From Alphaproteobacteria bacterium (GTDB lineage: Bacteria > Pseudomonadota > Alphaproteobacteria > UBA2966), in contig OZ219858.1 in the NCBI GenBank assembly GCA_964291395.2, positions 288,001 through 352,000 on the forward strand: a stretch of 64,000 nt of DNA. Direction: 5' to 3'. Shown here piece by piece: positions 1-64,000 of this stretch. Numbering within the stretch: position 1 is the first letter of the stretch; every line of letters starts with the position of its first letter. Under the pieces are notes generated by a model. It saw only the letters and a program-made list of their open reading frames with translations, was not told where the DNA came from and did not search any database. The translations under genes were made by a program, and so were the position numbers.

Positions 1-209
1 AGCTCGTAGAAATCACCCATGCGAAAGAACAGCAGGGCGTCTGGATGTTCGTCTTTGATGGCCAAGTACTGGGCCATCATGGGTGAAACCGTTTCCTTGT
101 GCGGTACCGATTTCGCAGACACCCGTCCATCGACGGCGGTGGCAGGGGAGAATTTCGGCGCCCCGGAATACAGAGGGGAAACAGGGACGGACGGCTCAAC
201 CCGAGTCAT
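1..209 (-). CDS. mutS: DNA mismatch repair protein MutS, 5' part (runs off the window; start uncertain, ATG 209 or GTG 122)
   Basis: Manual minus-strand translation gives [29 protein letters not shown], the MutS domain I signature. Not in the ORF track because it is truncated. Confidence 0.92.
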
Positions 210-277
210 TCGAGGAAGGTATCACAAGGGACAGGCGAGAGCATAAACGTCTACCAACGTCATGGAGATACTCGCTA

Positions 278-290
278 AATCAACCAGTTA
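278..290 (+). promoter_or_regulatory. Putative IHF-type site in the mutS/maeB divergent intergenic region
   Basis: AATCAACCAGTTA is an exact match to WATCAANNNNTTR. Confidence 0.3.
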
Positions 291-413
291 TGCAGGCAAT
301 ACGACGCATTTGCGTGTTTACGCACGGCGCCAAACCCCGCTAGTGTTTTCTAAAGGCCTGCGAGAGACCTGTCGAACCCGGCTCTCTTTTGTAATCCATC
401 GCACAAGGACGAG

Positions 414-2687
414 GTGGACATGAGCGACACGATCCGCGTGTCAGACGAAGAGGCATTGCGATTTCATTCTGCCGGCAAGCCCGGAAAGATTGAAATCACG
501 CCCACAAAACCGCTGACCACCCAACGGGATCTGACGCTCGCCTACTCGCCAGGCGTGGCCGTGCCTTGCCTCGAAATCTCGAAGAATCCTGACGACGCGT
601 ACGACTACACGGCCCGCGCCAATGTCGTCGCCGTGATCAGCAACGGCACGGCGGTGCTGGGGCTCGGCGATCTTGGCGCGCTCGCGTCCAAACCCGTTAT
701 GGAGGGCAAAGCCGTCCTCTTCAAGCGCTTCGCGGACATAGACGGAATCGATATCGAGGTTGACACCCGGGATGTCGAGGAATTCGTCAATTGCGTGCGC
801 TACCTCGGTCCGACGTTCGGTGGAATCAATCTCGAAGACATCAAGGCACCGGAGTGTTTCATCATCGAGCAGCGGTTGCGCGAGTTGATGGACATTCCGA
901 TCTTCCATGACGACCAGCACGGCACCGCGATTATCGCCGTCGCGGGTCTGATCAATGCCCTCGAGCTCACTGGACGTAAGATTCAGGACACCAAGATCGT
1001 GGTCAACGGTGCCGGTGCCGGAGGCGTGGCGTGCGTCGAACTGATCAAGGCGCTGGGGATGCCTCATGATCAGGCCATCCTCTGCGACTCCCAAGGAGTC
1101 ATCTACAACGGCCGCGAGAAGGGGATGAACCAGTGGAAGTCGGCCCACGCGATCAACACTGACGCGCGTTCCCTGGCCGATGCGGTCAAGGGGGCAGATG
1201 TATTCTTCGGACTATCCGTAGCCGACTCGATGACCCCGAAGATGGTCGCAGACATGGCCGACAACCCCATCATCTTCGCGATGGCCAATCCGGACCCGGA
1301 GATCACCCCCGAACAGGTCAAGGCAGTTCGGGACGATGCGATCATGGCTACAGGACGCTCAGACTATCCCAACCAGGTCAACAACGTGCTCGGCTTTCCC
1401 TATATCTTCCGCGGTGCCCTCGATGTGCGTGCATCGACCATCAACGATGAGATGAAGATCGCCGCCGCCCAAGCGCTCGCCGAACTCGCACGTGAAGACG
1501 TGCCGGACGAGGTGCTCGCCGCCTATCCTGGCGAGCGTCTTCACTATGGCCGCGACTACATCATCCCGGTGCCATTTGACCCGCGGCTGATCTCGCGAAT
1601 TCCACCGGCCGTGGCCAGCGCCGCCATGGAGTCGGGAGTGGCGCGGCGTCCGATCATCGATATGGAGACCTATCGCAACCAGCTTCGCGCGCGCCTCGAC
1701 CCGATGATGGGCACCCTGCAGCGCATCTTCGAGCAAGTGATGGCCGAACCCAGACGCATCGCCTATGCCGAAGGGGAGGACGAGCGAGTCATTCGCGCCG
1801 CATTGGCATATCGCAATGCGGGCTTCGGAACGCCCATACTTATCGGCAGGGAGCCGCGCATCCGCCGGGCGTTGGATACCATGGGGATCGACGACACCCT
1901 TTCGGGCGTCGAGATCATCAATGCGGCGATCAATCCTCGAAACCACGAATACTACGACTACTTGTACGGCCGGCTACAGCGGCGCGGAGCCCTGTTCCGC
2001 GACTGTCGGCGCATGGTCAACGTGTATGGCACCGTATTCGGCGCCTGCATGGTGGCCCTGGGCGATGCGGACGCCTTGGTTGCCGGACTCGCACGAAGCC
2101 ATGCCGAAGTCTACGAGGACATCCTGAAGGCGCTGGGTCCGAAGGAAGGCTCCCGTGTCATCGGGGTGAGCATCGTCGTGGCGCGGGGCGGTCGGACAGT
2201 CTTGATTGCCGATACGACGGTGCACGCATCACCACGTCCCGACGAATTGGCCGATATTGCCCAGCAGGCAGCCGCAGTAGCGCGCGAGATGGGCCACGAG
2301 CCGCGCGTTGCCTTGTTGTCGTTCTCAAACTTCGGGAATCCGCCGCATGAGCGCTCCGACCGGGTACGCGAGGCCGTGGAAGTCCTGGCCGGTCGGAAAC
2401 CCGACTTCGAGTTCGACGGCGAGATGTCCGCCGACGTGGCACTCAACAGCCAATTGCTCGCCCACTACCCGTTTTCGCGCCTGTCAGCACCGGCCAACGT
2501 GCTGATCATGCCAGGACTGCATTCGGCGGACATTGCGTCGAATCTGTTGCACGAGCTCGGCGGCGGTACAGTGATCGGCCCGCTGCTTGTGGGCTTGGCG
2601 AAACCGGCGCAGATCGTTCCGATGGGCGCCACAGTGACGGAAATCGTCAACCTGTCGGCGATCGCCGCCCACGAAGCCGTTCGCTAA
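414..2687 (+). CDS. maeB: NADP-dependent malic enzyme with C-terminal phosphotransacetylase-like domain
   Basis: [58 protein letters not shown]-like C-terminus ([21 protein letters not shown]). 757 aa. Confidence 0.96.
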
Positions 2688-2701
2688 CGGGGCTTGCCGC
2701 T

Positions 2702-3442
2702 TTAATCCGCGAAGACGTTGTTCGCGACGAGCCAAATGCCGGAGGCGAGCAGCAGGATCAGAACCACCTTTCGAAATCCGCGCTCGTCGATCCGCCTGTA
2801 GGCCATGAGGCCGAGTTGCACCCCGACCATAAGCGCCGGCACGCTGACCAGGGTCAGGACGCCGACCTCACGGGTCAGTAGCCCTTTGGAGGCGTACGCC
2901 GCAACGACGAGCGTGAGAATGATGAAATTGTAAGGCTGCCACGTCGCCCGTTGCACGTCCTTGGTCCAACCTCGCAGTCCGCACCATATGGTGACCGGGG
3001 GCCCGGACAGCCCGGCGATGCCACCGAAGATCCCGCCGCCGAACCCCACAGCGCCGTCGCCGACCGGACCGGCCCTTGCGCATACCGCTCCAAGTTTCAC
3101 GACGAGACCGAACAGGCCATAAGCGATCAGAAATGCGCCGAGGCCGACCTTGAGATCTGGCCCGTCGATGTAGCTCAGAAGAAACACGCCCAAAGGAATC
3201 CCGATCACACCGCCGATGATGAAGGGCAGCACGCGTCGGACGGAGATGTCGCGACGGACATGGACGATGGACCGGATCTGGCCCGCGACAGAGCAGATGG
3301 CCACCAACGGACCCGCGACCACCGGCTCCATGACGTGCAGCCAAAAGCCGAGTGATATGAGCCCCACACCGAAACCCGCAAGACCGGTGACGAAACCGGC
3401 CGCAAGGGCCCCGGCCACCACCAAAAGAAGTGCTGCATCCAC
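2702..3442 (-). CDS. Sulfite exporter TauE/SafE (TSUP) family membrane protein
   Basis: Hydrophobic ~246 aa. AGFVTGLAGFGVG and GGIFGGIAGLSGPP repeat motifs. GTG start chosen at 3442. Confidence 0.85.
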   Translation of the reverse strand: MDAALLLVVAGALAAGFVTGLAGFGVGLISLGFWLHVMEPVVAGPLVAICSVAGQIRSIVHVRRDISVRRVLPFIIGGVIGIPLGVFLLSYIDGPDLKVGLGAFLIAYGLFGLVVKLGAVCARAGPVGDGAVGFGGGIFGGIAGLSGPPVTIWCGLRGWTKDVQRATWQPYNFIILTLVVAAYASKGLLTREVGVLTLVSVPALMVGVQLGLMAYRRIDERGFRKVVLILLLASGIWLVANNVFAD

Positions 3443-3651
3443 GTGACCACCACGACAACAGACGACCGGCACCGATCATGCGCCGCCCTCGGTAGTTAAA
3501 CAACCGACCGGCATCGCTGCGCTCGATCCGGGAAAGGTCGGTTCAAGTGAGGCTTGATCCGCCATGGATGCAGCGACGCGGTGTTGAGAACCGCGAACCT
3601 AGGATCGGACCTCAGGTTCGATATGAACCGCCATGGAACAACCGTACACCG

Positions 3652-5526
3652 TTACGTCGTACCGGCGATGCTCTTCATCATCGCATCGGCCAACCGTCGA
3701 GAGAACGCGGCCGAATCTGGCAAGGGTTCGCCTTCGGCAATCCGCGCCTGATCGAGCAGCAGATGAGCTGCATCCTCAAGCGCGTCGGACGCGCCCTTCT
3801 CAGTCGCGCGTTGAGCCAATGACTTGATCAGGCCATGCTTAGGATTGATCTCCAGCACGCGGGGGGCGAGTTCACTCAGCTGCCCTTGCTGCTTGAGCAT
3901 TCTCGCCAGATGCATGTCGAGGTCGTGTTCGTCCGCGACGAGGCAAACGGCGCTGTCGGTCAAACGTTCCGAGGTCCTGACATCCTTGACTGCGTCGCCA
4001 AGTGTCTGCTTGAGGAGCGCGATCAACGTCGCAGTCCGGCTATCGGACGGCCCTTCTCCATCTCCTTCCGCCGCGTCCCCGTCCTGAAGAGGGAGCTTGT
4101 CGAGATCAGCCGCACCCTGGGTAACCGAGGTGAAGGATTTGTCCGCATATTGCTGTACCGCAGGCACCCAAAACTCGTCGACCGCGTCCGTCAGCAGCAA
4201 GACTTCCACACCCCGCGCGACAAATCCTTCGAGCTGCGGGCTGCGTCGCAGGCCCTCCAGCGACTCGCCGCTGATGTAGTAGATCGTTTCCTGTCCATCC
4301 TTCATGCGCTCGACATAGTTGTCGAGGGAAATCAGTTCATCTCCCGAAGCGGTTGACCGGAGTCGGGCGATCTTGAGCAGATTTTCTCGTTGGTCCGGAT
4401 CCTCGTAGATGCCTTCCTTTATGACCGCGCCAAAGTTCTCCCAGAACTTGGCGAACTCCTCGGGTTCCTTCTCCGCCTTCTTCTTGAGTTCGGCGAGCAC
4501 ACGGCGGATAACGGCGCTCTTAATCCGGGTGAGGACCGGGCTCGTTTGCAGGAGTTCGCGACTGACGTTGAGGGGCAGGTCCTCCGAATCAATTACGCCT
4601 CGTAGGAAGCGCAGATAGGGCGGCACCAAGCCTTCATAGTCGTCGGTGATAAAGACCCGTTTCACATAGAGTTTCACCCGATGGCGACGCTCGGGATGGA
4701 ATAGATCGAACGGTCTGACGGACGGTACGAAGAGAAGAAGCGTGTACTCGATCTTGCCCTCGGCGCGGGCATGAATGGTTAGCCAGGGATCGTCGAAGGC
4801 GTGTCCGACGTGGTGGTAGAACTCATTGTACTGACTCTCCGAAACGTCCTTTCGAGGCAATGTCCACAACGCGGCAGCCGCATTGAGCTTATCGTCTTCC
4901 CCATCCAGGCGAATGGGAATCGGAATGTGGTCCGAGTAGGTCTTGACGATATGGCGGAGCCGGTCCGGTTCAAGGAATTCTCTCTCGCCCTTCTTCAGGT
5001 GAACTGTCACAGACGTTCCACGCGAGTCGCGTTCCGCCTCTGCGATGGAGAATTCGCCGGAACCGTCCGATGCCCAGGTCCAAGCCTGCTCTTCCCCTGC
5101 CTTCCGGCTCGTGACATCGACCCGGTCTCCGACGATAAACGCGGAGTAGAACCCGACACCGAATTGACCGATCAGAGCGACGTCCTTGGATGAATCACCG
5201 GTCAATTGATCGACGAACGCCTGCGTGCCGGAACGGGCGATCGTGCCAAGGTTCTCAACCAGATCTTCACGGTCCATCCCGATACCGTTGTCCGCGATCG
5301 TCAGGCTCCTCCCCTTCTTGTCGATGCTCAGGGTGATGCGAAACTCGGGATCGTCTTCCGTGAGCTTGGGGTCAGTGAGGACCAGATAGCGCAACCGATC
5401 GCAAGCGTCCGAGGCGTTCGAGACGAGCTCGCGAAGAAAGATTTCCTTTTCGCTGTAGAGCGAATTGGCAACGATGTGGAGCAGGCGGCTTACCTCCGCC
5501 TGAAAGGTAAGTGTCTCTTCCGCCAT
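3652..5526 (-). CDS. htpG: Molecular chaperone HtpG (Hsp90)
   Basis: FQAEV, LYSEKEIFLRELVSNASDA, DNGIGM, NLGTIARSGT, IGQFGVGFYSAF, LEINPKH. Confidence 0.97.
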   Translation of the reverse strand: MAEETLTFQAEVSRLLHIVANSLYSEKEIFLRELVSNASDACDRLRYLVLTDPKLTEDDPEFRITLSIDKKGRSLTIADNGIGMDREDLVENLGTIARSGTQAFVDQLTGDSSKDVALIGQFGVGFYSAFIVGDRVDVTSRKAGEEQAWTWASDGSGEFSIAEAERDSRGTSVTVHLKKGEREFLEPDRLRHIVKTYSDHIPIPIRLDGEDDKLNAAAALWTLPRKDVSESQYNEFYHHVGHAFDDPWLTIHARAEGKIEYTLLLFVPSVRPFDLFHPERRHRVKLYVKRVFITDDYEGLVPPYLRFLRGVIDSEDLPLNVSRELLQTSPVLTRIKSAVIRRVLAELKKKAEKEPEEFAKFWENFGAVIKEGIYEDPDQRENLLKIARLRSTASGDELISLDNYVERMKDGQETIYYISGESLEGLRRSPQLEGFVARGVEVLLLTDAVDEFWVPAVQQYADKSFTSVTQGAADLDKLPLQDGDAAEGDGEGPSDSRTATLIALLKQTLGDAVKDVRTSERLTDSAVCLVADEHDLDMHLARMLKQQGQLSELAPRVLEINPKHGLIKSLAQRATEKGASDALEDAAHLLLDQARIAEGEPLPDSAAFSRRLADAMMKSIAGTT

Positions 5527-5580
5527 AACAGGTCGGTTCCCTCCTTCTACGGGCGTCGGAATCGAGAAATTCGGCCGAAA

Positions 5581-5608
5581 ATATGTAAACCGCGGCCCAC
5601 ATTGCAAG
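5581..5608 (-). promoter_or_regulatory. Putative RpoH (sigma32)-type promoter of htpG
   Basis: Minus strand CTTGCA-N15-TACATAT ~55 nt upstream of a heat-shock gene. Resembles the alphaproteobacterial CTTGAA-N15/16-CCTATAT. Confidence 0.4.
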
Positions 5609-5735
5609 CCATCTTGACGGTCGGCGTTTGGCGCGAGCTCGTCGTGTCGGGGCTGGTTTCCGCTGCTTGGTGTTTCATCTCCCGAAACCGATCACCGGTT
5701 GAGCTTGCGGCATGATCAGGAATCGGGGTAGGTAG

Positions 5736-6800
<1,065 letters not shown>

Positions 6801-6990
6801 TCTTCTCGCTTTCCGTACACGGCGGCGCTGAAAAATGGTTGTAATGACGTACCTTGGGCGATGACGTTCACCCGGAGCAGCGTTTTTCTCCGGAACCTGC
6901 CAGTGTTATTGAGAGCCGGCGGCAGAGGCACGCGCCGCATCGAGTTTGTATCGTCGCTGGTAGAGTATGGATGACCGGCGGGTGGAGGCG

Positions 6991-8160
6991 ATGAACATTC
7001 ACGAATATCAGGCGAAGAGCGTTCTCGCGAAGTACGGTGTCGCGGTCCCGAAGGGTTTCGTGGCCACCCACGAGGACGAAATTGCGGACACCGTCGACAA
7101 GATCAAGGGTCCGGTCTGGGTCGTCAAGGCACAGATCCATGCCGGCGGACGAGGAAAGGGCGGCGGCGTCAAGGTGTGTGGGTCCGCCGAGGACGCGGTC
7201 AAGGCCGCCCGCGGCATCCTGGGCATGACCCTGATAACCCCTCAGACGGGGCCCGAGGGCAAGGTAGTTCGGAGAGTTTACGTCGAGGAGGGCTGTGATA
7301 TTGCGCGCGAACTGTACCTCGGCATGCTTATCGACCGAACGACCAGCCAAGTGACGATCATGGCGTCCACCGAAGGCGGTATGGAGATCGAAGAAGTCGC
7401 AGAGGAGAGCCCAGAGAAGATCCTCATGGTGTCGATCGATCCGGCGACCGGCATTCAACCCCACCATGCCCGCCGTATCGCCTTCGGACTTGGACTCGAA
7501 GGCAAGCAGATTGGTTGCGCCGTCAAATTCATGATGGGGCTCTATCGGGCATTCAACGACACGGACGCGAGCCTGATCGAACTCAATCCTCTGGTCATCA
7601 CCACGAATGAAGACGTCATGGCTTTGGACGCCAAGATGAACTTCGACGACAACGCCCTTTATCGCCACGCAGATATCGCAGAAATGCATGATGAGTCGGA
7701 AGAGAATCCAACTGAGCTCGAAGCTCAGAAGCACGAACTGAGCTACATCAAACTCGATGGCAACATCGGCTGCATGGTGAACGGTGCCGGTTTGGCGATG
7801 GCCACCATGGATATCATCAAGCTCTACGGCGGGGAGCCGGCCAACTTCCTCGATGTAGGCGGCGGCGCGACCAAGGAACGCGTAACCGAAGCCTTCAAGA
7901 TCATCCTCTCCGACGGGAACGTCGAAGGCATCCTGGTGAACATCTTTGGCGGCATCATGCGCTGCGACACTATCGCGGAGGGCGTTGTCGCGGCGGCCAA
8001 GGAAGTCAGCCTCGATGTTCCGTTGGTCGTCCGACTAGAAGGGACCAACGTGGATCTGGGCAAGAGGATTCTCGCCGAGTCCGGCCTCCCGATCATATCG
8101 GGTGACGACCTTGCCGATGCTGCGGAAAAAATCGTCACCGAGGTGAAGGAGGCGGCCTAA
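6991..8160 (+). CDS. sucC: Succinyl-CoA ligase beta subunit
   Basis: [53 protein letters not shown]. Confidence 0.97.
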
Positions 8161-9035
8161 TGTCCGTATTGGTCGACTCCAATACGAAAGTCATCTGCCA
8201 GGGGCTCACCGGCGCCCAGGGTACTTTCCACACCGAACAGGCGATCGCCTACGGCACAAAAATGGTCGGCGGCGTGACGCCCGGAAAGGGTGGCACGACC
8301 CATCTCAACCTTCCCGTGTTCGACACGGTGCAGGATGCGGTCAGCACGACGGGCGCGAACGCTTCCGCGATCTATGTGCCACCCCCATTCGCGGGCGATG
8401 CCATTCTCGAGGCGATCGATACCGGGGTGGAACTCATCGTCTGCATCACGGAAGGCATTCCCGTGATCGACATGGTGCGAGTCAAGCGTGCACTCGACAG
8501 CTCATCTAGCCGCCTGGTGGGTCCCAACTGCCCCGGCGTGATCACGCCGGATGAATGCAAAATCGGTATTATGCCGGGCCACATTCATACGCGCGGCTCG
8601 ACCGGGATCGTGTCACGCTCCGGCACGCTGACGTACGAGGCCGTCGGCCAGACGACGGCTGCGGGGCTGGGACAGTCCACGTGTATCGGAATTGGCGGCG
8701 ACCCGGTGAACGGCACCAATTTCATTGATTGCCTGGATATGTTCCTGGGTGACGACGAGACCGAGTCGATCGTCATGATCGGCGAAATCGGCGGCACGGC
8801 CGAGGAAGATGCCGCGGACTTCATCAAGAACAGCAAGATCAAAAAGCCCGTGGTCGGTTTTATCGCGGGCCGCACGGCCCCTCCGGGCCGGCGGATGGGC
8901 CACGCCGGCGCCATCATTTCCGGTGGTAAGGGTAGTGCCGAGGATAAGATCGAAGCGATGCGCAGCGCTGGTATCGCGGTGGCCGATTCGCCGGCGGCGC
9001 TGGGTTCGACAATGGTGGAAGTGCTCAAGGGCTAG
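8160..9035 (+). CDS. sucD: Succinyl-CoA ligase alpha subunit
   Basis: [44 protein letters not shown] coupling to sucC. Confidence 0.97.
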
Positions 9036-9117
9036 AAGTGGTCGTGATTCGCCCTTCATCGACATGGTCGATCCTCGTACGTTTCGAAATCGAGTCACGT
9101 GAAGCGAGGTTAGGATC

Positions 9118-11958
9118 ATGTCCATCGAACTCGATAAGACCTCCTTCCTGACGGGCGACGCCAGCGGATTTCTGGAACAGCTCTACGCTCGTTTTCTCAG
9201 AGATCCGGCATCGCTGGATCCAGGATGGCTAGAGTTTTTCACCGATCTGGGCGACGAGGCCTCGGAGGTACTGGCGGAGGCTCGAGGCGCGCCTTGGAAA
9301 CGTCATGACCTGTTCGAGGATCGCGTAGAGGACGGTGAGCGCGACGGTAAGGAAGCGGCAGTGCCGGAGAGCCGGCGGTCGACCCTCGACTCGGTCCGGG
9401 CCCTGATGTTAATTCGCGCCCATCGCGTCCGCGGGCATCTCCTGGCGAATCTCGACCCCCTCGACCTCGAACCCAGGGAATACCACCCCGAACTCGATCC
9501 AAGTTCTTATGGCTTTTCCGACAACGATTTGGACCGGTCGATTTTCATCGACAACGTGCTGGGGCTTGAGTCCGCGACACTTCGCGAAATCGTCGATGTG
9601 CTGCGGCAGACCTACAGCGGCACCATCGGCTACGAGTTCATGCACATCACCCGGGTCGAGGACAAGCAGTGGATCCAACGCCGCATCGAAGGCGAGGAAT
9701 ATCACGAGAAGATCAGCTCTTCGCGGAAACGCAAGATCATGCGACAGCTCTCGCATGCCGAGGGGTTCGAGCACTTTCTCCACCTCAAGTACCCGGGCAC
9801 CAAACGCTTCGGCCTCGATGGCGCGGAGTCGGCGATCCCGCTGCTGGAAGCGTCCATCAAGCGGGCTGCCCAAATGGGCGTACAGGAGGTGGTCATCGGC
9901 ATGCCCCACCGAGGCCGCCTCAACGTGCTTGCCAACATCATGGAGAAGCCCTACGCCCAGATCTTCGGTGAATTTCAGGGATTCGAGGCGCGTCCCGACG
10001 ACTGGCAGGGGTCTGGTGACGTCAAGTACCACCTTGGCACGTCGGCTGAGCGCATCATGGACGACATGCCAATCTACGTATCCCTCAGCCCCAATCCATC
10101 TCACTTGGAGGCGGTGGACCCGGTGGTCATGGGCCGCATTCGCGGTAAGCAATTCTTCCGCGGCGATGAAGACCGCAAGGAGGTGATGGGCATTCTTCTG
10201 CACGGCGACGCCGCCTTCGCGGGTCAGGGTATCGTACCGGAGACGTTCGGGCTGTCGGACCTACGGGGCTACAAGACAGGCGGAACCGTTCACGTCATCG
10301 TCAACAACCAGATCGGTTTCACGACGAGCCCGTCGTTTTCCCGGTCTTCGCCCTATCCCTCCGATTTCGCAAAAGGCGTCGAAGCGCCGATCTTTCACGT
10401 AAACGGCGACGATCCGGAGGCAGTGGTGACCGTTGCCCGCATCGCAACGGAGTATCGCCAGAACTTCGGCCGGGACGTCGTCATCGACATGTTCTGTTAC
10501 CGCCGTCTGGGTCACAACGAGGGTGACGAGCCCAAGTTCACGCAACCCCTCATGTACGGCAAGATCGCCGAACACCCGACGACGCGGGAGATTTACGCGC
10601 GCAAGCTCGTCGACGAGGGGGAAATCACCCGGCAGGAAGTCGATGACCTCGTCAACGAATTCCGCGACCATCTCGACCAGCAATTCGAGGCCGCGGCGAG
10701 CTACAAGCCCAATCGCGCGATGTGGTTCGAAGGGCGGTGGAAGGGCATCGGCCAGGCCCATGGCGAAGTCCGACGCGGAAAGACGGCGGTAAGCCAGAGG
10801 AAGCTGCGCGAGGTCGGCAAGGCGCTGACCACGGTGCCCGACGGTATCGTGCTGCACCCGACCATCCGGCGGCAGCTTGACGCCAAGAAGGAGTTGTTCA
10901 AATCGGGCAAGGGCATCGACTGGGCCACCGCGGAAGCGCTGGCGTTCGGAACCCTGCTCCAAGAGGGTCATCACGTCCGGCTTTCGGGACAGGACTGCGG
11001 CCGCGGAACGTTCTCCCAGCGCCACGCCGTTCTCGTCGATCAAAACACTGAAGAGCGTTACGTCCCCCTCAACAACATTCGTGAAGATCAGGGTCAGTTC
11101 GAGGTTATCGACAGCATGCTGTCGGAGATGGCGATACTCGGATTCGAATACGGCTTTTCACTCACGGACCCGAATGTCCTGGTTCTCTGGGAGGCACAAT
11201 TCGGTGACTTTGCCAACGGCGCGCAGGTCATCGTCGATCAATTCCTGGCGCCGGGCGAGATGAAGTGGATGCGCATGAGCGGGCTCGTCATGCTTCTCCC
11301 GCATGGTCAGGAAGGACAGGGGCCGGAGCATAGCTCGGGCCGGTTGGAGCGTTATCTTCAGCTCTGCGCCGAAGACAATCTTCAGGTCGTGCAGCCAAGC
11401 GCACCGTTCAATTATTTTCATGCGCTGCGCCGGCAGATCCACCGCGATTTCCGCAAGCCTTTGATCTGTATGACGCCCAAATCACTGTTGCGCCACAGGC
11501 TATGCGTGTCCGACTTGTACGAATTTGCCCATGGTGATTCGTTCCATCGGCTGCTCTGGGATCGTGGCGATGTCGACGCCGACGAGAAGATCAAGCGCGT
11601 CGTGATGTGTTCCGGCAAGATCTACTACGATCTCTTTGAGGAACGGGAGAAGCGTGAAATCCGCAATATCTATCTGTTGCGCGTCGAGCAGCTCTATCCC
11701 TTCCCGGAGCAGGCCACACGCAAGGAACTGTCACGCTTCCCGAAGGCCGACGTGGTCTGGTGCCAGGAAGAACCCAAGAACATGGGCGCCTGGACGTTCA
11801 TCAATCCATGGATCGAGGAAGCCTTGATCGATATCGGTCACAAGTCGAAGCGTCCACGGTATGTCGGCCGGGGCGAAATGGCCGCACCGGCACCCGGCAC
11901 GATGAAGCTGCACGTCGAGCAACAGGCCGCCCTCGTGGACGAGGCCTTGACGTTTTAG
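9118..11958 (+). CDS. sucA: 2-oxoglutarate dehydrogenase E1
   Basis: KRFGLDGAE, GMPHRGRLNVL, GDVKYHLG, HGDAAFAGQG, WEAQFGDFANGAQ, GPEHSSGRLERYLQ. Confidence 0.97.
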   Translation: MSIELDKTSFLTGDASGFLEQLYARFLRDPASLDPGWLEFFTDLGDEASEVLAEARGAPWKRHDLFEDRVEDGERDGKEAAVPESRRSTLDSVRALMLIRAHRVRGHLLANLDPLDLEPREYHPELDPSSYGFSDNDLDRSIFIDNVLGLESATLREIVDVLRQTYSGTIGYEFMHITRVEDKQWIQRRIEGEEYHEKISSSRKRKIMRQLSHAEGFEHFLHLKYPGTKRFGLDGAESAIPLLEASIKRAAQMGVQEVVIGMPHRGRLNVLANIMEKPYAQIFGEFQGFEARPDDWQGSGDVKYHLGTSAERIMDDMPIYVSLSPNPSHLEAVDPVVMGRIRGKQFFRGDEDRKEVMGILLHGDAAFAGQGIVPETFGLSDLRGYKTGGTVHVIVNNQIGFTTSPSFSRSSPYPSDFAKGVEAPIFHVNGDDPEAVVTVARIATEYRQNFGRDVVIDMFCYRRLGHNEGDEPKFTQPLMYGKIAEHPTTREIYARKLVDEGEITRQEVDDLVNEFRDHLDQQFEAAASYKPNRAMWFEGRWKGIGQAHGEVRRGKTAVSQRKLREVGKALTTVPDGIVLHPTIRRQLDAKKELFKSGKGIDWATAEALAFGTLLQEGHHVRLSGQDCGRGTFSQRHAVLVDQNTEERYVPLNNIREDQGQFEVIDSMLSEMAILGFEYGFSLTDPNVLVLWEAQFGDFANGAQVIVDQFLAPGEMKWMRMSGLVMLLPHGQEGQGPEHSSGRLERYLQLCAEDNLQVVQPSAPFNYFHALRRQIHRDFRKPLICMTPKSLLRHRLCVSDLYEFAHGDSFHRLLWDRGDVDADEKIKRVVMCSGKIYYDLFEEREKREIRNIYLLRVEQLYPFPEQATRKELSRFPKADVVWCQEEPKNMGAWTFINPWIEEALIDIGHKSKRPRYVGRGEMAAPAPGTMKLHVEQQAALVDEALTF

Positions 11959-11981
11959 GCATCCCCTAACGGGAGTGGAAG

Positions 11982-13184
11982 ATGGCGACTGAGATCAGAG
12001 TTCCCGCCCTTGGTGAGTCAGTGACCGAGGCGACGGTTGCACGTTGGTTCAAGGGAATCGGAGAGTCTGTCGCGCGCGATGAAATCATCTGCGAACTCGA
12101 GACCGATAAGGTCGCGCTCGAAGTGCCGGCACCGGCGACCGGCACGATCGAAGCCATCGACGCGGGCGAGGGTGATACGGTGGAGGCTGGTGCCGTGTTG
12201 GGCCGAATCGCCGAAGGCGCCGGCGCACCAGCGAAACCATCTGCCCCGGCAACTCCAGCGACCGCACCCGTTCCGGCGTCGACCAGTGCGGACGCTCCGT
12301 TGTCACCTGCCGTAAGACGCCTGATCGACGAACACGGTCTGGATCCAACAGCCATGAACGGTACGGGCAAGGATGGCCGCATCTTGAAGGGCGACGTGCT
12401 GGCCTTTATCGAGAATAGTTCGGCGACCGCTCCGCCCACACCGGGGGCCGCCGTAGCTACGCTGGCGGAGACCCCCGGTGTGGGCGAGCGCGAGCGTCGC
12501 GTCCCTATGACCCGACTGCGCCGGCGCATTGCCGAGCGTCTCAAGGACGCTCAAAACACGGCGGCCATCCTGACCACGTTCAACGAAGCAGACATGGGAG
12601 CCATCATGGCGCTTCGCGCAGAGCATCGGGATGACTTCGAAAGAAAGCACGGGGTGCGCCTCGGGTTTATGTCGTTCTTCGTGAAGGCCTGCATCGTTGC
12701 ACTCAAGGAGATTCCCGAGGTCAATGCGGAGATCGAGAGCGACGACCTCGTGTACAAGAACTACTACGACATCGGGGTGGCAGTGGGGACGCCGCAAGGC
12801 CTCGTCGTGCCGGTCGTGCGCGACGCCGATCGCTTGGGATTCGCCGAAGTCGAGCGAACAATCGACGATCTGGGCCGTCGGGCACGCGACGGCAAGCTCA
12901 GGCTCGATGAGATGACGGGCGGCACCTTCACCATCACCAACGGAGGCGTTTACGGATCGCTGCTCTCGACTCCGATTTTGAATCCCCCGCAGTCGGGCAT
13001 TCTGGGTATGCACAAGATTCAGGAGCGGGCGATGGTCGTGGGCGGTACTGTCGAGGCACGGCCCATGATGTATCTGGCGCTGAGTTACGATCACCGCATC
13101 ATCGACGGACGCGAAGCCGTCACGTTCCTCGTACGCGTGAAGGAATGTCTTGAGAATCCACAGCGTATGCTGCTCGATCTCTGA
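11982..13184 (+). CDS. odhB: Dihydrolipoyllysine succinyltransferase (E2)
   Basis: Lipoyl motif [18 protein letters not shown], catalytic YDHRIIDG. Confidence 0.97.
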
Positions 13185-13232
13185 CGGGCGTCCAAGTCGT
13201 CGGATGCGCGGCGGCAAATTCGAGGAAACGGC

Positions 13233-14642
13233 ATGAGCGACGACAGTTTCGATCTCGTGATCATCGGCGGCGGCCCGGGCGGGTACGTGGCGGCGATTCG
13301 CGCGGCCCAACTCGGGATGAAGACGGCCTGTGTCGAGGCCCGAAAGACCTTGGGGGGGACCTGTCTGAATGTGGGTTGCATACCCTCGAAGGCACTCCTG
13401 TACTCATCGGAGCTGTTCGCCGAAGCACAGCACACTCTCTCCGATCACGGCGTCAAGACGGGCGGCGTCGAGCTCGACCTGAAGACCATGATGGCCCGAA
13501 AGAACAACGTCGTGGAGGACCTGACGAAGGGCATCGAGTTTCTGTTCAAGAAGAACAAGGTCGATTCCGTTCAGGGCTTCGGCAAGATCACCGCACCCGG
13601 GAAAGTGGAGGTCAAATCCGCCGAGGGCGCCAAGAAGACATTGAACGGCACCAAGATCCTCATCGCTACGGGATCCGAAGTGGCACCGCTTTCCGGCGTC
13701 GAGATCGATGAGAAGCAGATTGTGTCGTCCACCGGCGCACTGTCGCTCAGCGCCGTGCCAGAGCGCATGGTGGTCGTCGGCGCCGGCTACATCGGTCTCG
13801 AGCTGGGATCTGTTTGGCGGCGCCTCGGCGCCGAAGTCACGGTCGTGGAGTACCTCGACCGGATCACACCGGGTATGGACGGTGAGCTTTCAAAGAATCT
13901 GCAACGGCTTCTCACCAGGCAAGGGCTTTCCTTCAGGCTCAGTACCAAGGTCGCCGCGGCCAAGAAGATGCGCGGCGGTGTGGATCTAAGTATCGAGCCG
14001 GCGACCGGCGGGAAGAGCGAGAAGCTCAATGCCGACGTCGTGCTGGTTTCGGTCGGACGACGGCCGAACACCGAGGGGCTTGGGCTCGAAGACGTTGGAG
14101 TCGAGCGCGACAACCATGGATTTGTCACGGTGGACGCGCACTTCAGAACGAGCGTCGATGGGATCTACGCCATCGGCGATGCAATACCTGGTCCCATGCT
14201 GGCCCACAAGGCCGAAGAGGATGGCGTGGCCTGCGTCGAGACGATGGCGGGGAGTACCGGTCACGTCGACTACGACCTCATTCCGGGAGTCATTTACACG
14301 TGGCCCGAAGCCGCGTCCGTGGGTAAGTCTGAAGAAGCGCTGAAGGAGGAAGGAGCCGAATACACCGTCGGCAGGTTCCCCTTCATGGCCAACAGCCGCA
14401 GCCGGACGACCGGTGACACCGACGGCATGGTCAAGATCTTGGCTGACAAGAAGACTGACCGCGTGCTCGGCGTTCACATCATCGGCGCCGAGGCAGGCAC
14501 GTTGATCCACGAGGCGGTGACCGCCATGGTATACGGCGCTTCGTCCGAGGACATCGCCCGCACCTGTCACGCCCATCCGACGCTCGCAGAGGCGATCAAG
14601 GAAGCGGCACTCGATGCACAGGAACGCGCGATCCACATCTAG
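13233..14642 (+). CDS. lpdA: Dihydrolipoyl dehydrogenase (E3)
   Basis: GGGPGGY, GGTCLNVGCIPSK, GAGYIGLE, HAHPTLAE. Confidence 0.97.
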   Translation: MSDDSFDLVIIGGGPGGYVAAIRAAQLGMKTACVEARKTLGGTCLNVGCIPSKALLYSSELFAEAQHTLSDHGVKTGGVELDLKTMMARKNNVVEDLTKGIEFLFKKNKVDSVQGFGKITAPGKVEVKSAEGAKKTLNGTKILIATGSEVAPLSGVEIDEKQIVSSTGALSLSAVPERMVVVGAGYIGLELGSVWRRLGAEVTVVEYLDRITPGMDGELSKNLQRLLTRQGLSFRLSTKVAAAKKMRGGVDLSIEPATGGKSEKLNADVVLVSVGRRPNTEGLGLEDVGVERDNHGFVTVDAHFRTSVDGIYAIGDAIPGPMLAHKAEEDGVACVETMAGSTGHVDYDLIPGVIYTWPEAASVGKSEEALKEEGAEYTVGRFPFMANSRSRTTGDTDGMVKILADKKTDRVLGVHIIGAEAGTLIHEAVTAMVYGASSEDIARTCHAHPTLAEAIKEAALDAQERAIHI

Positions 14643-14649
14643 CAGCGAT

Positions 14650-14688
14650 CGTTTGGGGTGGGGTCGGACCTGATGTCCGACCCAAACG
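14650..14688. repeat. Inverted repeat (hairpin) just after lpdA; terminator or REP-like
   Basis: GGGTCGGAC-ctgat-GTCCGACCC core; CGTTTGGG...CCCAAACG alternative outer pairing. No clear U-tract. Confidence 0.5.
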
Positions 14689-14784
14689 AATCGAATTCCT
14701 CCTTGGTTTCTTCTCTGCAAGGCGTACTTGCATTCGAGGACAAAGAGTTCCGGCTCTTCACCAGCGCGATAAATCGGTGAAGTC

Positions 14785-16002
14785 ATGCGCCATCTGAGCG
14801 GCCCGTCCCTGATCGTCGCCATGTGCCTTGCCGAGATCATCGGCATGGCGAGTTTCGCCATGTTTCCTGCCTTGATGCCGGGCTTCATTTCAGAATGGGC
14901 ACTCACGAACACCGAAGCTGGCTGGATCAACGGGATGTATCTCGCCGGATACACGGTGGCGGTGCCGGTCCTAGTCAGCATGACGGACCGTGTGGACCCG
15001 CGCCGGGTTTACCTTGTCTCCGCGACCGTGACGGCCGTGTCAGCGTTTGGCTTCGCCTTTCTGGCGAATGGATTCTGGTCGGCTCTGATTCTGCGAACGT
15101 TGGCCGGCATCGGGCTGGCCGGCACCTACATGCCCGGACTCAAGGCGCTGAGCGACCAACTCGAAGGGACCGCTCAGAGCCGCGCCGTCGCCGTTTACAC
15201 GGCTAGTTTCGGCATAGGTGCCAGCTTCTCGTTTGCCATTTCGGGAGAGATAGCTCATTGGCTCGACTGGCAAGGTGCTTTCGCCGTCGGCGGGATCTGC
15301 GCAGGCTTGGCGCTTCTCATCATTGCGGCGGTTCTCGCTCCGGTGCCGGTAAAACACATGGAGCCGCAAAGTCACCTGTTGGATTTCCGACCGGTGCTCC
15401 GCAACCGGCCCGCGATGGGCTATGTGCTGGCGTACACCGCCCACAACTGGGAACTCTTCGGTCTACGTTCGTGGGTCGTCGCGTTCCTGGTCTACGCTCA
15501 GTCACTCCAATCGGATGATGCGTCCTGGTGGAGTCCGCCTCTGATCGCCGCGGCTATCAATCTCATTGGTTGGCCCGCCAGCGTGTTGGGCAACGAACTC
15601 GCCGTTCGCTTCGGTCGTCAGCGGTTAGTGATCCTGGTAATGACGGCATCGGCCATCTATGCCTGCGGCTTCGGATTCACGGCTTCCCTTCCCTTCGTCG
15701 TGATCGTCGCTCTCTCGCTCCTCTACGGCATCACGATCACCGGCGATTCCGCCTCGATTACTGCGGGTGTTGTCGCAACCGCCCATCCGGATCATCGCGG
15801 CGCGACCATGGCCGTCCACTCGTGCATCGGATTTGCCGGGGCAAGTGCCGGCCCCATCGTGTTCGGGGTCGTCCTCGACGCAACGGGAGGCGCATCGAGT
15901 TCTCTTGCCTGGGGACTGGCGTTCGCGACGATGGGTCTTGGCGCCGCGATGGGACCGGTGGCCGTCGCGCTCCTGTCGCGCGAGAGGGGCCGGCGCGCGT
16001 AG
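14785..16002 (+). CDS. MFS transporter
   Basis: ~12 hydrophobic segments, MFS loop motif SMTDRVDPRRVY, RTLAGIGLAGTYMPG. 405 aa. Confidence 0.88.
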   Translation: MRHLSGPSLIVAMCLAEIIGMASFAMFPALMPGFISEWALTNTEAGWINGMYLAGYTVAVPVLVSMTDRVDPRRVYLVSATVTAVSAFGFAFLANGFWSALILRTLAGIGLAGTYMPGLKALSDQLEGTAQSRAVAVYTASFGIGASFSFAISGEIAHWLDWQGAFAVGGICAGLALLIIAAVLAPVPVKHMEPQSHLLDFRPVLRNRPAMGYVLAYTAHNWELFGLRSWVVAFLVYAQSLQSDDASWWSPPLIAAAINLIGWPASVLGNELAVRFGRQRLVILVMTASAIYACGFGFTASLPFVVIVALSLLYGITITGDSASITAGVVATAHPDHRGATMAVHSCIGFAGASAGPIVFGVVLDATGGASSSLAWGLAFATMGLGAAMGPVAVALLSRERGRRA

Positions 16003-16017
16003 CGGCCCACTTTCCGA

Positions 16018-16980
16018 TCAAGCCTGCCGGAGTCTGGCGCTGGGGTGGGCCCGGTCATATACCTTGAGGAGACGGTCCGCATCGACCTCCGTATACCGCT
16101 GCGTGGTGGAGAGAGATGCGTGACCGAGCAGTTCCTGGATCGTACGGAGGTCGCCGCCATCGGACAGCAGATGGGTTGCGAAGCTGTGACGCAATGCATG
16201 CGGGGTAGCGGTTTCGGGCAGGCCTAGCAGGCCGCGCAGGCGACGGACCTGCCGTTGGATAATGCCGGGATCGAGTCGGCGTCCGCGTTTTCCGACGAAC
16301 AGAGGATCGTCGTCACCCAACTCGAACGGGCAGGAGTCGATATAATCGTCGATCGCGTCACGCACGACTCTCAGCACGGGGACCATACGTTCCTTGCCGC
16401 CTTTTCCCGTGATGACAAGCATGTCACCGCTTGGCCTGTCACGCTGGTTGAGGGAAAGGGCTTCCGAGATGCGTAACCCGCAGCCATACAGCAGGATCAG
16501 AACAGCGGCATCGCGTTTTCCCAGCCAGGACTCTTCCTGCAACTGCGCGACGTCGTGCACGGAGTCCGTCGCTTGCGCAACGGAGAGCGGTTTCGGGACG
16601 CCATGAGGCCGCTTTGGGGTCCGAACGGCACCGACCGCCGGGTTGTGGACCCGGTCGGTACGCTCAAGGAACTTGAAGAGACTGCGGATGGCGGACATCG
16701 CGCGGGCGAGCGACGCATTGGACAGACCTTCGCTTCGCCGCTTCGCCAGATAGCTGCGAAAGTCCGCCGGCTTCAGGTTCGCGAGATCGCTCAGGCCAGC
16801 CGGCCCTCCCAGATGCTCCGCGAGAAAGCGCATAAACGCCCGAACGTCACGACCATAGGACTCGGTCGTGCGTTGCGCCGTCCGACGTTCCGACTTGAGC
16901 CACTGGTGCCAATCCCGCACGGCATCGCGAAGATCCGTGCCAGCAGGGACCTCGCTCAGGATGTAGGCAGATCGAGCCAT
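16018..16980 (-). CDS. xerC: Tyrosine recombinase XerC
   Basis: LLYGCGLRISE, GKGGKER, TPHALRHSFATHLL, LLGHASLSTTQRYT. Conserved DUF484-xerC context. Confidence 0.92.
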   Translation of the reverse strand: MARSAYILSEVPAGTDLRDAVRDWHQWLKSERRTAQRTTESYGRDVRAFMRFLAEHLGGPAGLSDLANLKPADFRSYLAKRRSEGLSNASLARAMSAIRSLFKFLERTDRVHNPAVGAVRTPKRPHGVPKPLSVAQATDSVHDVAQLQEESWLGKRDAAVLILLYGCGLRISEALSLNQRDRPSGDMLVITGKGGKERMVPVLRVVRDAIDDYIDSCPFELGDDDPLFVGKRGRRLDPGIIQRQVRRLRGLLGLPETATPHALRHSFATHLLSDGGDLRTIQELLGHASLSTTQRYTEVDADRLLKVYDRAHPSARLRQA

Positions 16981-17675
16981 CCTCTGAGGCACTGTGCGAC
17001 GACACGACCCAGAAAGCACAGGAGTTCCGTTCCGTGGCCCGGATGGAAGCGCCCACGCTCGCGAGACCCCAGAGCGAGAACGGCCAACGGAGCCATGTTG
17101 TTGAGCCGTAGGCGTATCAGGGCCGACGATTTCACCAGGGTCGCGGCACTACCAAAAAGGTTGAGTACCGCGCCTTCGTCTTCGTGAAGGACGATATCGC
17201 GGTCTTCACCTAGGATCTCGTCGATGCATCCCTGGTGAACTACGAAAACCCCGTCCGTTCCCGCGACCTTGGCTGGGGCCGAGTCCGACTCCACGCAAAG
17301 CGTGACGACGTCGACGTCGAGCAGATTCGTAAGGTCCGTGGTGACGACTTCGATCAGATGCTCGAAAGTCCGCGCCTCCAACAGCGCCAGCACCGCGAAA
17401 TGGACCCGGGCCTGGCTCATCATGTTGCTACGCGAGGCGGCGATCAGGTCCTGTTGTTCTGATCGCAACGCGGCAACCTGTTTCTGTAACCGATCGATCA
17501 TGTAGTGCTGCATATCGAGCACACCTTCACCCCGTCGGTGGGTTGGGGGCGTCAGCTCGGTGAGCAGATCGGGATGTGCCGTCAGGAAATCCGGGTTGTC
17601 CGACAGGTACTGCAAGACCTCGTCGGATCGCAGTACGAATTCGCGTGAAGTTGCCTGGTCAGGCCTCGAACTCAT
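16956..17675 (-). CDS. DUF484 family protein
   Basis: VLQYLSDNPDFL, LALGSRERGRFHPGHGTELLCFL. Immediately upstream of xerC. Confidence 0.85.
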   Translation of the reverse strand: MSSRPDQATSREFVLRSDEVLQYLSDNPDFLTAHPDLLTELTPPTHRRGEGVLDMQHYMIDRLQKQVAALRSEQQDLIAASRSNMMSQARVHFAVLALLEARTFEHLIEVVTTDLTNLLDVDVVTLCVESDSAPAKVAGTDGVFVVHQGCIDEILGEDRDIVLHEDEGAVLNLFGSAATLVKSSALIRLRLNNMAPLAVLALGSRERGRFHPGHGTELLCFLGRVVAQCLRGWLDLPTS

Positions 17676-17685
17676 ACCGAGACGC

Positions 17686-18348
17686 TCACGCGCTGCAGAT
17701 ATTCTGGCCAGTCTTCTGCCAGTCAGCCAGGAATGCCGCGAGGCCCTTGTCCGTCAGGGGATGGGCAACGAGCTTTTTGATGACAGCGGGTGGGCACGTG
17801 CAGACATCGGCCCCGATACGTGCGGCCTCCGCCACGTGTCCCGGATGGCGAACGGAAGCGACCAGGATCTCGGTGGTCAGGTTCGAATAGCGGTCGTAGA
17901 TAGTGCGGATGTCGTCGATCAGTTGCATGCCTTCGTGACCGATATCATCGAGCCTGCCGACGAAGGGCGAGATGAACATGGCGCCTGCCTTGGCAGCCAA
18001 TAGCGCCTGAACCGGAGCGAAGCAGAGCGTCACGTTGACCCCGATACCCTCGCCCGACAGCGTCTTGCAGGCCTTGAGGCCATCCCACGTCAGCGGCACC
18101 TTGACCACGATGTTGTCGGCAACCTTGGCGAGCTTACGTCCCTCGGTCAGCATGGCCTCGAACCCGGTCGCCGTCACTTCGGCACTAACGGGCCCTTCCA
18201 CGACCGAGCAGATCTCCCGCAGCACATCAAAAAAATCCCTCCCGGTTTGAGAGACGAGGGAGGGGTTGGTGGTCACGCCGTCAAGCAATCCGGTCGCTGC
18301 GAGGTCGCGGATTTCATCGGTATCCGCAGTGTCCACGAAAAACTTCAT
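17686..18348 (-). CDS. fsa: Transaldolase / fructose-6-phosphate aldolase (short type)
   Basis: [39 protein letters not shown]. Confidence 0.93.
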
Positions 18349-18437
18349 ACGCCTCGTTCCGTTAATGCCATCGCCGTGAAACCACTCCCGGCTCGGAGTG
18401 CTTGTGAGACCCCGACCTCGGGGGCACAGTGTAGACC

Positions 18438-20672
18438 ATGGGGACAGCCCGCACCAGAAACGACGCCTCCGGCAACGCGGAAACAGTACGGGAATTCCGT
18501 GCCTTTCATGAAGGTGATCGGGTCAGCGTTCTGCTGCCCTTGCCGCTCGGCGGCGCGTACGACTATGTGGTACCTCCCGGCTTGAACTTGGGCGAAGGGG
18601 ACTTCATCACGGTTCCACTAGGTTCCAGAGAGGTGAACGGCGTGGTGTGGGGGCCGGGCGATTGGGACGTCGATGCCCGAAAGCTCCGCCAAGTGACGGG
18701 ACGTCATGACCTTCCCTCACTCTCGGCGGACGCCCGCGCGTTCATCGAGTGGGTCGCTGCTTACACACTGGCGCCCACGGGCGCCGTGCTCCGCATGGCC
18801 ATGAGTGTTCGATCTGTCTTCAAACCCACTGCTCCCCGCGTTGCCTACCGGCTTTCCGGGCCCCCTCCCGATCGGATGACCAAGGCCCGCCAGCGGGTCA
18901 TCGCCTTGCTAAAGGACGGCCCCCCGCGCACGCTTGCGGATATCTGCGAGGCCGCCGCTGTAGGTGCCTCGGTGGTGCGTAGCCTTGCGGACGGCACCAC
19001 GCTCAGGCGACTCATTTTGCTGGAGGACGCGGGATTCAAGACGCCCGACATCGCGCGGGCGGGGGTTCAACTCACGGGTGACCAAGCAGACGCGGTCGCC
19101 GCGTTGAATGAGCGTCTCGCCACCGACGAATTCAACGTCACGGTGATCGACGGTGTGCCGGGGTCCGGAAAGACGGAGGTCTATCTGGAGGGAATTGCAT
19201 CGACACTACGTCGCGGGCGCCAAGCCCTGGTCTTGCTTCCCGAGATCGCGCTGACGGCCCGCTGGTTGGAAAGGTTCGAGGCGCGGTTCGGCGTGCGGCC
19301 CGCGCATTGGCATTCGGAATTGACCCAGTCGAAGCGTCGTCGGACATGGCGCGCCGTGGCAAGCGGAGCGGCGCGCGTCGTCGTCGGCGCGCGGTCGGCA
19401 TTGTTCCTGCCCTTTCCCGAGCTTGGTTTCATCATCGTCGATGAGGAGCACGATCCATCCTACAAGCAGGAAGACGGCACTATCTACAATGCTCGGGATA
19501 TGGCGGTAGCCCGCGGACATTTGTCCAACTTTCCCGTGGCTCTGGTCTCGGCGACATCCTCTCTGGAGACAATCGTCAACATGGGGAACGGGCGCTACGG
19601 ATGCATCCATCTTCCTCAACGACATGGTACGGCCGGTCCGCCGCGCGTCGAGGCGGTCGACATGCGTGGCGTTGATCTGCCCGCCGGCTCGTGGCTGTCA
19701 CCGGAACTTGCCGCGGCGATACGCGAGACACTGACCGCGGAGGAACAGGTGATGCTGTTCTTGAACCGCCGCGGCTACGCTCCGCTGACGCTTTGTCGCA
19801 ACTGCGGGTTTCGCTTCAAATGTCCGAACTGCTCGGCTTGGTTGGTGGAGCATCGCCGCGTAGGAAGTCTGATGTGCCACCATTGCGGCCTGTCGCTCTG
19901 CTTTCCCGAGTCCTGTCCCGAATGCGGCGCGGACAACCGGTTCGCCGCGTGCGGACCCGGCATCGAGCGCTTGGCAGACGAAGTTCAGGTGCATTTTCCC
20001 GACGCGCGCCTCGAAATCGTCGCAAGCGACACCCTTGCAGGACCGAGGGCGATCCAGGAACTGATTGCACGAATCGAAGATCAAGAAGTCGATATCCTGA
20101 TCGGCACGCAGGTTCTCGCCAAAGGTCACCATTTTCCGATGCTGACGCTGGCGGGCGTCATCGATGCTGATCTCGGCCTCGACGGCGGAGACTTGCGCGC
20201 GGCGGAACGCACCTACCAACTGCTCTATCAGGTGGCTGGCCGCGCCGGCCGGGCTGAACGGCCGGGCCGCGTCCTTCTGCAGACCTATCTTCCCGATCAT
20301 CCGGTGATGGCCGCGCTTGTATCCGGAGATCGTCAAGCGTTCCTGGATCGTGAAAAGGAGGCGCGGCAGCGTGCGGGCATGCCGCCCTTTGGGCGTCTGG
20401 CATCATTGATTGTGTCCGGTCGTGACGAGCGTGCCGCTTCCGATGTCGCACGTCGCCTCGGCAGTGCGGCGCCACACGGTGAAGGCATCTCAGTCCTTGG
20501 TCCGGCTCCCGCACCGCTATCCGTGCTCCGGGGCATGTACCGATTTCGTTTGCTTCTCAAGGTAGCGCGCAACATCCCAGTTCAAAAACTTGTCCGCAGT
20601 TGGCTGGGCACGGTTTCCTGTCCATCCAATGTCCGCATTCAAGTCGACATCGACCCGTACTCGTTCCTATGA
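18438..20672 (+). CDS. priA: Primosomal protein N'
   Basis: [34 protein letters not shown], Cys-rich CxxC region, DIDPYSFL end. Confidence 0.95.
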
Positions 20673-20737
20673 CTTCGGGCACTGTGATTTCGTCGGGGAC
20701 ACTGTTTTTGGGATCCCCGATACCAGTTGTGCGGCAG

Positions 20738-20766
20738 TTGCAAGGGCAATACCGGTGTGCTAGGAA
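20738..20766 (+). promoter_or_regulatory. Putative sigma70 promoter of the atpHAGDC operon
   Basis: TTGCAA-N17-TAGGAA ~100 nt upstream of atpH. IHF-consensus match AATCAATAAATTA at 20824-20836. Confidence 0.35.
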
Positions 20767-20869
20767 ACGCGCGCCTCGACGGCGGACTTTAGAGAATGTG
20801 CCGCTACGAAGAATGATCAATTAAATCAATAAATTAGCCCGCACAATCGGGCTTCACGGAAAGTCCGAA

Positions 20870-21430
20870 TTGGTCAGCCAAGCAAGCATCGTTTCCGGCA
20901 TTGCAGGGCGTTACGCATCAGCGCTTTTCGACCTTGCTCGTGAGGAGAGCGCGTTGGACGACGTCGCTGGCGATCTCGAAGCCGTCGACGCGATGATCGC
21001 CGGGAGCCCGGATCTGATTCGCCTCGTGCGTAGCCCTGTGATCTCTCGTGAGGATCAGGGCCGGGCCATCGGCGCGGTGCTGGAGGCCGCCGATGTCGCG
21101 GCCCTCGTGCGCCGGTTCGTCGGCCTCGTGGCGCGAAATCGACGCCTGTTCGCGCTCCGCGACATGGTCGCGGCCTACCGGATCTTGCTGTCTGATTACC
21201 GGGGCCAGACTACCGCTAAGGTCACGTCGGCGCGCCCGCTGACGGACGAGCAGATCGCGCGGATCACATCGAAACTCGCGGGCGGTGTTGATCAAAACGT
21301 ATCGCTGACCGCCGACGTTGATGAGAACTTACTGGGCGGTCTCGTCGTCCGCATCGGCTCGCGTATGGTCGACAGCTCCCTCAAGACCAAGCTTCAAAGA
21401 ATTCAGACCGCCATGAAAGAGGTTGGCTAA
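20870..21430 (+). CDS. atpH: ATP synthase F1 delta subunit
   Basis: [43 protein letters not shown] start. Confidence 0.95.
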
Positions 21431-22959
21431 TGGATATTCGTGCCGCCGAGATCTCGTCGATTCTGAAATCACAAATAGAGAACTTCGGCGCCGAAGCCGA
21501 AGTCTCAGAGGTAGGGCAGGTCCTTTCCGTTGGTGACGGAATCGCGCGCGTTTACGGTCTCGATCAGGTCCAGGCCGGTGAGATGGTCGAATTTCCCGGA
21601 GGCATTCGGGGAATGGCGCTCAATCTTGAGAGCGACAATGTGGGTGTCGTCATCTTCGGCGAGGATCGCACCATCCGCGAAGGCGACACGGTCAAGCGTA
21701 CCGGAACCATCGTCGACGTACCAGTGGGGAAGAACCTGCTGGGTCGCGTGCTCGATGCGTTGGGCAATCCGATCGATGGCAAGGGTCCCGCAGAGGCGGC
21801 CGAACGCCGCCGTGTCGAGGTAAAGGCACCAGGCATCATCCCGCGCAAGTCGGTCCATGAACCGATGCAGACCGGCTTGAAGGCTCTCGACAGTCTGGTC
21901 CCCATTGGGCGCGGGCAGCGTGAACTCATCATTGGCGATCGCCAGACCGGAAAGACCGCGGTCGCCATCGACACCATCATCAATCAGAAGGCGATCAACG
22001 AGGGCGACGACGAATCTCGCAAGCTGTATTGCATCTACGTCGCGGTGGGCCAGAAACGTTCGACCGTTGCGCAGGTGGTAAAGGCCTTGGAGGACGCGGG
22101 CGCCATGGACTACACGACCGTGGTTGCGGCGACGGCGTCCGAGCCGGCACCGCTACAGTTCCTGGCGCCCTACACCGGCTGCACGATGGGTGAGTATTTT
22201 CGAGATAACGGTATGCACGCACTCATCATCTATGACGATCTCTCCAAGCAGGCGACGGCCTACCGGCAGATGTCACTCCTGCTGCGGCGCCCGCCCGGTC
22301 GCGAGGCGTTTCCGGGTGATGTGTTTTACCTGCATTCCCGCCTCCTGGAGCGCGCCGCAAAGCTGAACGACGACGAGGGGGCAGGATCGCTGACGGCTTT
22401 GCCCGTGATCGAGACACAGGCGAACGACGTGTCGGCCTACATTCCAACCAATGTCATCTCCATCACCGACGGACAGATCTTCCTTGAGACGGACCTGTTC
22501 TACCAGGGCATCCGCCCGGCCATTAACGTCGGGATCAGCGTGAGCCGAGTGGGATCAGCAGCCCAGATCAAGGCCATGAAGCAGGTTGCAGGCAGTATCA
22601 AGCTCGAACTGGCTCAATATCGTGAGATGGCGGCGTTTGCTCAGTTCGGATCGGACCTCGACGCTGCGACCCAGCGGCTGTTGAATCGGGGCGCGCGTCT
22701 CACGGAGTTGTTGAAACAGCCCCAGTATCAGCCTTTGCCGGTGGAAGAGCAGGTCGTTTCGATCTTCGCAGGCGTCAACGGTTACCTGGACGGCATTCCC
22801 GTCGAATCGGTAACGGACTTCGAGGAGAAGTTCCTGGCCGAGGTGCGGGCTCAGAATGGCGATATTTTGGACGCCGTCCGATCGGAACGGGAAATCTCCA
22901 ACGCTACCGAAGAAAAGTTGAGGAACATTCTGGCCGATTTCGCCCGGAAATATGCCTAG
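21430..22959 (+). CDS. atpA: ATP synthase F1 alpha subunit
   Basis: [40 protein letters not shown]. Confidence 0.98.
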
Positions 22960-23004
22960 GCGTCCCGCGAGGCGATTCCGAACAATTCGATGGATTGATG
23001 GTTC

Positions 23005-23895
23005 ATGGCGAGCCTTAAGAACCTCCGGGTTCGGATCAATAGTGTCCGCTCCACACAGAAGATTACCCGAGCCATGCAAATGGTCGCGGCCTCCAAGTTG
23101 CGCCGCGCGCAGGAGCAGGCGGAGGCGGGCCGGCCATACGCCAATCACATGCGGCGCATGATGGTGTCGCTGACTGCCGCGTTGACGAATCCCGATGATG
23201 CACCCGTTCTCATGGTCGGCCGCGGAGAAGCGAAGACACACTTTTTAGTGGTGGCGTCGTCCGAGCGAGGATTGTGCGGCAGCTTCAATACCAACATCGT
23301 GCGGCGCGCCCGTCAGCGAGCCACAGCGCTCCTCCAGTCCGGCAACAAGGTCAAGATTCTCTGTATCGGCAAGAAGGGCCGCGACATGCTGCGCCGCGAC
23401 CTCGGCGACCACATCGTCGATACCATCGACATGTCGGGCGTGCGGCGGCTGAGCTTTGGAGATGCAGCGCCGATCGCGCGGCGCATCACCGAGATGTTCG
23501 AGGCCGAAGAGTTCGACGTGTGCACATTGTTCTACAGCCACTTCAAGTCGGTGCTCTCCCAGGAGGTGACGGAGCATCAGTTGATACCGGTCGGCATGCC
23601 CGAGGCATCGCAAGAAGATGCCCGCGTGGAAGGCACGGATGCGATGTACGAATACGAGCCCGAAGAGGATGAAATCCTCGAAGATCTGCTGCCGCGCAAC
23701 GTGGCGGTCCAGATTTACCATGCCTTGCTGGAGAACGCCGCAAGTGAACAAGGCGCGCGGATGACGGCCATGGATAATGCCACACGCAATGCGGGTGAGA
23801 TGATTGACAGGCTGACCCTTGTTTACAATCGCACCCGCCAAGCGATGATCACGAAGGAACTCATTGAGATTATTTCGGGGGCGGAGGCCCTTTGA
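23005..23895 (+). CDS. atpG: ATP synthase F1 gamma subunit
   Basis: [54 protein letters not shown]. Confidence 0.98.
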
Positions 23896-23927
23896 GTGGT
23901 AGGGCAACCCGCGTCTCCACTCGGTAG

Positions 23928-25376
<1,449 letters not shown>

Positions 25377-25393
25377 GACTTGGGATCGCGCAC

Positions 25394-25795
25394 ATGACTG
25401 AAAAGCTCGAACTCGAACTCGTTTCGCCCGAGCGGCTCCTCGTTTCGGCCGAGGCCGATATGGTCGTCGTTCCGGGCAGCGAAGGCGATTTCGGCGTGCT
25501 GTCGGGCCACGCGCCGGTGATTTCGTCGGTTCGGCCGGGTGTCATCGAGGTGCACGACGAGGACAAGGAAACGGAGCGCATTTTCATAACGGGCGGTTTC
25601 GCCGAGGTGACGGCCGAAGGCCTTACGGTATTGGCGGAGGAAGCCATTCCCGTAGCCGAGATGGACCGCGAGGACCTCGAACAACGCCTGAGAAATGCCG
25701 AGGAAGACCTCGAAGATGCGGAGACGGACGAGGCGACGCACAGGGCGCAGGCCACAATCGTGCTGTTGACGGAGATGCTAAAAGCCGTGGCCTAA
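25394..25795 (+). CDS. atpC: ATP synthase F1 epsilon subunit
   Basis: ELVSPE, PGSEGDFGVLSGHAP, GGFAEV. Last gene of the F1 operon. Confidence 0.95.
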   Translation: MTEKLELELVSPERLLVSAEADMVVVPGSEGDFGVLSGHAPVISSVRPGVIEVHDEDKETERIFITGGFAEVTAEGLTVLAEEAIPVAEMDREDLEQRLRNAEEDLEDAETDEATHRAQATIVLLTEMLKAVA

Positions 25796-25802
25796 CCGGC
25801 TG

Positions 25803-26294
25803 TTAGGTCGATCCATCCCGCCGGAGCTGACCCAGGGCACCCGAGAACTCCGCAAGGACATCCTCGTAGACGCTTCGTTTGAACTCCACGATCAGGGTGA
25901 GGAGCTCCTCGGGCTCAATCCATTTCCACTCGTCGAATTCAGCGTTGTGCGCATCAAGCATGATGTCGTCATCGGAACCGGTAAATTTGAACAAGAACCA
26001 TTTCTGACGCTGGCCTCTATAGCGGCACTTCCAGGCTTTCTTCTTCAAGTCGGCGGGAAAGTCGTAAGTCAGCCAACAGTCACTCTCTGCGACGATCTCC
26101 ACCTTGTTCGTGCCAACTTCTTCCTCAAGCTCGCGTCGGGCCGCCGACGTTGGCGTTTCTCCCTTGTCGATGCCGCCCTGCGGCATTTGCCAGGCGGGCG
26201 GATCGATGTCGCTTCGACGGGCGACCAGAACTCGCCCCTCTGGGTTCACCAGCATCATGCCGACGCCGGTCCTGTAGGAGAGATCGTCCGTCAT
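25803..26294 (-). CDS. rppH: RNA pyrophosphohydrolase (Nudix)
   Basis: YRTGVG, WQMPQGGIDKGE...ARRELEEEVG Nudix box, YRGQRQKWF, IVEFKRSVY. Confidence 0.93.
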   Translation of the reverse strand: MTDDLSYRTGVGMMLVNPEGRVLVARRSDIDPPAWQMPQGGIDKGETPTSAARRELEEEVGTNKVEIVAESDCWLTYDFPADLKKKAWKCRYRGQRQKWFLFKFTGSDDDIMLDAHNAEFDEWKWIEPEELLTLIVEFKRSVYEDVLAEFSGALGQLRRDGST

Positions 26295-26302
26295 GTTGGT
26301 TG

Positions 26303-27523
26303 TCACTCCTGCGAAACCTCCTTCACGACCGCCGAGAGCGGCGCCAGCGCGTAGCGCTTCTTTCCAAGGGCCCTGGCCCATCGAGAGACGCGCTCGATGG
26401 TGACAGGGTAGGGAAACCCGACTCCAACGGCCTTCCCGGCCGACTTCGCGATACGCTCGAGCTCAAACAAACGCGCGTCGATCGCCATTCGCGAAGCTTG
26501 CAGATCGATAAACCTGTCACTGGTGACGCTGGGCAGCTCAAGTTCGTTGGCGAGATCCGACGCGACGCCGTTTCGGGAGGCCTTGCTGTCCAGATACAGG
26601 AGACCACGGTCGTTGAGTTCGGTAAGGATGGGCTCCATGGCCTCGGCCGACGTTGTGAACTTTGCTCCTATAAAACTCGTCACGCCGACGTAGCCAGTGA
26701 ACCTGTCGAGCAGCCAGCCGAGGCGTACCAAGTTTTCCTCCGAGTCGAGCGTGGTCAGCAAAGTGTGCGGACCAGGGTCTCTGTCGGGGTAGTCGAACGG
26801 TTCCATGGGCAGTTCCAGGAGCACCTCGTGTCCCGCGGCGCGGGCCTGGGCGATCCAATCCTCCAGGTTGTGGGCATAAGGAACGAAGGCCAACGTCACG
26901 GCACCCGGCAACTGCTGGATCGCGGCCTCGGTTGCGGCCTGGCTCAAACCCAGTCCAGCGATCACGAGAGCAACTCTGGGGATCCCGGGATCGGTGATCT
27001 CGAAGGGCCTCGCATGGACCTGCCAAGCCACATGTCCACCGGGTACGATGACGGGTAAGGGACCCTCCGGCTCGTTCGAAACCGGGTCGGGTTGGGATGT
27101 CGGCGCAAGCGTGACCTCTCTCACTTCCGGCAAGGGAAGCAATGGGGAGACCGGCTCTGCCGGCTCTTCGGACGCCTCGGCCGACTCGGACCCGTCGGGC
27201 ACCCGCTCGGTGGTCCTGGGAACCTCCGCGGTTCGCTCCTCGGGCTGCGCGATCTCTTTTTCCTCGTCGAAGAAATCTCTGTCTTCGAAGTCCTCTTCGG
27301 CTTCAGGAATTTTGAGAGCGGGTGATATGTCGACGACCACGACCGGAGGCTTCCTCGCGGTTTCGTACGCTTGTTGATCGAAGAACAGCCAAGCCCAACC
27401 GACGAGGCCAAAAAAAATGCCGAACAACGCCACCCCGACGATCAACGGCACGTTGAGCCGACGTTCGGCGTCCTTCCGGTCGCAGCGGTTTCGTCTCGAA
27501 CGTGAACGGGCTCGACGCGCCAC
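26303..27523 (-). CDS. Divergent polysaccharide deacetylase family protein (YibQ-like)
   Basis: N-terminal TM, VTLAFVPY, GHEVLLELPMEP, PGPHTL, GLLYLDS. Canonical position after the S41 protease. Confidence 0.88.
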   Translation of the reverse strand: MARRARSRSRRNRCDRKDAERRLNVPLIVGVALFGIFFGLVGWAWLFFDQQAYETARKPPVVVVDISPALKIPEAEEDFEDRDFFDEEKEIAQPEERTAEVPRTTERVPDGSESAEASEEPAEPVSPLLPLPEVREVTLAPTSQPDPVSNEPEGPLPVIVPGGHVAWQVHARPFEITDPGIPRVALVIAGLGLSQAATEAAIQQLPGAVTLAFVPYAHNLEDWIAQARAAGHEVLLELPMEPFDYPDRDPGPHTLLTTLDSEENLVRLGWLLDRFTGYVGVTSFIGAKFTTSAEAMEPILTELNDRGLLYLDSKASRNGVASDLANELELPSVTSDRFIDLQASRMAIDARLFELERIAKSAGKAVGVGFPYPVTIERVSRWARALGKKRYALAPLSAVVKEVSQE

Positions 27524-27564
27524 CGCCTGGCCTGCCCCGTCTCGGCGGCTCCCGAGACGCGCTC

Positions 27565-28833
27565 CTAATTGGTCCGTCGTCCGTAGAGCGTGATACCTCG
27601 CAAGAGGTCGAGCGCGCGCGCGAGCTGATAGTCCTCCGTCGCCGGTGTGCCCGAACTCGTCCCCGCATCTGGTTTGTCATCGCCGTTGTCTTCGGACACC
27701 AGTGCATTACGGAGCGACGCTTCGCTTCGTTGCGGTCGCGATTCGATGGGTTCTACACGAGATTGTACGATCTCGATGTCGGGTTCGATGCCGGTGGCCT
27801 GAATCGATCGCCCGGACGGCGTGTAGTAGCGTGACGTGGTCAGTCGCATGGCACCATGACCGGCCAGAGGAATGACGGTCTGGACCGACCCCTTGCCGAA
27901 CGACTTGGTTCCCAGCACCAGTGCGCGCCGGTGATCCTGCAGGGCACCCGCCACGATCTCCGACGCCGACGCGGAGCCTCCGTTGATGAGCACGACGACG
28001 GGCTTGCCTTCCGACATGTCGCCATTGCGCGCCGAAAAGCGTTGAACGTCGTCGGCACTGCGCCCGCGGGTGGATACGATCTCGCCCCGGTCGAGGAAGG
28101 CATCAGCCACCGCAACGGCCTGTTCCAGAAGACCGCCGGGATTGTTGCGCAGGTCGAGCACCACGCCGCGCATGTTGTCGCCAAGCTTCTTCTTCAGGGA
28201 TGCCATCGCCCTCTTCAATCCCGTTTCGGTCTGCTCATTGAAGGAGGTGATGCGAACGTAGGCGGCATCCCCTTCGATTCGGGAGCGTACAGATTGAATC
28301 TTGATGATGGCGCGGGTGATCGAAATGTCGAAGGGTCGCTCTTGACCGGGTCTCGAAATCGTGAGGGCAATGCTCGTGTCGACTGGGCCCCGCATCCTCT
28401 CGACAGCTTCGGTAAGTGTCAGCCCCAGGACCTGTTGGCCGTCGATCCGGGTAATGAAATCACCCGCCTTGACCCCAGCTCGGTAGGCAGGCGTATCGTC
28501 AATCGGAGAAACGACCTTCACCACGCCGTTCTCCATGGTCACCTCGATTCCCAGACCGCCGAATTCGCCTTTGGTCTGCACCTGCATGTCCCGATAGCTC
28601 TTGGCGTTCAGATAGCTCGAGTGGGGATCCAGCGAGGTCAGCATGCCGTTGATCGCCTTCTCGATAAGGGTCTCGTCCGTGACCTCTTCGACATAGTCCG
28701 AGCGAACACGCTCGAAAACGTCTCCAAAGAGCTGCAACTGGCGGTAGGTGTCCGAGCTGCCCGATTGGGCCACTGCCGGCACCGCAGAACATGTCAGCCC
28801 CATCAGGACGAGATACAACGCTGAACGCTTCAT
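27565..28833 (-). CDS. S41 family carboxy-terminal processing protease (CtpA-like)
   Basis: Signal peptide, LDPHSSY, PDZ GGLGIEV, DLRNNPGG, GSASASEIVAGALQD, GKGSVQT. Confidence 0.93.
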   Translation of the reverse strand: MKRSALYLVLMGLTCSAVPAVAQSGSSDTYRQLQLFGDVFERVRSDYVEEVTDETLIEKAINGMLTSLDPHSSYLNAKSYRDMQVQTKGEFGGLGIEVTMENGVVKVVSPIDDTPAYRAGVKAGDFITRIDGQQVLGLTLTEAVERMRGPVDTSIALTISRPGQERPFDISITRAIIKIQSVRSRIEGDAAYVRITSFNEQTETGLKRAMASLKKKLGDNMRGVVLDLRNNPGGLLEQAVAVADAFLDRGEIVSTRGRSADDVQRFSARNGDMSEGKPVVVLINGGSASASEIVAGALQDHRRALVLGTKSFGKGSVQTVIPLAGHGAMRLTTSRYYTPSGRSIQATGIEPDIEIVQSRVEPIESRPQRSEASLRNALVSEDNGDDKPDAGTSSGTPATEDYQLARALDLLRGITLYGRRTN

Positions 28834-30026
28834 CCGCTCACCTTTCTCTCGCCGGCCGCTAACCAGGGAAGCGGGTTAATCGGCACGCCGTTTCGTCGCA
28901 ATTCCAGGTATAGGACAGGGGCGGTGCCATCGTTCTCGCCCATCCGCCCTATGGGCTCTCCAGCCAGCAGCCACTGACCCACAACACCATCAATGCGGGA
29001 CATCCCGGCTATTAGCGAATGATATCCCTCGCCGTGAGAGATGATCAAGAGTTGGCCATAACTGCGGAAAGGCCCAGCGAACAGCAAGCGGCCATCGTAA
29101 GGCGCAACCACTTGCGCCAACGCCCGGGTGGCGACGCTCAGGCCACGATTGCGGGTCCCAAAATGATTCCGGTCGCCAAATCGCGTCATCAGTCGCCCGC
29201 GCACCGGCAGGGGAAGTATACCGTGCGCACTGGTGAAAGGCTTGCCGACTCCCGGAATGAGAGGCGTGCCGGGAGACTCCTGGGCCAAGCGCTCCTCCTC
29301 CTTCTGCAGTTCCCGCAACAACGCGCGCAAGTTCTTGGCTTCCTTCGCCAGGCGGGCAATCCGCTCCTTGGACCGATCCCGTTTGCCGAGGGTCTGCTTG
29401 TGGAGCCGAGATGTTTGCGTCAGCAGCCGATCGAGGGCCTGGCGTTCGCGCAGCAGAGACTCGGACGTAGAGGCCAATGCCGCTCGTTCGTCCGTGATAC
29501 TGCGCCGAAGCGCTCGGAGCGCGGCCAACTCCACCCGCAGTCCGTCCGTCCGGGACTGTAGCTCGGGGATCACGTTGGTCAGCACTATCGCACCTCGGAC
29601 CGCATTGACGGGGTCCATCGAAGCCGAGATGAGGGTTTCGGGTGGATGGCGTCCCAACTGTGCCAAGCCCCCGATGACGGAGGAAAGCTGTCCATGCCGT
29701 TCCTGAAGGTCGCGCGCCTTTGCGCGCTCTTCGGCGCTCAACGCCTTCAGTTCGACCTCGATCTCGGAGACACGTTCTTCATAGGTTTGAACCGACACGG
29801 CCGTATCGATCAAGTCTCCGCGTATCGACTTGAGACCCTGATTCAGGCGATCGACTTTCGATTCAAGGCTTTGTTCCTGCCGGCGGCTCGACTCGATCTC
29901 CCGCTCGATCTGCCGAAGCTTTTGTTCCGCCGACCGGGCGTTGACCGGACCGGGGTCGAGACACGGCGCGACGTACGCGGCCAAGCCGAAGAGAAGTGCG
30001 GAATATCGGCGGTTAAGCCGAGGCAC
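28830..30026 (-). CDS. envC: Murein hydrolase activator EnvC-like (coiled coil + degenerate M23)
   Basis: Long coiled coil, PVRGRL, VVAPYDG, YGQLLIISHG, LYLELRRNGVPINPLPWL. Lies between gpmI and the S41 protease. Start estimated. Confidence 0.85.
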   Translation of the reverse strand: MPRLNRRYSALLFGLAAYVAPCLDPGPVNARSAEQKLRQIEREIESSRRQEQSLESKVDRLNQGLKSIRGDLIDTAVSVQTYEERVSEIEVELKALSAEERAKARDLQERHGQLSSVIGGLAQLGRHPPETLISASMDPVNAVRGAIVLTNVIPELQSRTDGLRVELAALRALRRSITDERAALASTSESLLRERQALDRLLTQTSRLHKQTLGKRDRSKERIARLAKEAKNLRALLRELQKEEERLAQESPGTPLIPGVGKPFTSAHGILPLPVRGRLMTRFGDRNHFGTRNRGLSVATRALAQVVAPYDGRLLFAGPFRSYGQLLIISHGEGYHSLIAGMSRIDGVVGQWLLAGEPIGRMGENDGTAPVLYLELRRNGVPINPLPWLAAGERKVSG

Positions 30027-31614
30027 GGCTCTGCGCCAGGCCGTGATCGAATTCCGAAGCCCCGGTGAGAACAAGGAGAGAAGTTCCCGAGACGTCGTCG
30101 GGCATCGAGAGGCCCATGAGTTCCAACAGCGTCGGGGCGATGTCGGCGAGTCGTCCGCCGCGTAGGCTACCGACGTCGCTCGGTGCATTCACCAGGATCG
30201 CCGGAACCTTGTCCATGGTATGCGCCGTGTGGGGCTGTCCTGTGTTCCGATCGGCCATGCGCTCGGCGTTGCCATGATCCGCCGTGATCAAGAGGGAACC
30301 GCCGGCCTGTTTCACGGCATCCGCGAGCCTGCCCAGACACACATCCACGGCTTCTGCCGCTTTCACCGCGGCATCAAAGTTTCCTGTGTGACCGACCATG
30401 TCTCCATTCGCGTAATTCACGAGAATGAAATCGAACTCCCCGCCAGCGATGGCTTCCACCAGCTTGTTCGTGACCTCGTAGGCCGACATTTCGGGCTTGA
30501 GATCGTAGGTGGCCACGTTGGGGGATGCTACCAGAATTCGCTCCTCGCCGGCGAAGGCCTGTTCTTCTCCTCCATTGAAGAAAAACGTGACGTGCGCATA
30601 CTTCTCCGTCTCGGCAATGCGCAGCTGTTTCAAGCCGGCCCGGGACACGACCTCTCCCATGGTGTCCCGCAGGTGGACGGGCGGAAACAGCGCGGGCAGA
30701 AACGAGTCGAGTCCCGTGGAGTACCCGACCATGCCGACGGCTGCCGTGAACCGGACGACCCGCTCCCGCTCGAACGATGTGAACGCGGGATCGAGCAGTG
30801 CCGTCAGAATCTCACGAGCGCGGTCGGCGCGGAAATTGACCATCAGAAGGCCGTCGCCGTCGCGCATGCCCGCATATTCCGCGATGATCCGTGGCTTGAC
30901 GAACTCGTCCGTCTCACCGGCGGCATATGCGGACTCGATGGCTGATGGCACGTCCACGGCACGCTCTCCGATCCCATCGACCAGTGCGTTGTAGGCGATC
31001 TCGACCCGCTCCCAACGCTTGTCCCGGTCCATGGCGTAGTAGCGTCCGCACAGGGACGCGACACGAACTCCCCCGATACCGTCAACGGACTCCATGAAGC
31101 AGGCCAGATGCGTGTCTGCGCTCTTCGGAGGGGTGTCCCTCCCGTCCAACAGTGCGTGAACCGCGACGGGAGTGCCAGCCGACGCGATGAGCTCAGCGAG
31201 AGCCGTGATGTGGTCCTGATGTGAATGAACGCCGCCAGGCGACATTAGGCCCAACAAATGGCAAATGCCGCCACTCTCCTTCAGCGCATCGATAAGGTCC
31301 TGAAGGACGCTGTTGTCGGCGAGGGTGCCTCTACGCAGTGCATCGTCGATGCGCGGCAGATCCTGAAGGACTACGCGGCCGGCACCGATGTTCATATGTC
31401 CCACTTCCGAGTTGCCCATCTGTCCGTCGGGTAGTCCGACGTGGGCTTCTGAGGCGTCCAGCAGACTCCAGGGGCATTCGGCCAGCAGGCGGTCATAGTT
31501 GGGCGTTGGCGCCTGAGCGATCGCGTTGTCTTCTCCCGCCTCTCGGTAGCCCCAGCCATCCAGGACGCAGAGGACGACGGGGCGCGGCCTGTCGATGTGA
31601 TGCATAGGGATCAT
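30013..31614 (-). CDS. gpmI: 2,3-bisphosphoglycerate-independent phosphoglycerate mutase
   Basis: LDGWG, GQMGNSEVGH, GGVHSH, DGRDTPP, AETEKYAHVTFFFNGG, DMVGHTG, TADHGNAE. Confidence 0.96.
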   Translation of the reverse strand: MIPMHHIDRPRPVVLCVLDGWGYREAGEDNAIAQAPTPNYDRLLAECPWSLLDASEAHVGLPDGQMGNSEVGHMNIGAGRVVLQDLPRIDDALRRGTLADNSVLQDLIDALKESGGICHLLGLMSPGGVHSHQDHITALAELIASAGTPVAVHALLDGRDTPPKSADTHLACFMESVDGIGGVRVASLCGRYYAMDRDKRWERVEIAYNALVDGIGERAVDVPSAIESAYAAGETDEFVKPRIIAEYAGMRDGDGLLMVNFRADRAREILTALLDPAFTSFERERVVRFTAAVGMVGYSTGLDSFLPALFPPVHLRDTMGEVVSRAGLKQLRIAETEKYAHVTFFFNGGEEQAFAGEERILVASPNVATYDLKPEMSAYEVTNKLVEAIAGGEFDFILVNYANGDMVGHTGNFDAAVKAAEAVDVCLGRLADAVKQAGGSLLITADHGNAERMADRNTGQPHTAHTMDKVPAILVNAPSDVGSLRGGRLADIAPTLLELMGLSMPDDVSGTSLLVLTGASEFDHGLAQSRASA

Positions 31615-31710
31615 TTTATCACACTCGGATGGTCCCGCCTTTCGTTCCCGTCGCATGTCGGGCCCGAGTCCCTTCATCAGCGGCATCGTATCCCGCTAAC
31701 GGAAAGGGCG

Positions 31711-32172
31711 TCAGCGCGACCGGTGATAGGGATGCCCGGAATGAATCGTCGAGGCGCGATATAGCTGCTCCGTGAGCATCACCCGGACCAGCATATGCGG
31801 CCACGTCATGGCGCCGAAGGATACGATCACATCGGCCCGCTTCAAGATGGCGTCATCGAGGCCATCGGCGCCGCCGATGAGGAAGGCGATCTCGGGAATG
31901 GCTTGGTTCTGCCAGTCTTGAAGCTTGGCCGCGAACTCCTCGCTCGTGAGGGGCTCGCCACATCGGTCCAAAGCGATCGTTAGTCCGGCACCGGGCCAGG
32001 CGTCGCCGATGAGTTTGCATTGGCGATCCCGGCGCTCGCTGGTGCTCAGCCGCCCACGAGCCTGGACTTCCTTGACATCTATCTGCCAGGGCAGACGTTT
32101 GACGTATTGCTCGAACAGCGGGGCGGTGGGATCACTCTTCCCGCGGCCCACGGCGATGATCCTGATTCGCAT
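31711..32172 (-). CDS. rlmH: 23S rRNA pseudouridine-1915 methyltransferase
   Basis: FLIGGADGL, MTWPHMLVRVMLTEQLYRA, GHPYHR. Confidence 0.95.
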   Translation of the reverse strand: MRIRIIAVGRGKSDPTAPLFEQYVKRLPWQIDVKEVQARGRLSTSERRDRQCKLIGDAWPGAGLTIALDRCGEPLTSEEFAAKLQDWQNQAIPEIAFLIGGADGLDDAILKRADVIVSFGAMTWPHMLVRVMLTEQLYRASTIHSGHPYHRSR

Positions 32173-32178
32173 GGGAAG

Positions 32179-32568
32179 TTAACTGACGGCCTGCTCCGAC
32201 GCGGGTAGCTCCACCGACCACATCTTCTCGAGGTTGTAGAACTCGCGCACTTCCTGCCGAAAGATGTGGGCGATGACGTCGCCCGCGTCAATCAGCACCC
32301 AGTCGCATCGAGGCATGCCCTCGACCCCGACCGGTCGCCACTTGTTCTCCTTGAGGCGTTCAATAAGGTGTTCGGCGACGGCACCGACGTGCCGCTGCGA
32401 GCGGCCCGTGGCGATCACCAGATAATCCGCAAGGATGGTCTTGTTCCGAATGTCTATGGAAACGATGTCGCCCGCCTTGTCGTCTTCCAGCGATGACGTC
32501 ACCAGTTCCAGCAGCCCGGCCGAAGAATCAATGGCGGTATCCGCTTCGCTTATCTTCTCGTTTTCCAT
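32179..32568 (-). CDS. rsfS: Ribosome silencing factor
   Basis: LEDDKAGDIV, IATGRSQRHV, DWVLIDAGDVIAHIF, REFYNLEKMW. Confidence 0.95.
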   Translation of the reverse strand: MENEKISEADTAIDSSAGLLELVTSSLEDDKAGDIVSIDIRNKTILADYLVIATGRSQRHVGAVAEHLIERLKENKWRPVGVEGMPRCDWVLIDAGDVIAHIFRQEVREFYNLEKMWSVELPASEQAVS

Positions 32569-32620
32569 CCAGCGTGCTCGAACGACGCCTCTCTATGGTT
32601 CACCTATTTCCCATCTTCCT

Positions 32621-33232
32621 TCAACGGCTCGTGGCGCTCTCCCGCAAGGCCGTTGCGGAAGTGGGATCGTTTGAACCCCAGAGGAAGATCCACGCCGGGG
32701 GTACTCGATCAGCCAGGGTTCCTCCCTCATGTTCGTTCAATCGGCAACGGGCATATCGCGTCGCGGCAGTACCCGCCAGTGCTCGAAAAGAATAGGTTGG
32801 ACGGTCGAAGACCGCAACGGGCACCGCCCCGAAGATTTCGATCCACCGTCGCCACTTCGTGATTTGAATCAAATTGTCCGCTCCCATGATCCACACGAAA
32901 CCATGATGAGGATACCGGCTGCACAGCTTGCGAAGCGTGTCGACGGTGTATCGGGTTCCGAGTTCCGCCTCCGCTTCACTGATCCGGATACGCCGGTCGT
33001 GGGTGACGTCGCGGGCAGAATCGAGGCGTTCCGAGTACGGCGCCATTCCGGCTGTCGGCTTGAGAGGATTCTGTGGCGAAACCAGCCACCAGATCTGGTC
33101 GAGGTTCAGTCGCCTGAGCGCGAGCAGACTGATGTGAACGTGGCCGGCATGGGGTGGATTGAACGATCCACCCAACAGTCCCACCCGCGGACCGCGTGCG
33201 GTTCGCCGCCGAGGGACGGTCGTCTCGATCAT
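32621..33232 (-). CDS. nadD: Nicotinate-nucleotide adenylyltransferase
   Basis: GGSFNPPHAGH, VSPQNPLK, WIMGADN, SATALR. Confidence 0.93.
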   Translation of the reverse strand: MIETTVPRRRTARGPRVGLLGGSFNPPHAGHVHISLLALRRLNLDQIWWLVSPQNPLKPTAGMAPYSERLDSARDVTHDRRIRISEAEAELGTRYTVDTLRKLCSRYPHHGFVWIMGADNLIQITKWRRWIEIFGAVPVAVFDRPTYSFRALAGTAATRYARCRLNEHEGGTLADRVPPAWIFLWGSNDPTSATALRESATSR

Positions 33233-33278
33233 GCGCCTCCGCGCATCACGATGTCGCGATACATTCGTCGCGGGATCA

Positions 33279-34570
33279 TCAGGGTCGGGTCTGCCCCGAT
33301 CCGTGGACGACGTACTTGAACGTGGTCAGCTGCTCCACGCCGACAGGGCCGCGCGCGTGCAGGCGTCCCGTCGAAATCCCGATCTCCGCTCCCATGCCGA
33401 ATTCGCCGCCATCCGCGAATTGCGTGGAGGCATTGTGCAACAGGATGGCGCTGTCCACCTCATTCAGGAAGCGCTCGGCCGCGGCTTCATTCCCGGTGAC
33501 GATGCTCTCGGTGTGATGGGAACCGTAAGTTCCGATGTGCTGGATGGCCGCGTCGAGATCCTCGACCACGCGCACGGAGAGGATCGCGTCGAGGTATTCC
33601 GTGGTCCAGTCGTCCTCGGTGGCCGGGGTAACACGATCATCCAAGAGTCGCGTGGGATCGTCCCCCCGGACCTCACATCCCGCGCCGATCAGATCGTCGA
33701 TGATGGGCGGCAGATGAGTCTGGGCAACCGCCTTATCGACGAGCAGCGTTTCCGCCGCGCCACAAATGCCAGTGCGCCGCATCTTGGCATTGAAAACGAT
33801 GTCCCGTGCCATCTCCGGTTCGGCGTCCCCGTGCACGTAAACGTGACACAGACCGTCGAGGTGGGCGATGACCGGCATCCGACTCTCTTCAAAAACCCGT
33901 TCGATCAGCGATCGTCCACCCCGCGGCACGATGATGTCGACGTAGTCGTGGAGGCGCAGGAGCGCACCGACCGCGGCACGGTCGCGTGTCGGCACGAGCT
34001 GGATGGCAGCCTCGGGCAGACCGGCGGCGGCCAGCCCCCGGCGCAGGCACGCGTGGATGGCGCGGGAGGAATGATGGCTTTCCGAGCCGCCGCGCAGGAT
34101 GGCCGCGTTACCCGATTTGAGGGACAAAGCACCGGCATCAGCCGTCACGTTCGGTCGGGACTCGTAGATGATGCCGATCACGCCAAGGGGGACGCGCACG
34201 CGCGAGATGCGCAAACCATTGGGACGCGTCCATTCGGCGATCACGTCGCCCACGGGGTCTGCGAGCTCCGCGACCTCCTCGAGACCCTTTGCGATGCCCT
34301 CGATTCGCGTTTCGTCGAGCGCCAATCGATCCAGCTTGGCCGCACCTAGGTCGGAGTCCCGAGCTGCCTTCATGTCGGCGTCATTGGCTTCGAGAATGTC
34401 TCCGGTACGGGCGCGGATTTCAGCGGCAGCCGCCAGCAGGGCCGTGTTCTTGTCCTCGGTGGACGTGCTGCTCAGGACCATTCCGGCCGCACGCGCGGCC
34501 TCGCCGAGGCGCGTCATCAGGGGCATGACGTCCTCGTCTCGTCGGGCGATTTCCGCCGTCCCAATGGCAC

Positions 34571-34574
<4 letters not shown>
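33279..34574 (-). CDS. proA: Glutamate-5-semialdehyde dehydrogenase
   Basis: [57 protein letters not shown]. Confidence 0.97.
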
Positions 34575-36843
<2,269 letters not shown>

Positions 36844-37101
36844 TCAGGCAGCCGGCTCCACGGACACGTAGGTGTGTCCCGATCCTTTCTTCTCGAACGC
36901 GACCTTACCCTTGATCAGGGCAAAGATCGTATGATCCTTGCCGAGGCCCACGTTCTGGCCCGGGCGCCACTTGGTGCCGCGTTGGCGGATGATGATGTTG
37001 CCGGGGATAACGTGCTCACCGCCGTACTTCTTGACGCCGAGCCGGCGCCCCACTGAATCCCTCCCGTTGCGCGAACTTCCGCCTGCCTTCTTGTGAGCCA
37101 T
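36844..37101 (-). CDS. rpmA: 50S ribosomal protein L27
   Basis: [34 protein letters not shown]. Confidence 0.98.
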
Positions 37102-37113
37102 GGCCCCGCTCCT

Positions 37114-37539
37114 CTAAGAGCCGTCCTTGTCGCCGCCGTCGGTCTTCTTACGCCCGCTCGGCGCCGCCTTGGTCTTCGGCTTGGACGCGGCCTTGCGTCC
37201 ACCTGACTTGGCCGCACGCTTCGCGCCGGGCACATTGACGTCGGTGATCCGAAGAAGAGTGACGTCCTGCCGGTGACCCTTCTTGCGACGGTAGTTCTTC
37301 CGGCGCTTCTTCTTGAACACGATGATCTTGTCGTCGCGCCCATGCTCGATGACCTCGGCACTGACGCTCGCGCCCTTGACCAGCGGACTGCCGACCGTCG
37401 TGGTCTTGTCGTCGCCGACCATCAGCACTTCAGCCAGATCGAGATTCGATCCTGCTTCGACCGCGAGTTTCTCGACGGCAATGACCTCGTCCTTGGCGAC
37501 ACGATATTGCTTGCCGCCTGTCCTGATGACTGCGTACAT
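37114..37539 (-). CDS. rplU: 50S ribosomal protein L21 (Lys/Ala-rich C-terminal extension)
   Basis: [32 protein letters not shown]. Confidence 0.98.
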
Positions 37540-37606
37540 GGAAGCTACCGGCTACACCAGAAATCACTTCGCCCACGACCTGTGACAGGTCTCGCGCGCG
37601 GCGGGA

Positions 37607-37634
37607 ACTATAGTCACCGCATCCAGCTAGTCAA
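37607..37634 (-). promoter_or_regulatory. Putative sigma70 promoter of rplU-rpmA
   Basis: Minus strand TTGACT-N16-TATAGT ~70 nt upstream of rplU. Confidence 0.55.
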
Positions 37635-37860
37635 TGATTTCGTTCAGTTTCCTCCCCCTCCGCGCCAGGGCTTGGGAAGGCGAGTCCTCCCTGGCAGGGT
37701 GAGCAGCATTGAAGCGTGCGTTTGTACGAGTTGTCTGTCCGTGCGGCCGGAACGAATTGGCAACCGTCATGGTTCTGCCATAATGCGCTTGCACGGTAAT
37801 ACGGCGAGTTCGCGGCACGAACAGCCGGCGTTTTGGTAGAGAAAGACAAGGGAGGTGACC

Positions 37861-38239
37861 ATGCGGGCCAAGGAGATCATGACTAGGCAGTAGGTCACAG
37901 CGGAACCCGAAACACCGGTGACGGAGATCGCGCAGATGATGATGGAACACCGAATCAGCGCGGTTCCCGTCATCACGCCCGATCATCTCGGTTCAGCGAG
38001 ACCGATCAGGCTGCCGCGGTCCTGGTGGCTGGGAAGCAAGAGCGTCGACAAGACCGAGGGCAATCTCGCCAAGATCATGACCACGCCGGATCTCGGTTGA
38101 TCAGGAAGCGACGATCGAAGACGTCGCGAGGCTGTTCCTGACGCGGAAGATCAATCAAGCCCCGGTGGTGCATGGGGGCAAGCTCGTGGGGATCGTCAGC
38201 CGCGGGGATCTGGTGTCGGCTGTCGCCCGTTCCGACTGA
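37861..38239 (+). pseudogene. CBS-pair domain protein, degraded
   Basis: GGAGG RBS, then MRAKEIMTRQ*VTAEPETPVTEIAQMMMEHRISAVPV (TAG at 37891), RSWWL, and in another frame VARLFLTRKINQAPVVHGGKLVGIVSRGDLVSAVARSD*. Confidence 0.8.
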
Positions 38240-38345
38240 CGTTCGCCAACCCGCGGAGAATCCGCCGCCACGCCGTCGGGACTTGTCGCGGTCCCGGCTT
38301 TGCACTATTGAGGCGGCCACCACGGAGCCGAGACGACCGTCGCTC

Positions 38346-38434
38346 GGAGGGGTGCCGGAGTGGCCGAACGGGGCGGTCTCGAAAACCGTTGTACGCACTG
38401 CGTACCGTGGGTTCGAATCCCACCCCCTCCGCCA
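38346..38434 (+). tRNA. tRNA-Ser (anticodon CGA)
   Basis: Acceptor GGAGGGG/CCCCTCC, anticodon arm GCGGT-CTCGAAA-ACCGT, long variable arm, GTGGG-TTCGAAT-CCCAC T arm, discriminator G and encoded CCA. Confidence 0.97.
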
Positions 38435-38489
38435 TTCTCCTATCCCGTCAATACCCATGAGTGCTCTGAAAACCGATGTGGGGCTGTCC

Positions 38490-38705
38490 GTGGCAAGGCT
38501 GAACGCCGCGAAGGTCTACGAGGCGAACCTGCCGCGGCGATGTGCTGGCCGTCCTGAAGCCGATACGGACCGTGAGGCCGGGAACGGCAGGACGCGTCCG
38601 GCAGCGCATTCGCACAATTCTCCGATGGTGCGGGGCACACGACTACTGCGCCGGCAACGCGGCGGGGGAAGCGCTGAACGGCGCCCTTCCGCCCATGCCG
38701 CGCCG
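38490..38705 (+). pseudogene. P4-like tyrosine integrase remnant
   Basis: GTG-ARLNAAKV N-terminus joined by deletion to DVLAVLKPIRTVRPGTAGRVRQRIRTILRWC...NAAGEALNGALPPMP (core-binding region). Catalytic domain absent. Confidence 0.75.
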
Positions 38706-38726
38706 GTCGGCCGGTCGGCCGCAAAG

Positions 38727-38760
38727 GCGAGACTAAGCGAGACTAGCCGAGACTAGGCGA
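38727..38760 (+). repeat. 10-bp tandem repeat, ~3.4 units (consensus GCGAGACTAG)
   Basis: gcgagactaa-gcgagactag-ccgagactag-gcga. The same unit recurs at 63654-63680. Confidence 0.8.
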
Positions 38761-38879
38761 ACAAAAGCACCTGCAGGGTCCGGCCGGAGCCTCGGCGGTG
38801 AAGCGGGGCGCCGCCCTCAGGACCGGGCCGTGACGCGGACGTCCGGACCGGAATCCTCGGGCAGTATGTCCGCCGCGAT

Positions 38880-38982
38880 GCTTTCGGCGACGCGCCGCCG
38901 CCTCGCGCACGGAATGCCGCGCGAGGTGGGCATAACGAGCCGTGGTCCGGGCCTGGGTGTGGCCGAGGAGCTTGTCGATCAT
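38880..38982 (-). pseudogene. Tyrosine integrase C-terminal remnant
   Basis: MIDKLLGHTQARTTARYAHLARHSVREAAAR = LLGH...TxxY catalytic box II. Confidence 0.8.
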
Positions 38983-39242
38983 GGGGTTGTTGAAAAGTCC
39001 GGCAGCCGTGATTCTCTGTCCCCATATCTTGTGTTCGTTTCTGGGACGCTACGAGATGTTGGGACGCAAGGCTCGCGACCAGTTGGAACTGTTCGTTACC
39101 GGGTCGCTCGATCAACTGGTGCCCGAGGATCATGTTCTGGCCCGCGTGGATCGTGTGCTCGACCTTGGGTGGTTGCGCGAGGAAGTGGCGGATTGCTACT
39201 GCGGGGATAATGGCCGTCCGGGTGTCGATCCGGAGATGGCGG
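38983..39242 (+). mobile_element. IS1182/IS5-like insertion sequence, left end plus truncated transposase (ATG 39056)
   Basis: End-like GGGGTTGTTGAAAAGTCC at 38983, then MLGRKARDQLELFVTGSLDQLVPEDHVLARVDRVLDLGWLREEVADCYCGDNGRPGVDPE (DUF772-type transposase N-terminus). Confidence 0.78.
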
Positions 39243-39363
39243 CCAACCCCGACGGAAAGATCGCCGTGCCTCCCGAGACTGACGCACCTGAGCCCGGCCG
39301 CCCCGGGACTGGACCACGTAGACCTTGCGGCCGCTGGCGTGGACGCGCACGCCAAAGCCGCCG
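39243..39363 (-). pseudogene. Integrase arm-DNA-binding (DUF4102-type) N-terminal remnant
   Basis: GFGVRVHASGRKVYVVQSRG then, after a frameshift, AGLRCVSLGRHGDLS. Confidence 0.72.
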
Positions 39364-39505
39364 CCCTCCCCGTGCAGGGCGCATGGCTCGGGCAGACCCG
39401 GCTGGATGGCAGGGAGCCCGGTGCATAAGAACAACGCGACATCCCTTCAGGCACTGCCACTTGCATGGCAACTCGGGTAAACTTATCCCGAATGTGAGGT
39501 CGGAC

Positions 39506-41248
39506 ATGCCAAACGCTTTGCTGGTCTACCCGGAACACCCTCCCACCTACTGGGGGGCCACCTATGCGCTGGAGATGTCGGGGATCAAAGCCGCCTACCC
39601 GCCTCTTGGGTTGCTAACCATCGCCGCGATGTTTCCCCCAGGCTATGAGCTCCGCCTGGTGGACATGAACGTGAATGCTTTGCATGACGCCGATCTCGAG
39701 TGGGCGGATTTTGTGTTCACGTCCACGATGATCACTCAGCAACTGTCGCTTCGTGCCGTGATCGAGCGGTGCAACCGCGAAGGGGTTCCGGTGGTAGCCG
39801 GTGGGCCTCATGCGACCATGTTTCACGAAGACATCGTAGGCGTGGACCACTTTGTGCTGGACGAGGTCGAAGAAACTTTCGGGGAATTCCTTGAGGATCT
39901 GCAAAGCGGAACGGCCAAGAGCATTTATCGGGAACCGCGAAAGCCGGATGTGACCCGGACGCCGGTTCCGCGCTTCGACCTCATCGATATGAAGAACTAC
40001 GCCAATATGAACGTGCAGTTCTCTCGGGGATGTCCTTTCGATTGTGAATTTTGCGACATCATCAAACTCTATGGTCGCGTGCCGCGTACCAAGTCGCCGG
40101 AACAGGTCGTGGAAGAGTTGGACTCCCTTTATCGGTTGGGTTGGCGCGGCCGCGTTTTCCTGGTTGACGACAACTTCATCGGGAACAAGCGAGATGCCAT
40201 GAATCTGCTGCCGAAGGTAGCCGAGTGGCAAAGGACAAGAGGACATCCGTTCACTCTGAGCACGGAGGCAAGCGCGAATCTTGCGCGAATGGACCAATTG
40301 ATGGATGCCATGATCGAGGCCGGTTTCGATACCGTGTTTGTCGGTATCGAATCTCCGAACCCCAGAACCCTGCTCAAGACCAAGAAGCCGCAAAATACCA
40401 GCAAGCACCAAGAGAACTACCTTTTCAATGCCGTTCGAAAAATCCAGCAGCATGGGATGCAAGTCCAAGGCGGGTTCATCTTGGGTCTGGATGGTGATGA
40501 CGAGGGCGTGTTCGACGCCCAGATCGAGTTCATTCAGGCGACCGGTATTCCCGTGGCCCCCATCTACCTGTTGACCGCCTTGAAGGGCACGGACATGTAC
40601 GAGCGCATGAAGTCGGAGAACCGGCTTCTGGAGGCGCCAATCGGAACCAATGCCATGCCTCTCAACTTCAAGCCGGAAATGGAATACAGGACATTGATCG
40701 AGGGATACGTGCGAGTGATAGGCACGCTCTACGATCCGACCCTGGAGAACTACTTCAGGCGTTGTCTGGCTCTGTTTAGGCATCTCAAACCTGTCCCACA
40801 CCTTCGAAAGCCTAAGGGCAGGAACGAGATCTACGCAGCCTTCATGGGTGTTCGCCGCTGTCTCTCAGACAGGCAAGTCCCTGCCTATTCGAAGTTCATT
40901 GGCAAGGTCTCCAAGGACTATCCACGCATGCTTCCCGAAGCAATCTATTTGGCTGCCATGGGTCATCACTTCGAGAGAATCAGCCGCCAGCAGATTGCAA
41001 TCCATGAGTTCCTCGGCTTCCTGAGAGGCGAGCTGGAGATGTTCCAGGAGGCGGCTTCGGGTGCCGCTTCGGAGGCCGAGGAAATCAGGAGCCGAAGAGA
41101 GACGTCGTTTGAACGAGCCCAGCAACGCTACGAGTCCATACCCGATGAGTTTCGATACCAGGGAGATGGGCTGGGCGATGCGCTAGAGTCCTTCCGACAT
41201 TCGGTGGATACACGGACGAATGAATTCGCGTGTGCTGAGATGGCATGA
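39506..41248 (+). CDS. Cobalamin-binding (class B-like) radical SAM enzyme, HpnP/DUF4070-type; candidate SwfC-like methylase
   Basis: GAGGT RBS before ATG 39506. B12-binding N-domain (PPLGLLTIAA, VVAGGPHAT), QFSRGCPFDCEFC (CxxxCxxC), VDDNFIGN, GFILGLDGD. 580 aa. Confidence 0.88.
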   Translation: MPNALLVYPEHPPTYWGATYALEMSGIKAAYPPLGLLTIAAMFPPGYELRLVDMNVNALHDADLEWADFVFTSTMITQQLSLRAVIERCNREGVPVVAGGPHATMFHEDIVGVDHFVLDEVEETFGEFLEDLQSGTAKSIYREPRKPDVTRTPVPRFDLIDMKNYANMNVQFSRGCPFDCEFCDIIKLYGRVPRTKSPEQVVEELDSLYRLGWRGRVFLVDDNFIGNKRDAMNLLPKVAEWQRTRGHPFTLSTEASANLARMDQLMDAMIEAGFDTVFVGIESPNPRTLLKTKKPQNTSKHQENYLFNAVRKIQQHGMQVQGGFILGLDGDDEGVFDAQIEFIQATGIPVAPIYLLTALKGTDMYERMKSENRLLEAPIGTNAMPLNFKPEMEYRTLIEGYVRVIGTLYDPTLENYFRRCLALFRHLKPVPHLRKPKGRNEIYAAFMGVRRCLSDRQVPAYSKFIGKVSKDYPRMLPEAIYLAAMGHHFERISRQQIAIHEFLGFLRGELEMFQEAASGAASEAEEIRSRRETSFERAQQRYESIPDEFRYQGDGLGDALESFRHSVDTRTNEFACAEMA

Positions 41249-41624
41249 TGAACATCGTCGAACCCACGTGTCGGCGAAGACGGGAGCATGGAAAATGGGC
41301 GTCGGGTCGTCATGATCGGGTTCCGGAGACCCGCCCATCCTCAAGGTGAATGTCTTCAATTGCGAACCATACGCGTCCCGCCAACCAGCCAGCTTGGCTG
41401 AAAATCCGTCAATGCACCAACATCCCAACTGGACCGGTCGACGGGGGCTGCCCATCGTGCGATATTTCTGAATTATTGGAGCAATATGGATTGAGGTGTT
41501 CGAAGGCAATACTGCGCCGATCAGGGAGGTATACGAATCGTGTTTCGCAGACCGATGCTCAAGGCAGCCCATCAGCACCGGAGGCCCGACGGGCTGATTT
41601 GAAGAACTTGACCCGTAAGGAACG

Positions 41625-42740
41625 ATGACACAGGATTCGACGAACCCTACCAGACCTGCCGAAAAGGCACGATGGCGCGGCTTCACGCAGTTAGCCCTGC
41701 TTCTTCTCGCAATCGCGGTTGCGCTGTACTTCGCCAGGGCTCCGAGCAGGGTGGAACGGGGACCGGTATCCGGTGCCGCACAGGCCAAACTGGTCCCGAG
41801 CATCGTTAAACCGGTCGCGACCGACCATGTCCTGACAGTCAATCTGACAGGAACCGTCAACCTCGCAAGGAAGACGACCGTAGTTTCCGAAGTCGTCGGA
41901 CGCGTGAACTGGGTTTCGCCCGCCTTCAGCAATGGGGGGACTATCCCGGCGAACGAGACGTTCATCAAAATCGATCCGGCTGAATACAGGCTTGAAGTCG
42001 AAGCGGCCAAGATGGCGGTCAAGGAAGCCGAGGCGCACGTCCAGATCGAAAAGGACCGCGCAGGCGAGGTCGCGAGAGCACAAGCACAGTTGGGAAAGGT
42101 AAGGGCGGCTCTGGCACTGGCAGAGCTGCGGCTCGAGCGGACCGAGATTTCGCTTCCCTTCGCATGCCGGGTTATCTCTTCGGATTTGGAGGTAGGTGAT
42201 CTGGTGGGGCCGGCCGACGCGGTCGGACGGATGTCGGTATTGGGTGTTGTCTATCGTCGGGACGCGCTGCAGGTCCGCGTGCCGATCGGTGCCGAAGACT
42301 TGGCGGATTTGGCCCCGGCGGTGGGTCGTTCGGCTCGGATCCATACCGATGGCGGCACATTTAGCGCTGAGGTGATGCGCGTATCGTCGGCGTTCTCGCC
42401 CAAGACGCGCCTTGCGGCGGTATTTCTCAAGTTTACGGAAGACGATTCGTCGGACAGGCCGCTCCCCCTTCCGGGCGAGTTCGCACACGTGGAGATTTCG
42501 GGACCCGAGCGCGACAATGTGTTTGTGCTACCCAAATCGTCTGCCTGGGAGAGCGACAAGGTCTGGGTGGTCAGAAACGGCGTGTTGAATTCCGCAACAG
42601 TCAGGACCATAGCCCGGACGGACGCCGGATGGGTCGTCGAGGCGTTCGACGCGGGCGAAGGCGTGGTCGTGGGCCCGCTGTCGGGTGCCCGGGAAGGCCA
42701 GGAGGTTGATGCCCGTCAAGCTACGACATCGTCTCAATAG
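41625..42740 (+). CDS. RND efflux periplasmic adaptor (MFP) subunit
   Basis: N-terminal TM anchor, VVSEVVGRV, IDPAEYRL helical hairpin, LERTEISLPF, PGEFAHVEI. Confidence 0.88.
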   Translation: MTQDSTNPTRPAEKARWRGFTQLALLLLAIAVALYFARAPSRVERGPVSGAAQAKLVPSIVKPVATDHVLTVNLTGTVNLARKTTVVSEVVGRVNWVSPAFSNGGTIPANETFIKIDPAEYRLEVEAAKMAVKEAEAHVQIEKDRAGEVARAQAQLGKVRAALALAELRLERTEISLPFACRVISSDLEVGDLVGPADAVGRMSVLGVVYRRDALQVRVPIGAEDLADLAPAVGRSARIHTDGGTFSAEVMRVSSAFSPKTRLAAVFLKFTEDDSSDRPLPLPGEFAHVEISGPERDNVFVLPKSSAWESDKVWVVRNGVLNSATVRTIARTDAGWVVEAFDAGEGVVVGPLSGAREGQEVDARQATTSSQ

Positions 42741-42784
42741 ACCTGTCTGATCAGTAACCCATCAAACGCCGAGCGCGAGCTATC

Positions 42785-45700
42785 TTGAAAAACGGACTGA
42801 TCGCATATTTTGTCGGGAATCCTGTCGCTGCCAGGCTCTTGATGATTTTCCTGATCCTCGGGGGTGTCATTGCCGGTTTACAACTCCGGTTCCAGAACGC
42901 CCCGGATCTGGACCTGCGTACGGTCACGATCACGCTGGCGTCACCGGGTTCCTCTCCCAGGGAGGTCGAGGAAGACATCAACCGCCGCATCGAGGAAAGC
43001 GTGGTCGGGCTCGCAGGAGTGGCCCGCGTCGTGGGCATAGCATCGGAAGGTTTCGCTCGAATTGAGGTGGAGCTCGAATCTTTTGCAAACGCGGACGCCG
43101 TCCTGGCTGATATCAAGAATGCGGTGGACGGCATTGAGAATTTTCCGCCCGCGAGCGCGGAGGCGCCGAGGGTGGAGATCAAGAAACTGTCGACCGAAGT
43201 ACTGACACTCTCCGTTTCGTCGCCGACACTGTCCGAGAACAGGCTCCGTCTGACGGCCGAGGACATTCGCGACGAGTTATTGGCCCTGCCTTCTGTGTCC
43301 TTGGTTCGCTTAAGGGGCACACGCGATAGAGAAATCGCGATCGAGATGAGCGAAGAGGAGTTGCGCCGCAATAATCTGTCCCTTTCCGAAGTGGCGAGGA
43401 AGGTGCGGCGGGCGTCGGTCAACCTGACATTTGGTGAATTGCGCACGGATGCAGGTGGAGTGGTCCTTCAGGTTATCGGGAAAAAAACGACCGGCAAGGA
43501 ATTTGAAAGCATTCCCCTGACGACTCGAGTCGACGGCACAATCATAAGGCTCGGCGACGTGGCAGAAATTCGCGACGGACTTGCCGACGAGCAAATAGTA
43601 TCCGAGGTCGACGGCAAGCCAACGCTGTTCGTTCGCGTCGAAGCGACCCAAGAACAATCGATCGTAGACGTCGCCGATAACGTCACGGAATGGCTTGCCA
43701 ACTACAAGCCTCCGGCCGGCGTCGAGGTCGATATCTGGGGTGACAGGGTCAAACCGATTTTCGACAGGTTCTCGGAAATATTGAGTAATGCCCTTATTGG
43801 AATCGTCCTTGTATTCGTTTGCCTCGTTCTTGTCTTCGATCTTCGGGTCGCGACCTGGATCACAGTGGGAATCCCCTTGTCGTTTGTCGCATCGTTGATG
43901 TTCTTTGAGATCGCGGGCCTGACCCTCAATATGGGAACGCTGTTTGCGTTCTTCTTGCTGATCGGCATCGTGGTCGACGACGCAGTTGTGGTAGGAGAGA
44001 GCATTGCGGCCGAAAGAGACCAGGGCAAGACCGCTCGGGAAGCGGCGATCTCTGGAGCCAAGATTGTTGTGGGGCCGATCACCGTAGGCGTACTCACAAC
44101 CGTTCTGGCATTTGTGCCACTTCTATTCGTAACGGCAGGAAATTACCAGATCGTACAGGTATTTCCCTACGTCGCATTTTTGGTCCTCTTTATTTCGCTC
44201 GCCGAAGCGTTCTGCATTTTGCCGTCGCATCTATCGCACGAAAAGGGATGGAGTCTTTCACCGCTACGCGATGTTCAGGAACGTGTGCGCGGTCGGCTCG
44301 ACGAATTGCGGGACGCCATCGTGGTCCCGATAGTCTCCTGGTCTGTCCGGCATGTCTTCTTGACATTTGCTTTCGGGATAGTTTTCGTGCTTGCCGCGAT
44401 TTGGTTGGTACGTTCAGAAACCGTCCGGGTGATCGTCTTTGACAGCGCCGCCAATCTCGGCAACACGATTCAGGCCGATCTGGAGTTGCCGGTCGGTGCT
44501 CCTTTCGATGCGACCGTAGCCGCGGCGCAGCGTTTCGTCCGAGCGGCCCGCGGCATTAACGAACAACTTGAAGGAGAGTCGATCAAGTCGGTTAGCCTCA
44601 TTGTGGGCAACCTTGGCGGCATCGCTGCGTCTCGGACGGGTCAAGACGACTCGATTCGGAGTCATCTCGCAACGGTGAGGCTGCAGCTCCATGACCGACC
44701 GCTTCGCGAGGCGTCGCCCGAAGTCATCGAGAGGGTATGGCGTCAAAATGTCGGCAACATGTCAAACTTGGAAAACGTCTCCATCCAGACCACCCGGGTC
44801 CGGTTCCAGCCCCCGGTCGCATACGCGCTCGTTCACGACGATCTTGAGGTCCTCCAGAAGGCTGCCGAAGAGTTGAGGTCGTTCATGGGCACGGTGTCCG
44901 GTCTCTACGGGCTATCGGACAGCCTGTCGCTCGGCAAGCGGTACTTCGAAATTCAGCTGACCCCGGCGGGGCAGGCGGCCGGGCTGACGCCGGCGATGAT
45001 CGGCAAGCAGCTGCGGGCCAACCTGCACGGTCTGGAAGTCCAGCGAATCCAACGCGGCCGCGACGAAATAAGAGTTGTGGTCCGGTATCCGGCGGAACGG
45101 CGGCGAAGCCTGCAAGAACTCGCCAGAGAGCGGATTGTCGGCCGTAACGGCAAAGAAATTCCGCTGTCCACCGTGGCACGTATCACTGAAAAACGGGAAC
45201 TCGCCACACTGACGCGCATCGATGGAAAGCCTGCGGCCTTGGTCAATGCATTTGCCGATTTCAACGAGACCACTCCGATACGGGCAAGGCGCGCAATCGC
45301 GCAGGAGTTCCTTCCCGACTTGCTCGCAAAATACCCTGGCCTCTCGATTTCCCGGGACGCCGGAGCCCGCGAGGAAAGGGCTATGCTCGAAACGTTAGGA
45401 GTGCTGGTGCCGATCGTCCTAGTCATCATGTACGGGCTGATGGCGTCATTCCTGCGGAGCTATTGGAAGCCGCTCGTAGCCGTGGTCGGCGTCCCGGTCG
45501 CCTTCGCCGGGGCTGTGATCGGCCATTGGGTGCTAGGTTGGCATCTGACCGCCATATCTCTGTTCGGCATGATTGGGGTCGCCGGGGTCATCGTCAATGA
45601 CGCGTTGGTTTTGCTCGATCGCTACAACACAATCCGCCGCGAGAACAAATCGATCCCGGCTATCGCGGCTGCGGCCGGGGCCACGCGAGACCGCTTTCGC

Positions 45701-45889
45701 GCGGTATTCCTGACCTCTCTGACAACCGTGTTGGGCCTCTCGCCGTTGCTCTACGAGCGAAGCGACGAGCTTTTGTTCCTCGTGCCGTTCGTGGTCAGCA
45801 TGCTGGGTGGCCTCCTTGCCGCGGGTATCTTCACACTGTTCGTCCTGCCGGCTCTGGTGATGTTCGTCGAGGGCCGCAGGGAAGCCTAG
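42785..45889 (+). CDS. RND efflux permease (AcrB/AcrD/AcrF family)
   Basis: 1034 aa. NPVAARLLM, PGSSPREVE, IGIVVDDAVVVGE, GVIVNDALVL, RFRAVFLTSLTTVLGLSPL. TTG start. Confidence 0.93.
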   Translation: MKNGLIAYFVGNPVAARLLMIFLILGGVIAGLQLRFQNAPDLDLRTVTITLASPGSSPREVEEDINRRIEESVVGLAGVARVVGIASEGFARIEVELESFANADAVLADIKNAVDGIENFPPASAEAPRVEIKKLSTEVLTLSVSSPTLSENRLRLTAEDIRDELLALPSVSLVRLRGTRDREIAIEMSEEELRRNNLSLSEVARKVRRASVNLTFGELRTDAGGVVLQVIGKKTTGKEFESIPLTTRVDGTIIRLGDVAEIRDGLADEQIVSEVDGKPTLFVRVEATQEQSIVDVADNVTEWLANYKPPAGVEVDIWGDRVKPIFDRFSEILSNALIGIVLVFVCLVLVFDLRVATWITVGIPLSFVASLMFFEIAGLTLNMGTLFAFFLLIGIVVDDAVVVGESIAAERDQGKTAREAAISGAKIVVGPITVGVLTTVLAFVPLLFVTAGNYQIVQVFPYVAFLVLFISLAEAFCILPSHLSHEKGWSLSPLRDVQERVRGRLDELRDAIVVPIVSWSVRHVFLTFAFGIVFVLAAIWLVRSETVRVIVFDSAANLGNTIQADLELPVGAPFDATVAAAQRFVRAARGINEQLEGESIKSVSLIVGNLGGIAASRTGQDDSIRSHLATVRLQLHDRPLREASPEVIERVWRQNVGNMSNLENVSIQTTRVRFQPPVAYALVHDDLEVLQKAAEELRSFMGTVSGLYGLSDSLSLGKRYFEIQLTPAGQAAGLTPAMIGKQLRANLHGLEVQRIQRGRDEIRVVVRYPAERRRSLQELARERIVGRNGKEIPLSTVARITEKRELATLTRIDGKPAALVNAFADFNETTPIRARRAIAQEFLPDLLAKYPGLSISRDAGAREERAMLETLGVLVPIVLVIMYGLMASFLRSYWKPLVAVVGVPVAFAGAVIGHWVLGWHLTAISLFGMIGVAGVIVNDALVLLDRYNTIRRENKSIPAIAAAAGATRDRFRAVFLTSLTTVLGLSPLLYERSDELLFLVPFVVSMLGGLLAAGIFTLFVLPALVMFVEGRREA

Positions 45890-46177
45890 GAGATCGAAGC
45901 CTCGGGAGACTGAGGGACCCTCGCTGATGCCTTCGCTTGAGTCCGGCACCAGTCGCGCTGATGTAATTGTGTCACTGCGTTACGATGATGAAGCCACGCA
46001 CCTCAGCGGCGGCGGGATCGTGTGCCAGCGCGTCGGCGTCGAAGAGCACGCTCGGGACGACCGGATCGATGGCCGCGCGCGCTCCCTTCCATGGATGAGG
46101 TTCGTGCGAACCCTTCCCTTTGCATTGACCGTCAGCACCTCGCTATGCAGGCGCCGCATCAGTGGGCGAGTTCGAAC

Positions 46178-46942
46178 ATGAACGTCAACGGGCAAACGGC
46201 GATCGTTACCGGGGGCGCATCCGGACTGGGCGAAGCGACCGCGCAAGCGCTCGCGGCCGCTGGCGCCAGGGTGGGCATCCTCGACATGAACGAGGATCTG
46301 GCACGAAGGGTTGCGGCTGAGATCGGCGGTGCCGCCGCGGTGTGCGACGTGGTCGACTCCGCGAGCCACGAGGCCGCCGTCGCAGAAGTGCGCGAGCAAT
46401 TGGGACCGGCACGCATATTGGTCGCCTGCGCGGGCATCGCTCCCAGCGCCAAGCTGATAGGACGCGACGGCAAAGCAAGTCCGCTCGGAACAGTCACCCG
46501 CGCGATCGGCGTCAACCTGATCGGCACTATCAACTCGTGCCGGCTGGCTGCCGCCGACATGGCCGCTCTGGAGCCGATGAACGACAACGAGCGCGGCTGC
46601 ATCGTAACCACGGCCTCGGTTGCCGCCTTCGAGGGGCAGAGCGGACAGCTCGACTACGCCGCGTCGAAGGGCGGCGTCGCGGCGATGACGATCCCGCTGG
46701 CGCGCGAGCTTGCCAGCGAGGGCATCCGCGTGAACTGCATCGCGCCCGGTCTGATGGACACGCCGATGATGGGCGGCTTGTCAGGGCCGGCGAAGCAATT
46801 TCTGCTCGAAACGACGGTTTATCCCAAGCGCCTCGGAGGCGCGGACGAGTACGCCGCGCTGGTCGTCCATATCGCGGAGAACACCTTCATGAACGGCTCA
46901 GTGATCCGGTTCGATGGCGCGCTCCGAATGGGACCGAAATAG
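46178..46942 (+). CDS. SDR oxidoreductase, HSD10 / type II 3-hydroxyacyl-CoA dehydrogenase-like
   Basis: TGGASGLG, CAGIA, TASVAAFEGQSGQLDYAASKGGV, IAPGLMDTPM, NGSVIRFDGALRM. Confidence 0.9.
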   Translation: MNVNGQTAIVTGGASGLGEATAQALAAAGARVGILDMNEDLARRVAAEIGGAAAVCDVVDSASHEAAVAEVREQLGPARILVACAGIAPSAKLIGRDGKASPLGTVTRAIGVNLIGTINSCRLAAADMAALEPMNDNERGCIVTTASVAAFEGQSGQLDYAASKGGVAAMTIPLARELASEGIRVNCIAPGLMDTPMMGGLSGPAKQFLLETTVYPKRLGGADEYAALVVHIAENTFMNGSVIRFDGALRMGPK

Positions 46943-47235
46943 CGCACGCCATGGTAAGGAGGCGATTAGCTCGTCGAGCGAGCGAGAGAACCCGCGACCA
47001 TTGGGGCCCGCGATGTGCCGCTCGCTGTCAATTGCCAAGAAGTACATATGCTGCTTCCGTTATACGTCCATGGACACAACCTGCGCACTTCACGACGACC
47101 TCGTGGACTGCGAACAATGACCGCACTAGAATGGATATGGAGACCTAATTTCCTTCATGTTTTGGCAAATTTCAGGCGATTGGCCGACGATCGTCGCCGA
47201 GCGGTTGTCGCCTTGGCGATACACCGAATAACGGC

Positions 47236-50200
47236 GTGGCTCTAGCAAGTACGGACAACGATGTTGCCATCGTCGGGTACAGCCATCGCATGCCCGGTGG
47301 CATACAGTCGGATTCCGATTTCTGGACCCTGCTCAGCAGGCGGGACATCGTCCAAGAGCCGATCACCGACCGCTACGGAAAAGGCCACTTGCCCATCGGG
47401 GAGTTTTCAGGCCCGGGGCGTCTTGCCAGTCCCTATGAGGGACTGTTTCGCGACGATGAAGAACTGCTTTTCGACCGCACGTTCTTCGGCATGTCCCACA
47501 ACGAACTGAGGCAGACCGAACCGCAGGTGAGGATGCTGCTGAATTGCGCGTGGGAAGCCATCGAACACGTTGGATGGGACCTTCATTCGTTGCGCAACAG
47601 CCCCACCGGGGTCTTCATAGGTTCGCAGGTTCCGGCCGTGTCCAACTGGCGGCCGCAGCATGGCGTCACGGAGAATTCCGTCTCCGGCATCAGCCTCGCC
47701 ATGCTGGCCAACCGGGTCTCCTACCACTTCAACCTCATGGGGTCGTCCGCAACCTACTGCACGGCCTGTTCCGCCGGCCTGAGCGCCCTGCACGCGGCGA
47801 TGAACGCGCTGGCGTGCGGCGATTGCGACCAGGCTCTGGTCGGCGCCGTCACCTACCTGGGCAGCGCCAGGATGAGCAGCGGCTTCAACCTCATGGGAGT
47901 CATCAGCCCGGAGGGCAAGTGCCATTCCTTCGACGCCGAAGCCGACGGCTACATGCGCTCCGAAGGATCGTTCGTCTTTGCCATCAAACCCCTGGCGGCG
48001 GCCGAGCGGGACGGGGACCCGATCTACGCCGTGATCGAGGCGACCGCGGTCAACGCGGCAGGGACGGCCGACGGCACGCCCGGTCTCGCGCCGGGGCGTT
48101 ACATCAGCGCGCCAACTCGTCATTCCCAAGTCCAGCTGATGCGCGAGGCCTCGACGCGCGCCGGCCGCACCGCTCTCGACTTCGACTACATCGAGGCGCA
48201 CGCGACCGGAACCGCAGTCGGCGATCCCATCGAGGGCAACGCCATCGCCGAGGCCTTTGGCGGCTTCGAGCGCGAAATCCCGCTGCGGGTCTCCAGCGTG
48301 AAGAGCAACGTCGGGCACATGGAAGCCGCCGCCTTCCACTGCGCCCTGCTCAAGGTCGTTCTGATGATGCAACGGCGCACCTTCGCGCCGACATCGAACA
48401 ACTTTCAGGTGCCCAATCCGGAGATCGACTTCGAGAGCTGCCCCATGCGGGTGCAGACGGACTGCGAGTCGTTCCCCGACCGTCCCGTGGTCGTCGGGAT
48501 CAACTCGTTCGGCTTCGGCGGCGCCAACGGGCATTGCGTGGTGCGCGAGTACCGGCCGGCGCTGTCAAGGCTCTGGTCGGTGCCGCTGGCGCCGGAGGCG
48601 GGCTACATGGTCCCGCTCTCGGCGCGAACGCCCAAGGCGCTCACCGAGAGCGCGCGCCGTCTGCGCCGCCTGCTCGATGAGCAGCCGATGGACCTCTACG
48701 CGCTCGCCGGCAACCTCAGCCGCCGCCGCACCCATTTCGCCGCACGGACGGCGTTCGCGGCGCACAGCTTGCTCGATCTGACCGAGGCGCTGGATGCCTT
48801 CGTGGAAGACGGCGCTGCCATCGCCACGGCGGAGGAGGGCGAGCGGCGGCTGGTCATGGTGTTCGCCGGGCAGGGGACGCAGTGGGCCGGTTGCGGGCGC
48901 GATCTCTACGAGGCCCATCCCGTCTTCCGCCGCGCCATCGACGCCATCGACGAGCACTGGCGCGCGCATGCTGAGACCTCGTTGCGCGAGGCCTGTTTCA
49001 CGGCTCCCCAGGAGGAGCTCGACGAGGTTCAACTCGCCCAACCCGCGATCTTCATGATCCAGTGCGCGCTGGTAGAACTGTTCAAGACCTGGGGCGTCTA
49101 TCCCGACTGCGTGGTGGGACACAGCTCCGGCGAGGTGGCCGCGGCGTACGCGTGCGGCGCGCTTTCGCTCGCCGACGCGACGCGCCTGGTCTACCACCGG
49201 GCTACCCTGCAGCAGCGCGTGGCCGGCTCCGGCCGCATGCTGGCGATCGGCCTCGACAAGACGGGTGTGGAGGAACTGCTGGACGGGCTGAACATCCCCT
49301 TCCGCCTAGACGGCGACCGGCCCGTTCAGGTCGAGATCGCCTGCGAGAACGCGCCGGCAAACACCGTCATCTGCGGTCGCGAAGACGATCTGCAGCCGGC
49401 GATGGAGGAGCTGGATCGGCGCAGCCTCCAGAACCGGCTGATCCCCGGCAACATCGCCTTTCACTCCCGGGCGATGGACGCCATCAGGGACGATGCGCTG
49501 GAGGCGCTCTCGTTCCTCGACGATCTCTCCTTCGACGCCGACGTGCAGTTCATCTCGTCTGTGACGGGTGCCGAGACGGAGCGGCTGGACAGCGCCTACT
49601 GGTGGTCCAACATCCGCCAGGCAGTCCGCTTCGCCGCAGCGATGGAGACCGTCAAGCGCGACCACCGGCCCGACGTGGCGCTGGAGCTCGCGCCTCACTC
49701 GGCCCTGCAACCCATCGTCGCGCAATGCATGGAAGACGTGGCATCGCCGCCCGTCTCCATTCCAACCCTGATGCGGGACACCGATACCTGCCTTGGCTTC
49801 CATGAGGCTTTGGGCAACCTCTTCAAGGCCGGCGTGTCGTCTGGACTTCGCTGCGCAGTACCCGCGTCCGGACCCCATCGTCCATCTGCTGCCGGGGCAT
49901 CCGAGGGACGAGCAGAAGACCGTCGACAACAGGCTGGACGACGAGTTTTTCCTGAAACAAGGCGACTACGCGCATGGTCCGCTGGTCGGCCACCGGATCG
50001 CGAGCGATCATCTCCTGTTCGAAGCACGGCTCTCCGAGGCGGCCTTTCCCTGGCTCGCGGAACACCGTGTCCATCACGCGTCGATCATGCCGGCCGCCGG
50101 CTACATTGAGCTGATACTGCAGGCCCTGGGCGGCATTCCGGTCCATTTCGACGTACTCGAGTTCCTGCAGCCGTGTCCCATCCCGAGGACGCCTGTCAGG

Positions 50201-53200
50201 CTGCAAACAGCCCTTTATCCGGTTCCCAATTCCGACGGTGAGTTCACCTTCCAGATTTCGACGCTGCCCTACGAGGTCGATCCGAAGAGCGAGCTGCACT
50301 GCCGCGGGAGGGTGCGCTTGATCAGCGTGCGACCGGAGCTGGACGCACCGGAAACGCTGTCGGACTTGGAGACGTCGGCTTACGAGCCTCTTCAATATGC
50401 CGCCGACGATGAAATCTACGAGCGCTTCGAAGTGGTTCTCGGGGAAACCTTCCAGTACGGCCCCCACTTCAGGAACATTCGGAAGCTCAGGCGTGAGCGA
50501 GAGACCGGCCGCCTCCTGCTGGATGTCGGCGTCGACGAGGCGCTGTGGGCGGGTGCAAGAGAAGAGGGATACGTCTCCTTTCCGCCTCTTCTCGACGGCG
50601 GGCTGCAGTCGTTTCTCTACGACTTGATGCTTGGCGCTGATCGTTTTGCCATTCCTCTGCGGGCGGAAAACGTGACGTTCTTGGGCGCGCCGACGGTGCC
50701 GCGCCTCGTTTGCCAACTGACCTATCCCGGCGGCAAGCGGTACGAAGTCGATGACAAGGGTCAATACAACGTTCCCAACGGCGAGTGGGTTTCCGGCCGG
50801 TTGAACTTCTACGACGAGGCGACCGGCGCGCTCACCCTTCACGTCGAGAAATACATCTCCTTCATCTCGTATCCCAGGCGGGTTGACCTGCCGCACAGCA
50901 AGCACCGTATCGCCTGGCAACCGAAGTTCGTCGCCGACGGCCGCGAGATCGCGGACCGGCTGCCCGGGGGCGAGATCGAGCCGTCGGCCCTGCTTGCCGC
51001 CCTGGAACGGGGGGAGGACGGCGACGGGCGAGTCTGCCATGCGCTGGAGTTCGCGGGCTCCAGGGAGCCGGAGCAGACCGTGCTTCAGAGCTGCCTCGAC
51101 CACCTCTCACGGGAGGAGACGCAGAGCGAGTTCTGGCTCGTCGCCGACGATGAGGAGGGCGCGCGGACATGCTTCGAGGCCTTCCACGCGCAGGACGCCG
51201 CGCTGCGCTTCGACTGCCTCGATCCGGCTGCGCGGCAGCCCTCCGCGCTCGATACGGGCCTGCTGCGCTCCGGTGCGGCGGAAGTCCTGTTCCTCCACCG
51301 CGACGAGGATGCGTTCATGCCCGACGACTGGCGGTTCTGGCAGGAGGTGGCGGTCGCGGGCGGATTGGCGCTGGTTTCCCACGCGGACGGCGCGGACATA
51401 GAGCCCGGCGCGGGCTGGACCACGCTTCGTGCCGGACGGCGAGCGACTCTGCTGCAGGCGCCGCCGCAGCGGGCGGGCGAAAGGGATGAGGCGGTGCTGC
51501 CGGCTCCGCGCTGGGTGATGGGGGCGCCCGATAGCCTGGCGAGGGACTGGACATCCCTACTCGACAATCCTGCGGTCTACCCGATCCCCTTCGAGGGCCC
51601 CGCGTCAAGCGATCCCTTCGAGGTCGAGACGTGGCCGCAGGCGGCGGACGTGCAGGCGATCGACGTTTTCTGCGACTGGGATCCGGAGGATGCGACGGGC
51701 GAGAGGGCGGTCTCGCAATTCGTCGCCCTGATTCAGTCGCTGGTGCCCTACAGGATCGACCAGGCCAGCTGCCCATGCCGCGTCACCGTGGCGACCCGCA
51801 AGGCGGTGTTCGAGCCTGAGGATGCACGCGGCAGCGCGCTCTGGGGTGCGGTGCGCACCATGGCGATGGAGATCGGCGAAGAGGCCCAGCTCGACTTCCG
51901 CCTCGTGGACCTGGGAGCCGCCGACGACCTGGAGACGCTGGCGTGGATCGCGCGGCACGACCTGCGCGAGCGCGAGCTTGCGGTGCGCGAGGGTCGCCTG
52001 TGGGTGCCGCGCGTCGTAAGCAATCGCGATCAGTACCCGAGCATCCCCGCCGGAGAGGACCCTCCCTACCGGCTCTTCCTGGACAATGCGGGGCAGATCG
52101 GCGGCCTCAGGATGAAGACCTACGATCCTCCGCCGCTGGCCCCGCACGCCGTGGAGATCGACGTCGTCGCGTCCGCACTCAACTTCCGCGACGTCATGGT
52201 GACGCTCGGGCTGCTGCCGTCACTGGCCTACGAGCGCTCCGCACTCGGCCGCGAGGTCGGCATGGAAGCGAGCGGCGTAGTCCGCCGCGCCGGCACGGCC
52301 GTGGAAGGGCTCGAGCCCGGCGATGAGGTGGTCTTCGTCGACGGCGGCTGTATCGCCAATCGCACTGTGGTGGGCCAGCACCGCGTGTTCCTTAAGCCCG
52401 CGGGCCTCACCATGGAAGAGGCCGCGTCATCGCTCTCGGTCTACGTCACCGCCTACTACTCGCTGATTCACCTGGCCCGGCTGCGCAAGGGCCAGCGCGT
52501 CCTGATTCACTCGGCCATGGGCGGCATCGGACAGGCCGCCATCGCGCTCGCCAACAACGTAGGCGCCGAGATTTATGCAACCGCGGGGAGCGAGAACAAA
52601 CGCGACCAGTTGCTCGCGCTCGGCGTCCGGGCGGCCTTCGATTCCCACAGCGAGGACTGGTACGACGGGTTGATGAAGGCGACCGGCGGCCAGGGTGTCG
52701 ATGTCGTGCTGAACTCCCTCGCGGGCCGCCACGTTCCGCTCTGCTTGCAGGCGCTCAGGGCGGGCGGCTGGCATTGCGAAATCGGCAAGGTCGACATCTA
52801 CGCCGACAGCGCCCTCGGCCTCCGCGTCTTCCGCAAGAACCTGCGCTTCGCGGCCATCGACCTCGACCGCCTGATGGTGGACGACCCGCTGCTCTCCCGC
52901 GAGCTCTCCCAGGCCTGCCTCGACCTGCTCGATCGTGGTGTGGTGCCGCCGTTGCCGGTCACCGCTTTCTCCTACGGCGACTACGCGAAGGCGCTCCGCC
53001 TGATGACCTCCGGCAAGCACCAAGGAAAACTGGTGCTGAAGGCGCCGCCGGCGTCCGCCGATCCGGACTTTCCCATCGACGACCGGCGGCCGTTGCTGGA
53101 CCCCGAGGGGACCTATCTCGTGACCGGCGGCCTCGGCGGCTTCGGTCCGCGGCTCCTGCCCTACCTGGTCACAGCCGGCGCCCGCCACCTGACCCTGATG

Positions 53201-54298
53201 GACCGCGATCCCGAGCGCCGCCGCAGCGAGAACTGGCTGCGCCAATCCACGACTCTTGCGGACATAGGGCAGGGGGTCGAGATCGACATCGTTTCCGGCG
53301 ACGTGGCGGAGGAGGCCGACGTGCGCCGCTGCGTCGCCAACGTGAGGAAGCCGCTCAAGGGCGTGTTCCATCTCGCCGGCGCGCTGGACGACTGTCTGCT
53401 GGCGGACATGACGGCGGAGTCCATCGCCCGCGTGTTCGCGCCGAAGGCCCACGGCGCGCTCTATCTCCACCGTGCTACCGAAGGCCTCGCGCTCGATCAC
53501 TTCGTCATGGTGTCGTCGCTCTCGTCGGCGTTCGGCAATCCGGGGCAGATCAACTACGGCGCCGCCAACGCCTACATGGACGGCCTCGCCGCCTGCCGCC
53601 GCCGGCAAGGACTGCCGGCTTTGTCCTACAACCTGGCGGCGGTCTCCGATGCGGGCATGGCCGCGCGCAACCTCGGCCTGCTGCGATTGATGAAAGCCGC
53701 GGGCATACCCCCGGTGAGCAGCTATTGCGCCATCGCCAACCTCGACTATGCGCTCCGCACGATGGCCGATGGCGACCATCTGATCACCGCACTCTTCAAG
53801 CGCGTGCTCTGGAGCGTCGATTCCGCCGACTACATGCGGTCCGGCCGCCTGATGAGCAACCAGGATGCGTTCAAGATGGACTCCGACGAGCAACTGACGG
53901 TCGATGGCGTCATGGCGCAGATCGCCGCCAAGGTCGCCGAGCTCTGCGGCCACGACGAGGGCGGTCTGGAGGAACCCCTCTCCAGCTTCGGCCTCAACTC
54001 CATCTCCGTCGCCGAACTGGGGGCGTTCATCCAGAGCGAGTTCGGCTTCCAGGCGAGCGCGCTCGAGCTGATGACCACGGCCTCGTGCCAGTCGCTGGCG
54101 CACGCCATCGTCTTCGGCACGACGAGCGACGAGGAGGCGGAAGCCGAGACGGACGGTGAAGACATCGACGATGCGCCCCTCGCCGCGCAGCGCCTTGTTC
54201 GCCGCAAGCCCTCGGTGTTCGCCAGCCCGCCCGAAGACCACTTCCCGCCGGCGCCCTGTTCCGGAAAAGGCGCCGCGAGTGCCCTGACCGCCGAGTAG
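47236..54298 (+). CDS. Mono-modular highly reducing type I PKS/FAS, KS-AT-DH-pseudoMT-ER-KR-ACP (SwfA-like); one frameshift near 49840
   Basis: KS: CTACSAG, EAHATGT, KSNVGH, INSFGFGGANGH. AT: FAGQGTQW, QCALVEL, GHSSGE, IAFHS. DH: HRVHHASIMP, LLDGGLQ. ER: LNFRDV, IHSAMGGIG. KR: TGGLGGFG, LDD, GQINYGAAN. ACP: FGLNSIS. Removing 1 nt at ~49840 joins ORFs 47236-50109 and 49793-54298 into 2353 aa. Confidence 0.9.
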
Positions 54299-54360
54299 CG
54301 CGATCCGGCGACAGGGGAGCGGGCTCCGCATCGGCGCAGTGAGTATCAAGGCAAGGCAGC

Positions 54361-56856
54361 ATGGCCGACGCATGTGTCGCTGACCGGACGGTGCCGCCGC
54401 TCATCGGCCTCCTGCCGCCGCAATGCCGGAGAGACGTGGACGAGCTGCGCCGCGTCATTCACGCGACGGTCTCGCGAGAGACGCCGGCCGAAGCCGTGAC
54501 ACCAACAGACTTTCGAGAGGTTTTGCTGACCGGGGCAACCGGCTTCGTCGGACGCTTCTTCCTGCGCGAGCTTCTGTGGCAGAACGAGCAGCTGATCGTG
54601 CACTGCCTGGTCCGCGCCGAGAGCGCCGAACACGGGTTCGAGCGCTTGCGCGACGCCCTGGAGCGGGCCGAAATCTGGGAGGAGGAGTGGACGTCGCGCC
54701 TGCGCGTGGTGCCCGGCGACGTCTTCCAAGAGCATTTCGGACTGAGCGAGTCAGTGTTCGACGGGCTCTGCCAGCGGATCGACGCGGTCTATCACCTGGC
54801 TGCCAACGTGGGCCTCGTCCAGTCCTATGCCGATATACGCGACGAGAACGTGCTGGGCCTTCGCTCCGTGCTCGAGCTCTGCCTGCGGACCCGACTCAAG
54901 CATCTGTTTTACGGATCCACCATGGCTGTTTTCCCCGAGTATTTTTGTGACTTTTCGCTGGAATACAGACAGAGCCGCATCGACGATCAGATGTCCCCCG
55001 ACCTCGCCGACATGAAGAAGGCCTTTCCGCTCGGCGCCATCGGGTATCCGTGGAGCAAGCTGGTGGCCGAGCAAGGCGTGTTGTTCGCGCAGGCGGCCGG
55101 TGTGCCGGTCGCGATCTTTCGCCTGCCGCAGATGGGGCTCTCCAGCACGGGGTACACGCAGGCAAACAATTTTCCGGCCCGCCTGTTCGCTGCGGCGATG
55201 CAACTGGGAAAGGCACCGGAAGGCTTTTCCATTCAACGGAATGCCGAGCCGGTCGATACCGTCAGCGAAATCTGCACGGCAATCTCACTCAACTCCGACC
55301 GCCGCTTCACCGTCTATCACTGCTGCGATCCGAATCCGCCCTACGACGATCTCGAAGTGGCGGACTTCGGCTTCTACTGGGAAGTAGTCCCCTACCAATC
55401 CTTCAGGAGGTCGTGCCAGGCTCTCGGCGACAGCTCTCCGCTGCGCGGGCAGTGGGTCCTGGTCGACCACTTCGCGCCCTATTGGTTCGGCGAGGACAAG
55501 GCGGGACACGCGCCGCCGATCAGCGATCGCGCCATCCGGGAGGATTGCCCGCACCCGATCAAGTGGCCGGCACTGCTGATCCGCCACGCGCGCTCCTACG
55601 ACTGGGTCAGGCGTCATCGGGAGAGATGGCCCTATCCGGTCCCCCAAGGCCGTCTGGACTTCGACGGACTCATCGCTCAGGCCGAGAGATACGCCGAGCG
55701 CATGGGCGTGCCCTTCGAGCCAACCTGCCCCTCGTGGATGCGCGCCGGCCTCAAGCAACTCGTGGAGGCGCTGAAATCGCCGGAGTCCGGGCTGCGGGAA
55801 ACCCGGGTCAGCCACGTCATCTATGGGTTGACCCGTGCGCTGCGCAACAATGCAAAACTCGCCCGCGAGGCGCGGCAGCACCCAGAGATCGAGCGGGAGG
55901 AGATCGAGCGGCCGGTCTTCATCGTCGGCATCAACCGTACCGGCACGACATTTCTGCATCGTCTGTTGTCGCGCGATCCCCAGTTCTGGGCACTGCGGCG
56001 CTACGAATTGACGGAGCCGGTGCTGTCCTCTGGCAAATACGCCACCGTCGCAGGCACGGCCGAGGATCCCCGCCGGGCCTACGCGGAAGAGCTACTAGGC
56101 GCGACCAATGTCGTCGATACGCTCTCCGGGCTCCACCGCACCGATATCGACGAGCCAGAGGAGGACTTGTGGATCCTCTGGCTTACGTTCTCGACCTGGA
56201 TATTCGCGACGGCGTACCACGTACCGGCCTATGGTCGTTGGCTCGCAGAAGCCGAGCCACGCAATGCCTACGCGCATCACCGGCGCGTCATGCAGCACTT
56301 CACCTGGCAGCGGCGGCAGCGGGAGCCGCAGAGCCAGCGGCACTGGCTGCTCAAGATGCCTTTTCATCTCATGGAATTGGAAGTGCTGCTGGAGACCTAT
56401 CCGGATGCCGTCTTCATCCAGACCCATCGCGAGCCCGTCGAGTTCATGGGCTCGTGGAACAGTATAGTGGAGCGGATACGAGGCTTTTCCACAGAGCCGA
56501 GGCCGCCGCACGAGGCCGGCGCCGAGCAGCTGGCCTTCATGAGCGGCATGTTGAACGGCGCGATGCGGTTTCGAGCCTCCAATCCCACGCTCGAAGAACG
56601 CTGGGTCGACGTGCGCTACGCCGATCTGGTCGATGACCCGATGGCCGTCGTGAACGACATCTACGCACGCCTCGGCTGGCCCCTTGAACCGCTCGCCGCC
56701 CACGCCATGCAGGGGTGGCTCACGCTTCAAGAGGAGCAGCGCCGGCACGAACCCCGGCACGAGTACAGGCTGGAGGACTATGGCCTCACACCGGCGGCCG
56801 TGAACGAGGCGTTCGCGCCGTATCGTGAGTACGTTGCGACCCGCGGTATCGCGTAA
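54361..56856 (+). CDS. Thioester reductase (R) - sulfotransferase (ST) fusion (SwfB-like)
   Basis: N-half: VLLTGATGFVG, VYHLAA, GYPWSKLVAE (YxxxK), IFRLP. C-half: PVFIVGINRTGTTFLHRLL (PAPS 5'-PSB loop), WLLKMPFH, FIQTHREP, YADLVDDP. Confidence 0.9.
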   Translation: MADACVADRTVPPLIGLLPPQCRRDVDELRRVIHATVSRETPAEAVTPTDFREVLLTGATGFVGRFFLRELLWQNEQLIVHCLVRAESAEHGFERLRDALERAEIWEEEWTSRLRVVPGDVFQEHFGLSESVFDGLCQRIDAVYHLAANVGLVQSYADIRDENVLGLRSVLELCLRTRLKHLFYGSTMAVFPEYFCDFSLEYRQSRIDDQMSPDLADMKKAFPLGAIGYPWSKLVAEQGVLFAQAAGVPVAIFRLPQMGLSSTGYTQANNFPARLFAAAMQLGKAPEGFSIQRNAEPVDTVSEICTAISLNSDRRFTVYHCCDPNPPYDDLEVADFGFYWEVVPYQSFRRSCQALGDSSPLRGQWVLVDHFAPYWFGEDKAGHAPPISDRAIREDCPHPIKWPALLIRHARSYDWVRRHRERWPYPVPQGRLDFDGLIAQAERYAERMGVPFEPTCPSWMRAGLKQLVEALKSPESGLRETRVSHVIYGLTRALRNNAKLAREARQHPEIEREEIERPVFIVGINRTGTTFLHRLLSRDPQFWALRRYELTEPVLSSGKYATVAGTAEDPRRAYAEELLGATNVVDTLSGLHRTDIDEPEEDLWILWLTFSTWIFATAYHVPAYGRWLAEAEPRNAYAHHRRVMQHFTWQRRQREPQSQRHWLLKMPFHLMELEVLLETYPDAVFIQTHREPVEFMGSWNSIVERIRGFSTEPRPPHEAGAEQLAFMSGMLNGAMRFRASNPTLEERWVDVRYADLVDDPMAVVNDIYARLGWPLEPLAAHAMQGWLTLQEEQRRHEPRHEYRLEDYGLTPAAVNEAFAPYREYVATRGIA

Positions 56857-57102
56857 CATTGCCGACGCCACGGGTATCGTATGTCTTCTTGCGGGACTGA
56901 GCGCCCGGTTCTCCGAGGCGCCTCTCGAAATTCGGATAGGCCCGTGAGGGTCCGACTCAACGCTCCGGCCGATCAACATTAGAGGTGGGAAGCGTTCATC
57001 CCATTTCCTCCTCGTTCCATAACCCAACGATGGACCAATCCACTGAAAGTGAATCAGTCGAGGTACTACTTTGGGGCGGCGAGTCGGGAATTCCAGCGGC
57101 GT

Positions 57103-57423
57103 GTGAATCTGATGCTCGGCGAGATGCCGGTGCGCGCGGTCGTGTACTCCCATTCCCACATCGATCATTTTGGCGGCGTGCACGGCGTGATCAGCGAGGC
57201 TGACGTGACCTCCGGAGACGTGCAGGTCTTTGCGCCCAAAGGCTTCATGCAAGCGGTTGCCTCGGACAACGTGTCCGCGCGAACGGCCATTTCGCGACGA
57301 GCGACAATGCAGTACGGGCGGGCAGCCAATATGCTTGCGGATGTATTCGAACAACTCGGCTACCAATACGAAAGCGCGAGCTTGCGTAACGTGTTCCTGA
57401 CCGCGGCGCAGGAATTGCGCAAT
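57103..57423 (+). pseudogene. SdsA1-type alkyl sulfatase remnant (internally deleted)
   Basis: LGEMPVRAVVYSHSHIDHFGGV...VQVFAPKGFM...SRRATMQYG (MBL-fold metal motif) fused directly to LADVFEQLGYQYESASLRNVFLTAAQELR (end of the dimerisation domain). Confidence 0.8.
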
Positions 57424-57445
57424 TGCAATGAGTTAAGAGAGAGCA

Positions 57446-57468
57446 CGAATCCCACCTCTTCCGCCATT
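57446..57468 (+). repeat. att-type direct repeat: copy of the tRNA-Ser 3' end
   Basis: 21/23 identity to 38414-38436. Both differences are C>T. Confidence 0.85.
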
Positions 57469-57591
57469 TCGCTTCGTGCGAAGCTTTACGCACGGCGGCC
57501 TCCGATGCCCTAGCGAAGGACTCTCCCTTGACCGCCAACGCCGGATCGGCAATCTAATGGAGACTCCGTCTGAACTTCGGATCGATCTGAC

Positions 57592-60500
57592 GTGACCGAT
57601 ACGGCTCGAGAATGGGGTAGCGGTGATACCCCCCTGCCGATCGCGGCGAATGAGGACAATCTGACGCTGCACTGGGCGCGATGGCGCGAGACGGCACGGG
57701 ACAGTTCCGACGAAACCATCCGTGTCTTCGCCGAGAACGTCGAAAGGGACCCCACCGCCAGTACCCTGCTCGCTTCAGTATTCGGGAACAGCCCCTATCT
57801 CAGCCGCTCGCTGATCGCCGATCAGACCTTTGCCCGGGTGTTGATCGAAGACGGTGCCGACGCGGCCTATGCCATGGCACTCGAAGCAGCGGACGACGGC
57901 ACCGACGACGACGGCGAGTCCATGGAAACGGCGATGAAGCGTCTGCGTGTCGCCAAGCGCCGTGCCGCGCTGGCCATCGGAGTTGCCGACATCGCTGCCG
58001 TCTGGCCGCTCGAAAAGGTCACCGCCGCGCTCTCGAATTTCGCTGAAGTGGCGCTTCGGGCGGCTTGCCGCCACCTGCTCGCCGGACAGCACCGGGCGGG
58101 CTACCTGGAGTTGACCGATCTTCGAGCGCCCGAGCGGGGCTCCGGGCTGCTGGTGCTCGGCATGGGCAAGCTCGGCGCGAGAGAGTTGAACTATTCCAGC
58201 GATATCGATCTGATCGTGTTCTACGATCAGGACTCGGTGCCTCATACCGGCAAGGGCGGTTTGCAGCAGATCTTCGTCCGGCTGGCCCGTGACCTCGTCA
58301 AGATGATCGGCGAGCAGACCAGAGACGGCTATGTGTTCCGGACCGATCTCAGGCTGCGTCCCGATCCCGGCTCCACGCCGCTGGCGCTTTCCGTGCAGGC
58401 GGCCGAGAACTACTACCGGCGCGCCGGGCGCAACTGGGAGCGTGCGGCCATGATCAAGGCACGCGCCGTCGCCGGCGATATCGAGAGGGGAGAGGCGTTT
58501 CTAGCCTCGCTCGCGCCCTTCATCTGGCGGCGCCACTTGGACTTCGCGGCGGGCCAGGACATCCAGGCGGTCAAGCGGCAGATCGACGCGTCTCGCCGAG
58601 CCGACCGGACGGCCGTCGCGGGCCACAACGTCAAGCTCGGACGCGGCGGCATCCGCGAGATCGAGTTCTTCGCGCAAGCCCAGCAGTTGATCTGGGGCGG
58701 CCGGACTCCGGCGTTGCGGGTGTTCGGCACCTTGAACGCACTCGACGCGCTGGTCGCCGCTGGGCGCGTGGCACCCCGAGCGGCTAGGGAGCTGCGATCG
58801 GCGTACGAGTTTCTCCGGCAGCTCGAGCACCGGTTGCAGATGGTGAACGACGAGCAGACCCACAGCCTGCCGGAAAGCGAGGAGGGAGTGGCAGCGATCG
58901 CTGTCTTCATGGGCTTCGATTCGGTCGACGCCTTCTCGGAAGAGTTGCTCGGCCATCTGCGCATCGTCGAGGGTTGGTTCGGGACGCTGTTCGAAGATAA
59001 GCTCGACGCCGCGTCGGAGCAGGGACTGGTTTTCTCCGACGAGGAAGACGTCCCGGAAACGCTCGAAGCTCTGGCCAGGATGGGCTTTGGGGAGCCGCGA
59101 CGGGTAACGGCGATGGTTCGAGCCTGGCTCGGCGACCGCTATCCGGCGATGCGGAGCGAGCGGGCGCGTCAACTCCTGGACGAGCTCGTGCCGACCGTGC
59201 TCCAGGCTTTCGCCGACTCGCCTCGTCCCGACCCCGCTCTGTCACGTTTCGACGCGTTTCTCGCCCGCCAACCCGACGGTGTCCGGCTGTTTTCCTTGTT
59301 GACCGCGCATCCCGAAATATTCGGCTTGATCGCCGAGATCATGGGCGCGGCCCCTCGGCTCGCCGCCTGGTTGACCAGTCATCCGGGTTTGCTCGACAGC
59401 GTTCTCAGCCGCGACTTCTCCGATCTCGACCTGCCGGATGACGCGGCGATGGACGAGGAAACGGTGGAAGCCGCGCGCCGGGGGTTGATCCGCCTGTTCT
59501 ATTCCCGGGAATTCACCGCCGCAGAGATGGTCACCGAACTCGACGCCGCGGTCCAGCAAGCCGCGGACTTGCAGGACCTTCTGGACGTGGTGCGGCGCTG
59601 GGCCAACGACCGGGTGTTTCAGATCGGCGTGCACATGCTGCGCGGCCTGCTGCCGCCGGTCGACGCGGGGCGGTCGCTCTCGGATATCGCCGATGTCTGC
59701 ATCGGTGCCCTGATGCCGGTGATCGAGAGGGAATTCGCCGCCGATCACGGTCGCGTTCCGGGCGGCGAGGTGGCGGTGGTAGCGTTCGGCAAGCTCGGCA
59801 GTCGCGAAATGACGGTGGGTTCGGATCTCGACCTGCTGTTCCTCTACGATTACGATTCCGACGCCACCCGATCCGACGGCAGAAAGGCGCTGCAGCCGAG
59901 CGACTACTACGCCCGATTGTGCCGCCGCTTGATCGGCGCCGTCGCGGCCCCGACCAGCGAGGGCAAGCTGTACGACGTGGACATGCGCCTGCGCCCGTCG
60001 GGAAATGCGGGCCCGATCGCCTGTTCCAGGGAAGCTTTCGTGAACTACCAGCGCGCCGATGCCTGGACCTGGGAACATCAGGCGCTGACCCGGGCGCGCG
60101 TGATCTATGCGGAAGGCGGGCTCGGCTCGTTGTTCGACGAGGTGAAGCACTCCGTGCTGACGCTACCGCGGGAGGGCGAACAACTCGCTGCCGATATCGT
60201 CGGCATGCGCGAACGGATACGGGACGAACATGGAAGCGACGACGCCTGGTCGATCAAGCATCGGCGCGGCGGTCTCTTGGATGTCGAGTTCATCGCCCAG
60301 TTCCTGCAATTGTCGGTGGCGGCGCGGCGGCCGGAGATCTTGGCCGGAGATGCGATTTCCGTCTTCGAGATCGCGGGTACCCATGGCGTGATCGATGCCG
60401 ATACCGCCCGGGAACTGGCGGACGCGACGCGGCTGTGGCGGAATCTACAGGGCATCCTGCGCCTGACCGTCGAGGGCGAAATCATCGGAGAGGAAGCGAT

Positions 60501-60627
60501 GATCTCCGTCAAAAGTATCATCGGACAGGCTGGCGGTAAGCTGGTCTTCGATGCGCTGGTCGAGTCGATGGAAGAGACCGCGGCCCGCGTGGCACGGCAT
60601 TTCGACACGCTGCTGGCCGCGGGATGA
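57592..60627 (+). CDS. glnE: Bifunctional glutamine synthetase adenylyltransferase / adenylyl-removing enzyme
   Basis: Two nucleotidyltransferase domains: GMGKLGARELNYSSDIDLI, YVFRTDLRLRPDP, NVKLGRGGIREIEF; and GKLGSREMTVGSDLDLL, DMRLRPSG, AWTWEHQAL. Confidence 0.93.
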   Translation: MTDTAREWGSGDTPLPIAANEDNLTLHWARWRETARDSSDETIRVFAENVERDPTASTLLASVFGNSPYLSRSLIADQTFARVLIEDGADAAYAMALEAADDGTDDDGESMETAMKRLRVAKRRAALAIGVADIAAVWPLEKVTAALSNFAEVALRAACRHLLAGQHRAGYLELTDLRAPERGSGLLVLGMGKLGARELNYSSDIDLIVFYDQDSVPHTGKGGLQQIFVRLARDLVKMIGEQTRDGYVFRTDLRLRPDPGSTPLALSVQAAENYYRRAGRNWERAAMIKARAVAGDIERGEAFLASLAPFIWRRHLDFAAGQDIQAVKRQIDASRRADRTAVAGHNVKLGRGGIREIEFFAQAQQLIWGGRTPALRVFGTLNALDALVAAGRVAPRAARELRSAYEFLRQLEHRLQMVNDEQTHSLPESEEGVAAIAVFMGFDSVDAFSEELLGHLRIVEGWFGTLFEDKLDAASEQGLVFSDEEDVPETLEALARMGFGEPRRVTAMVRAWLGDRYPAMRSERARQLLDELVPTVLQAFADSPRPDPALSRFDAFLARQPDGVRLFSLLTAHPEIFGLIAEIMGAAPRLAAWLTSHPGLLDSVLSRDFSDLDLPDDAAMDEETVEAARRGLIRLFYSREFTAAEMVTELDAAVQQAADLQDLLDVVRRWANDRVFQIGVHMLRGLLPPVDAGRSLSDIADVCIGALMPVIEREFAADHGRVPGGEVAVVAFGKLGSREMTVGSDLDLLFLYDYDSDATRSDGRKALQPSDYYARLCRRLIGAVAAPTSEGKLYDVDMRLRPSGNAGPIACSREAFVNYQRADAWTWEHQALTRARVIYAEGGLGSLFDEVKHSVLTLPREGEQLAADIVGMRERIRDEHGSDDAWSIKHRRGGLLDVEFIAQFLQLSVAARRPEILAGDAISVFEIAGTHGVIDADTARELADATRLWRNLQGILRLTVEGEIIGEEAMISVKSIIGQAGGKLVFDALVESMEETAARVARHFDTLLAAG

Positions 60628-60729
60628 CCTCATCGTCGGACCACCCGCCCGGTCTCGCCATCCATGGCGAACGGGGGTGTGACCTCCGATCCAGTTTGGG
60701 GGACGCGAAGTCGCAGAACAGAAAAGGAA

Positions 60730-61074
60730 ATGGCGATGGAGGTGAGAACCGAGCGACGAAATGCAACCTTGGTCGCCGAGGTTGAGGGCCGTATCGACGG
60801 TATCGCCGCCCGCGAGCTCGAGGATGCGATGAAATCTGCGATCAGCGATGAGGACGCCGCTGTGATCGTCGACCTTGAGAGCGTCTCCTATATCAGCAGT
60901 GCGGGCCTCAGAGCGATTCTGCTGGTCGCCAAGGACCTCTGGAAACGTGACGCGAAAGTCTCCTTGTGCTCGCTCAGGAAGCCAATTCGCGAAGTTTTTG
61001 ACATCGCCGGCTTCCACAAGATCATCAAGATCCACGATACCAAGGCGGAAGCACTGACCGAGACCGGTGACTAA
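60730..61074 (+). CDS. STAS domain protein (anti-sigma factor antagonist)
   Basis: VEGRID, VDLESVSYISSAGLRAIL (phospho-Ser motif), IREVFDIAGF. Confidence 0.88.
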   Translation: MAMEVRTERRNATLVAEVEGRIDGIAARELEDAMKSAISDEDAAVIVDLESVSYISSAGLRAILLVAKDLWKRDAKVSLCSLRKPIREVFDIAGFHKIIKIHDTKAEALTETGD

Positions 61075-61364
61075 GCCGGACGGTGTTTGAGCTCGACCTC
61101 GACAAACCGAAGCTCGCCCCCGGGGCCGTTGATCACGTCGTGCTCGACTCCCGCCTCCCGGAAATAGGAGACGCCGGCGATCATCTCGAACGGCGTACGC
61201 TTGCCCTCTCCATCCTCGATCTCCACCACGCCGCCGATCACCGGGGTGATGACGTAGTCGAAGCCGTGCCGATGCCAACCGGTCGCGGCGCCCGGCTCGA
61301 ACGCCCATTCGGTCACCCGGACATGTTCGTTATCGATATGAATCGTGGAAACGGCTTTGTTCAT
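61071..61364 (-). CDS. Cupin domain protein (BauB-like)
   Basis: IDNEHVRVTEWAFEPGAATGWHRHGFDYV, SYFREAGVEHDVIN, FVEVELK. Confidence 0.85.
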   Translation of the reverse strand: MNKAVSTIHIDNEHVRVTEWAFEPGAATGWHRHGFDYVITPVIGGVVEIEDGEGKRTPFEMIAGVSYFREAGVEHDVINGPGGELRFVEVELKHRPA

Positions 61365-61476
61365 GGCGTTGGATTTCCGTAGACAGGACGTCATCAAACG
61401 GTGGACTGGCGCTGGCCCCGTTCCGTGTTGTCGTGAATAGTGGGACCATAGGACAGAACGGGTGGGAGGGAAATCG

Positions 61477-62367
61477 ATGACCGAATACCGCTATCCCGAC
61501 GCGATCGTCTCGACGGATTGGCTCGCCGACCGTCTCGATGATCCCGAGCTCCGTATCTACGAGAGTACGGTGTTTCTGCACCACGTGGAGGAAGGGCCCG
61601 ACGCACCATATCGCGTGGAGAGCGGCCGTGCCCGATACGAGGCGGCACATATCCCCGGCGCGGGGTTTCTCGACATCGCGAATGATCTTTCCGATCCCGA
61701 CGCGCCCACGCATTTCATGATGCCCTCGGCCACCCGGTTCGCCGAGGTCGTCGGGCGCGCCGGCCTCGGCGACGGCGCCCGAGTCATCGTCTACAGCCGC
61801 GGCAACAAGCAGTGGTCCACACGCCTGTGGTGGATGCTCCGGGCCATGGGGTTCGATAACGCCGCGGTGTTGAACGGAGGCTGGGAAAAATGGACCGCCG
61901 AGGGCCGGCCGACATCCGGCGTACCCCCCGCCTATCCGCCCGCCACCTTCACGCCGCACCCCCGGCCCGAGCTCTTTGTCGGCAAGGAGGCCGTGGCCGC
62001 CGCCATGGACGATCCGGGTATCTGTACGATCAACGCGCTCCTGCCGGAGCTTCACCGGGGCGAGAGCAAACGTTATGGCCGGCCCGGTCATATTCCGGGC
62101 AGCGTCAACCTCCCCTGCGGCACGCTGCTCGATCCCGAGACCAATGTGTTCCTGCCTCCCGATGCGGTGCAGGCCCGTCTCGACGCGGTCGGCGCAACGC
62201 CCGGCAAGAGGCCCATCGTCTATTGCGGGGGTGGCATAGCCGCGACCCTCGACGCCTTTCTCATGCACCAGCTCGGCTACGAGGACATCTCGGTTTACGA
62301 CGCCTCGATGAGCGAGTGGGCCAAGGACGAATCTCTGCCGATCGAGGCCGATCGACGGAAGGCCTGA
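61477..62367 (+). CDS. Two-domain rhodanese / SseA-like sulfurtransferase
   Basis: IVSTDWL, HIPGA, RLWWML, LNGGWEKW, GHIPGSVN, active-site YCGGGIAA, YDASMSEW. Confidence 0.9.
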   Translation: MTEYRYPDAIVSTDWLADRLDDPELRIYESTVFLHHVEEGPDAPYRVESGRARYEAAHIPGAGFLDIANDLSDPDAPTHFMMPSATRFAEVVGRAGLGDGARVIVYSRGNKQWSTRLWWMLRAMGFDNAAVLNGGWEKWTAEGRPTSGVPPAYPPATFTPHPRPELFVGKEAVAAAMDDPGICTINALLPELHRGESKRYGRPGHIPGSVNLPCGTLLDPETNVFLPPDAVQARLDAVGATPGKRPIVYCGGGIAATLDAFLMHQLGYEDISVYDASMSEWAKDESLPIEADRRKA

Positions 62368-62413
62368 CGGGATTTCCGTACGTCCCGTCAGGGTCGACCG
62401 CGCGATAGCCTCG

Positions 62414-63403
62414 TCAGACCTCCTTCTCCACCAGCGGCAGCACCTCGTTCGCAATGATGTCGAGCTGCTCTTCCTTCCAGGTGACCGGATTGAGCGCGAT
62501 CCACTCGCAGCCGCCCAGCGCCCTCACGCGTCCGGCGATCTTCTCCGCCACCTGCTCCACCTCCCCGCACAGGTAATATTCCTGCCAGTAGGGCAGATCC
62601 ATGCCCGAATAGACGGAAAAGTGCTCGACCGCGTTCTCGGGATTCTCACCGGGTTTCAATACGTAGATCCAGTTGTTGTAGACCGTGGACATGTCACCCG
62701 GATCTCGCCCGAAATCGCCCATGAAGGCTTGGATCTTCTCCCAGTCGTGGTTGATCATGTCGAGGCTGGCCGGCGCGTGCGGCACCCACGTCTCGGCATA
62801 CTTGGCGATCCGTTTCAGCACGGGCTCGATATTGGTGACCTTCTGACCGTACTTCTTTTCGAAGGTCATGCTGCCGCCGCCCATCCAGATGGGCGGATGA
62901 GGTTGCTGCGCCGGCTTCGGGTCGATGGTGAGGTCCTTCACCTGATAGTACTTGCCCTCGTACGTGACGTTGTCCTCCGTCCACAGCGCCGTGAGCAGTT
63001 CCAGCATCTCGTTCATGCGCCGCCCTCGCTCGTTATGGGGCACGCCCATGAGCTCGAACTCCTTTTCGTGCCAACCGACGCCGATTCCGAGGATCGAGCG
63101 TCCGCCCGACAACAGGTCCAAGGTGGCCCATTCCTTGGCGAAATAGGCGGGATTCCGGATCGGCAGGACGAGCACGAGCGTGCCGAGCCGGATGGTACGG
63201 GTCACACCCGACAACGCCGAGAGCATCGACAGGGGTTCCAGCCAAGTGCAGGCGTAGGCGGGCGGCGTGAGCAGCAGATGGTCGATACTGAAGGCCGCCT
63301 CGAAACCGAGGTCTTCCGCCTTACGAAGATAGGCGCCCATTTCCTGAAGCGTGGCCGTCTCGGGTCCGAGCGCGTAGCTGGGAATTCTCAGTCCGTATCT
63401 CAT
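62414..63403 (-). CDS. LLM class flavin/F420-dependent oxidoreductase
   Basis: AEDLGF, DHLL, VTRTIRLGTLVLVLP, ATLDLLSGGR, GVGWHEKEF, PKPAQQPHPPIWMGG. Confidence 0.9.
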   Translation of the reverse strand: MRYGLRIPSYALGPETATLQEMGAYLRKAEDLGFEAAFSIDHLLLTPPAYACTWLEPLSMLSALSGVTRTIRLGTLVLVLPIRNPAYFAKEWATLDLLSGGRSILGIGVGWHEKEFELMGVPHNERGRRMNEMLELLTALWTEDNVTYEGKYYQVKDLTIDPKPAQQPHPPIWMGGGSMTFEKKYGQKVTNIEPVLKRIAKYAETWVPHAPASLDMINHDWEKIQAFMGDFGRDPGDMSTVYNNWIYVLKPGENPENAVEHFSVYSGMDLPYWQEYYLCGEVEQVAEKIAGRVRALGGCEWIALNPVTWKEEQLDIIANEVLPLVEKEV

Positions 63404-63516
63404 CCGCCTCGATCCTCCCTGAACTGTCTTGCGGCCTTGAACACGCAGCACCGTGCCGGCTCGGGATCTACTTTCTCATACCGGTGACGAGCAGGCCAAG
63501 GGCGGGGCTCGCGATG

Positions 63517-63574
63517 TGCCGGTAACACACGATATGTCCGGTCCATGTACCAGATGATCCGTCCGGTTTTGAAA
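63517..63574 (-). mobile_element. Isolated IS terminal sequence (IS21/ISNCY-like end)
   Basis: TGCCGGTAACACACGATATGTCCGGT...CCGTCCGGTTTT with two internal GTCCGGT boxes. Aligns by eye with the end at 63824. Confidence 0.5.
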
Positions 63575-63653
63575 GGCCTCCAAGCCACGGAGGGTTCGGA
63601 GGCGTCGGACGGCGCCGGCACCCCGCCCAACCCGGCGGACGAAGCGGGACAAC

Positions 63654-63680
63654 CCGAGACTAGGCGAGACTAGGCGAGAC
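63654..63680 (+). repeat. 10-bp tandem repeat (GCGAGACTAG type)
   Basis: ccgagactag-gcgagactag-gcgagac. Shares CCGAGACTAGGCGA with 38747-38760. Confidence 0.8.
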
Positions 63681-63698
63681 GAGACCGCGGCGCGGCTG

Positions 63699-63813
63699 TT
63701 GAGCCAAGCCGAGGCGGCGGAGATACCAGGGGTCTCGGAGCGCACCTTCCGGCGCCGGCGCGCGCTGTCTTCCGGACCACAACACAAGCGGTCAACTCAT
63801 AGGGTACATAAAC
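63699..63813 (+). pseudogene. ISNCY/IS481-like transposase HTH fragment plus partial end
   Basis: LSQAEAAEIPGVSERTFRRRR followed by end-like ACAAGCGGTCAACTCATAGGGTACATAAAC. Confidence 0.6.
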
Positions 63814-63823
63814 AGGGCGGGGC

Positions 63824-64000
63824 TGTCGCTAGCAAGTAGAATTGTCCGGTTTTCATAGCACATCGATTGGCCGCTTCTGTTGAGGTTGCCGGGCCTGTGG
63901 GGAAGTGGTCAGGCGCGGAGCGACTGTCCACTTGTCCACAGGCCGCGGGCGGGTCGCGTCGAAGCGGGTCACGCGGCCTTCCGGGTTTGAGTTTCGACGT
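63824..64000 (-). mobile_element. Right end of an ISNCY/IS481-like element running off the window
   Basis: TGT terminus (TGTCGCTAGCAAGTAGAATTGTCCGGTTTT), subterminal palindrome GGCCTGTGG...CCACAGGCC (63892-63944), and ORF end ...VETQTRKAA* (stop at 63969-63971). Confidence 0.65.

Follow-up and report, generated by a model that had tools for sequence, protein, structure and literature searches.

A complete swf polyketide cluster on a probable integrase-borne island at tRNA-Ser(CGA) in a sponge-associated alphaproteobacterium

The window, as the whole 64,000-nucleotide stretch analysed here is called, belongs to a sponge-associated alphaproteobacterium represented by a metagenome-assembled genome (G000; 3 contigs, 4,161,607 bases), and lies within a 1.33-Mb contig. 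Downstream of a tRNA-Ser gene it carries swfA, swfB and swfC, named and defined as in Della Sala et al. 2013 (PMC3908369). Where this cluster begins and ends, and by what means it came to stand there, is the question that the locus raises. According to the original prediction, the cluster fills an island bounded by a tRNA 3' end and a displaced copy of it, which would fix its limits and imply acquisition by an integrase. This reading is supported by an integrase relic, by borders recognisable in the closest genome (G005) and by a patchy distribution of swf genes. We put the probability of an integrase-inserted tRNA-Ser island with a complete swf set and an integrase later wrecked by an IS element at roughly two in three (0.68).

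The tRNA-Ser gene and its displaced 3' end

ARAGORN finds a single tRNA in the window, and 50 in the whole genome, only one of which is Ser-cga. This gene is intact. The predicted repeat was confirmed by ARAGORN and pattern search: a 23-mer, made up of the final 21 nt of the tRNA and 2 trailing nt, is exact at its end and recurs about 19 kb downstream with two mismatches, both C>T. The features at the borders are:

38346..38434, plus strand: tRNA-Ser(CGA) (ARAGORN), sole gene with this anticodon in the genome and putative integration target
38414..38436, plus strand: direct repeat on the attL side, T loop to CCA of the tRNA plus TT (pattern search)
57446..57468, plus strand: direct repeat on the attR side, displaced tRNA-Ser 3' fragment, 21/23 identical
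57525..60627, plus strand: right flank common with G005, promoter region and glnE paralogue (ORF 57592-60627); blastn of 57525-60444 against G005, 84.9%

In the sequence alignment the similarity of the fragment ends 5' at the T-loop C, with nothing further upstream; the repeat is thus the T-loop-to-CCA part of the gene plus 2 nt. The fragment shares the orientation of the tRNA. A search for tRNA-3' fragments downstream of this tRNA gave a local alignment score of 36 in the host genome against a null maximum of 26, and no comparable fragment in G002, G003, G004 or G005.

Nucleotide homology to G005 (blastn), whose flanks are 83-88% identical, stops at 38435 and resumes at 57525, so that the genome-specific DNA extends from 38436 to 57524, and the fragment stands 57 nt inside its right edge. 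As predicted, the fragment lies just past a sulfatase relic and a little over 100 nt before glnE, exactly 124 nt from the GTG start codon at 57592. The product of that gene matches Pfam GlnE and GlnD_UR_UTase, so that a GlnE-family gene is indeed present; to call it the core glnE goes too far, however, since it is one of two paralogues (the second at C1:1286936-1289803).

None of the five congeners has the island at this site, and the 3' side of the tRNA is variable in every one. G005 keeps both borders but has different cargo between them: a 1749-aa DEAD/UvrD helicase, glutamate dehydrogenase, a HEPN protein and integrase relics of its own. Another gene block follows the tRNA in G001, G002 and G004, with a type III restriction-modification system and HicB in G002, and other genes follow it in G003, which lacks this glnE. 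The clean empty site expected in relatives, with tRNA-Ser running directly into the right flank, was found in none of the five congeners, nor is there a tRNA-to-glnE joint among the 15 joints listed, out of a set with 132 more, in assembled contigs of public runs. The unrelated cargo and integrase relics of G005 at the same tRNA show that this site has received insertions more than once, and what it carries could be layered.

The two C>T differences had been taken for decay of an unselected copy. Decay is not required, as 4 of 400 other genomes of the class have genuine tRNA-Ser genes whose 3' end equals this variant exactly; the fragment may instead represent a foreign tRNA allele. Under the usual model of crossover in the T loop, the displaced copy should equal the native allele, and for this reason the difference at two positions counts against the explanation that we favour.

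Cargo of the island

The interval contains the complete swf set, together with the following companions:

39506..41248, plus strand: swfC, B12-binding radical SAM enzyme (Pfam B12-binding, Radical_SAM, DUF4070)
41625..42740, plus strand: HlyD-family membrane fusion protein (Pfam HlyD_3)
42785..45889, plus strand: RND (AcrB-type) efflux transporter (Pfam ACR_tran, 5e-126)
46022..46942, plus strand: short-chain dehydrogenase/reductase, SDR (Pfam adh_short, 1.2e-42)
47236..54298, plus strand: swfA, mono-modular PKS, KS-AT-DH-ER-KR-ACP (all domains by Pfam)
54361..56856, plus strand: swfB, thioester reductase and sulfotransferase (Pfam NAD_binding_4, Sulfotransfer_3)
57049..57424, plus strand: alkylsulfatase relic, about 125 of some 650 residues (Pfam pieces in a 154-aa ORF)

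The true start of swfC is at 39506, homologues aligning from residue 1 of that start. An ORF listed from 38942 extends over the integrase relic described below and does not mark the true start of swfC. swfA is read as two overlapping ORFs (47236-50109 and 49793-54298) owing to one extra base near 49838-49841; in an alignment with G005, L049 and L052 this 1-nt insertion is confined to the window, and swfA of G005 is a single frame of 2410 aa. Downstream of swfB, only the sulfatase relic (ORF 57049-57513; Alkyl_sulf_dimr 1.7e-8, Lactamase_B 1.8e-7) precedes the tRNA fragment. The nine large ORFs of the island comprise biosynthetic, efflux or relic genes and one gene that has no Pfam match; by Pfam, none of the nine is a transfer or phage structural gene of the kind that would mark an ICE or a prophage.

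The GC content of the island (63.1%) is close to that of the genome (63.9%). swfC (55.8%) and the RND gene (58.3%) lie, with the sulfatase relic, in the lowest 1-3% of genome windows, whereas SDR, swfA and swfB are typical of the genome; the composition is thus a mosaic.

Remains of an integrase and an IS element

Acquisition by an integrase, as originally proposed, gains support from a decayed P4-type integrase next to the tRNA. A tyrosine integrase is present at this one end of the island, as a pseudogene only; it lies on the minus strand at a distance of about 420 bp from the tRNA, and reads towards it. The features of this region are:

38724..38766, no strand: REP-like short repeat of the host genome, in the spacer between tRNA and integrase relic (blastn against own genome)
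38859..38985, minus strand: integrase relic, C-terminal piece, last ~42 codons, with the tyrosine motif LLGH..TT.RY.H and one frameshift near 38890
38978..39242, plus strand: IS 5' stub, left end and first ~78 transposase codons, at integrase codon ~376; remainder of the IS deleted
39303..39416, minus strand: integrase relic, N-terminal arm-binding piece, aa ~42-79 (Pfam Arm-DNA-bind_3, E 0.0048)

The C-terminal piece corresponds to a six-frame match of PF00589 at 38920-38991 (E 0.163 genome-wide, 0.028 in hmmscan). Beyond six full or larger matches, it is the single other one in the genome at E<=1, and it lies 486 nt from the end of the tRNA. In tblastn against intact integrases this piece aligns with aa 376-407 of a 417-aa protein (72%, E 3e-10) and with the last 12 aa of a 401-aa integrase (83%); the N-terminal piece aligns at 47% over 38 aa (E 6e-7) and at 74% over 23 aa (E 3e-6), and in blastn it matches integrases of G295, G070, G095 and G332. 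The intact proteins to which both pieces align are 401-436-aa integrases of other Alphaproteobacteria, one of which has all three P4-type domains. The two pieces, Arm-DNA-bind_3 and the C-terminus of Phage_integrase, are on the same strand and in N-to-C order, but stand 374 nt apart as against 945 nt in intact genes. About 300 codons are gone. What is retained, with frameshifts, is about aa 42-79 and 376-417 of a protein of ~417 aa; a complete R-H-R-Y catalytic domain is absent from the relic, as the core between the pieces is replaced by the IS stub.

The stub is 90% identical over 275 nt to a full IS in G320 (E 1e-102), 81% to one in G212 and 75% to one in G176. A full copy in L063 encodes a 486-aa transposase with DUF772, DDE_Tnp_1 and DDE_Tnp_1_6. 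At its other end the integrase relic lacks its first ~20-40 codons: its frame ends 60 nt from the start of swfC and its last alignable residue is 90 nt away, and the junction between the integrase 5' end and swfC may itself be secondary.

These observations suggest the following history. A genomic island of ~19 kb (38437-57468) would have been inserted by a P4-type tyrosine integrase into the sole tRNA-Ser(CGA) gene, at its 3' end, the two 23-nt repeats being the cores of attL and attR; the tRNA would have been left whole, with the T-loop-to-CCA copy marking the far end. The cargo would have comprised the complete swf set, the SDR, the HlyD/RND efflux pair and an alkylsulfatase of which a relic survives, and it probably arrived in the same event as the integrase, after the split from the G005 lineage. 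An IS element would then have landed at codon ~376 and destroyed the integrase gene, and a deletion, presumably later, would have removed the ~300 codons and left just 265 nt of the IS. Having lost its integrase in this way, the island would be unable to excise by its own enzyme.

Distribution of swf genes, alternative readings and meaning

The swf genes are rare among relatives of the host. Of 23 genomes of the order, 2 have swfB; among the five congeners, KS-AT occurs in one and swfC in none. The swfB gene is 75% and 73% identical to those of L052 and L051, genomes whose Obg is 62% identical, and only 64% identical to that of G005 despite an Obg identity of 81%; across swfABC the host and G005 share 73% nucleotide identity, against 83-88% in the flanks. 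By these identities, the swf genes are nearer to their counterparts in distant lineages than to the copies in the sister species. In G005 they occupy another locus (G005:C1, about 753,550-770,218), an island with an SDR relic, swfA, swfB, HlyD and RND, bounded by an imperfect 21/24 direct repeat, within which fall the stop codon and 3' end of the gene alongside. That insertion site is empty in the host genome. The G005 island resembles the one described here in these respects, but the gene that it targeted encodes a protein with a tRNA_bind domain rather than a tRNA, the gene order is different, swfC is missing and no integrase remnant was detected in it.

The genes HlyD/RND, SDR and swfC variously accompany swfA/B in G005, L049, L051 and L052 (HlyD adjoins swf genes also in G005 and L049, and the SDR is 82% identical to that adjoining swf in L051 and L052), and gene order around swf differs in every genome compared. 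Twelve other loci have a close relative of swfC, three of them with swfA/B within the DNA compared; none has a tRNA-Ser, a tRNA-Ser fragment or an integrase within up to 10 kb on either side, and the same element is therefore not seen elsewhere. For the proposal that such islands are a general route for the spread of swf genes, the evidence is therefore thin.

A possible, if rather unlikely, alternative is a layered origin. An older integrative element at a tRNA hot spot would have left behind the repeat, the IS stub and the integrase relic, and a later event, either a further insertion or a homologous replacement that used the conserved flanks, would have brought in the genes for swf, SDR and efflux. 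Such layering would agree with the variable 3' side of the tRNA in all congeners, the GC mosaic, the truncation of the integrase 5' end right at swfC, the shifting swf gene order and the swf loci elsewhere that lack integrases. The swf genes, however, span the interval from end to end, and no second set of repeats, transposase or integrase lies within it, as judged from Pfam on the large ORFs and six-frame PF00589 matches. The IS stub is the only copy of its element in the genome, which fits joint arrival with the integrase, and the swf island of G005 likewise has att-like repeats, which lie where a gene ends 3'.

It is very improbable that the fragment is no att site and instead matches by chance, is what remains of a duplicated tRNA-Ser gene or was copied from another tRNA-Ser gene. 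T-arm and acceptor sequences of this type are common in the class, and 21 of the 23 bases are common to the four tRNA-Ser genes of the genome (both gga genes match them exactly, tga with 1 mismatch), so that a link of the fragment to the cga gene in particular depends on the two trailing T alone. Yet 100 dinucleotide-preserving shuffles yielded no 23-mer match. The worry that the 23-mer might be a common genomic repeat is excluded as well: a whole-genome search allowing up to 3 mismatches returned five matches, four of them tRNA-Ser 3' ends (cga, gga twice, tga), and the fragment at 57446 is the sole copy outside tRNA-Ser genes in 4.16 Mb. Its orientation, its closeness to the point where G005 homology resumes and the integrase relic at the opposite end all argue for an att site, and no tRNA body 5' of the T loop was found in the alignment near 57380-57445.

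That the island was wrongly joined to the chromosome during metagenome assembly is just as improbable, for despite a contamination estimate of 9.01 (9%) and the lack of a contig bridging the left junction at 38436 among those listed, the window is part of a large contig, two other runs supply contigs over the right junction (one at 57139-57537 that differs at 4 positions and one at 57461-57756 that is identical) and over the relic region (38457-38812 and 38731-39329), and the REP-like repeat of the host has settled in the island spacer, where blastn of 38437-38860 against the own genome gives >30 matches of 26-64 nt at 84-96%.

The high-pathogenicity island of Yersinia at asn-tRNA and the pks (colibactin) island of E. 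coli at asnW are tRNA-linked islands with P4-type integrases and polyketide or nonribosomal peptide clusters. The island in the window resembles them in its insertion at a tRNA 3' end, its short direct repeats of that end, its Arm-DNA-binding integrase by the tRNA and its biosynthetic cargo. It differs in that the integrase is a wreck left by an IS and a deletion and reads towards the tRNA, in that the cargo is swf plus an efflux pump, and in that the host is an uncultured sponge-associated bacterium in which an excision product was not seen here.

Compared with the swf clusters of sponge symbionts in PMC3908369, the domain order of swfA, the reductase and sulfotransferase of swfB and the B12 radical SAM type of swfC are alike, as is the variation in accessory gene order between loci; the defined att-like ends, the HlyD/RND and SDR genes between swfC and swfA and the frameshift in swfA set the present locus apart. 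That paper mentions neither "horizontal" nor "tRNA", and its sole use of "Integrase" is in an ORF table, for three recombinase ORFs on fosmid PSA11D7. No description of swf on a tRNA-bounded island was found in the parts of the literature searched, the supplements of which may hold locus maps. According to PMC9426513, swf is among the few biosynthetic clusters reported from many species of sponge and from several bacterial phyla, "independent of bacterial taxonomy".

As mobile-DNA biology, the island is a textbook case of an ordinary kind of gene transfer; its interest lies in the occurrence of swf in unrelated sponge symbionts. Together with G005, the window offers two dated and delimited swf insertions with att-like repeats, one of them with integrase remains. 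This provides a concrete mechanism and exact cluster limits, within which swfC, HlyD/RND, SDR and the alkylsulfatase belong to the unit, and such limits are useful for heterologous expression and for surveys of swf spread. It is conceivable, though doubtful, that small elements driven by an integrase and aimed at gene 3' ends (tRNA-Ser here, the tRNA_bind-domain gene in G005) carry swf clusters from one sponge symbiont to another, unrelated one, and that the clusters are locked in after loss of the integrase. The attR fragment would then be no decayed host DNA but an allele of tRNA-Ser that an earlier host contributed as attP. If so, it would bear the mark of the donor lineage, and the spread of swf irrespective of taxon could be traced directly.

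Repeat-bounded island at tRNA-Ser(CGA)

An island of about 19 kb lies between tRNA-Ser(CGA), the sole tRNA gene that ARAGORN detects in the window, and a displaced copy of its 3' end. The window corresponds to C3:288001-352000 of its genome. Gene identities are from Pfam scans, and the swf names follow PMC3908369.

Features of the island and its flanks
Left flank: proB-obg-rpmA-rplU
38346-38434, forward strand: tRNA-Ser(cga)
39506-41248: swfC, B12 radical SAM enzyme
41625-42740: HlyD
42785-45889: RND pump
46022-46942: SDR
47236-54298: swfA, the PKS (KS-AT-DH-ER-KR-ACP)
54361-56856: swfB, reductase and sulfotransferase
57049-57424: alkylsulfatase relic, 125 residues
57592-60627, right flank: GlnE-family gene (glnE2)

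The original prediction placed a 23-bp direct repeat of the tRNA 3' end at both ends of the island, and this is confirmed. In a pattern search of the window the 23-mer is exact at 38414-38436, and a 21/23 copy follows about 19 kb downstream (57446-57468), its two mismatches both being C>T; no such match arose in 100 dinucleotide-preserving shuffles. Alignment shows the downstream copy (hereafter the fragment) to lack any part of the tRNA upstream of the T loop. Fuzzy matching with up to 3 mismatches over the three contigs of this genome, G000 (4.16 Mb), found the 23-mer at five places, namely the 3' ends of four tRNA-Ser genes (cga, tga and two gga) and the fragment, its only copy outside a tRNA gene. 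It is therefore not a dispersed repeat. The 21 tRNA bases of the 23-mer are common to other tRNA-Ser genes, and the cga gene is indicated by the two trailing T alone.

The two C>T differences were originally ascribed to decay of an unselected copy. The native 21-mer is present at this tRNA in all five congeners (G001-G005), so the fragment is the derived copy. Decay is nevertheless one of two readings, as 4 of 400 other genomes of the class have genuine tRNA-Ser genes (two cga, two tga) that end in precisely the variant 21-mer, with their 5' acceptor strands altered accordingly (GGAAGAG in one, GGAAGGG in three). Under pure decay the chance of coinciding with a real allele is a few per cent, by our estimate rather than by computation; many natural tRNA-Ser alleles differ from the native one by no more than two changes. 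Alternatively, the fragment may have come in with the element as its attP half and preserve the tRNA allele of an earlier host, which requires a crossover 3' of position 69. The data point to no donor: swfB was found in none of the four genomes whose tRNA-Ser carries the attR allele, and this allele in none of three swf-bearing genomes (G420-G422).

Immediately after tRNA-Ser(cga), a segment of 37 nt (38476-38512) has a second copy, 92% identical, at C1:1511210-1511246, about 110-150 nt downstream of tRNA-Ser(tga), perhaps left there by a related element. At a distance of 50 kb beyond this copy, C1:1561244-1562476 encodes an intact P4-type integrase. The island spacer also holds a REP-like repeat of about 35 nt (38724-38766), present in more than 30 copies over all three contigs.

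Cargo and integrase relic

GC content of the island (63.1%) is close to that of the genome (63.9%) and is mixed inside the island, with swfC (55.8%) and the RND gene (58.3%) falling within the lowest 1-3% of the genome's 1.5-kb windows. In the window swfA consists of two overlapping ORFs, one for KS-AT and one for DH-ER-KR-ACP. Alignment places a single extra base near 49838-49841 that is absent from G005 and from two further swf loci (L049, L052); this could be a real frameshift, through decay or as a two-protein form, or an assembly error.

Parts of the stretch are contained in 20 of 22 public runs listed, most of them labelled sponge metagenome. Short assembled contigs from four runs cover the right junction (two runs) and the relic region (two runs), and hold nothing for or against an extra base at about 49840. 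Neither a tRNA-to-glnE joint nor a circle junction was among the 15 joints listed for the four runs (132 more exist).

Acquisition by an integrase is supported by a clear integrase wreck beside the tRNA, missed in the original prediction and split by the stub of an insertion sequence (IS). Searched in six frames with PF00589, the genome has seven matches at E<=1. The one with the poorest score (E 0.163) lies 486 nt from the tRNA, at 38920-38991 of the minus strand, where the translation has a typical tyrosine-recombinase C-terminal motif. In hmmscan of the open pieces this strand gave two weak matches arranged from N to C: Arm-DNA-bind_3 (E 0.0048) and, 280 nt downstream of it, Phage_integrase positions 146-169 (E 0.028). 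The relic was not listed by a whole-genome PF13356 search, whose first filter let ten candidates through; identification of the arm piece comes from hmmscan and from tblastn with intact integrases. G000's own integrases, used as tblastn queries with very short words, gave mostly noise, and intact foreign integrases were used instead. A DNA search of 401 genomes of the class with 38437-39505 found intact integrases in three (G070, G095, G332) that match both pieces. Two genomes flagged as unpublished, G261 and G062, underlie none of the claims made. In tblastn the relic aligns with residues 376-407 of 417 (72%, E 3e-10) and 42-79 (47%, E 6e-7), and also, after a frame shift, with the C-terminal 12 residues of an integrase of 401 aa; the 417-aa reference comprises Arm-DNA-bind_3, Phage_int_M and Phage_integrase. 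The relic is missing 20-40 codons at the start, and 60 nt separate the end of its reading frame from swfC.

Between the relic pieces, 38978-39242 on the forward strand matches the left end of a G320 IS at 90% identity over 275 nt (E 1e-102), with 81% identity to G212 and 75% to G176. In full, this IS encodes a DUF772/DDE transposase of 486 aa, and the stub is its sole trace in G000. The two integrase pieces are 945 nt apart in the intact genes versus 374 nt in the window. This spacing, with the stub between the pieces, points to insertion of the IS at about codon 376 followed by deletion, in which some 300 integrase codons and all of the IS except 265 nt would have been lost.

The same IS occupies the same codon (about 376, in the PMIGKLLGH stretch) of P4-type integrase genes in three genomes (window 38978-39242; L063 1501-3060; L065 1589-2567), in the same orientation in G000 and G176 and the opposite one in G320. 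G212 is a fourth genome with a copy, with no integrase adjoining. The target is near-palindromic and overlaps the 25-nt inverted repeats of the IS, which may prefer integrase genes.

Island borders and the tRNA-Ser site in congeners

The island ends were proposed to fix the limits of the cluster, and comparison with G005, a sister species and the closest genome compared (Obg 81%, glnE2 product 82%), bears this out: nucleotide homology stops at 38435 and restarts at 57525. On the right, the DNA peculiar to G000 therefore continues for 57 nt past the fragment. The gene beyond this right border had been called the core gene glnE; it is of the GlnE family, but is one of two paralogues in G000, the other being at C1:1286936-1289803. 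The paralogues are about 52% and 42% identical over their two halves; both occur in G001, G002, G004 and G005, and only the C1 type was seen in G003.

A clean empty site, with tRNA-Ser followed directly by glnE, had been expected in relatives and was seen in none of the five congeners. Between the same borders G005 has 12.6 kb of unrelated DNA, with a 1749-aa DEAD/UvrD helicase, glutamate dehydrogenase and a HEPN protein, and two integrase remnants of its own (L033 7261-7445 and 12972-13070) that share no nucleotide similarity with that in the window. In G002 the tRNA is followed by a 6.5-kb insert with type III restriction-modification/HicB genes and DUF2806; in G003 by 5.7 kb of other genes, after which collinearity with the window resumes from 61077 and this GlnE gene is missing; and in G001 and G004 directly by a block found, inverted, 338 kb away in G000. 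What follows this tRNA thus varies among the congeners, and its 3' side is a hot spot.

The cargo at this site is defence-like in G005 (L033 4485-17082), where the fusion helicase lies between the two integrase remnants, and in G002 (L037 3201-9711). In G005 the stretch of about 100 nt that precedes glnE2 is repeated 2 kb farther upstream at 76% identity (L033 15098-15195 and 17082-17180), bracketing the HEPN region. The post-tRNA block of G001, G002 and G004 (Mem_trans transporter, XerC-like recombinase and others; L035, L037, L039) corresponds to C3:654,900-664,300 of G000. Since it is displaced and inverted there, a rearrangement breakpoint coincides with the 3' side of the tRNA. A single inversion is ruled out as the cause, as glnE2 is on the tRNA's strand in G001.

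Origin of the swf genes and a second insertion

Horizontal acquisition is supported by the patchy distribution of the swf genes. Among 23 genomes of the order, swfB is present in two, G000 and G005; of the five congeners none has swfC and one has KS-AT. Window swfB is 75% and 73% identical to its counterparts at L052 and L051 and 64% to that of G005, whereas Obg shows the opposite pattern (62% to the L052/L051 genomes, 81% to G005). Nucleotide identity of swfABC between G000 and G005 is 73%, against 83-88% for the flanks.

The swf genes of G005 are on another contig, and their flanks adjoin each other in G000 (C3:958358-958460). G000 therefore has the empty site of the G005 insertion, and G005 in turn has other cargo instead of swf genes at the tRNA-Ser site. 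This second insertion spans 16.7 kb (G005:C1 about 753,533-770,191; L042/L034/L043) and holds an SDR relic, swfA, swfB, HlyD and RND genes, without swfC. A direct repeat matching at 21/24 positions (best in 200 shuffles, 19/24) flanks it and takes in the final codons and the stop of a gene with a tRNA_bind domain; no integrase was detected within the insertion. The SDR beside swfA (L034 14533-14860) is in two short pieces in different frames, with about 220 nt of the window version missing.

Integrase-mediated transfer had also been offered as a possible route for the wide spread of swf genes. The window and the repeat-bounded G005 insertion agree with this, but other loci do not extend it. 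Relatives of swfC were collected from 18 genome contig loci, the 12 closest (L044-L055) at 76-83% identity in 11 and 63% in one. Scanning these 12 for tRNAs, tRNA-Ser fragments and island genes, with up to 10 kb a side, revealed neither tRNA-Ser nor fragment, and swfA/B within the available DNA in only three. No integrase was found in any of the 18, and PF00589 gave no hit inside the three loci of G420-G422, insofar as contig numbers allow these loci to be recognised. Metagenome contigs (15 loci) yielded swfC relatives at <=47% identity only.

The absence of tRNA-Ser, fragment and integrase from the DNA scanned at the 12 closest loci also favours a layered origin, in which an old element came first and the swf genes later, as do the truncation of the integrase relic so near to swfC and a swf gene order that differs in every genome seen. 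We give this about one chance in four. The core of the single-element reading, an island borne in by its integrase, is the supported one, and the island adds one more case to a familiar class of elements. With it, the widespread swf cluster gains a visible means of transfer and exact limits.

What the first reader, a model, noticed from the sequence alone, without database searches (positions are those of the whole stretch)
39506..57423. Candidate complete alkyl-sulfate lipid system: swf-type PKS + R-ST fusion + B12 radical SAM + RND exporter + alkyl sulfatase relic
Seen: all island cargo is co-oriented on + and includes a fully reducing mono-modular PKS without TE, an R-ST didomain 62 nt downstream, a B12 radical SAM, an RND pair, an SDR and an alkyl sulfatase fragment. 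Established (from memory): this KS-AT-DH-ER-KR-ACP + R-ST (+ radical SAM) architecture defines the swfABC clusters of marine sponge symbionts, whose product I recall as unknown. Inference: iterative acyl synthesis, radical methylation, reductive release to an alcohol, O-sulfation, RND export and sulfatase recycling would give a methyl-branched alkyl sulfate. Linking swf to an exporter, a sulfatase and a defined alphaproteobacterial island may be new.
Basis: partly seen in the sequence, partly recalled or inferred. Interest (0 to 1): 0.88.

Follow-up and report, generated by a model that had tools for sequence, protein, structure and literature searches.

The report
swf lipid-sulfate cluster with exporter
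This is a copy of the sponge-symbiont "swf" gene cluster, thought to make a sulfated fatty alcohol, sitting on a decayed mobile island beside an efflux pump that recurs next to swf genes in many other symbionts.

Summary
Window 39506-57423 holds, all on the + strand: a B12 radical SAM gene, an MFP/RND efflux pair, an SDR, a KS-AT-DH-ER-KR-ACP synthase with no thioesterase, an R-ST didomain gene 62 nt downstream, and a gutted alkylsulfatase fragment.

The synthase meets every published SwfA signature that I tested, so this is a swf cluster (Della Sala 2013). That paper already proposed a possibly methylated alkyl sulphate, so the product idea is not new.

New here:
- The cluster lies on a 19-kb decayed island at tRNA-Ser(CGA), bounded by a 23-nt direct repeat and carrying integrase relics.
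- An orthologous RND and/or MFP gene lies within 10 kb of swfB in 21 of 80 related loci, in four arrangements. Among 41 relatives, the RND orthologue occurs only in the two genomes that have swfB.
- Other lineages carry an MFS pump, a CysN/CysC fusion (PAPS synthesis) or a SulP permease instead. All fit an exported sulfated product.
- The SDR recurs in 12 of 80 loci.

Not supported: the sulfatase. It is absent from 80 of 80 loci.

swfA here has one extra base near 49839 that splits it. I could not settle whether this is a real mutation or an assembly error. The product remains untested.

The parts
38346..38434 (+). tRNA-Ser(CGA), the integration target at the left edge of the island
   Evidence: ARAGORN
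38414..38436 (+). Left copy of the 23-nt att-like direct repeat (the 3' end of the tRNA)
   Evidence: the repeat finder D9. The DNA search found 2 matches, and 0 of 100 shuffles reached that.
38503..38736 (+). Tyrosine-integrase relic (central domain only)
   Evidence: Pfam Phage_int_M, E = 7.8e-8, 32.9 bits against a cut-off of 27
38743..39446 (-). Weak relics of a second integrase: a C-terminal box at 38743-39048 and an arm-binding domain at 39096-39446
   Evidence: Pfam Phage_integrase E = 0.028 and Arm-DNA-bind_3 E = 0.0048, both below their cut-offs
39506..41248 (+). swfC-like class-B (B12-binding) radical SAM enzyme, 580 aa, with a CPFDCEFC cluster motif
   Evidence: Pfam; sequence. Orthologues at 59-81% identity occur in 45 of 80 swfB loci. 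No NCBIfam equivalog.
41625..42740 (+). RND periplasmic adaptor (MFP)
   Evidence: Pfam HlyD_3; NCBIfam RND_mfp above its cut-off; found in 12 of 80 loci
42785..45889 (+). RND inner-membrane permease, 1034 aa, of a swf-linked orthologous group
   Evidence: Pfam ACR_tran, E = 5e-126. Found in 18 of 80 loci at 55-72% identity. At 50% identity or more it occurs only in G000 and G005 among 41 relatives.
46022..46942 (+). FabG-like SDR. The true start is probably later, because the domain begins at residue 58.
   Evidence: Pfam adh_short; NCBIfam FabG-like matches below their cut-offs; 12 of 80 loci at 65% identity or more
47236..49839 (+). swfA 5' part (KS-AT). The open frame then runs out of frame to 50109.
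   Evidence: Pfam; motifs CTACS, HATGT, EPQVR, GHSSGE, IAFH, QCALVEL
49837..49842 (+). Site of the one-base insertion that splits swfA
   Evidence: DNA alignment with 7 orthologues
49841..54298 (+). swfA 3' part (DH-ER-KR-ACP), with no thioesterase
   Evidence: Pfam; motifs
54361..56856 (+). swfB: thioester reductase + sulfotransferase didomain, 831 aa
   Evidence: Pfam; TIGR01746 at 211.2 bits; nearest PDB entries MxaA 4u7w and 2zq5/2z6v
57049..57423 (+). Alkylsulfatase relic: about 50 aa of the MBL domain joined to the last 40 positions of the dimerisation domain
   Evidence: Pfam; not recurrent near swf
57446..57468 (+). Right copy of the att-like direct repeat (21 of 23 identical)
   Evidence: Synteny with G005 resumes at 57525.

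Best explanation
This is a swf ('sponge symbiont widespread FAS/PKS') cluster, extended by a dedicated efflux system. It sits on a decayed integrative island at tRNA-Ser(CGA) in an alphaproteobacterium.

Inferred pathway:
1. SwfA, an iterative, fully reducing, malonyl-specific type I synthase, builds a saturated acyl-ACP.
2. The R domain of SwfB releases it reductively, probably as the primary alcohol. The neighbouring SDR may finish an aldehyde.
3. The ST domain of SwfB sulfates the alcohol with PAPS, giving a primary alkyl sulfate.
4. The B12 radical SAM enzyme adds a methyl branch at an unactivated carbon.
5. The MFP/RND pair exports the detergent-like product, which also protects the producer.

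What is shown: the gene content, motifs, island borders, and recurrent linkage of the RND/MFP, SDR and radical SAM genes to swfAB. What is inferred: every chemical step and the export.

In this genome swfA carries a one-base insertion. The pathway is therefore either freshly inactivated or misassembled at that base. The alkylsulfatase relic is unrelated cargo.
For: Membership. The domain order, the lack of a TE, and the sizes match the paper: 2353, 831 and 580 aa against 2349/2361, 839/832 and 585. All SwfA signature motifs are present.

Redox and PAPS competence. SwfB keeps TGATGFVG and Y229/K233, which are invariant in 15 homologues. Its best solved relative is the terminal reductase MxaA, E = 1.6e-38. 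Its ST half matches 2zq5 and 2z6v.

Exporter link.
- RND and/or MFP orthologues (RND 55-72% identical) lie within 10 kb of swfB in 21 of 80 loci (RND 18, MFP 12). The arrangements are upstream co-directional, downstream convergent, downstream co-directional and upstream divergent.
- The trait changes state at least 16 times on the SwfB tree.
- Paralogues in 41 relatives are 40% identical or less. The only matches at 50% or more are in G000 and G005, the only two genomes with swfB.
- After swfA and the radical SAM gene, the RND is the most recurrent neighbour in an unbiased clustering.

Sulfur theme elsewhere. A CysN/CysC fusion lies beside swfB in 10 loci, an MFS efflux gene in 7, and a SulP permease in L040.

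The host can supply the needs. It has an APS kinase and two PPTases.

Island. GC is 0.56-0.60 over the radical SAM/RND part and 0.65-0.68 over swfAB.
Against: - No product has ever been shown for any swf cluster, according to the passages I read. No chemistry was tested here.
- swfA is split in this assembly.
- 59 of 80 loci show no RND or MFP within the 10 kb seen. This includes the window's four closest SwfB relatives, L012-L015.
- The island has no outer-membrane factor gene.
- The radical SAM enzyme reaches no equivalog cut-off, so 'methylase' rests on its class alone.
- The loci are related MAGs, so counts across them are not independent.
Confidence: 0.6

Rival explanations
1. The sulfate is only a transient leaving group, as in CurM/Ols-type ST-TE modules. 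The final product would then be an alkene, an ether or an alkylated molecule, not an alkyl sulfate.
For: The 2013 paper raises this precedent for ST domains (passage). No alkyl sulfates are known to be widespread in sponges (same passage).
Against: There is no TE or other eliminating domain in SwfA or SwfB. A sulfate on a primary carbon after reductive release has no beta-carboxylate to drive elimination (inference). Adjacent PAPS-synthesis, sulfate-permease and efflux genes in other lineages fit a stoichiometric, exported sulfated product better.
Confidence: 0.15
2. The RND/MFP pair, the SDR and the radical SAM gene are hitch-hiking island cargo or general efflux genes with no functional tie to swfAB.
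For: The island is a mosaic. GC differs between the radical SAM/RND part and swfAB, and each gene's closest relative lies in a different genome. 59 of 80 loci lack an RND or MFP in view. The promoter and terminator scans are at chance level.
Against: The same orthologous RND recurs beside swfAB in four arrangements, across alpha- and gammaproteobacterial MAGs. It co-varies perfectly with swfB in 41 relatives. The block RND-SDR-swfA-swfB recurs in L029 and L037.
Confidence: 0.15
3. In this organism the locus is a dead relic. The swfA frameshift is a real mutation, and the island is decaying along with its integrases and the sulfatase.
For: The extra base is not in a homopolymer and is absent from 7 of 7 orthologues. 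Other long genes in the window are intact, for example 1034, 1011 and 946 aa, which argues against a generally error-prone assembly. Integrase and sulfatase relics show decay. Nine loci in the clustered set (the window and eight others) also have a split or shortened swfA, against 58 loci with a frame of 2200 aa or more.
Against: Apart from that base the gene is colinear, 92% identical to an intact orthologue and keeps all catalytic motifs. The inactivation would therefore be very recent, or the base is an assembly error. Laying three runs gave no indel row at the site, but no listed piece spans it, so this is unresolved.
Confidence: 0.5

Closest known systems
swfABC clusters of sponge metagenomes (Della Sala et al. 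2013, PMC3908369)
   Same: The architecture matches: SwfA KS-AT-DH-ER-KR-ACP without a TE, SwfB R+ST, SwfC B12 radical SAM. The protein sizes match. The motifs HATGT, DPQ(V)R, IAFH, GHSSGE and QCALVEL are present. An integrase and transporters also stand near swfA in the published fosmid tables.
   Different: Here the cluster has an RND/MFP pair and an SDR in one co-oriented block on a tRNA-Ser island, and the radical SAM gene sits upstream, not next to swfB. The paper reports no shared neighbours beyond swfABC and does not contain the words RND, efflux or AcrB.
CurM / Ols terminal ST-TE modules (terminal-alkene formation)
   Same: A PAPS-dependent sulfotransferase domain is attached to the end of a type I PKS pathway (precedent cited in the 2013 paper).
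   Different: Those use ST with a thioesterase on a beta-hydroxyacyl-ACP. Here ST is fused to a thioester reductase and there is no TE.
MxaA-type terminal reductase domains (PDB 4u7w) and carboxylic acid reductases
   Same: They are the best solved relatives of the SwfB R half (E = 1.6e-38), and SwfB keeps the same nucleotide-binding and Tyr/Lys motifs. That MxaA reduces to the primary alcohol is my recollection, not a tool result.
   Different: MxaA is the last domain of a multimodular assembly line. SwfB is a free-standing protein fused to an ST.
Mycobacterial sulfolipid-1 pathway (an iterative PKS, a sulfotransferase and an MmpL-type RND exporter); recalled, not tested here
   Same: It follows the same logic: an iterative PKS lipid, PAPS-dependent sulfation and RND export. 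The ST half of SwfB matches 2zq5 and 2z6v, which I recall as mycobacterial Stf sulfotransferases.
   Different: There the sulfate is on trehalose, not on the lipid alcohol. The RND is of the MmpL type, whereas this one is AcrB-like with an MFP. There is no R domain.
AcrAB-type RND pumps and SdsA1/YjcS-type alkylsulfatases in detergent (SDS) tolerance; recalled
   Same: An AcrB-family pump with an adaptor. The relic has the MBL plus Alkyl_sulf_dimr signature of that sulfatase family.
   Different: The pump is far from the named multidrug families: 357 bits against a cut-off of 1250. The sulfatase is a fragment of about 120 aa and is not linked to swf elsewhere.

Membership tests
swf cluster (SwfA) | Single module KS-AT-DH-ER-KR-ACP, no TE, about 2350 aa | tested here: met
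   Pfam. The read-through is 2353 aa and colinear with intact orthologues. The paper gives 2349 and 2361 aa. Caveat: the gene is split by one base in this assembly.
swf cluster (SwfA) | KS motifs: HGTGT changed to HATGT, and the second Q of DPQQR replaced by I or V (paper section 8) | tested here: met
   EAHATGT and EPQVR. The D is E in this clade.
swf cluster (SwfA) | AT motifs IAFH, GHSSGE and the signature QCALVEL, and the primer motif FSGQGTQW | tested here: met
   NIAFHS, GHSSGE and QCALVEL are exact. FAGQGTQW differs by one residue, S to A.
swf cluster (SwfB) | A free-standing R + ST didomain protein encoded next to swfA | tested here: met
   NAD_binding_4 + Sulfotransfer_3, 831 aa, 62 nt downstream. 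It is adjacent to swfA in 75 of 80 related loci; the five others showed no match to the swfA 3' part in the sequence held.
swf cluster (SwfC) | B12-binding radical SAM enzyme with CX3CX2C. It is optional (absent from fosmid PSA11D7). | tested here: met
   Pfam B12-binding + Radical_SAM; CPFDCEFC; 59-81% identical to the radical SAM genes in 45 of 80 swfB loci
swf cluster | Direct sequence clustering with the published SwfA/B/C of fosmids PS11G3 and PSA11D7 | not testable with these tools
The nearest indirect evidence is that the Nitrospirota, Latescibacterota and Acidobacteriota MAG loci that the 2022 paper calls swf-like are represented among my loci at 57-62% SwfB identity.
swf cluster | Occurrence in sponge symbionts | tested here: inconclusive
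   All 80 related loci are MAGs, some with sponge-derived names. The three runs that I laid hold pieces about 99% identical, but their organisms are coded.
tRNA-integrated genomic island | Lies at the 3' end of a tRNA, is bounded by a direct repeat of that end, has an integrase, and is absent from that site in a relative | tested here: met
   The integrases are only relics, so the island is no longer mobile by itself.
CurM/Ols-type ST-TE alkene module | ST followed by a thioesterase at the end of the module | tested here: not met
   No thioesterase family in SwfA or SwfB
Alkylsulfatase (SdsA1/YjcS type) | Complete MBL, dimerisation and C-terminal domains | tested here: not met
   Only MBL profile positions 40-88 of 196 and dimerisation positions 99-138 of 139 remain, within a 176-aa frame

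The most novel reading that the evidence does not exclude
swf clusters make detergent-like, partly methyl-branched alkyl sulfates that are actively pumped out. The pump is an RND/MFP pair in Proteobacteria and an MFS transporter in Latescibacterota and Acidobacteriota, with local PAPS or sulfate supply in Nitrospirales and Arenicellales. The whole module moves between at least eight bacterial phyla of sponge symbionts on integrative islands, some at tRNA-Ser(CGA). This would make it a shared, secreted chemical of the sponge holobiont that standard lipid work-ups have missed.
Probability: 0.35. Interest if true: 0.75.

Novelty: new variant of a known kind. Interest (0 to 1): 0.5.

Why it matters
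swf is one of the two most abundant 'orphan' PKS families of sponge microbiomes, and its product has been unknown since 2013. Three results here sharpen the hypothesis of a secreted sulfated lipid:
- The core genes travel with a specific exporter.
- In other lineages they travel with PAPS-synthesis and sulfate-uptake genes.
- The module sits on an integrative island.

The work also gives a defined, complete gene set to express, including intact versions in related genomes. It suggests why earlier two- or three-gene expression attempts may have failed or been toxic. It gives a concrete route for the spread of the cluster across phyla.

Tried and rejected
Sulfatase as part of the system: rejected. 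tblastn with the relic found 0 of 80 loci at E <= 1e-6. At E <= 1 it found only two chance-level hits, one in L022 and one in G005. PF14863 above its cut-off occurs in 1 of 5 swf genomes, more than 0.8 Mb from swf. The window's own genome has no full-length copy.

Frameshift check with public reads: unresolved. I laid X1, X2 and X3 (Logan contigs) and X21 (raw Hi-C reads) on 38300-57700. X21 gave only 6 reads. None of the 12 listed indel rows lies at 49839 (3 more were not shown), and no listed piece spans the site.

It is no evidence of expression.

Promoter and terminator scan: counts at chance level, so there is no operon claim.

IS-like stretch at about 39056-39260: it looked to me like a transposase N-terminus, but Pfam gave no match at E <= 1. 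I dropped it.

NCBIfam naming of the radical SAM enzyme: all 15 matches are far below their cut-offs, so no specific function can be assigned.

G005's tRNA-Ser/glnE site: it carries 12.6 kb of unrelated DNA. I did not annotate it.

Literature. Searches found no paper naming a swf product or an RND link. Papers seen:
- PMC3908369: abstract and outline, passages, section 8 in full.
- PMC9426513, PMC4245539, PMC10227082 and PMC9864124: passages only.
- All others: search listing only.

Supplementary figures of the 2022 and 2023 papers (Fig. S1, Fig. S13) show swf-like cluster maps and may already depict neighbouring transporters. Supplements were closed, so I could not see them.


Full report
WHAT IS THERE

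All listed genes lie on the + strand (Pfam; NCBIfam).

| Coordinates | Gene | Evidence |
|---|---|---|
| 39506-41248 | B12-binding radical SAM enzyme, 580 aa | B12-binding, Radical_SAM, DUF4070; CPFDCEFC motif |
| 41625-42740 | RND adaptor (MFP) | RND_mfp, 109.8 bits vs cut-off 94.9 |
| 42785-45889 | AcrB-family permease, 1034 aa | E = 5e-126 |
| 46022-46942 | FabG-like SDR | adh_short |
| 47236-54298 | Type I synthase in two frames: KS-AT, then DH-ER-KR-ACP | no thioesterase match |
| 54361-56856 | Thioester reductase + sulfotransferase didomain, 831 aa | 62 nt after the synthase stop; TIGR01746 211.2 bits |
| 57049-57423 | Alkylsulfatase fragment | MBL profile positions 40-88 of 196 and dimerisation positions 99-138 of 139 |

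THE FRAMESHIFT

Compared with 7 of 7 aligned orthologues, the window has one extra base in GTGTC-G-TCTGG at about 49839. Translated on either side of it, the two parts make a colinear 2353-aa protein, 92% identical to the intact SwfA of L012 and 69% identical to that of G005.

All catalytic motifs are kept:
- KS: CTACS, HATGT, KSNVGH
- AT: GHSSGE
- DH: HRVHHASIMP and DGGLQ
- ER: GGIG
- KR: TGGLGGFG and YGAAN
- ACP: GLNS serine

In the clustered set, 58 loci have an swfA frame of at least 2200 aa. Nine loci (the window and eight others) have it split or shortened inside the contig.

I laid three public runs on the island. They contain pieces about 99% identical, for example 3602 nt with 24 differences in X1 and 1815 nt with 6 differences in X3. 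No listed piece spans 49839 and no indel row lies there. Whether the extra base is real therefore stays open. Other long genes of the window are intact and the context is not a homopolymer, so I put a real mutation at about even odds or slightly better.

IT IS A SWF CLUSTER

Della Sala et al. 2013 define swfA (KS-AT-DH-ER-KR-ACP), swfB (R+ST) and swfC (B12 radical SAM). They give these SwfA signatures:
- HGTGT changed to HATGT
- the second Q of DPQQR replaced by I or V
- the AT motifs IAFH and GHSSGE
- the unique QCALVEL
- the primer motif FSGQGTQW

The window has HATGT, EPQVR, IAFH, GHSSGE, QCALVEL and FAGQGTQW. The protein sizes also match. I could not compare directly with the published fosmid sequences.

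The 2022 and 2023 passages I read still call the function unknown.

THE ISLAND

- The upstream flank is proB, obg, the L21 ribosomal protein gene and tRNA-Ser(CGA). The downstream flank is glnE.
- The last 21 nt of the tRNA plus 2 nt (38414-38436) recur at 57446-57468 with 21 of 23 identical. None of 100 shuffles gave two matches.
- Next to the tRNA lie an integrase central-domain relic (E = 7.8e-8) and two weaker integrase pieces on the other strand.
- In the same-genus genome G005, homology stops at 38435 and resumes at 57525, with 12.6 kb of unrelated DNA between. G005's own swf cluster lies on another contig.
- GC is 0.56-0.60 over the radical SAM/MFP/RND part and 0.65-0.68 over swfAB. Each gene's best relative sits in a different genome. 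The island is therefore a mosaic.
- All named Obg relatives are Alphaproteobacteria.
- Only 1 of 5 same-genus genomes has swfB.

WHICH NEIGHBOURS BELONG TO THE SYSTEM

A scan of species-representative genomes with a SwfB alignment gave 332 relatives. The best 80 were kept, each with up to 10 kb of flank. All are MAGs, from Alpha- and Gammaproteobacteria, Nitrospirales, Latescibacterota, Acidobacteriota, Binatia, Rhodothermales and Opitutales.

tblastn with the window's proteins gave these counts (n = 80, E <= 1e-6):

| Query | Loci with a match |
|---|---|
| swfA 3' part | 75 |
| swfA 5' part | 68 |
| radical SAM | 45 |
| RND | 18 (55-72% identity) |
| MFP | 12 |
| RND and/or MFP | 21 |
| SDR | 19, of which 12 at 65% identity or more |
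| sulfatase relic | 0 |
| glnE | 0 |

Only about 2.9 kb upstream of swfA is visible in most loci, so the exporter counts are lower bounds.

An unbiased clustering of all ORFs in these loci plus the window and G005 ranks the neighbours in the same order: swfA 74, radical SAM 39, RND 18, MFP 11, and everything else 10 or fewer.

The RND occurs in four arrangements:
- Directly upstream and co-directional. The block RND-SDR-swfA-swfB is seen in L029 and L037, as in the window.
- Downstream and convergent (G005, L020, L021, L026, L044, L045, L078).
- Downstream and co-directional (L062, L067, L069).
- An MFP upstream and divergent (L016, L082, L083).

On a FastTree of 77 SwfB rows the trait changes at least 16 times. 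The tree itself is incongruent with taxonomy, which points to transfer between symbiont lineages.

Among 41 relatives of the window's genome, RND matches at 50% identity or more exist only in G000 and G005, the only two with swfB. All other matches are 40% identical or less.

Other recurrent neighbours elsewhere:
- a CysN/CysC fusion (PAPS synthesis) in 10 loci: eight Nitrospirales loci plus L020 and L054
- an MFS efflux protein in 7 loci (Latescibacterota, Acidobacteriota and unclassified)
- STAS proteins in 10 loci
- a SulP sulfate permease upstream of the SDR in L040

The window's genome has an APS kinase and two PPTases elsewhere.

THE SULFATASE

It is a relic of about 120 aa at the right end of the island. 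It does not recur beside swf: 0 of 80 loci, even at E <= 1. Only 1 of 5 swf genomes searched has an alkylsulfatase domain above the cut-off, more than 0.8 Mb away. The 'recycling' step is unsupported.

MECHANISM

The sequence shows:
- a complete, fully reducing, malonyl-type (IAFH) iterative module without a TE
- a redox-competent R domain, with TGATGFVG and Tyr229/Lys233 invariant in 15 homologues, whose closest solved relative is the terminal reductase MxaA
- an ST domain with a conserved GINRTGTTFLH loop, related to 2zq5 and 2z6v

I infer reductive release to the alcohol, O-sulfation by PAPS, C-methylation by the class-B radical SAM enzyme, a possible aldehyde-to-alcohol step by the SDR, and export with self-protection by the RND pair. 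An alkyl sulfate is a detergent of the SDS type, and that AcrAB-type pumps handle SDS is my recollection.

The main rivals are a transient sulfate leaving group, coincidental cargo, and a dead locus in this strain.

NOVELTY

The core cluster and its proposed product are known. What I did not find in print (searches; the 2013 paper has no occurrence of RND, efflux or AcrB) are:
- the specific RND/MFP and SDR extension
- the PAPS, sulfate-permease and MFS neighbours
- the tRNA-Ser island

Supplementary cluster maps of the 2022 and 2023 papers could not be opened and might show some of this.

The interest is moderate. This is a solid, testable refinement of a 13-year-old orphan pathway, not a new kind of system.

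Noticed in passing
L040:17834-17924, L041:15613-15703, L070:17118-17209: tRNA-Ser(CGA), the same isoacceptor as at the window's island, lies 3-8 kb from the swf genes in 3 of 60 scanned loci. It accounts for 3 of the 8 tRNAs found there. Only in L070 does swf lie on the tRNA's 3' side, as in the window. L040 and L041 are near-identical.
   Followed up: partly
L054:14961-17006; cluster 5: A CysN/CysC fusion (sulfate adenylyltransferase subunit + APS kinase) lies directly downstream of swfB in 10 loci: eight Nitrospirales loci plus L020 and L054.
   Followed up: partly
L071:18799-20460; cluster 15: An MFS (TRI12-like) efflux protein lies beside swfB in 7 loci of Latescibacterota, Acidobacteriota and unclassified MAGs. 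It may be an alternative exporter where no RND is seen.
   Followed up: partly
L040:3-1043: A SulP-type sulfate permease (Sulfate_transp + STAS) lies just upstream of SDR-swfA in an Arenicellales-type MAG. Small STAS proteins recur upstream of swfA in 10 loci, as noted for the original fosmid.
   Followed up: no
L068:6139-9957 and L071:6141-9959: Two tandem B12 radical SAM paralogues lie between swfA and swfB, where other loci have one.
   Followed up: no
L086:5285-7990; cluster 21: An SDR + PhyH (phytanoyl-CoA dioxygenase-like) pair, fused in L086, recurs near swfB in 5 Latescibacterota-type loci. It may be a tailoring oxygenase.
   Followed up: no
L092 (G005:C2:106000-125000), positions 3985-16582: In the same-genus genome, the same tRNA-Ser/glnE site holds 12.6 kb of unrelated DNA, and a 99-nt piece of the sequence upstream of glnE is duplicated there (14598-14695). 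The site looks like an integration hot spot.
   Followed up: partly
L070:15524-16567: A reverse transcriptase (RVT_1) gene lies between swfB and tRNA-Ser.
   Followed up: no
L013, L020, L027, L035, L046, L057, L072, L084: swfA is split or shortened inside the contig in these eight loci, against 58 loci with a frame of 2200 aa or more. These could be assembly errors or recurrent decay.
   Followed up: no
window 39056-39260 (+): A short open stretch that looks to me like the N-terminus of an IS transposase. No Pfam match at E <= 1.
   Followed up: partly
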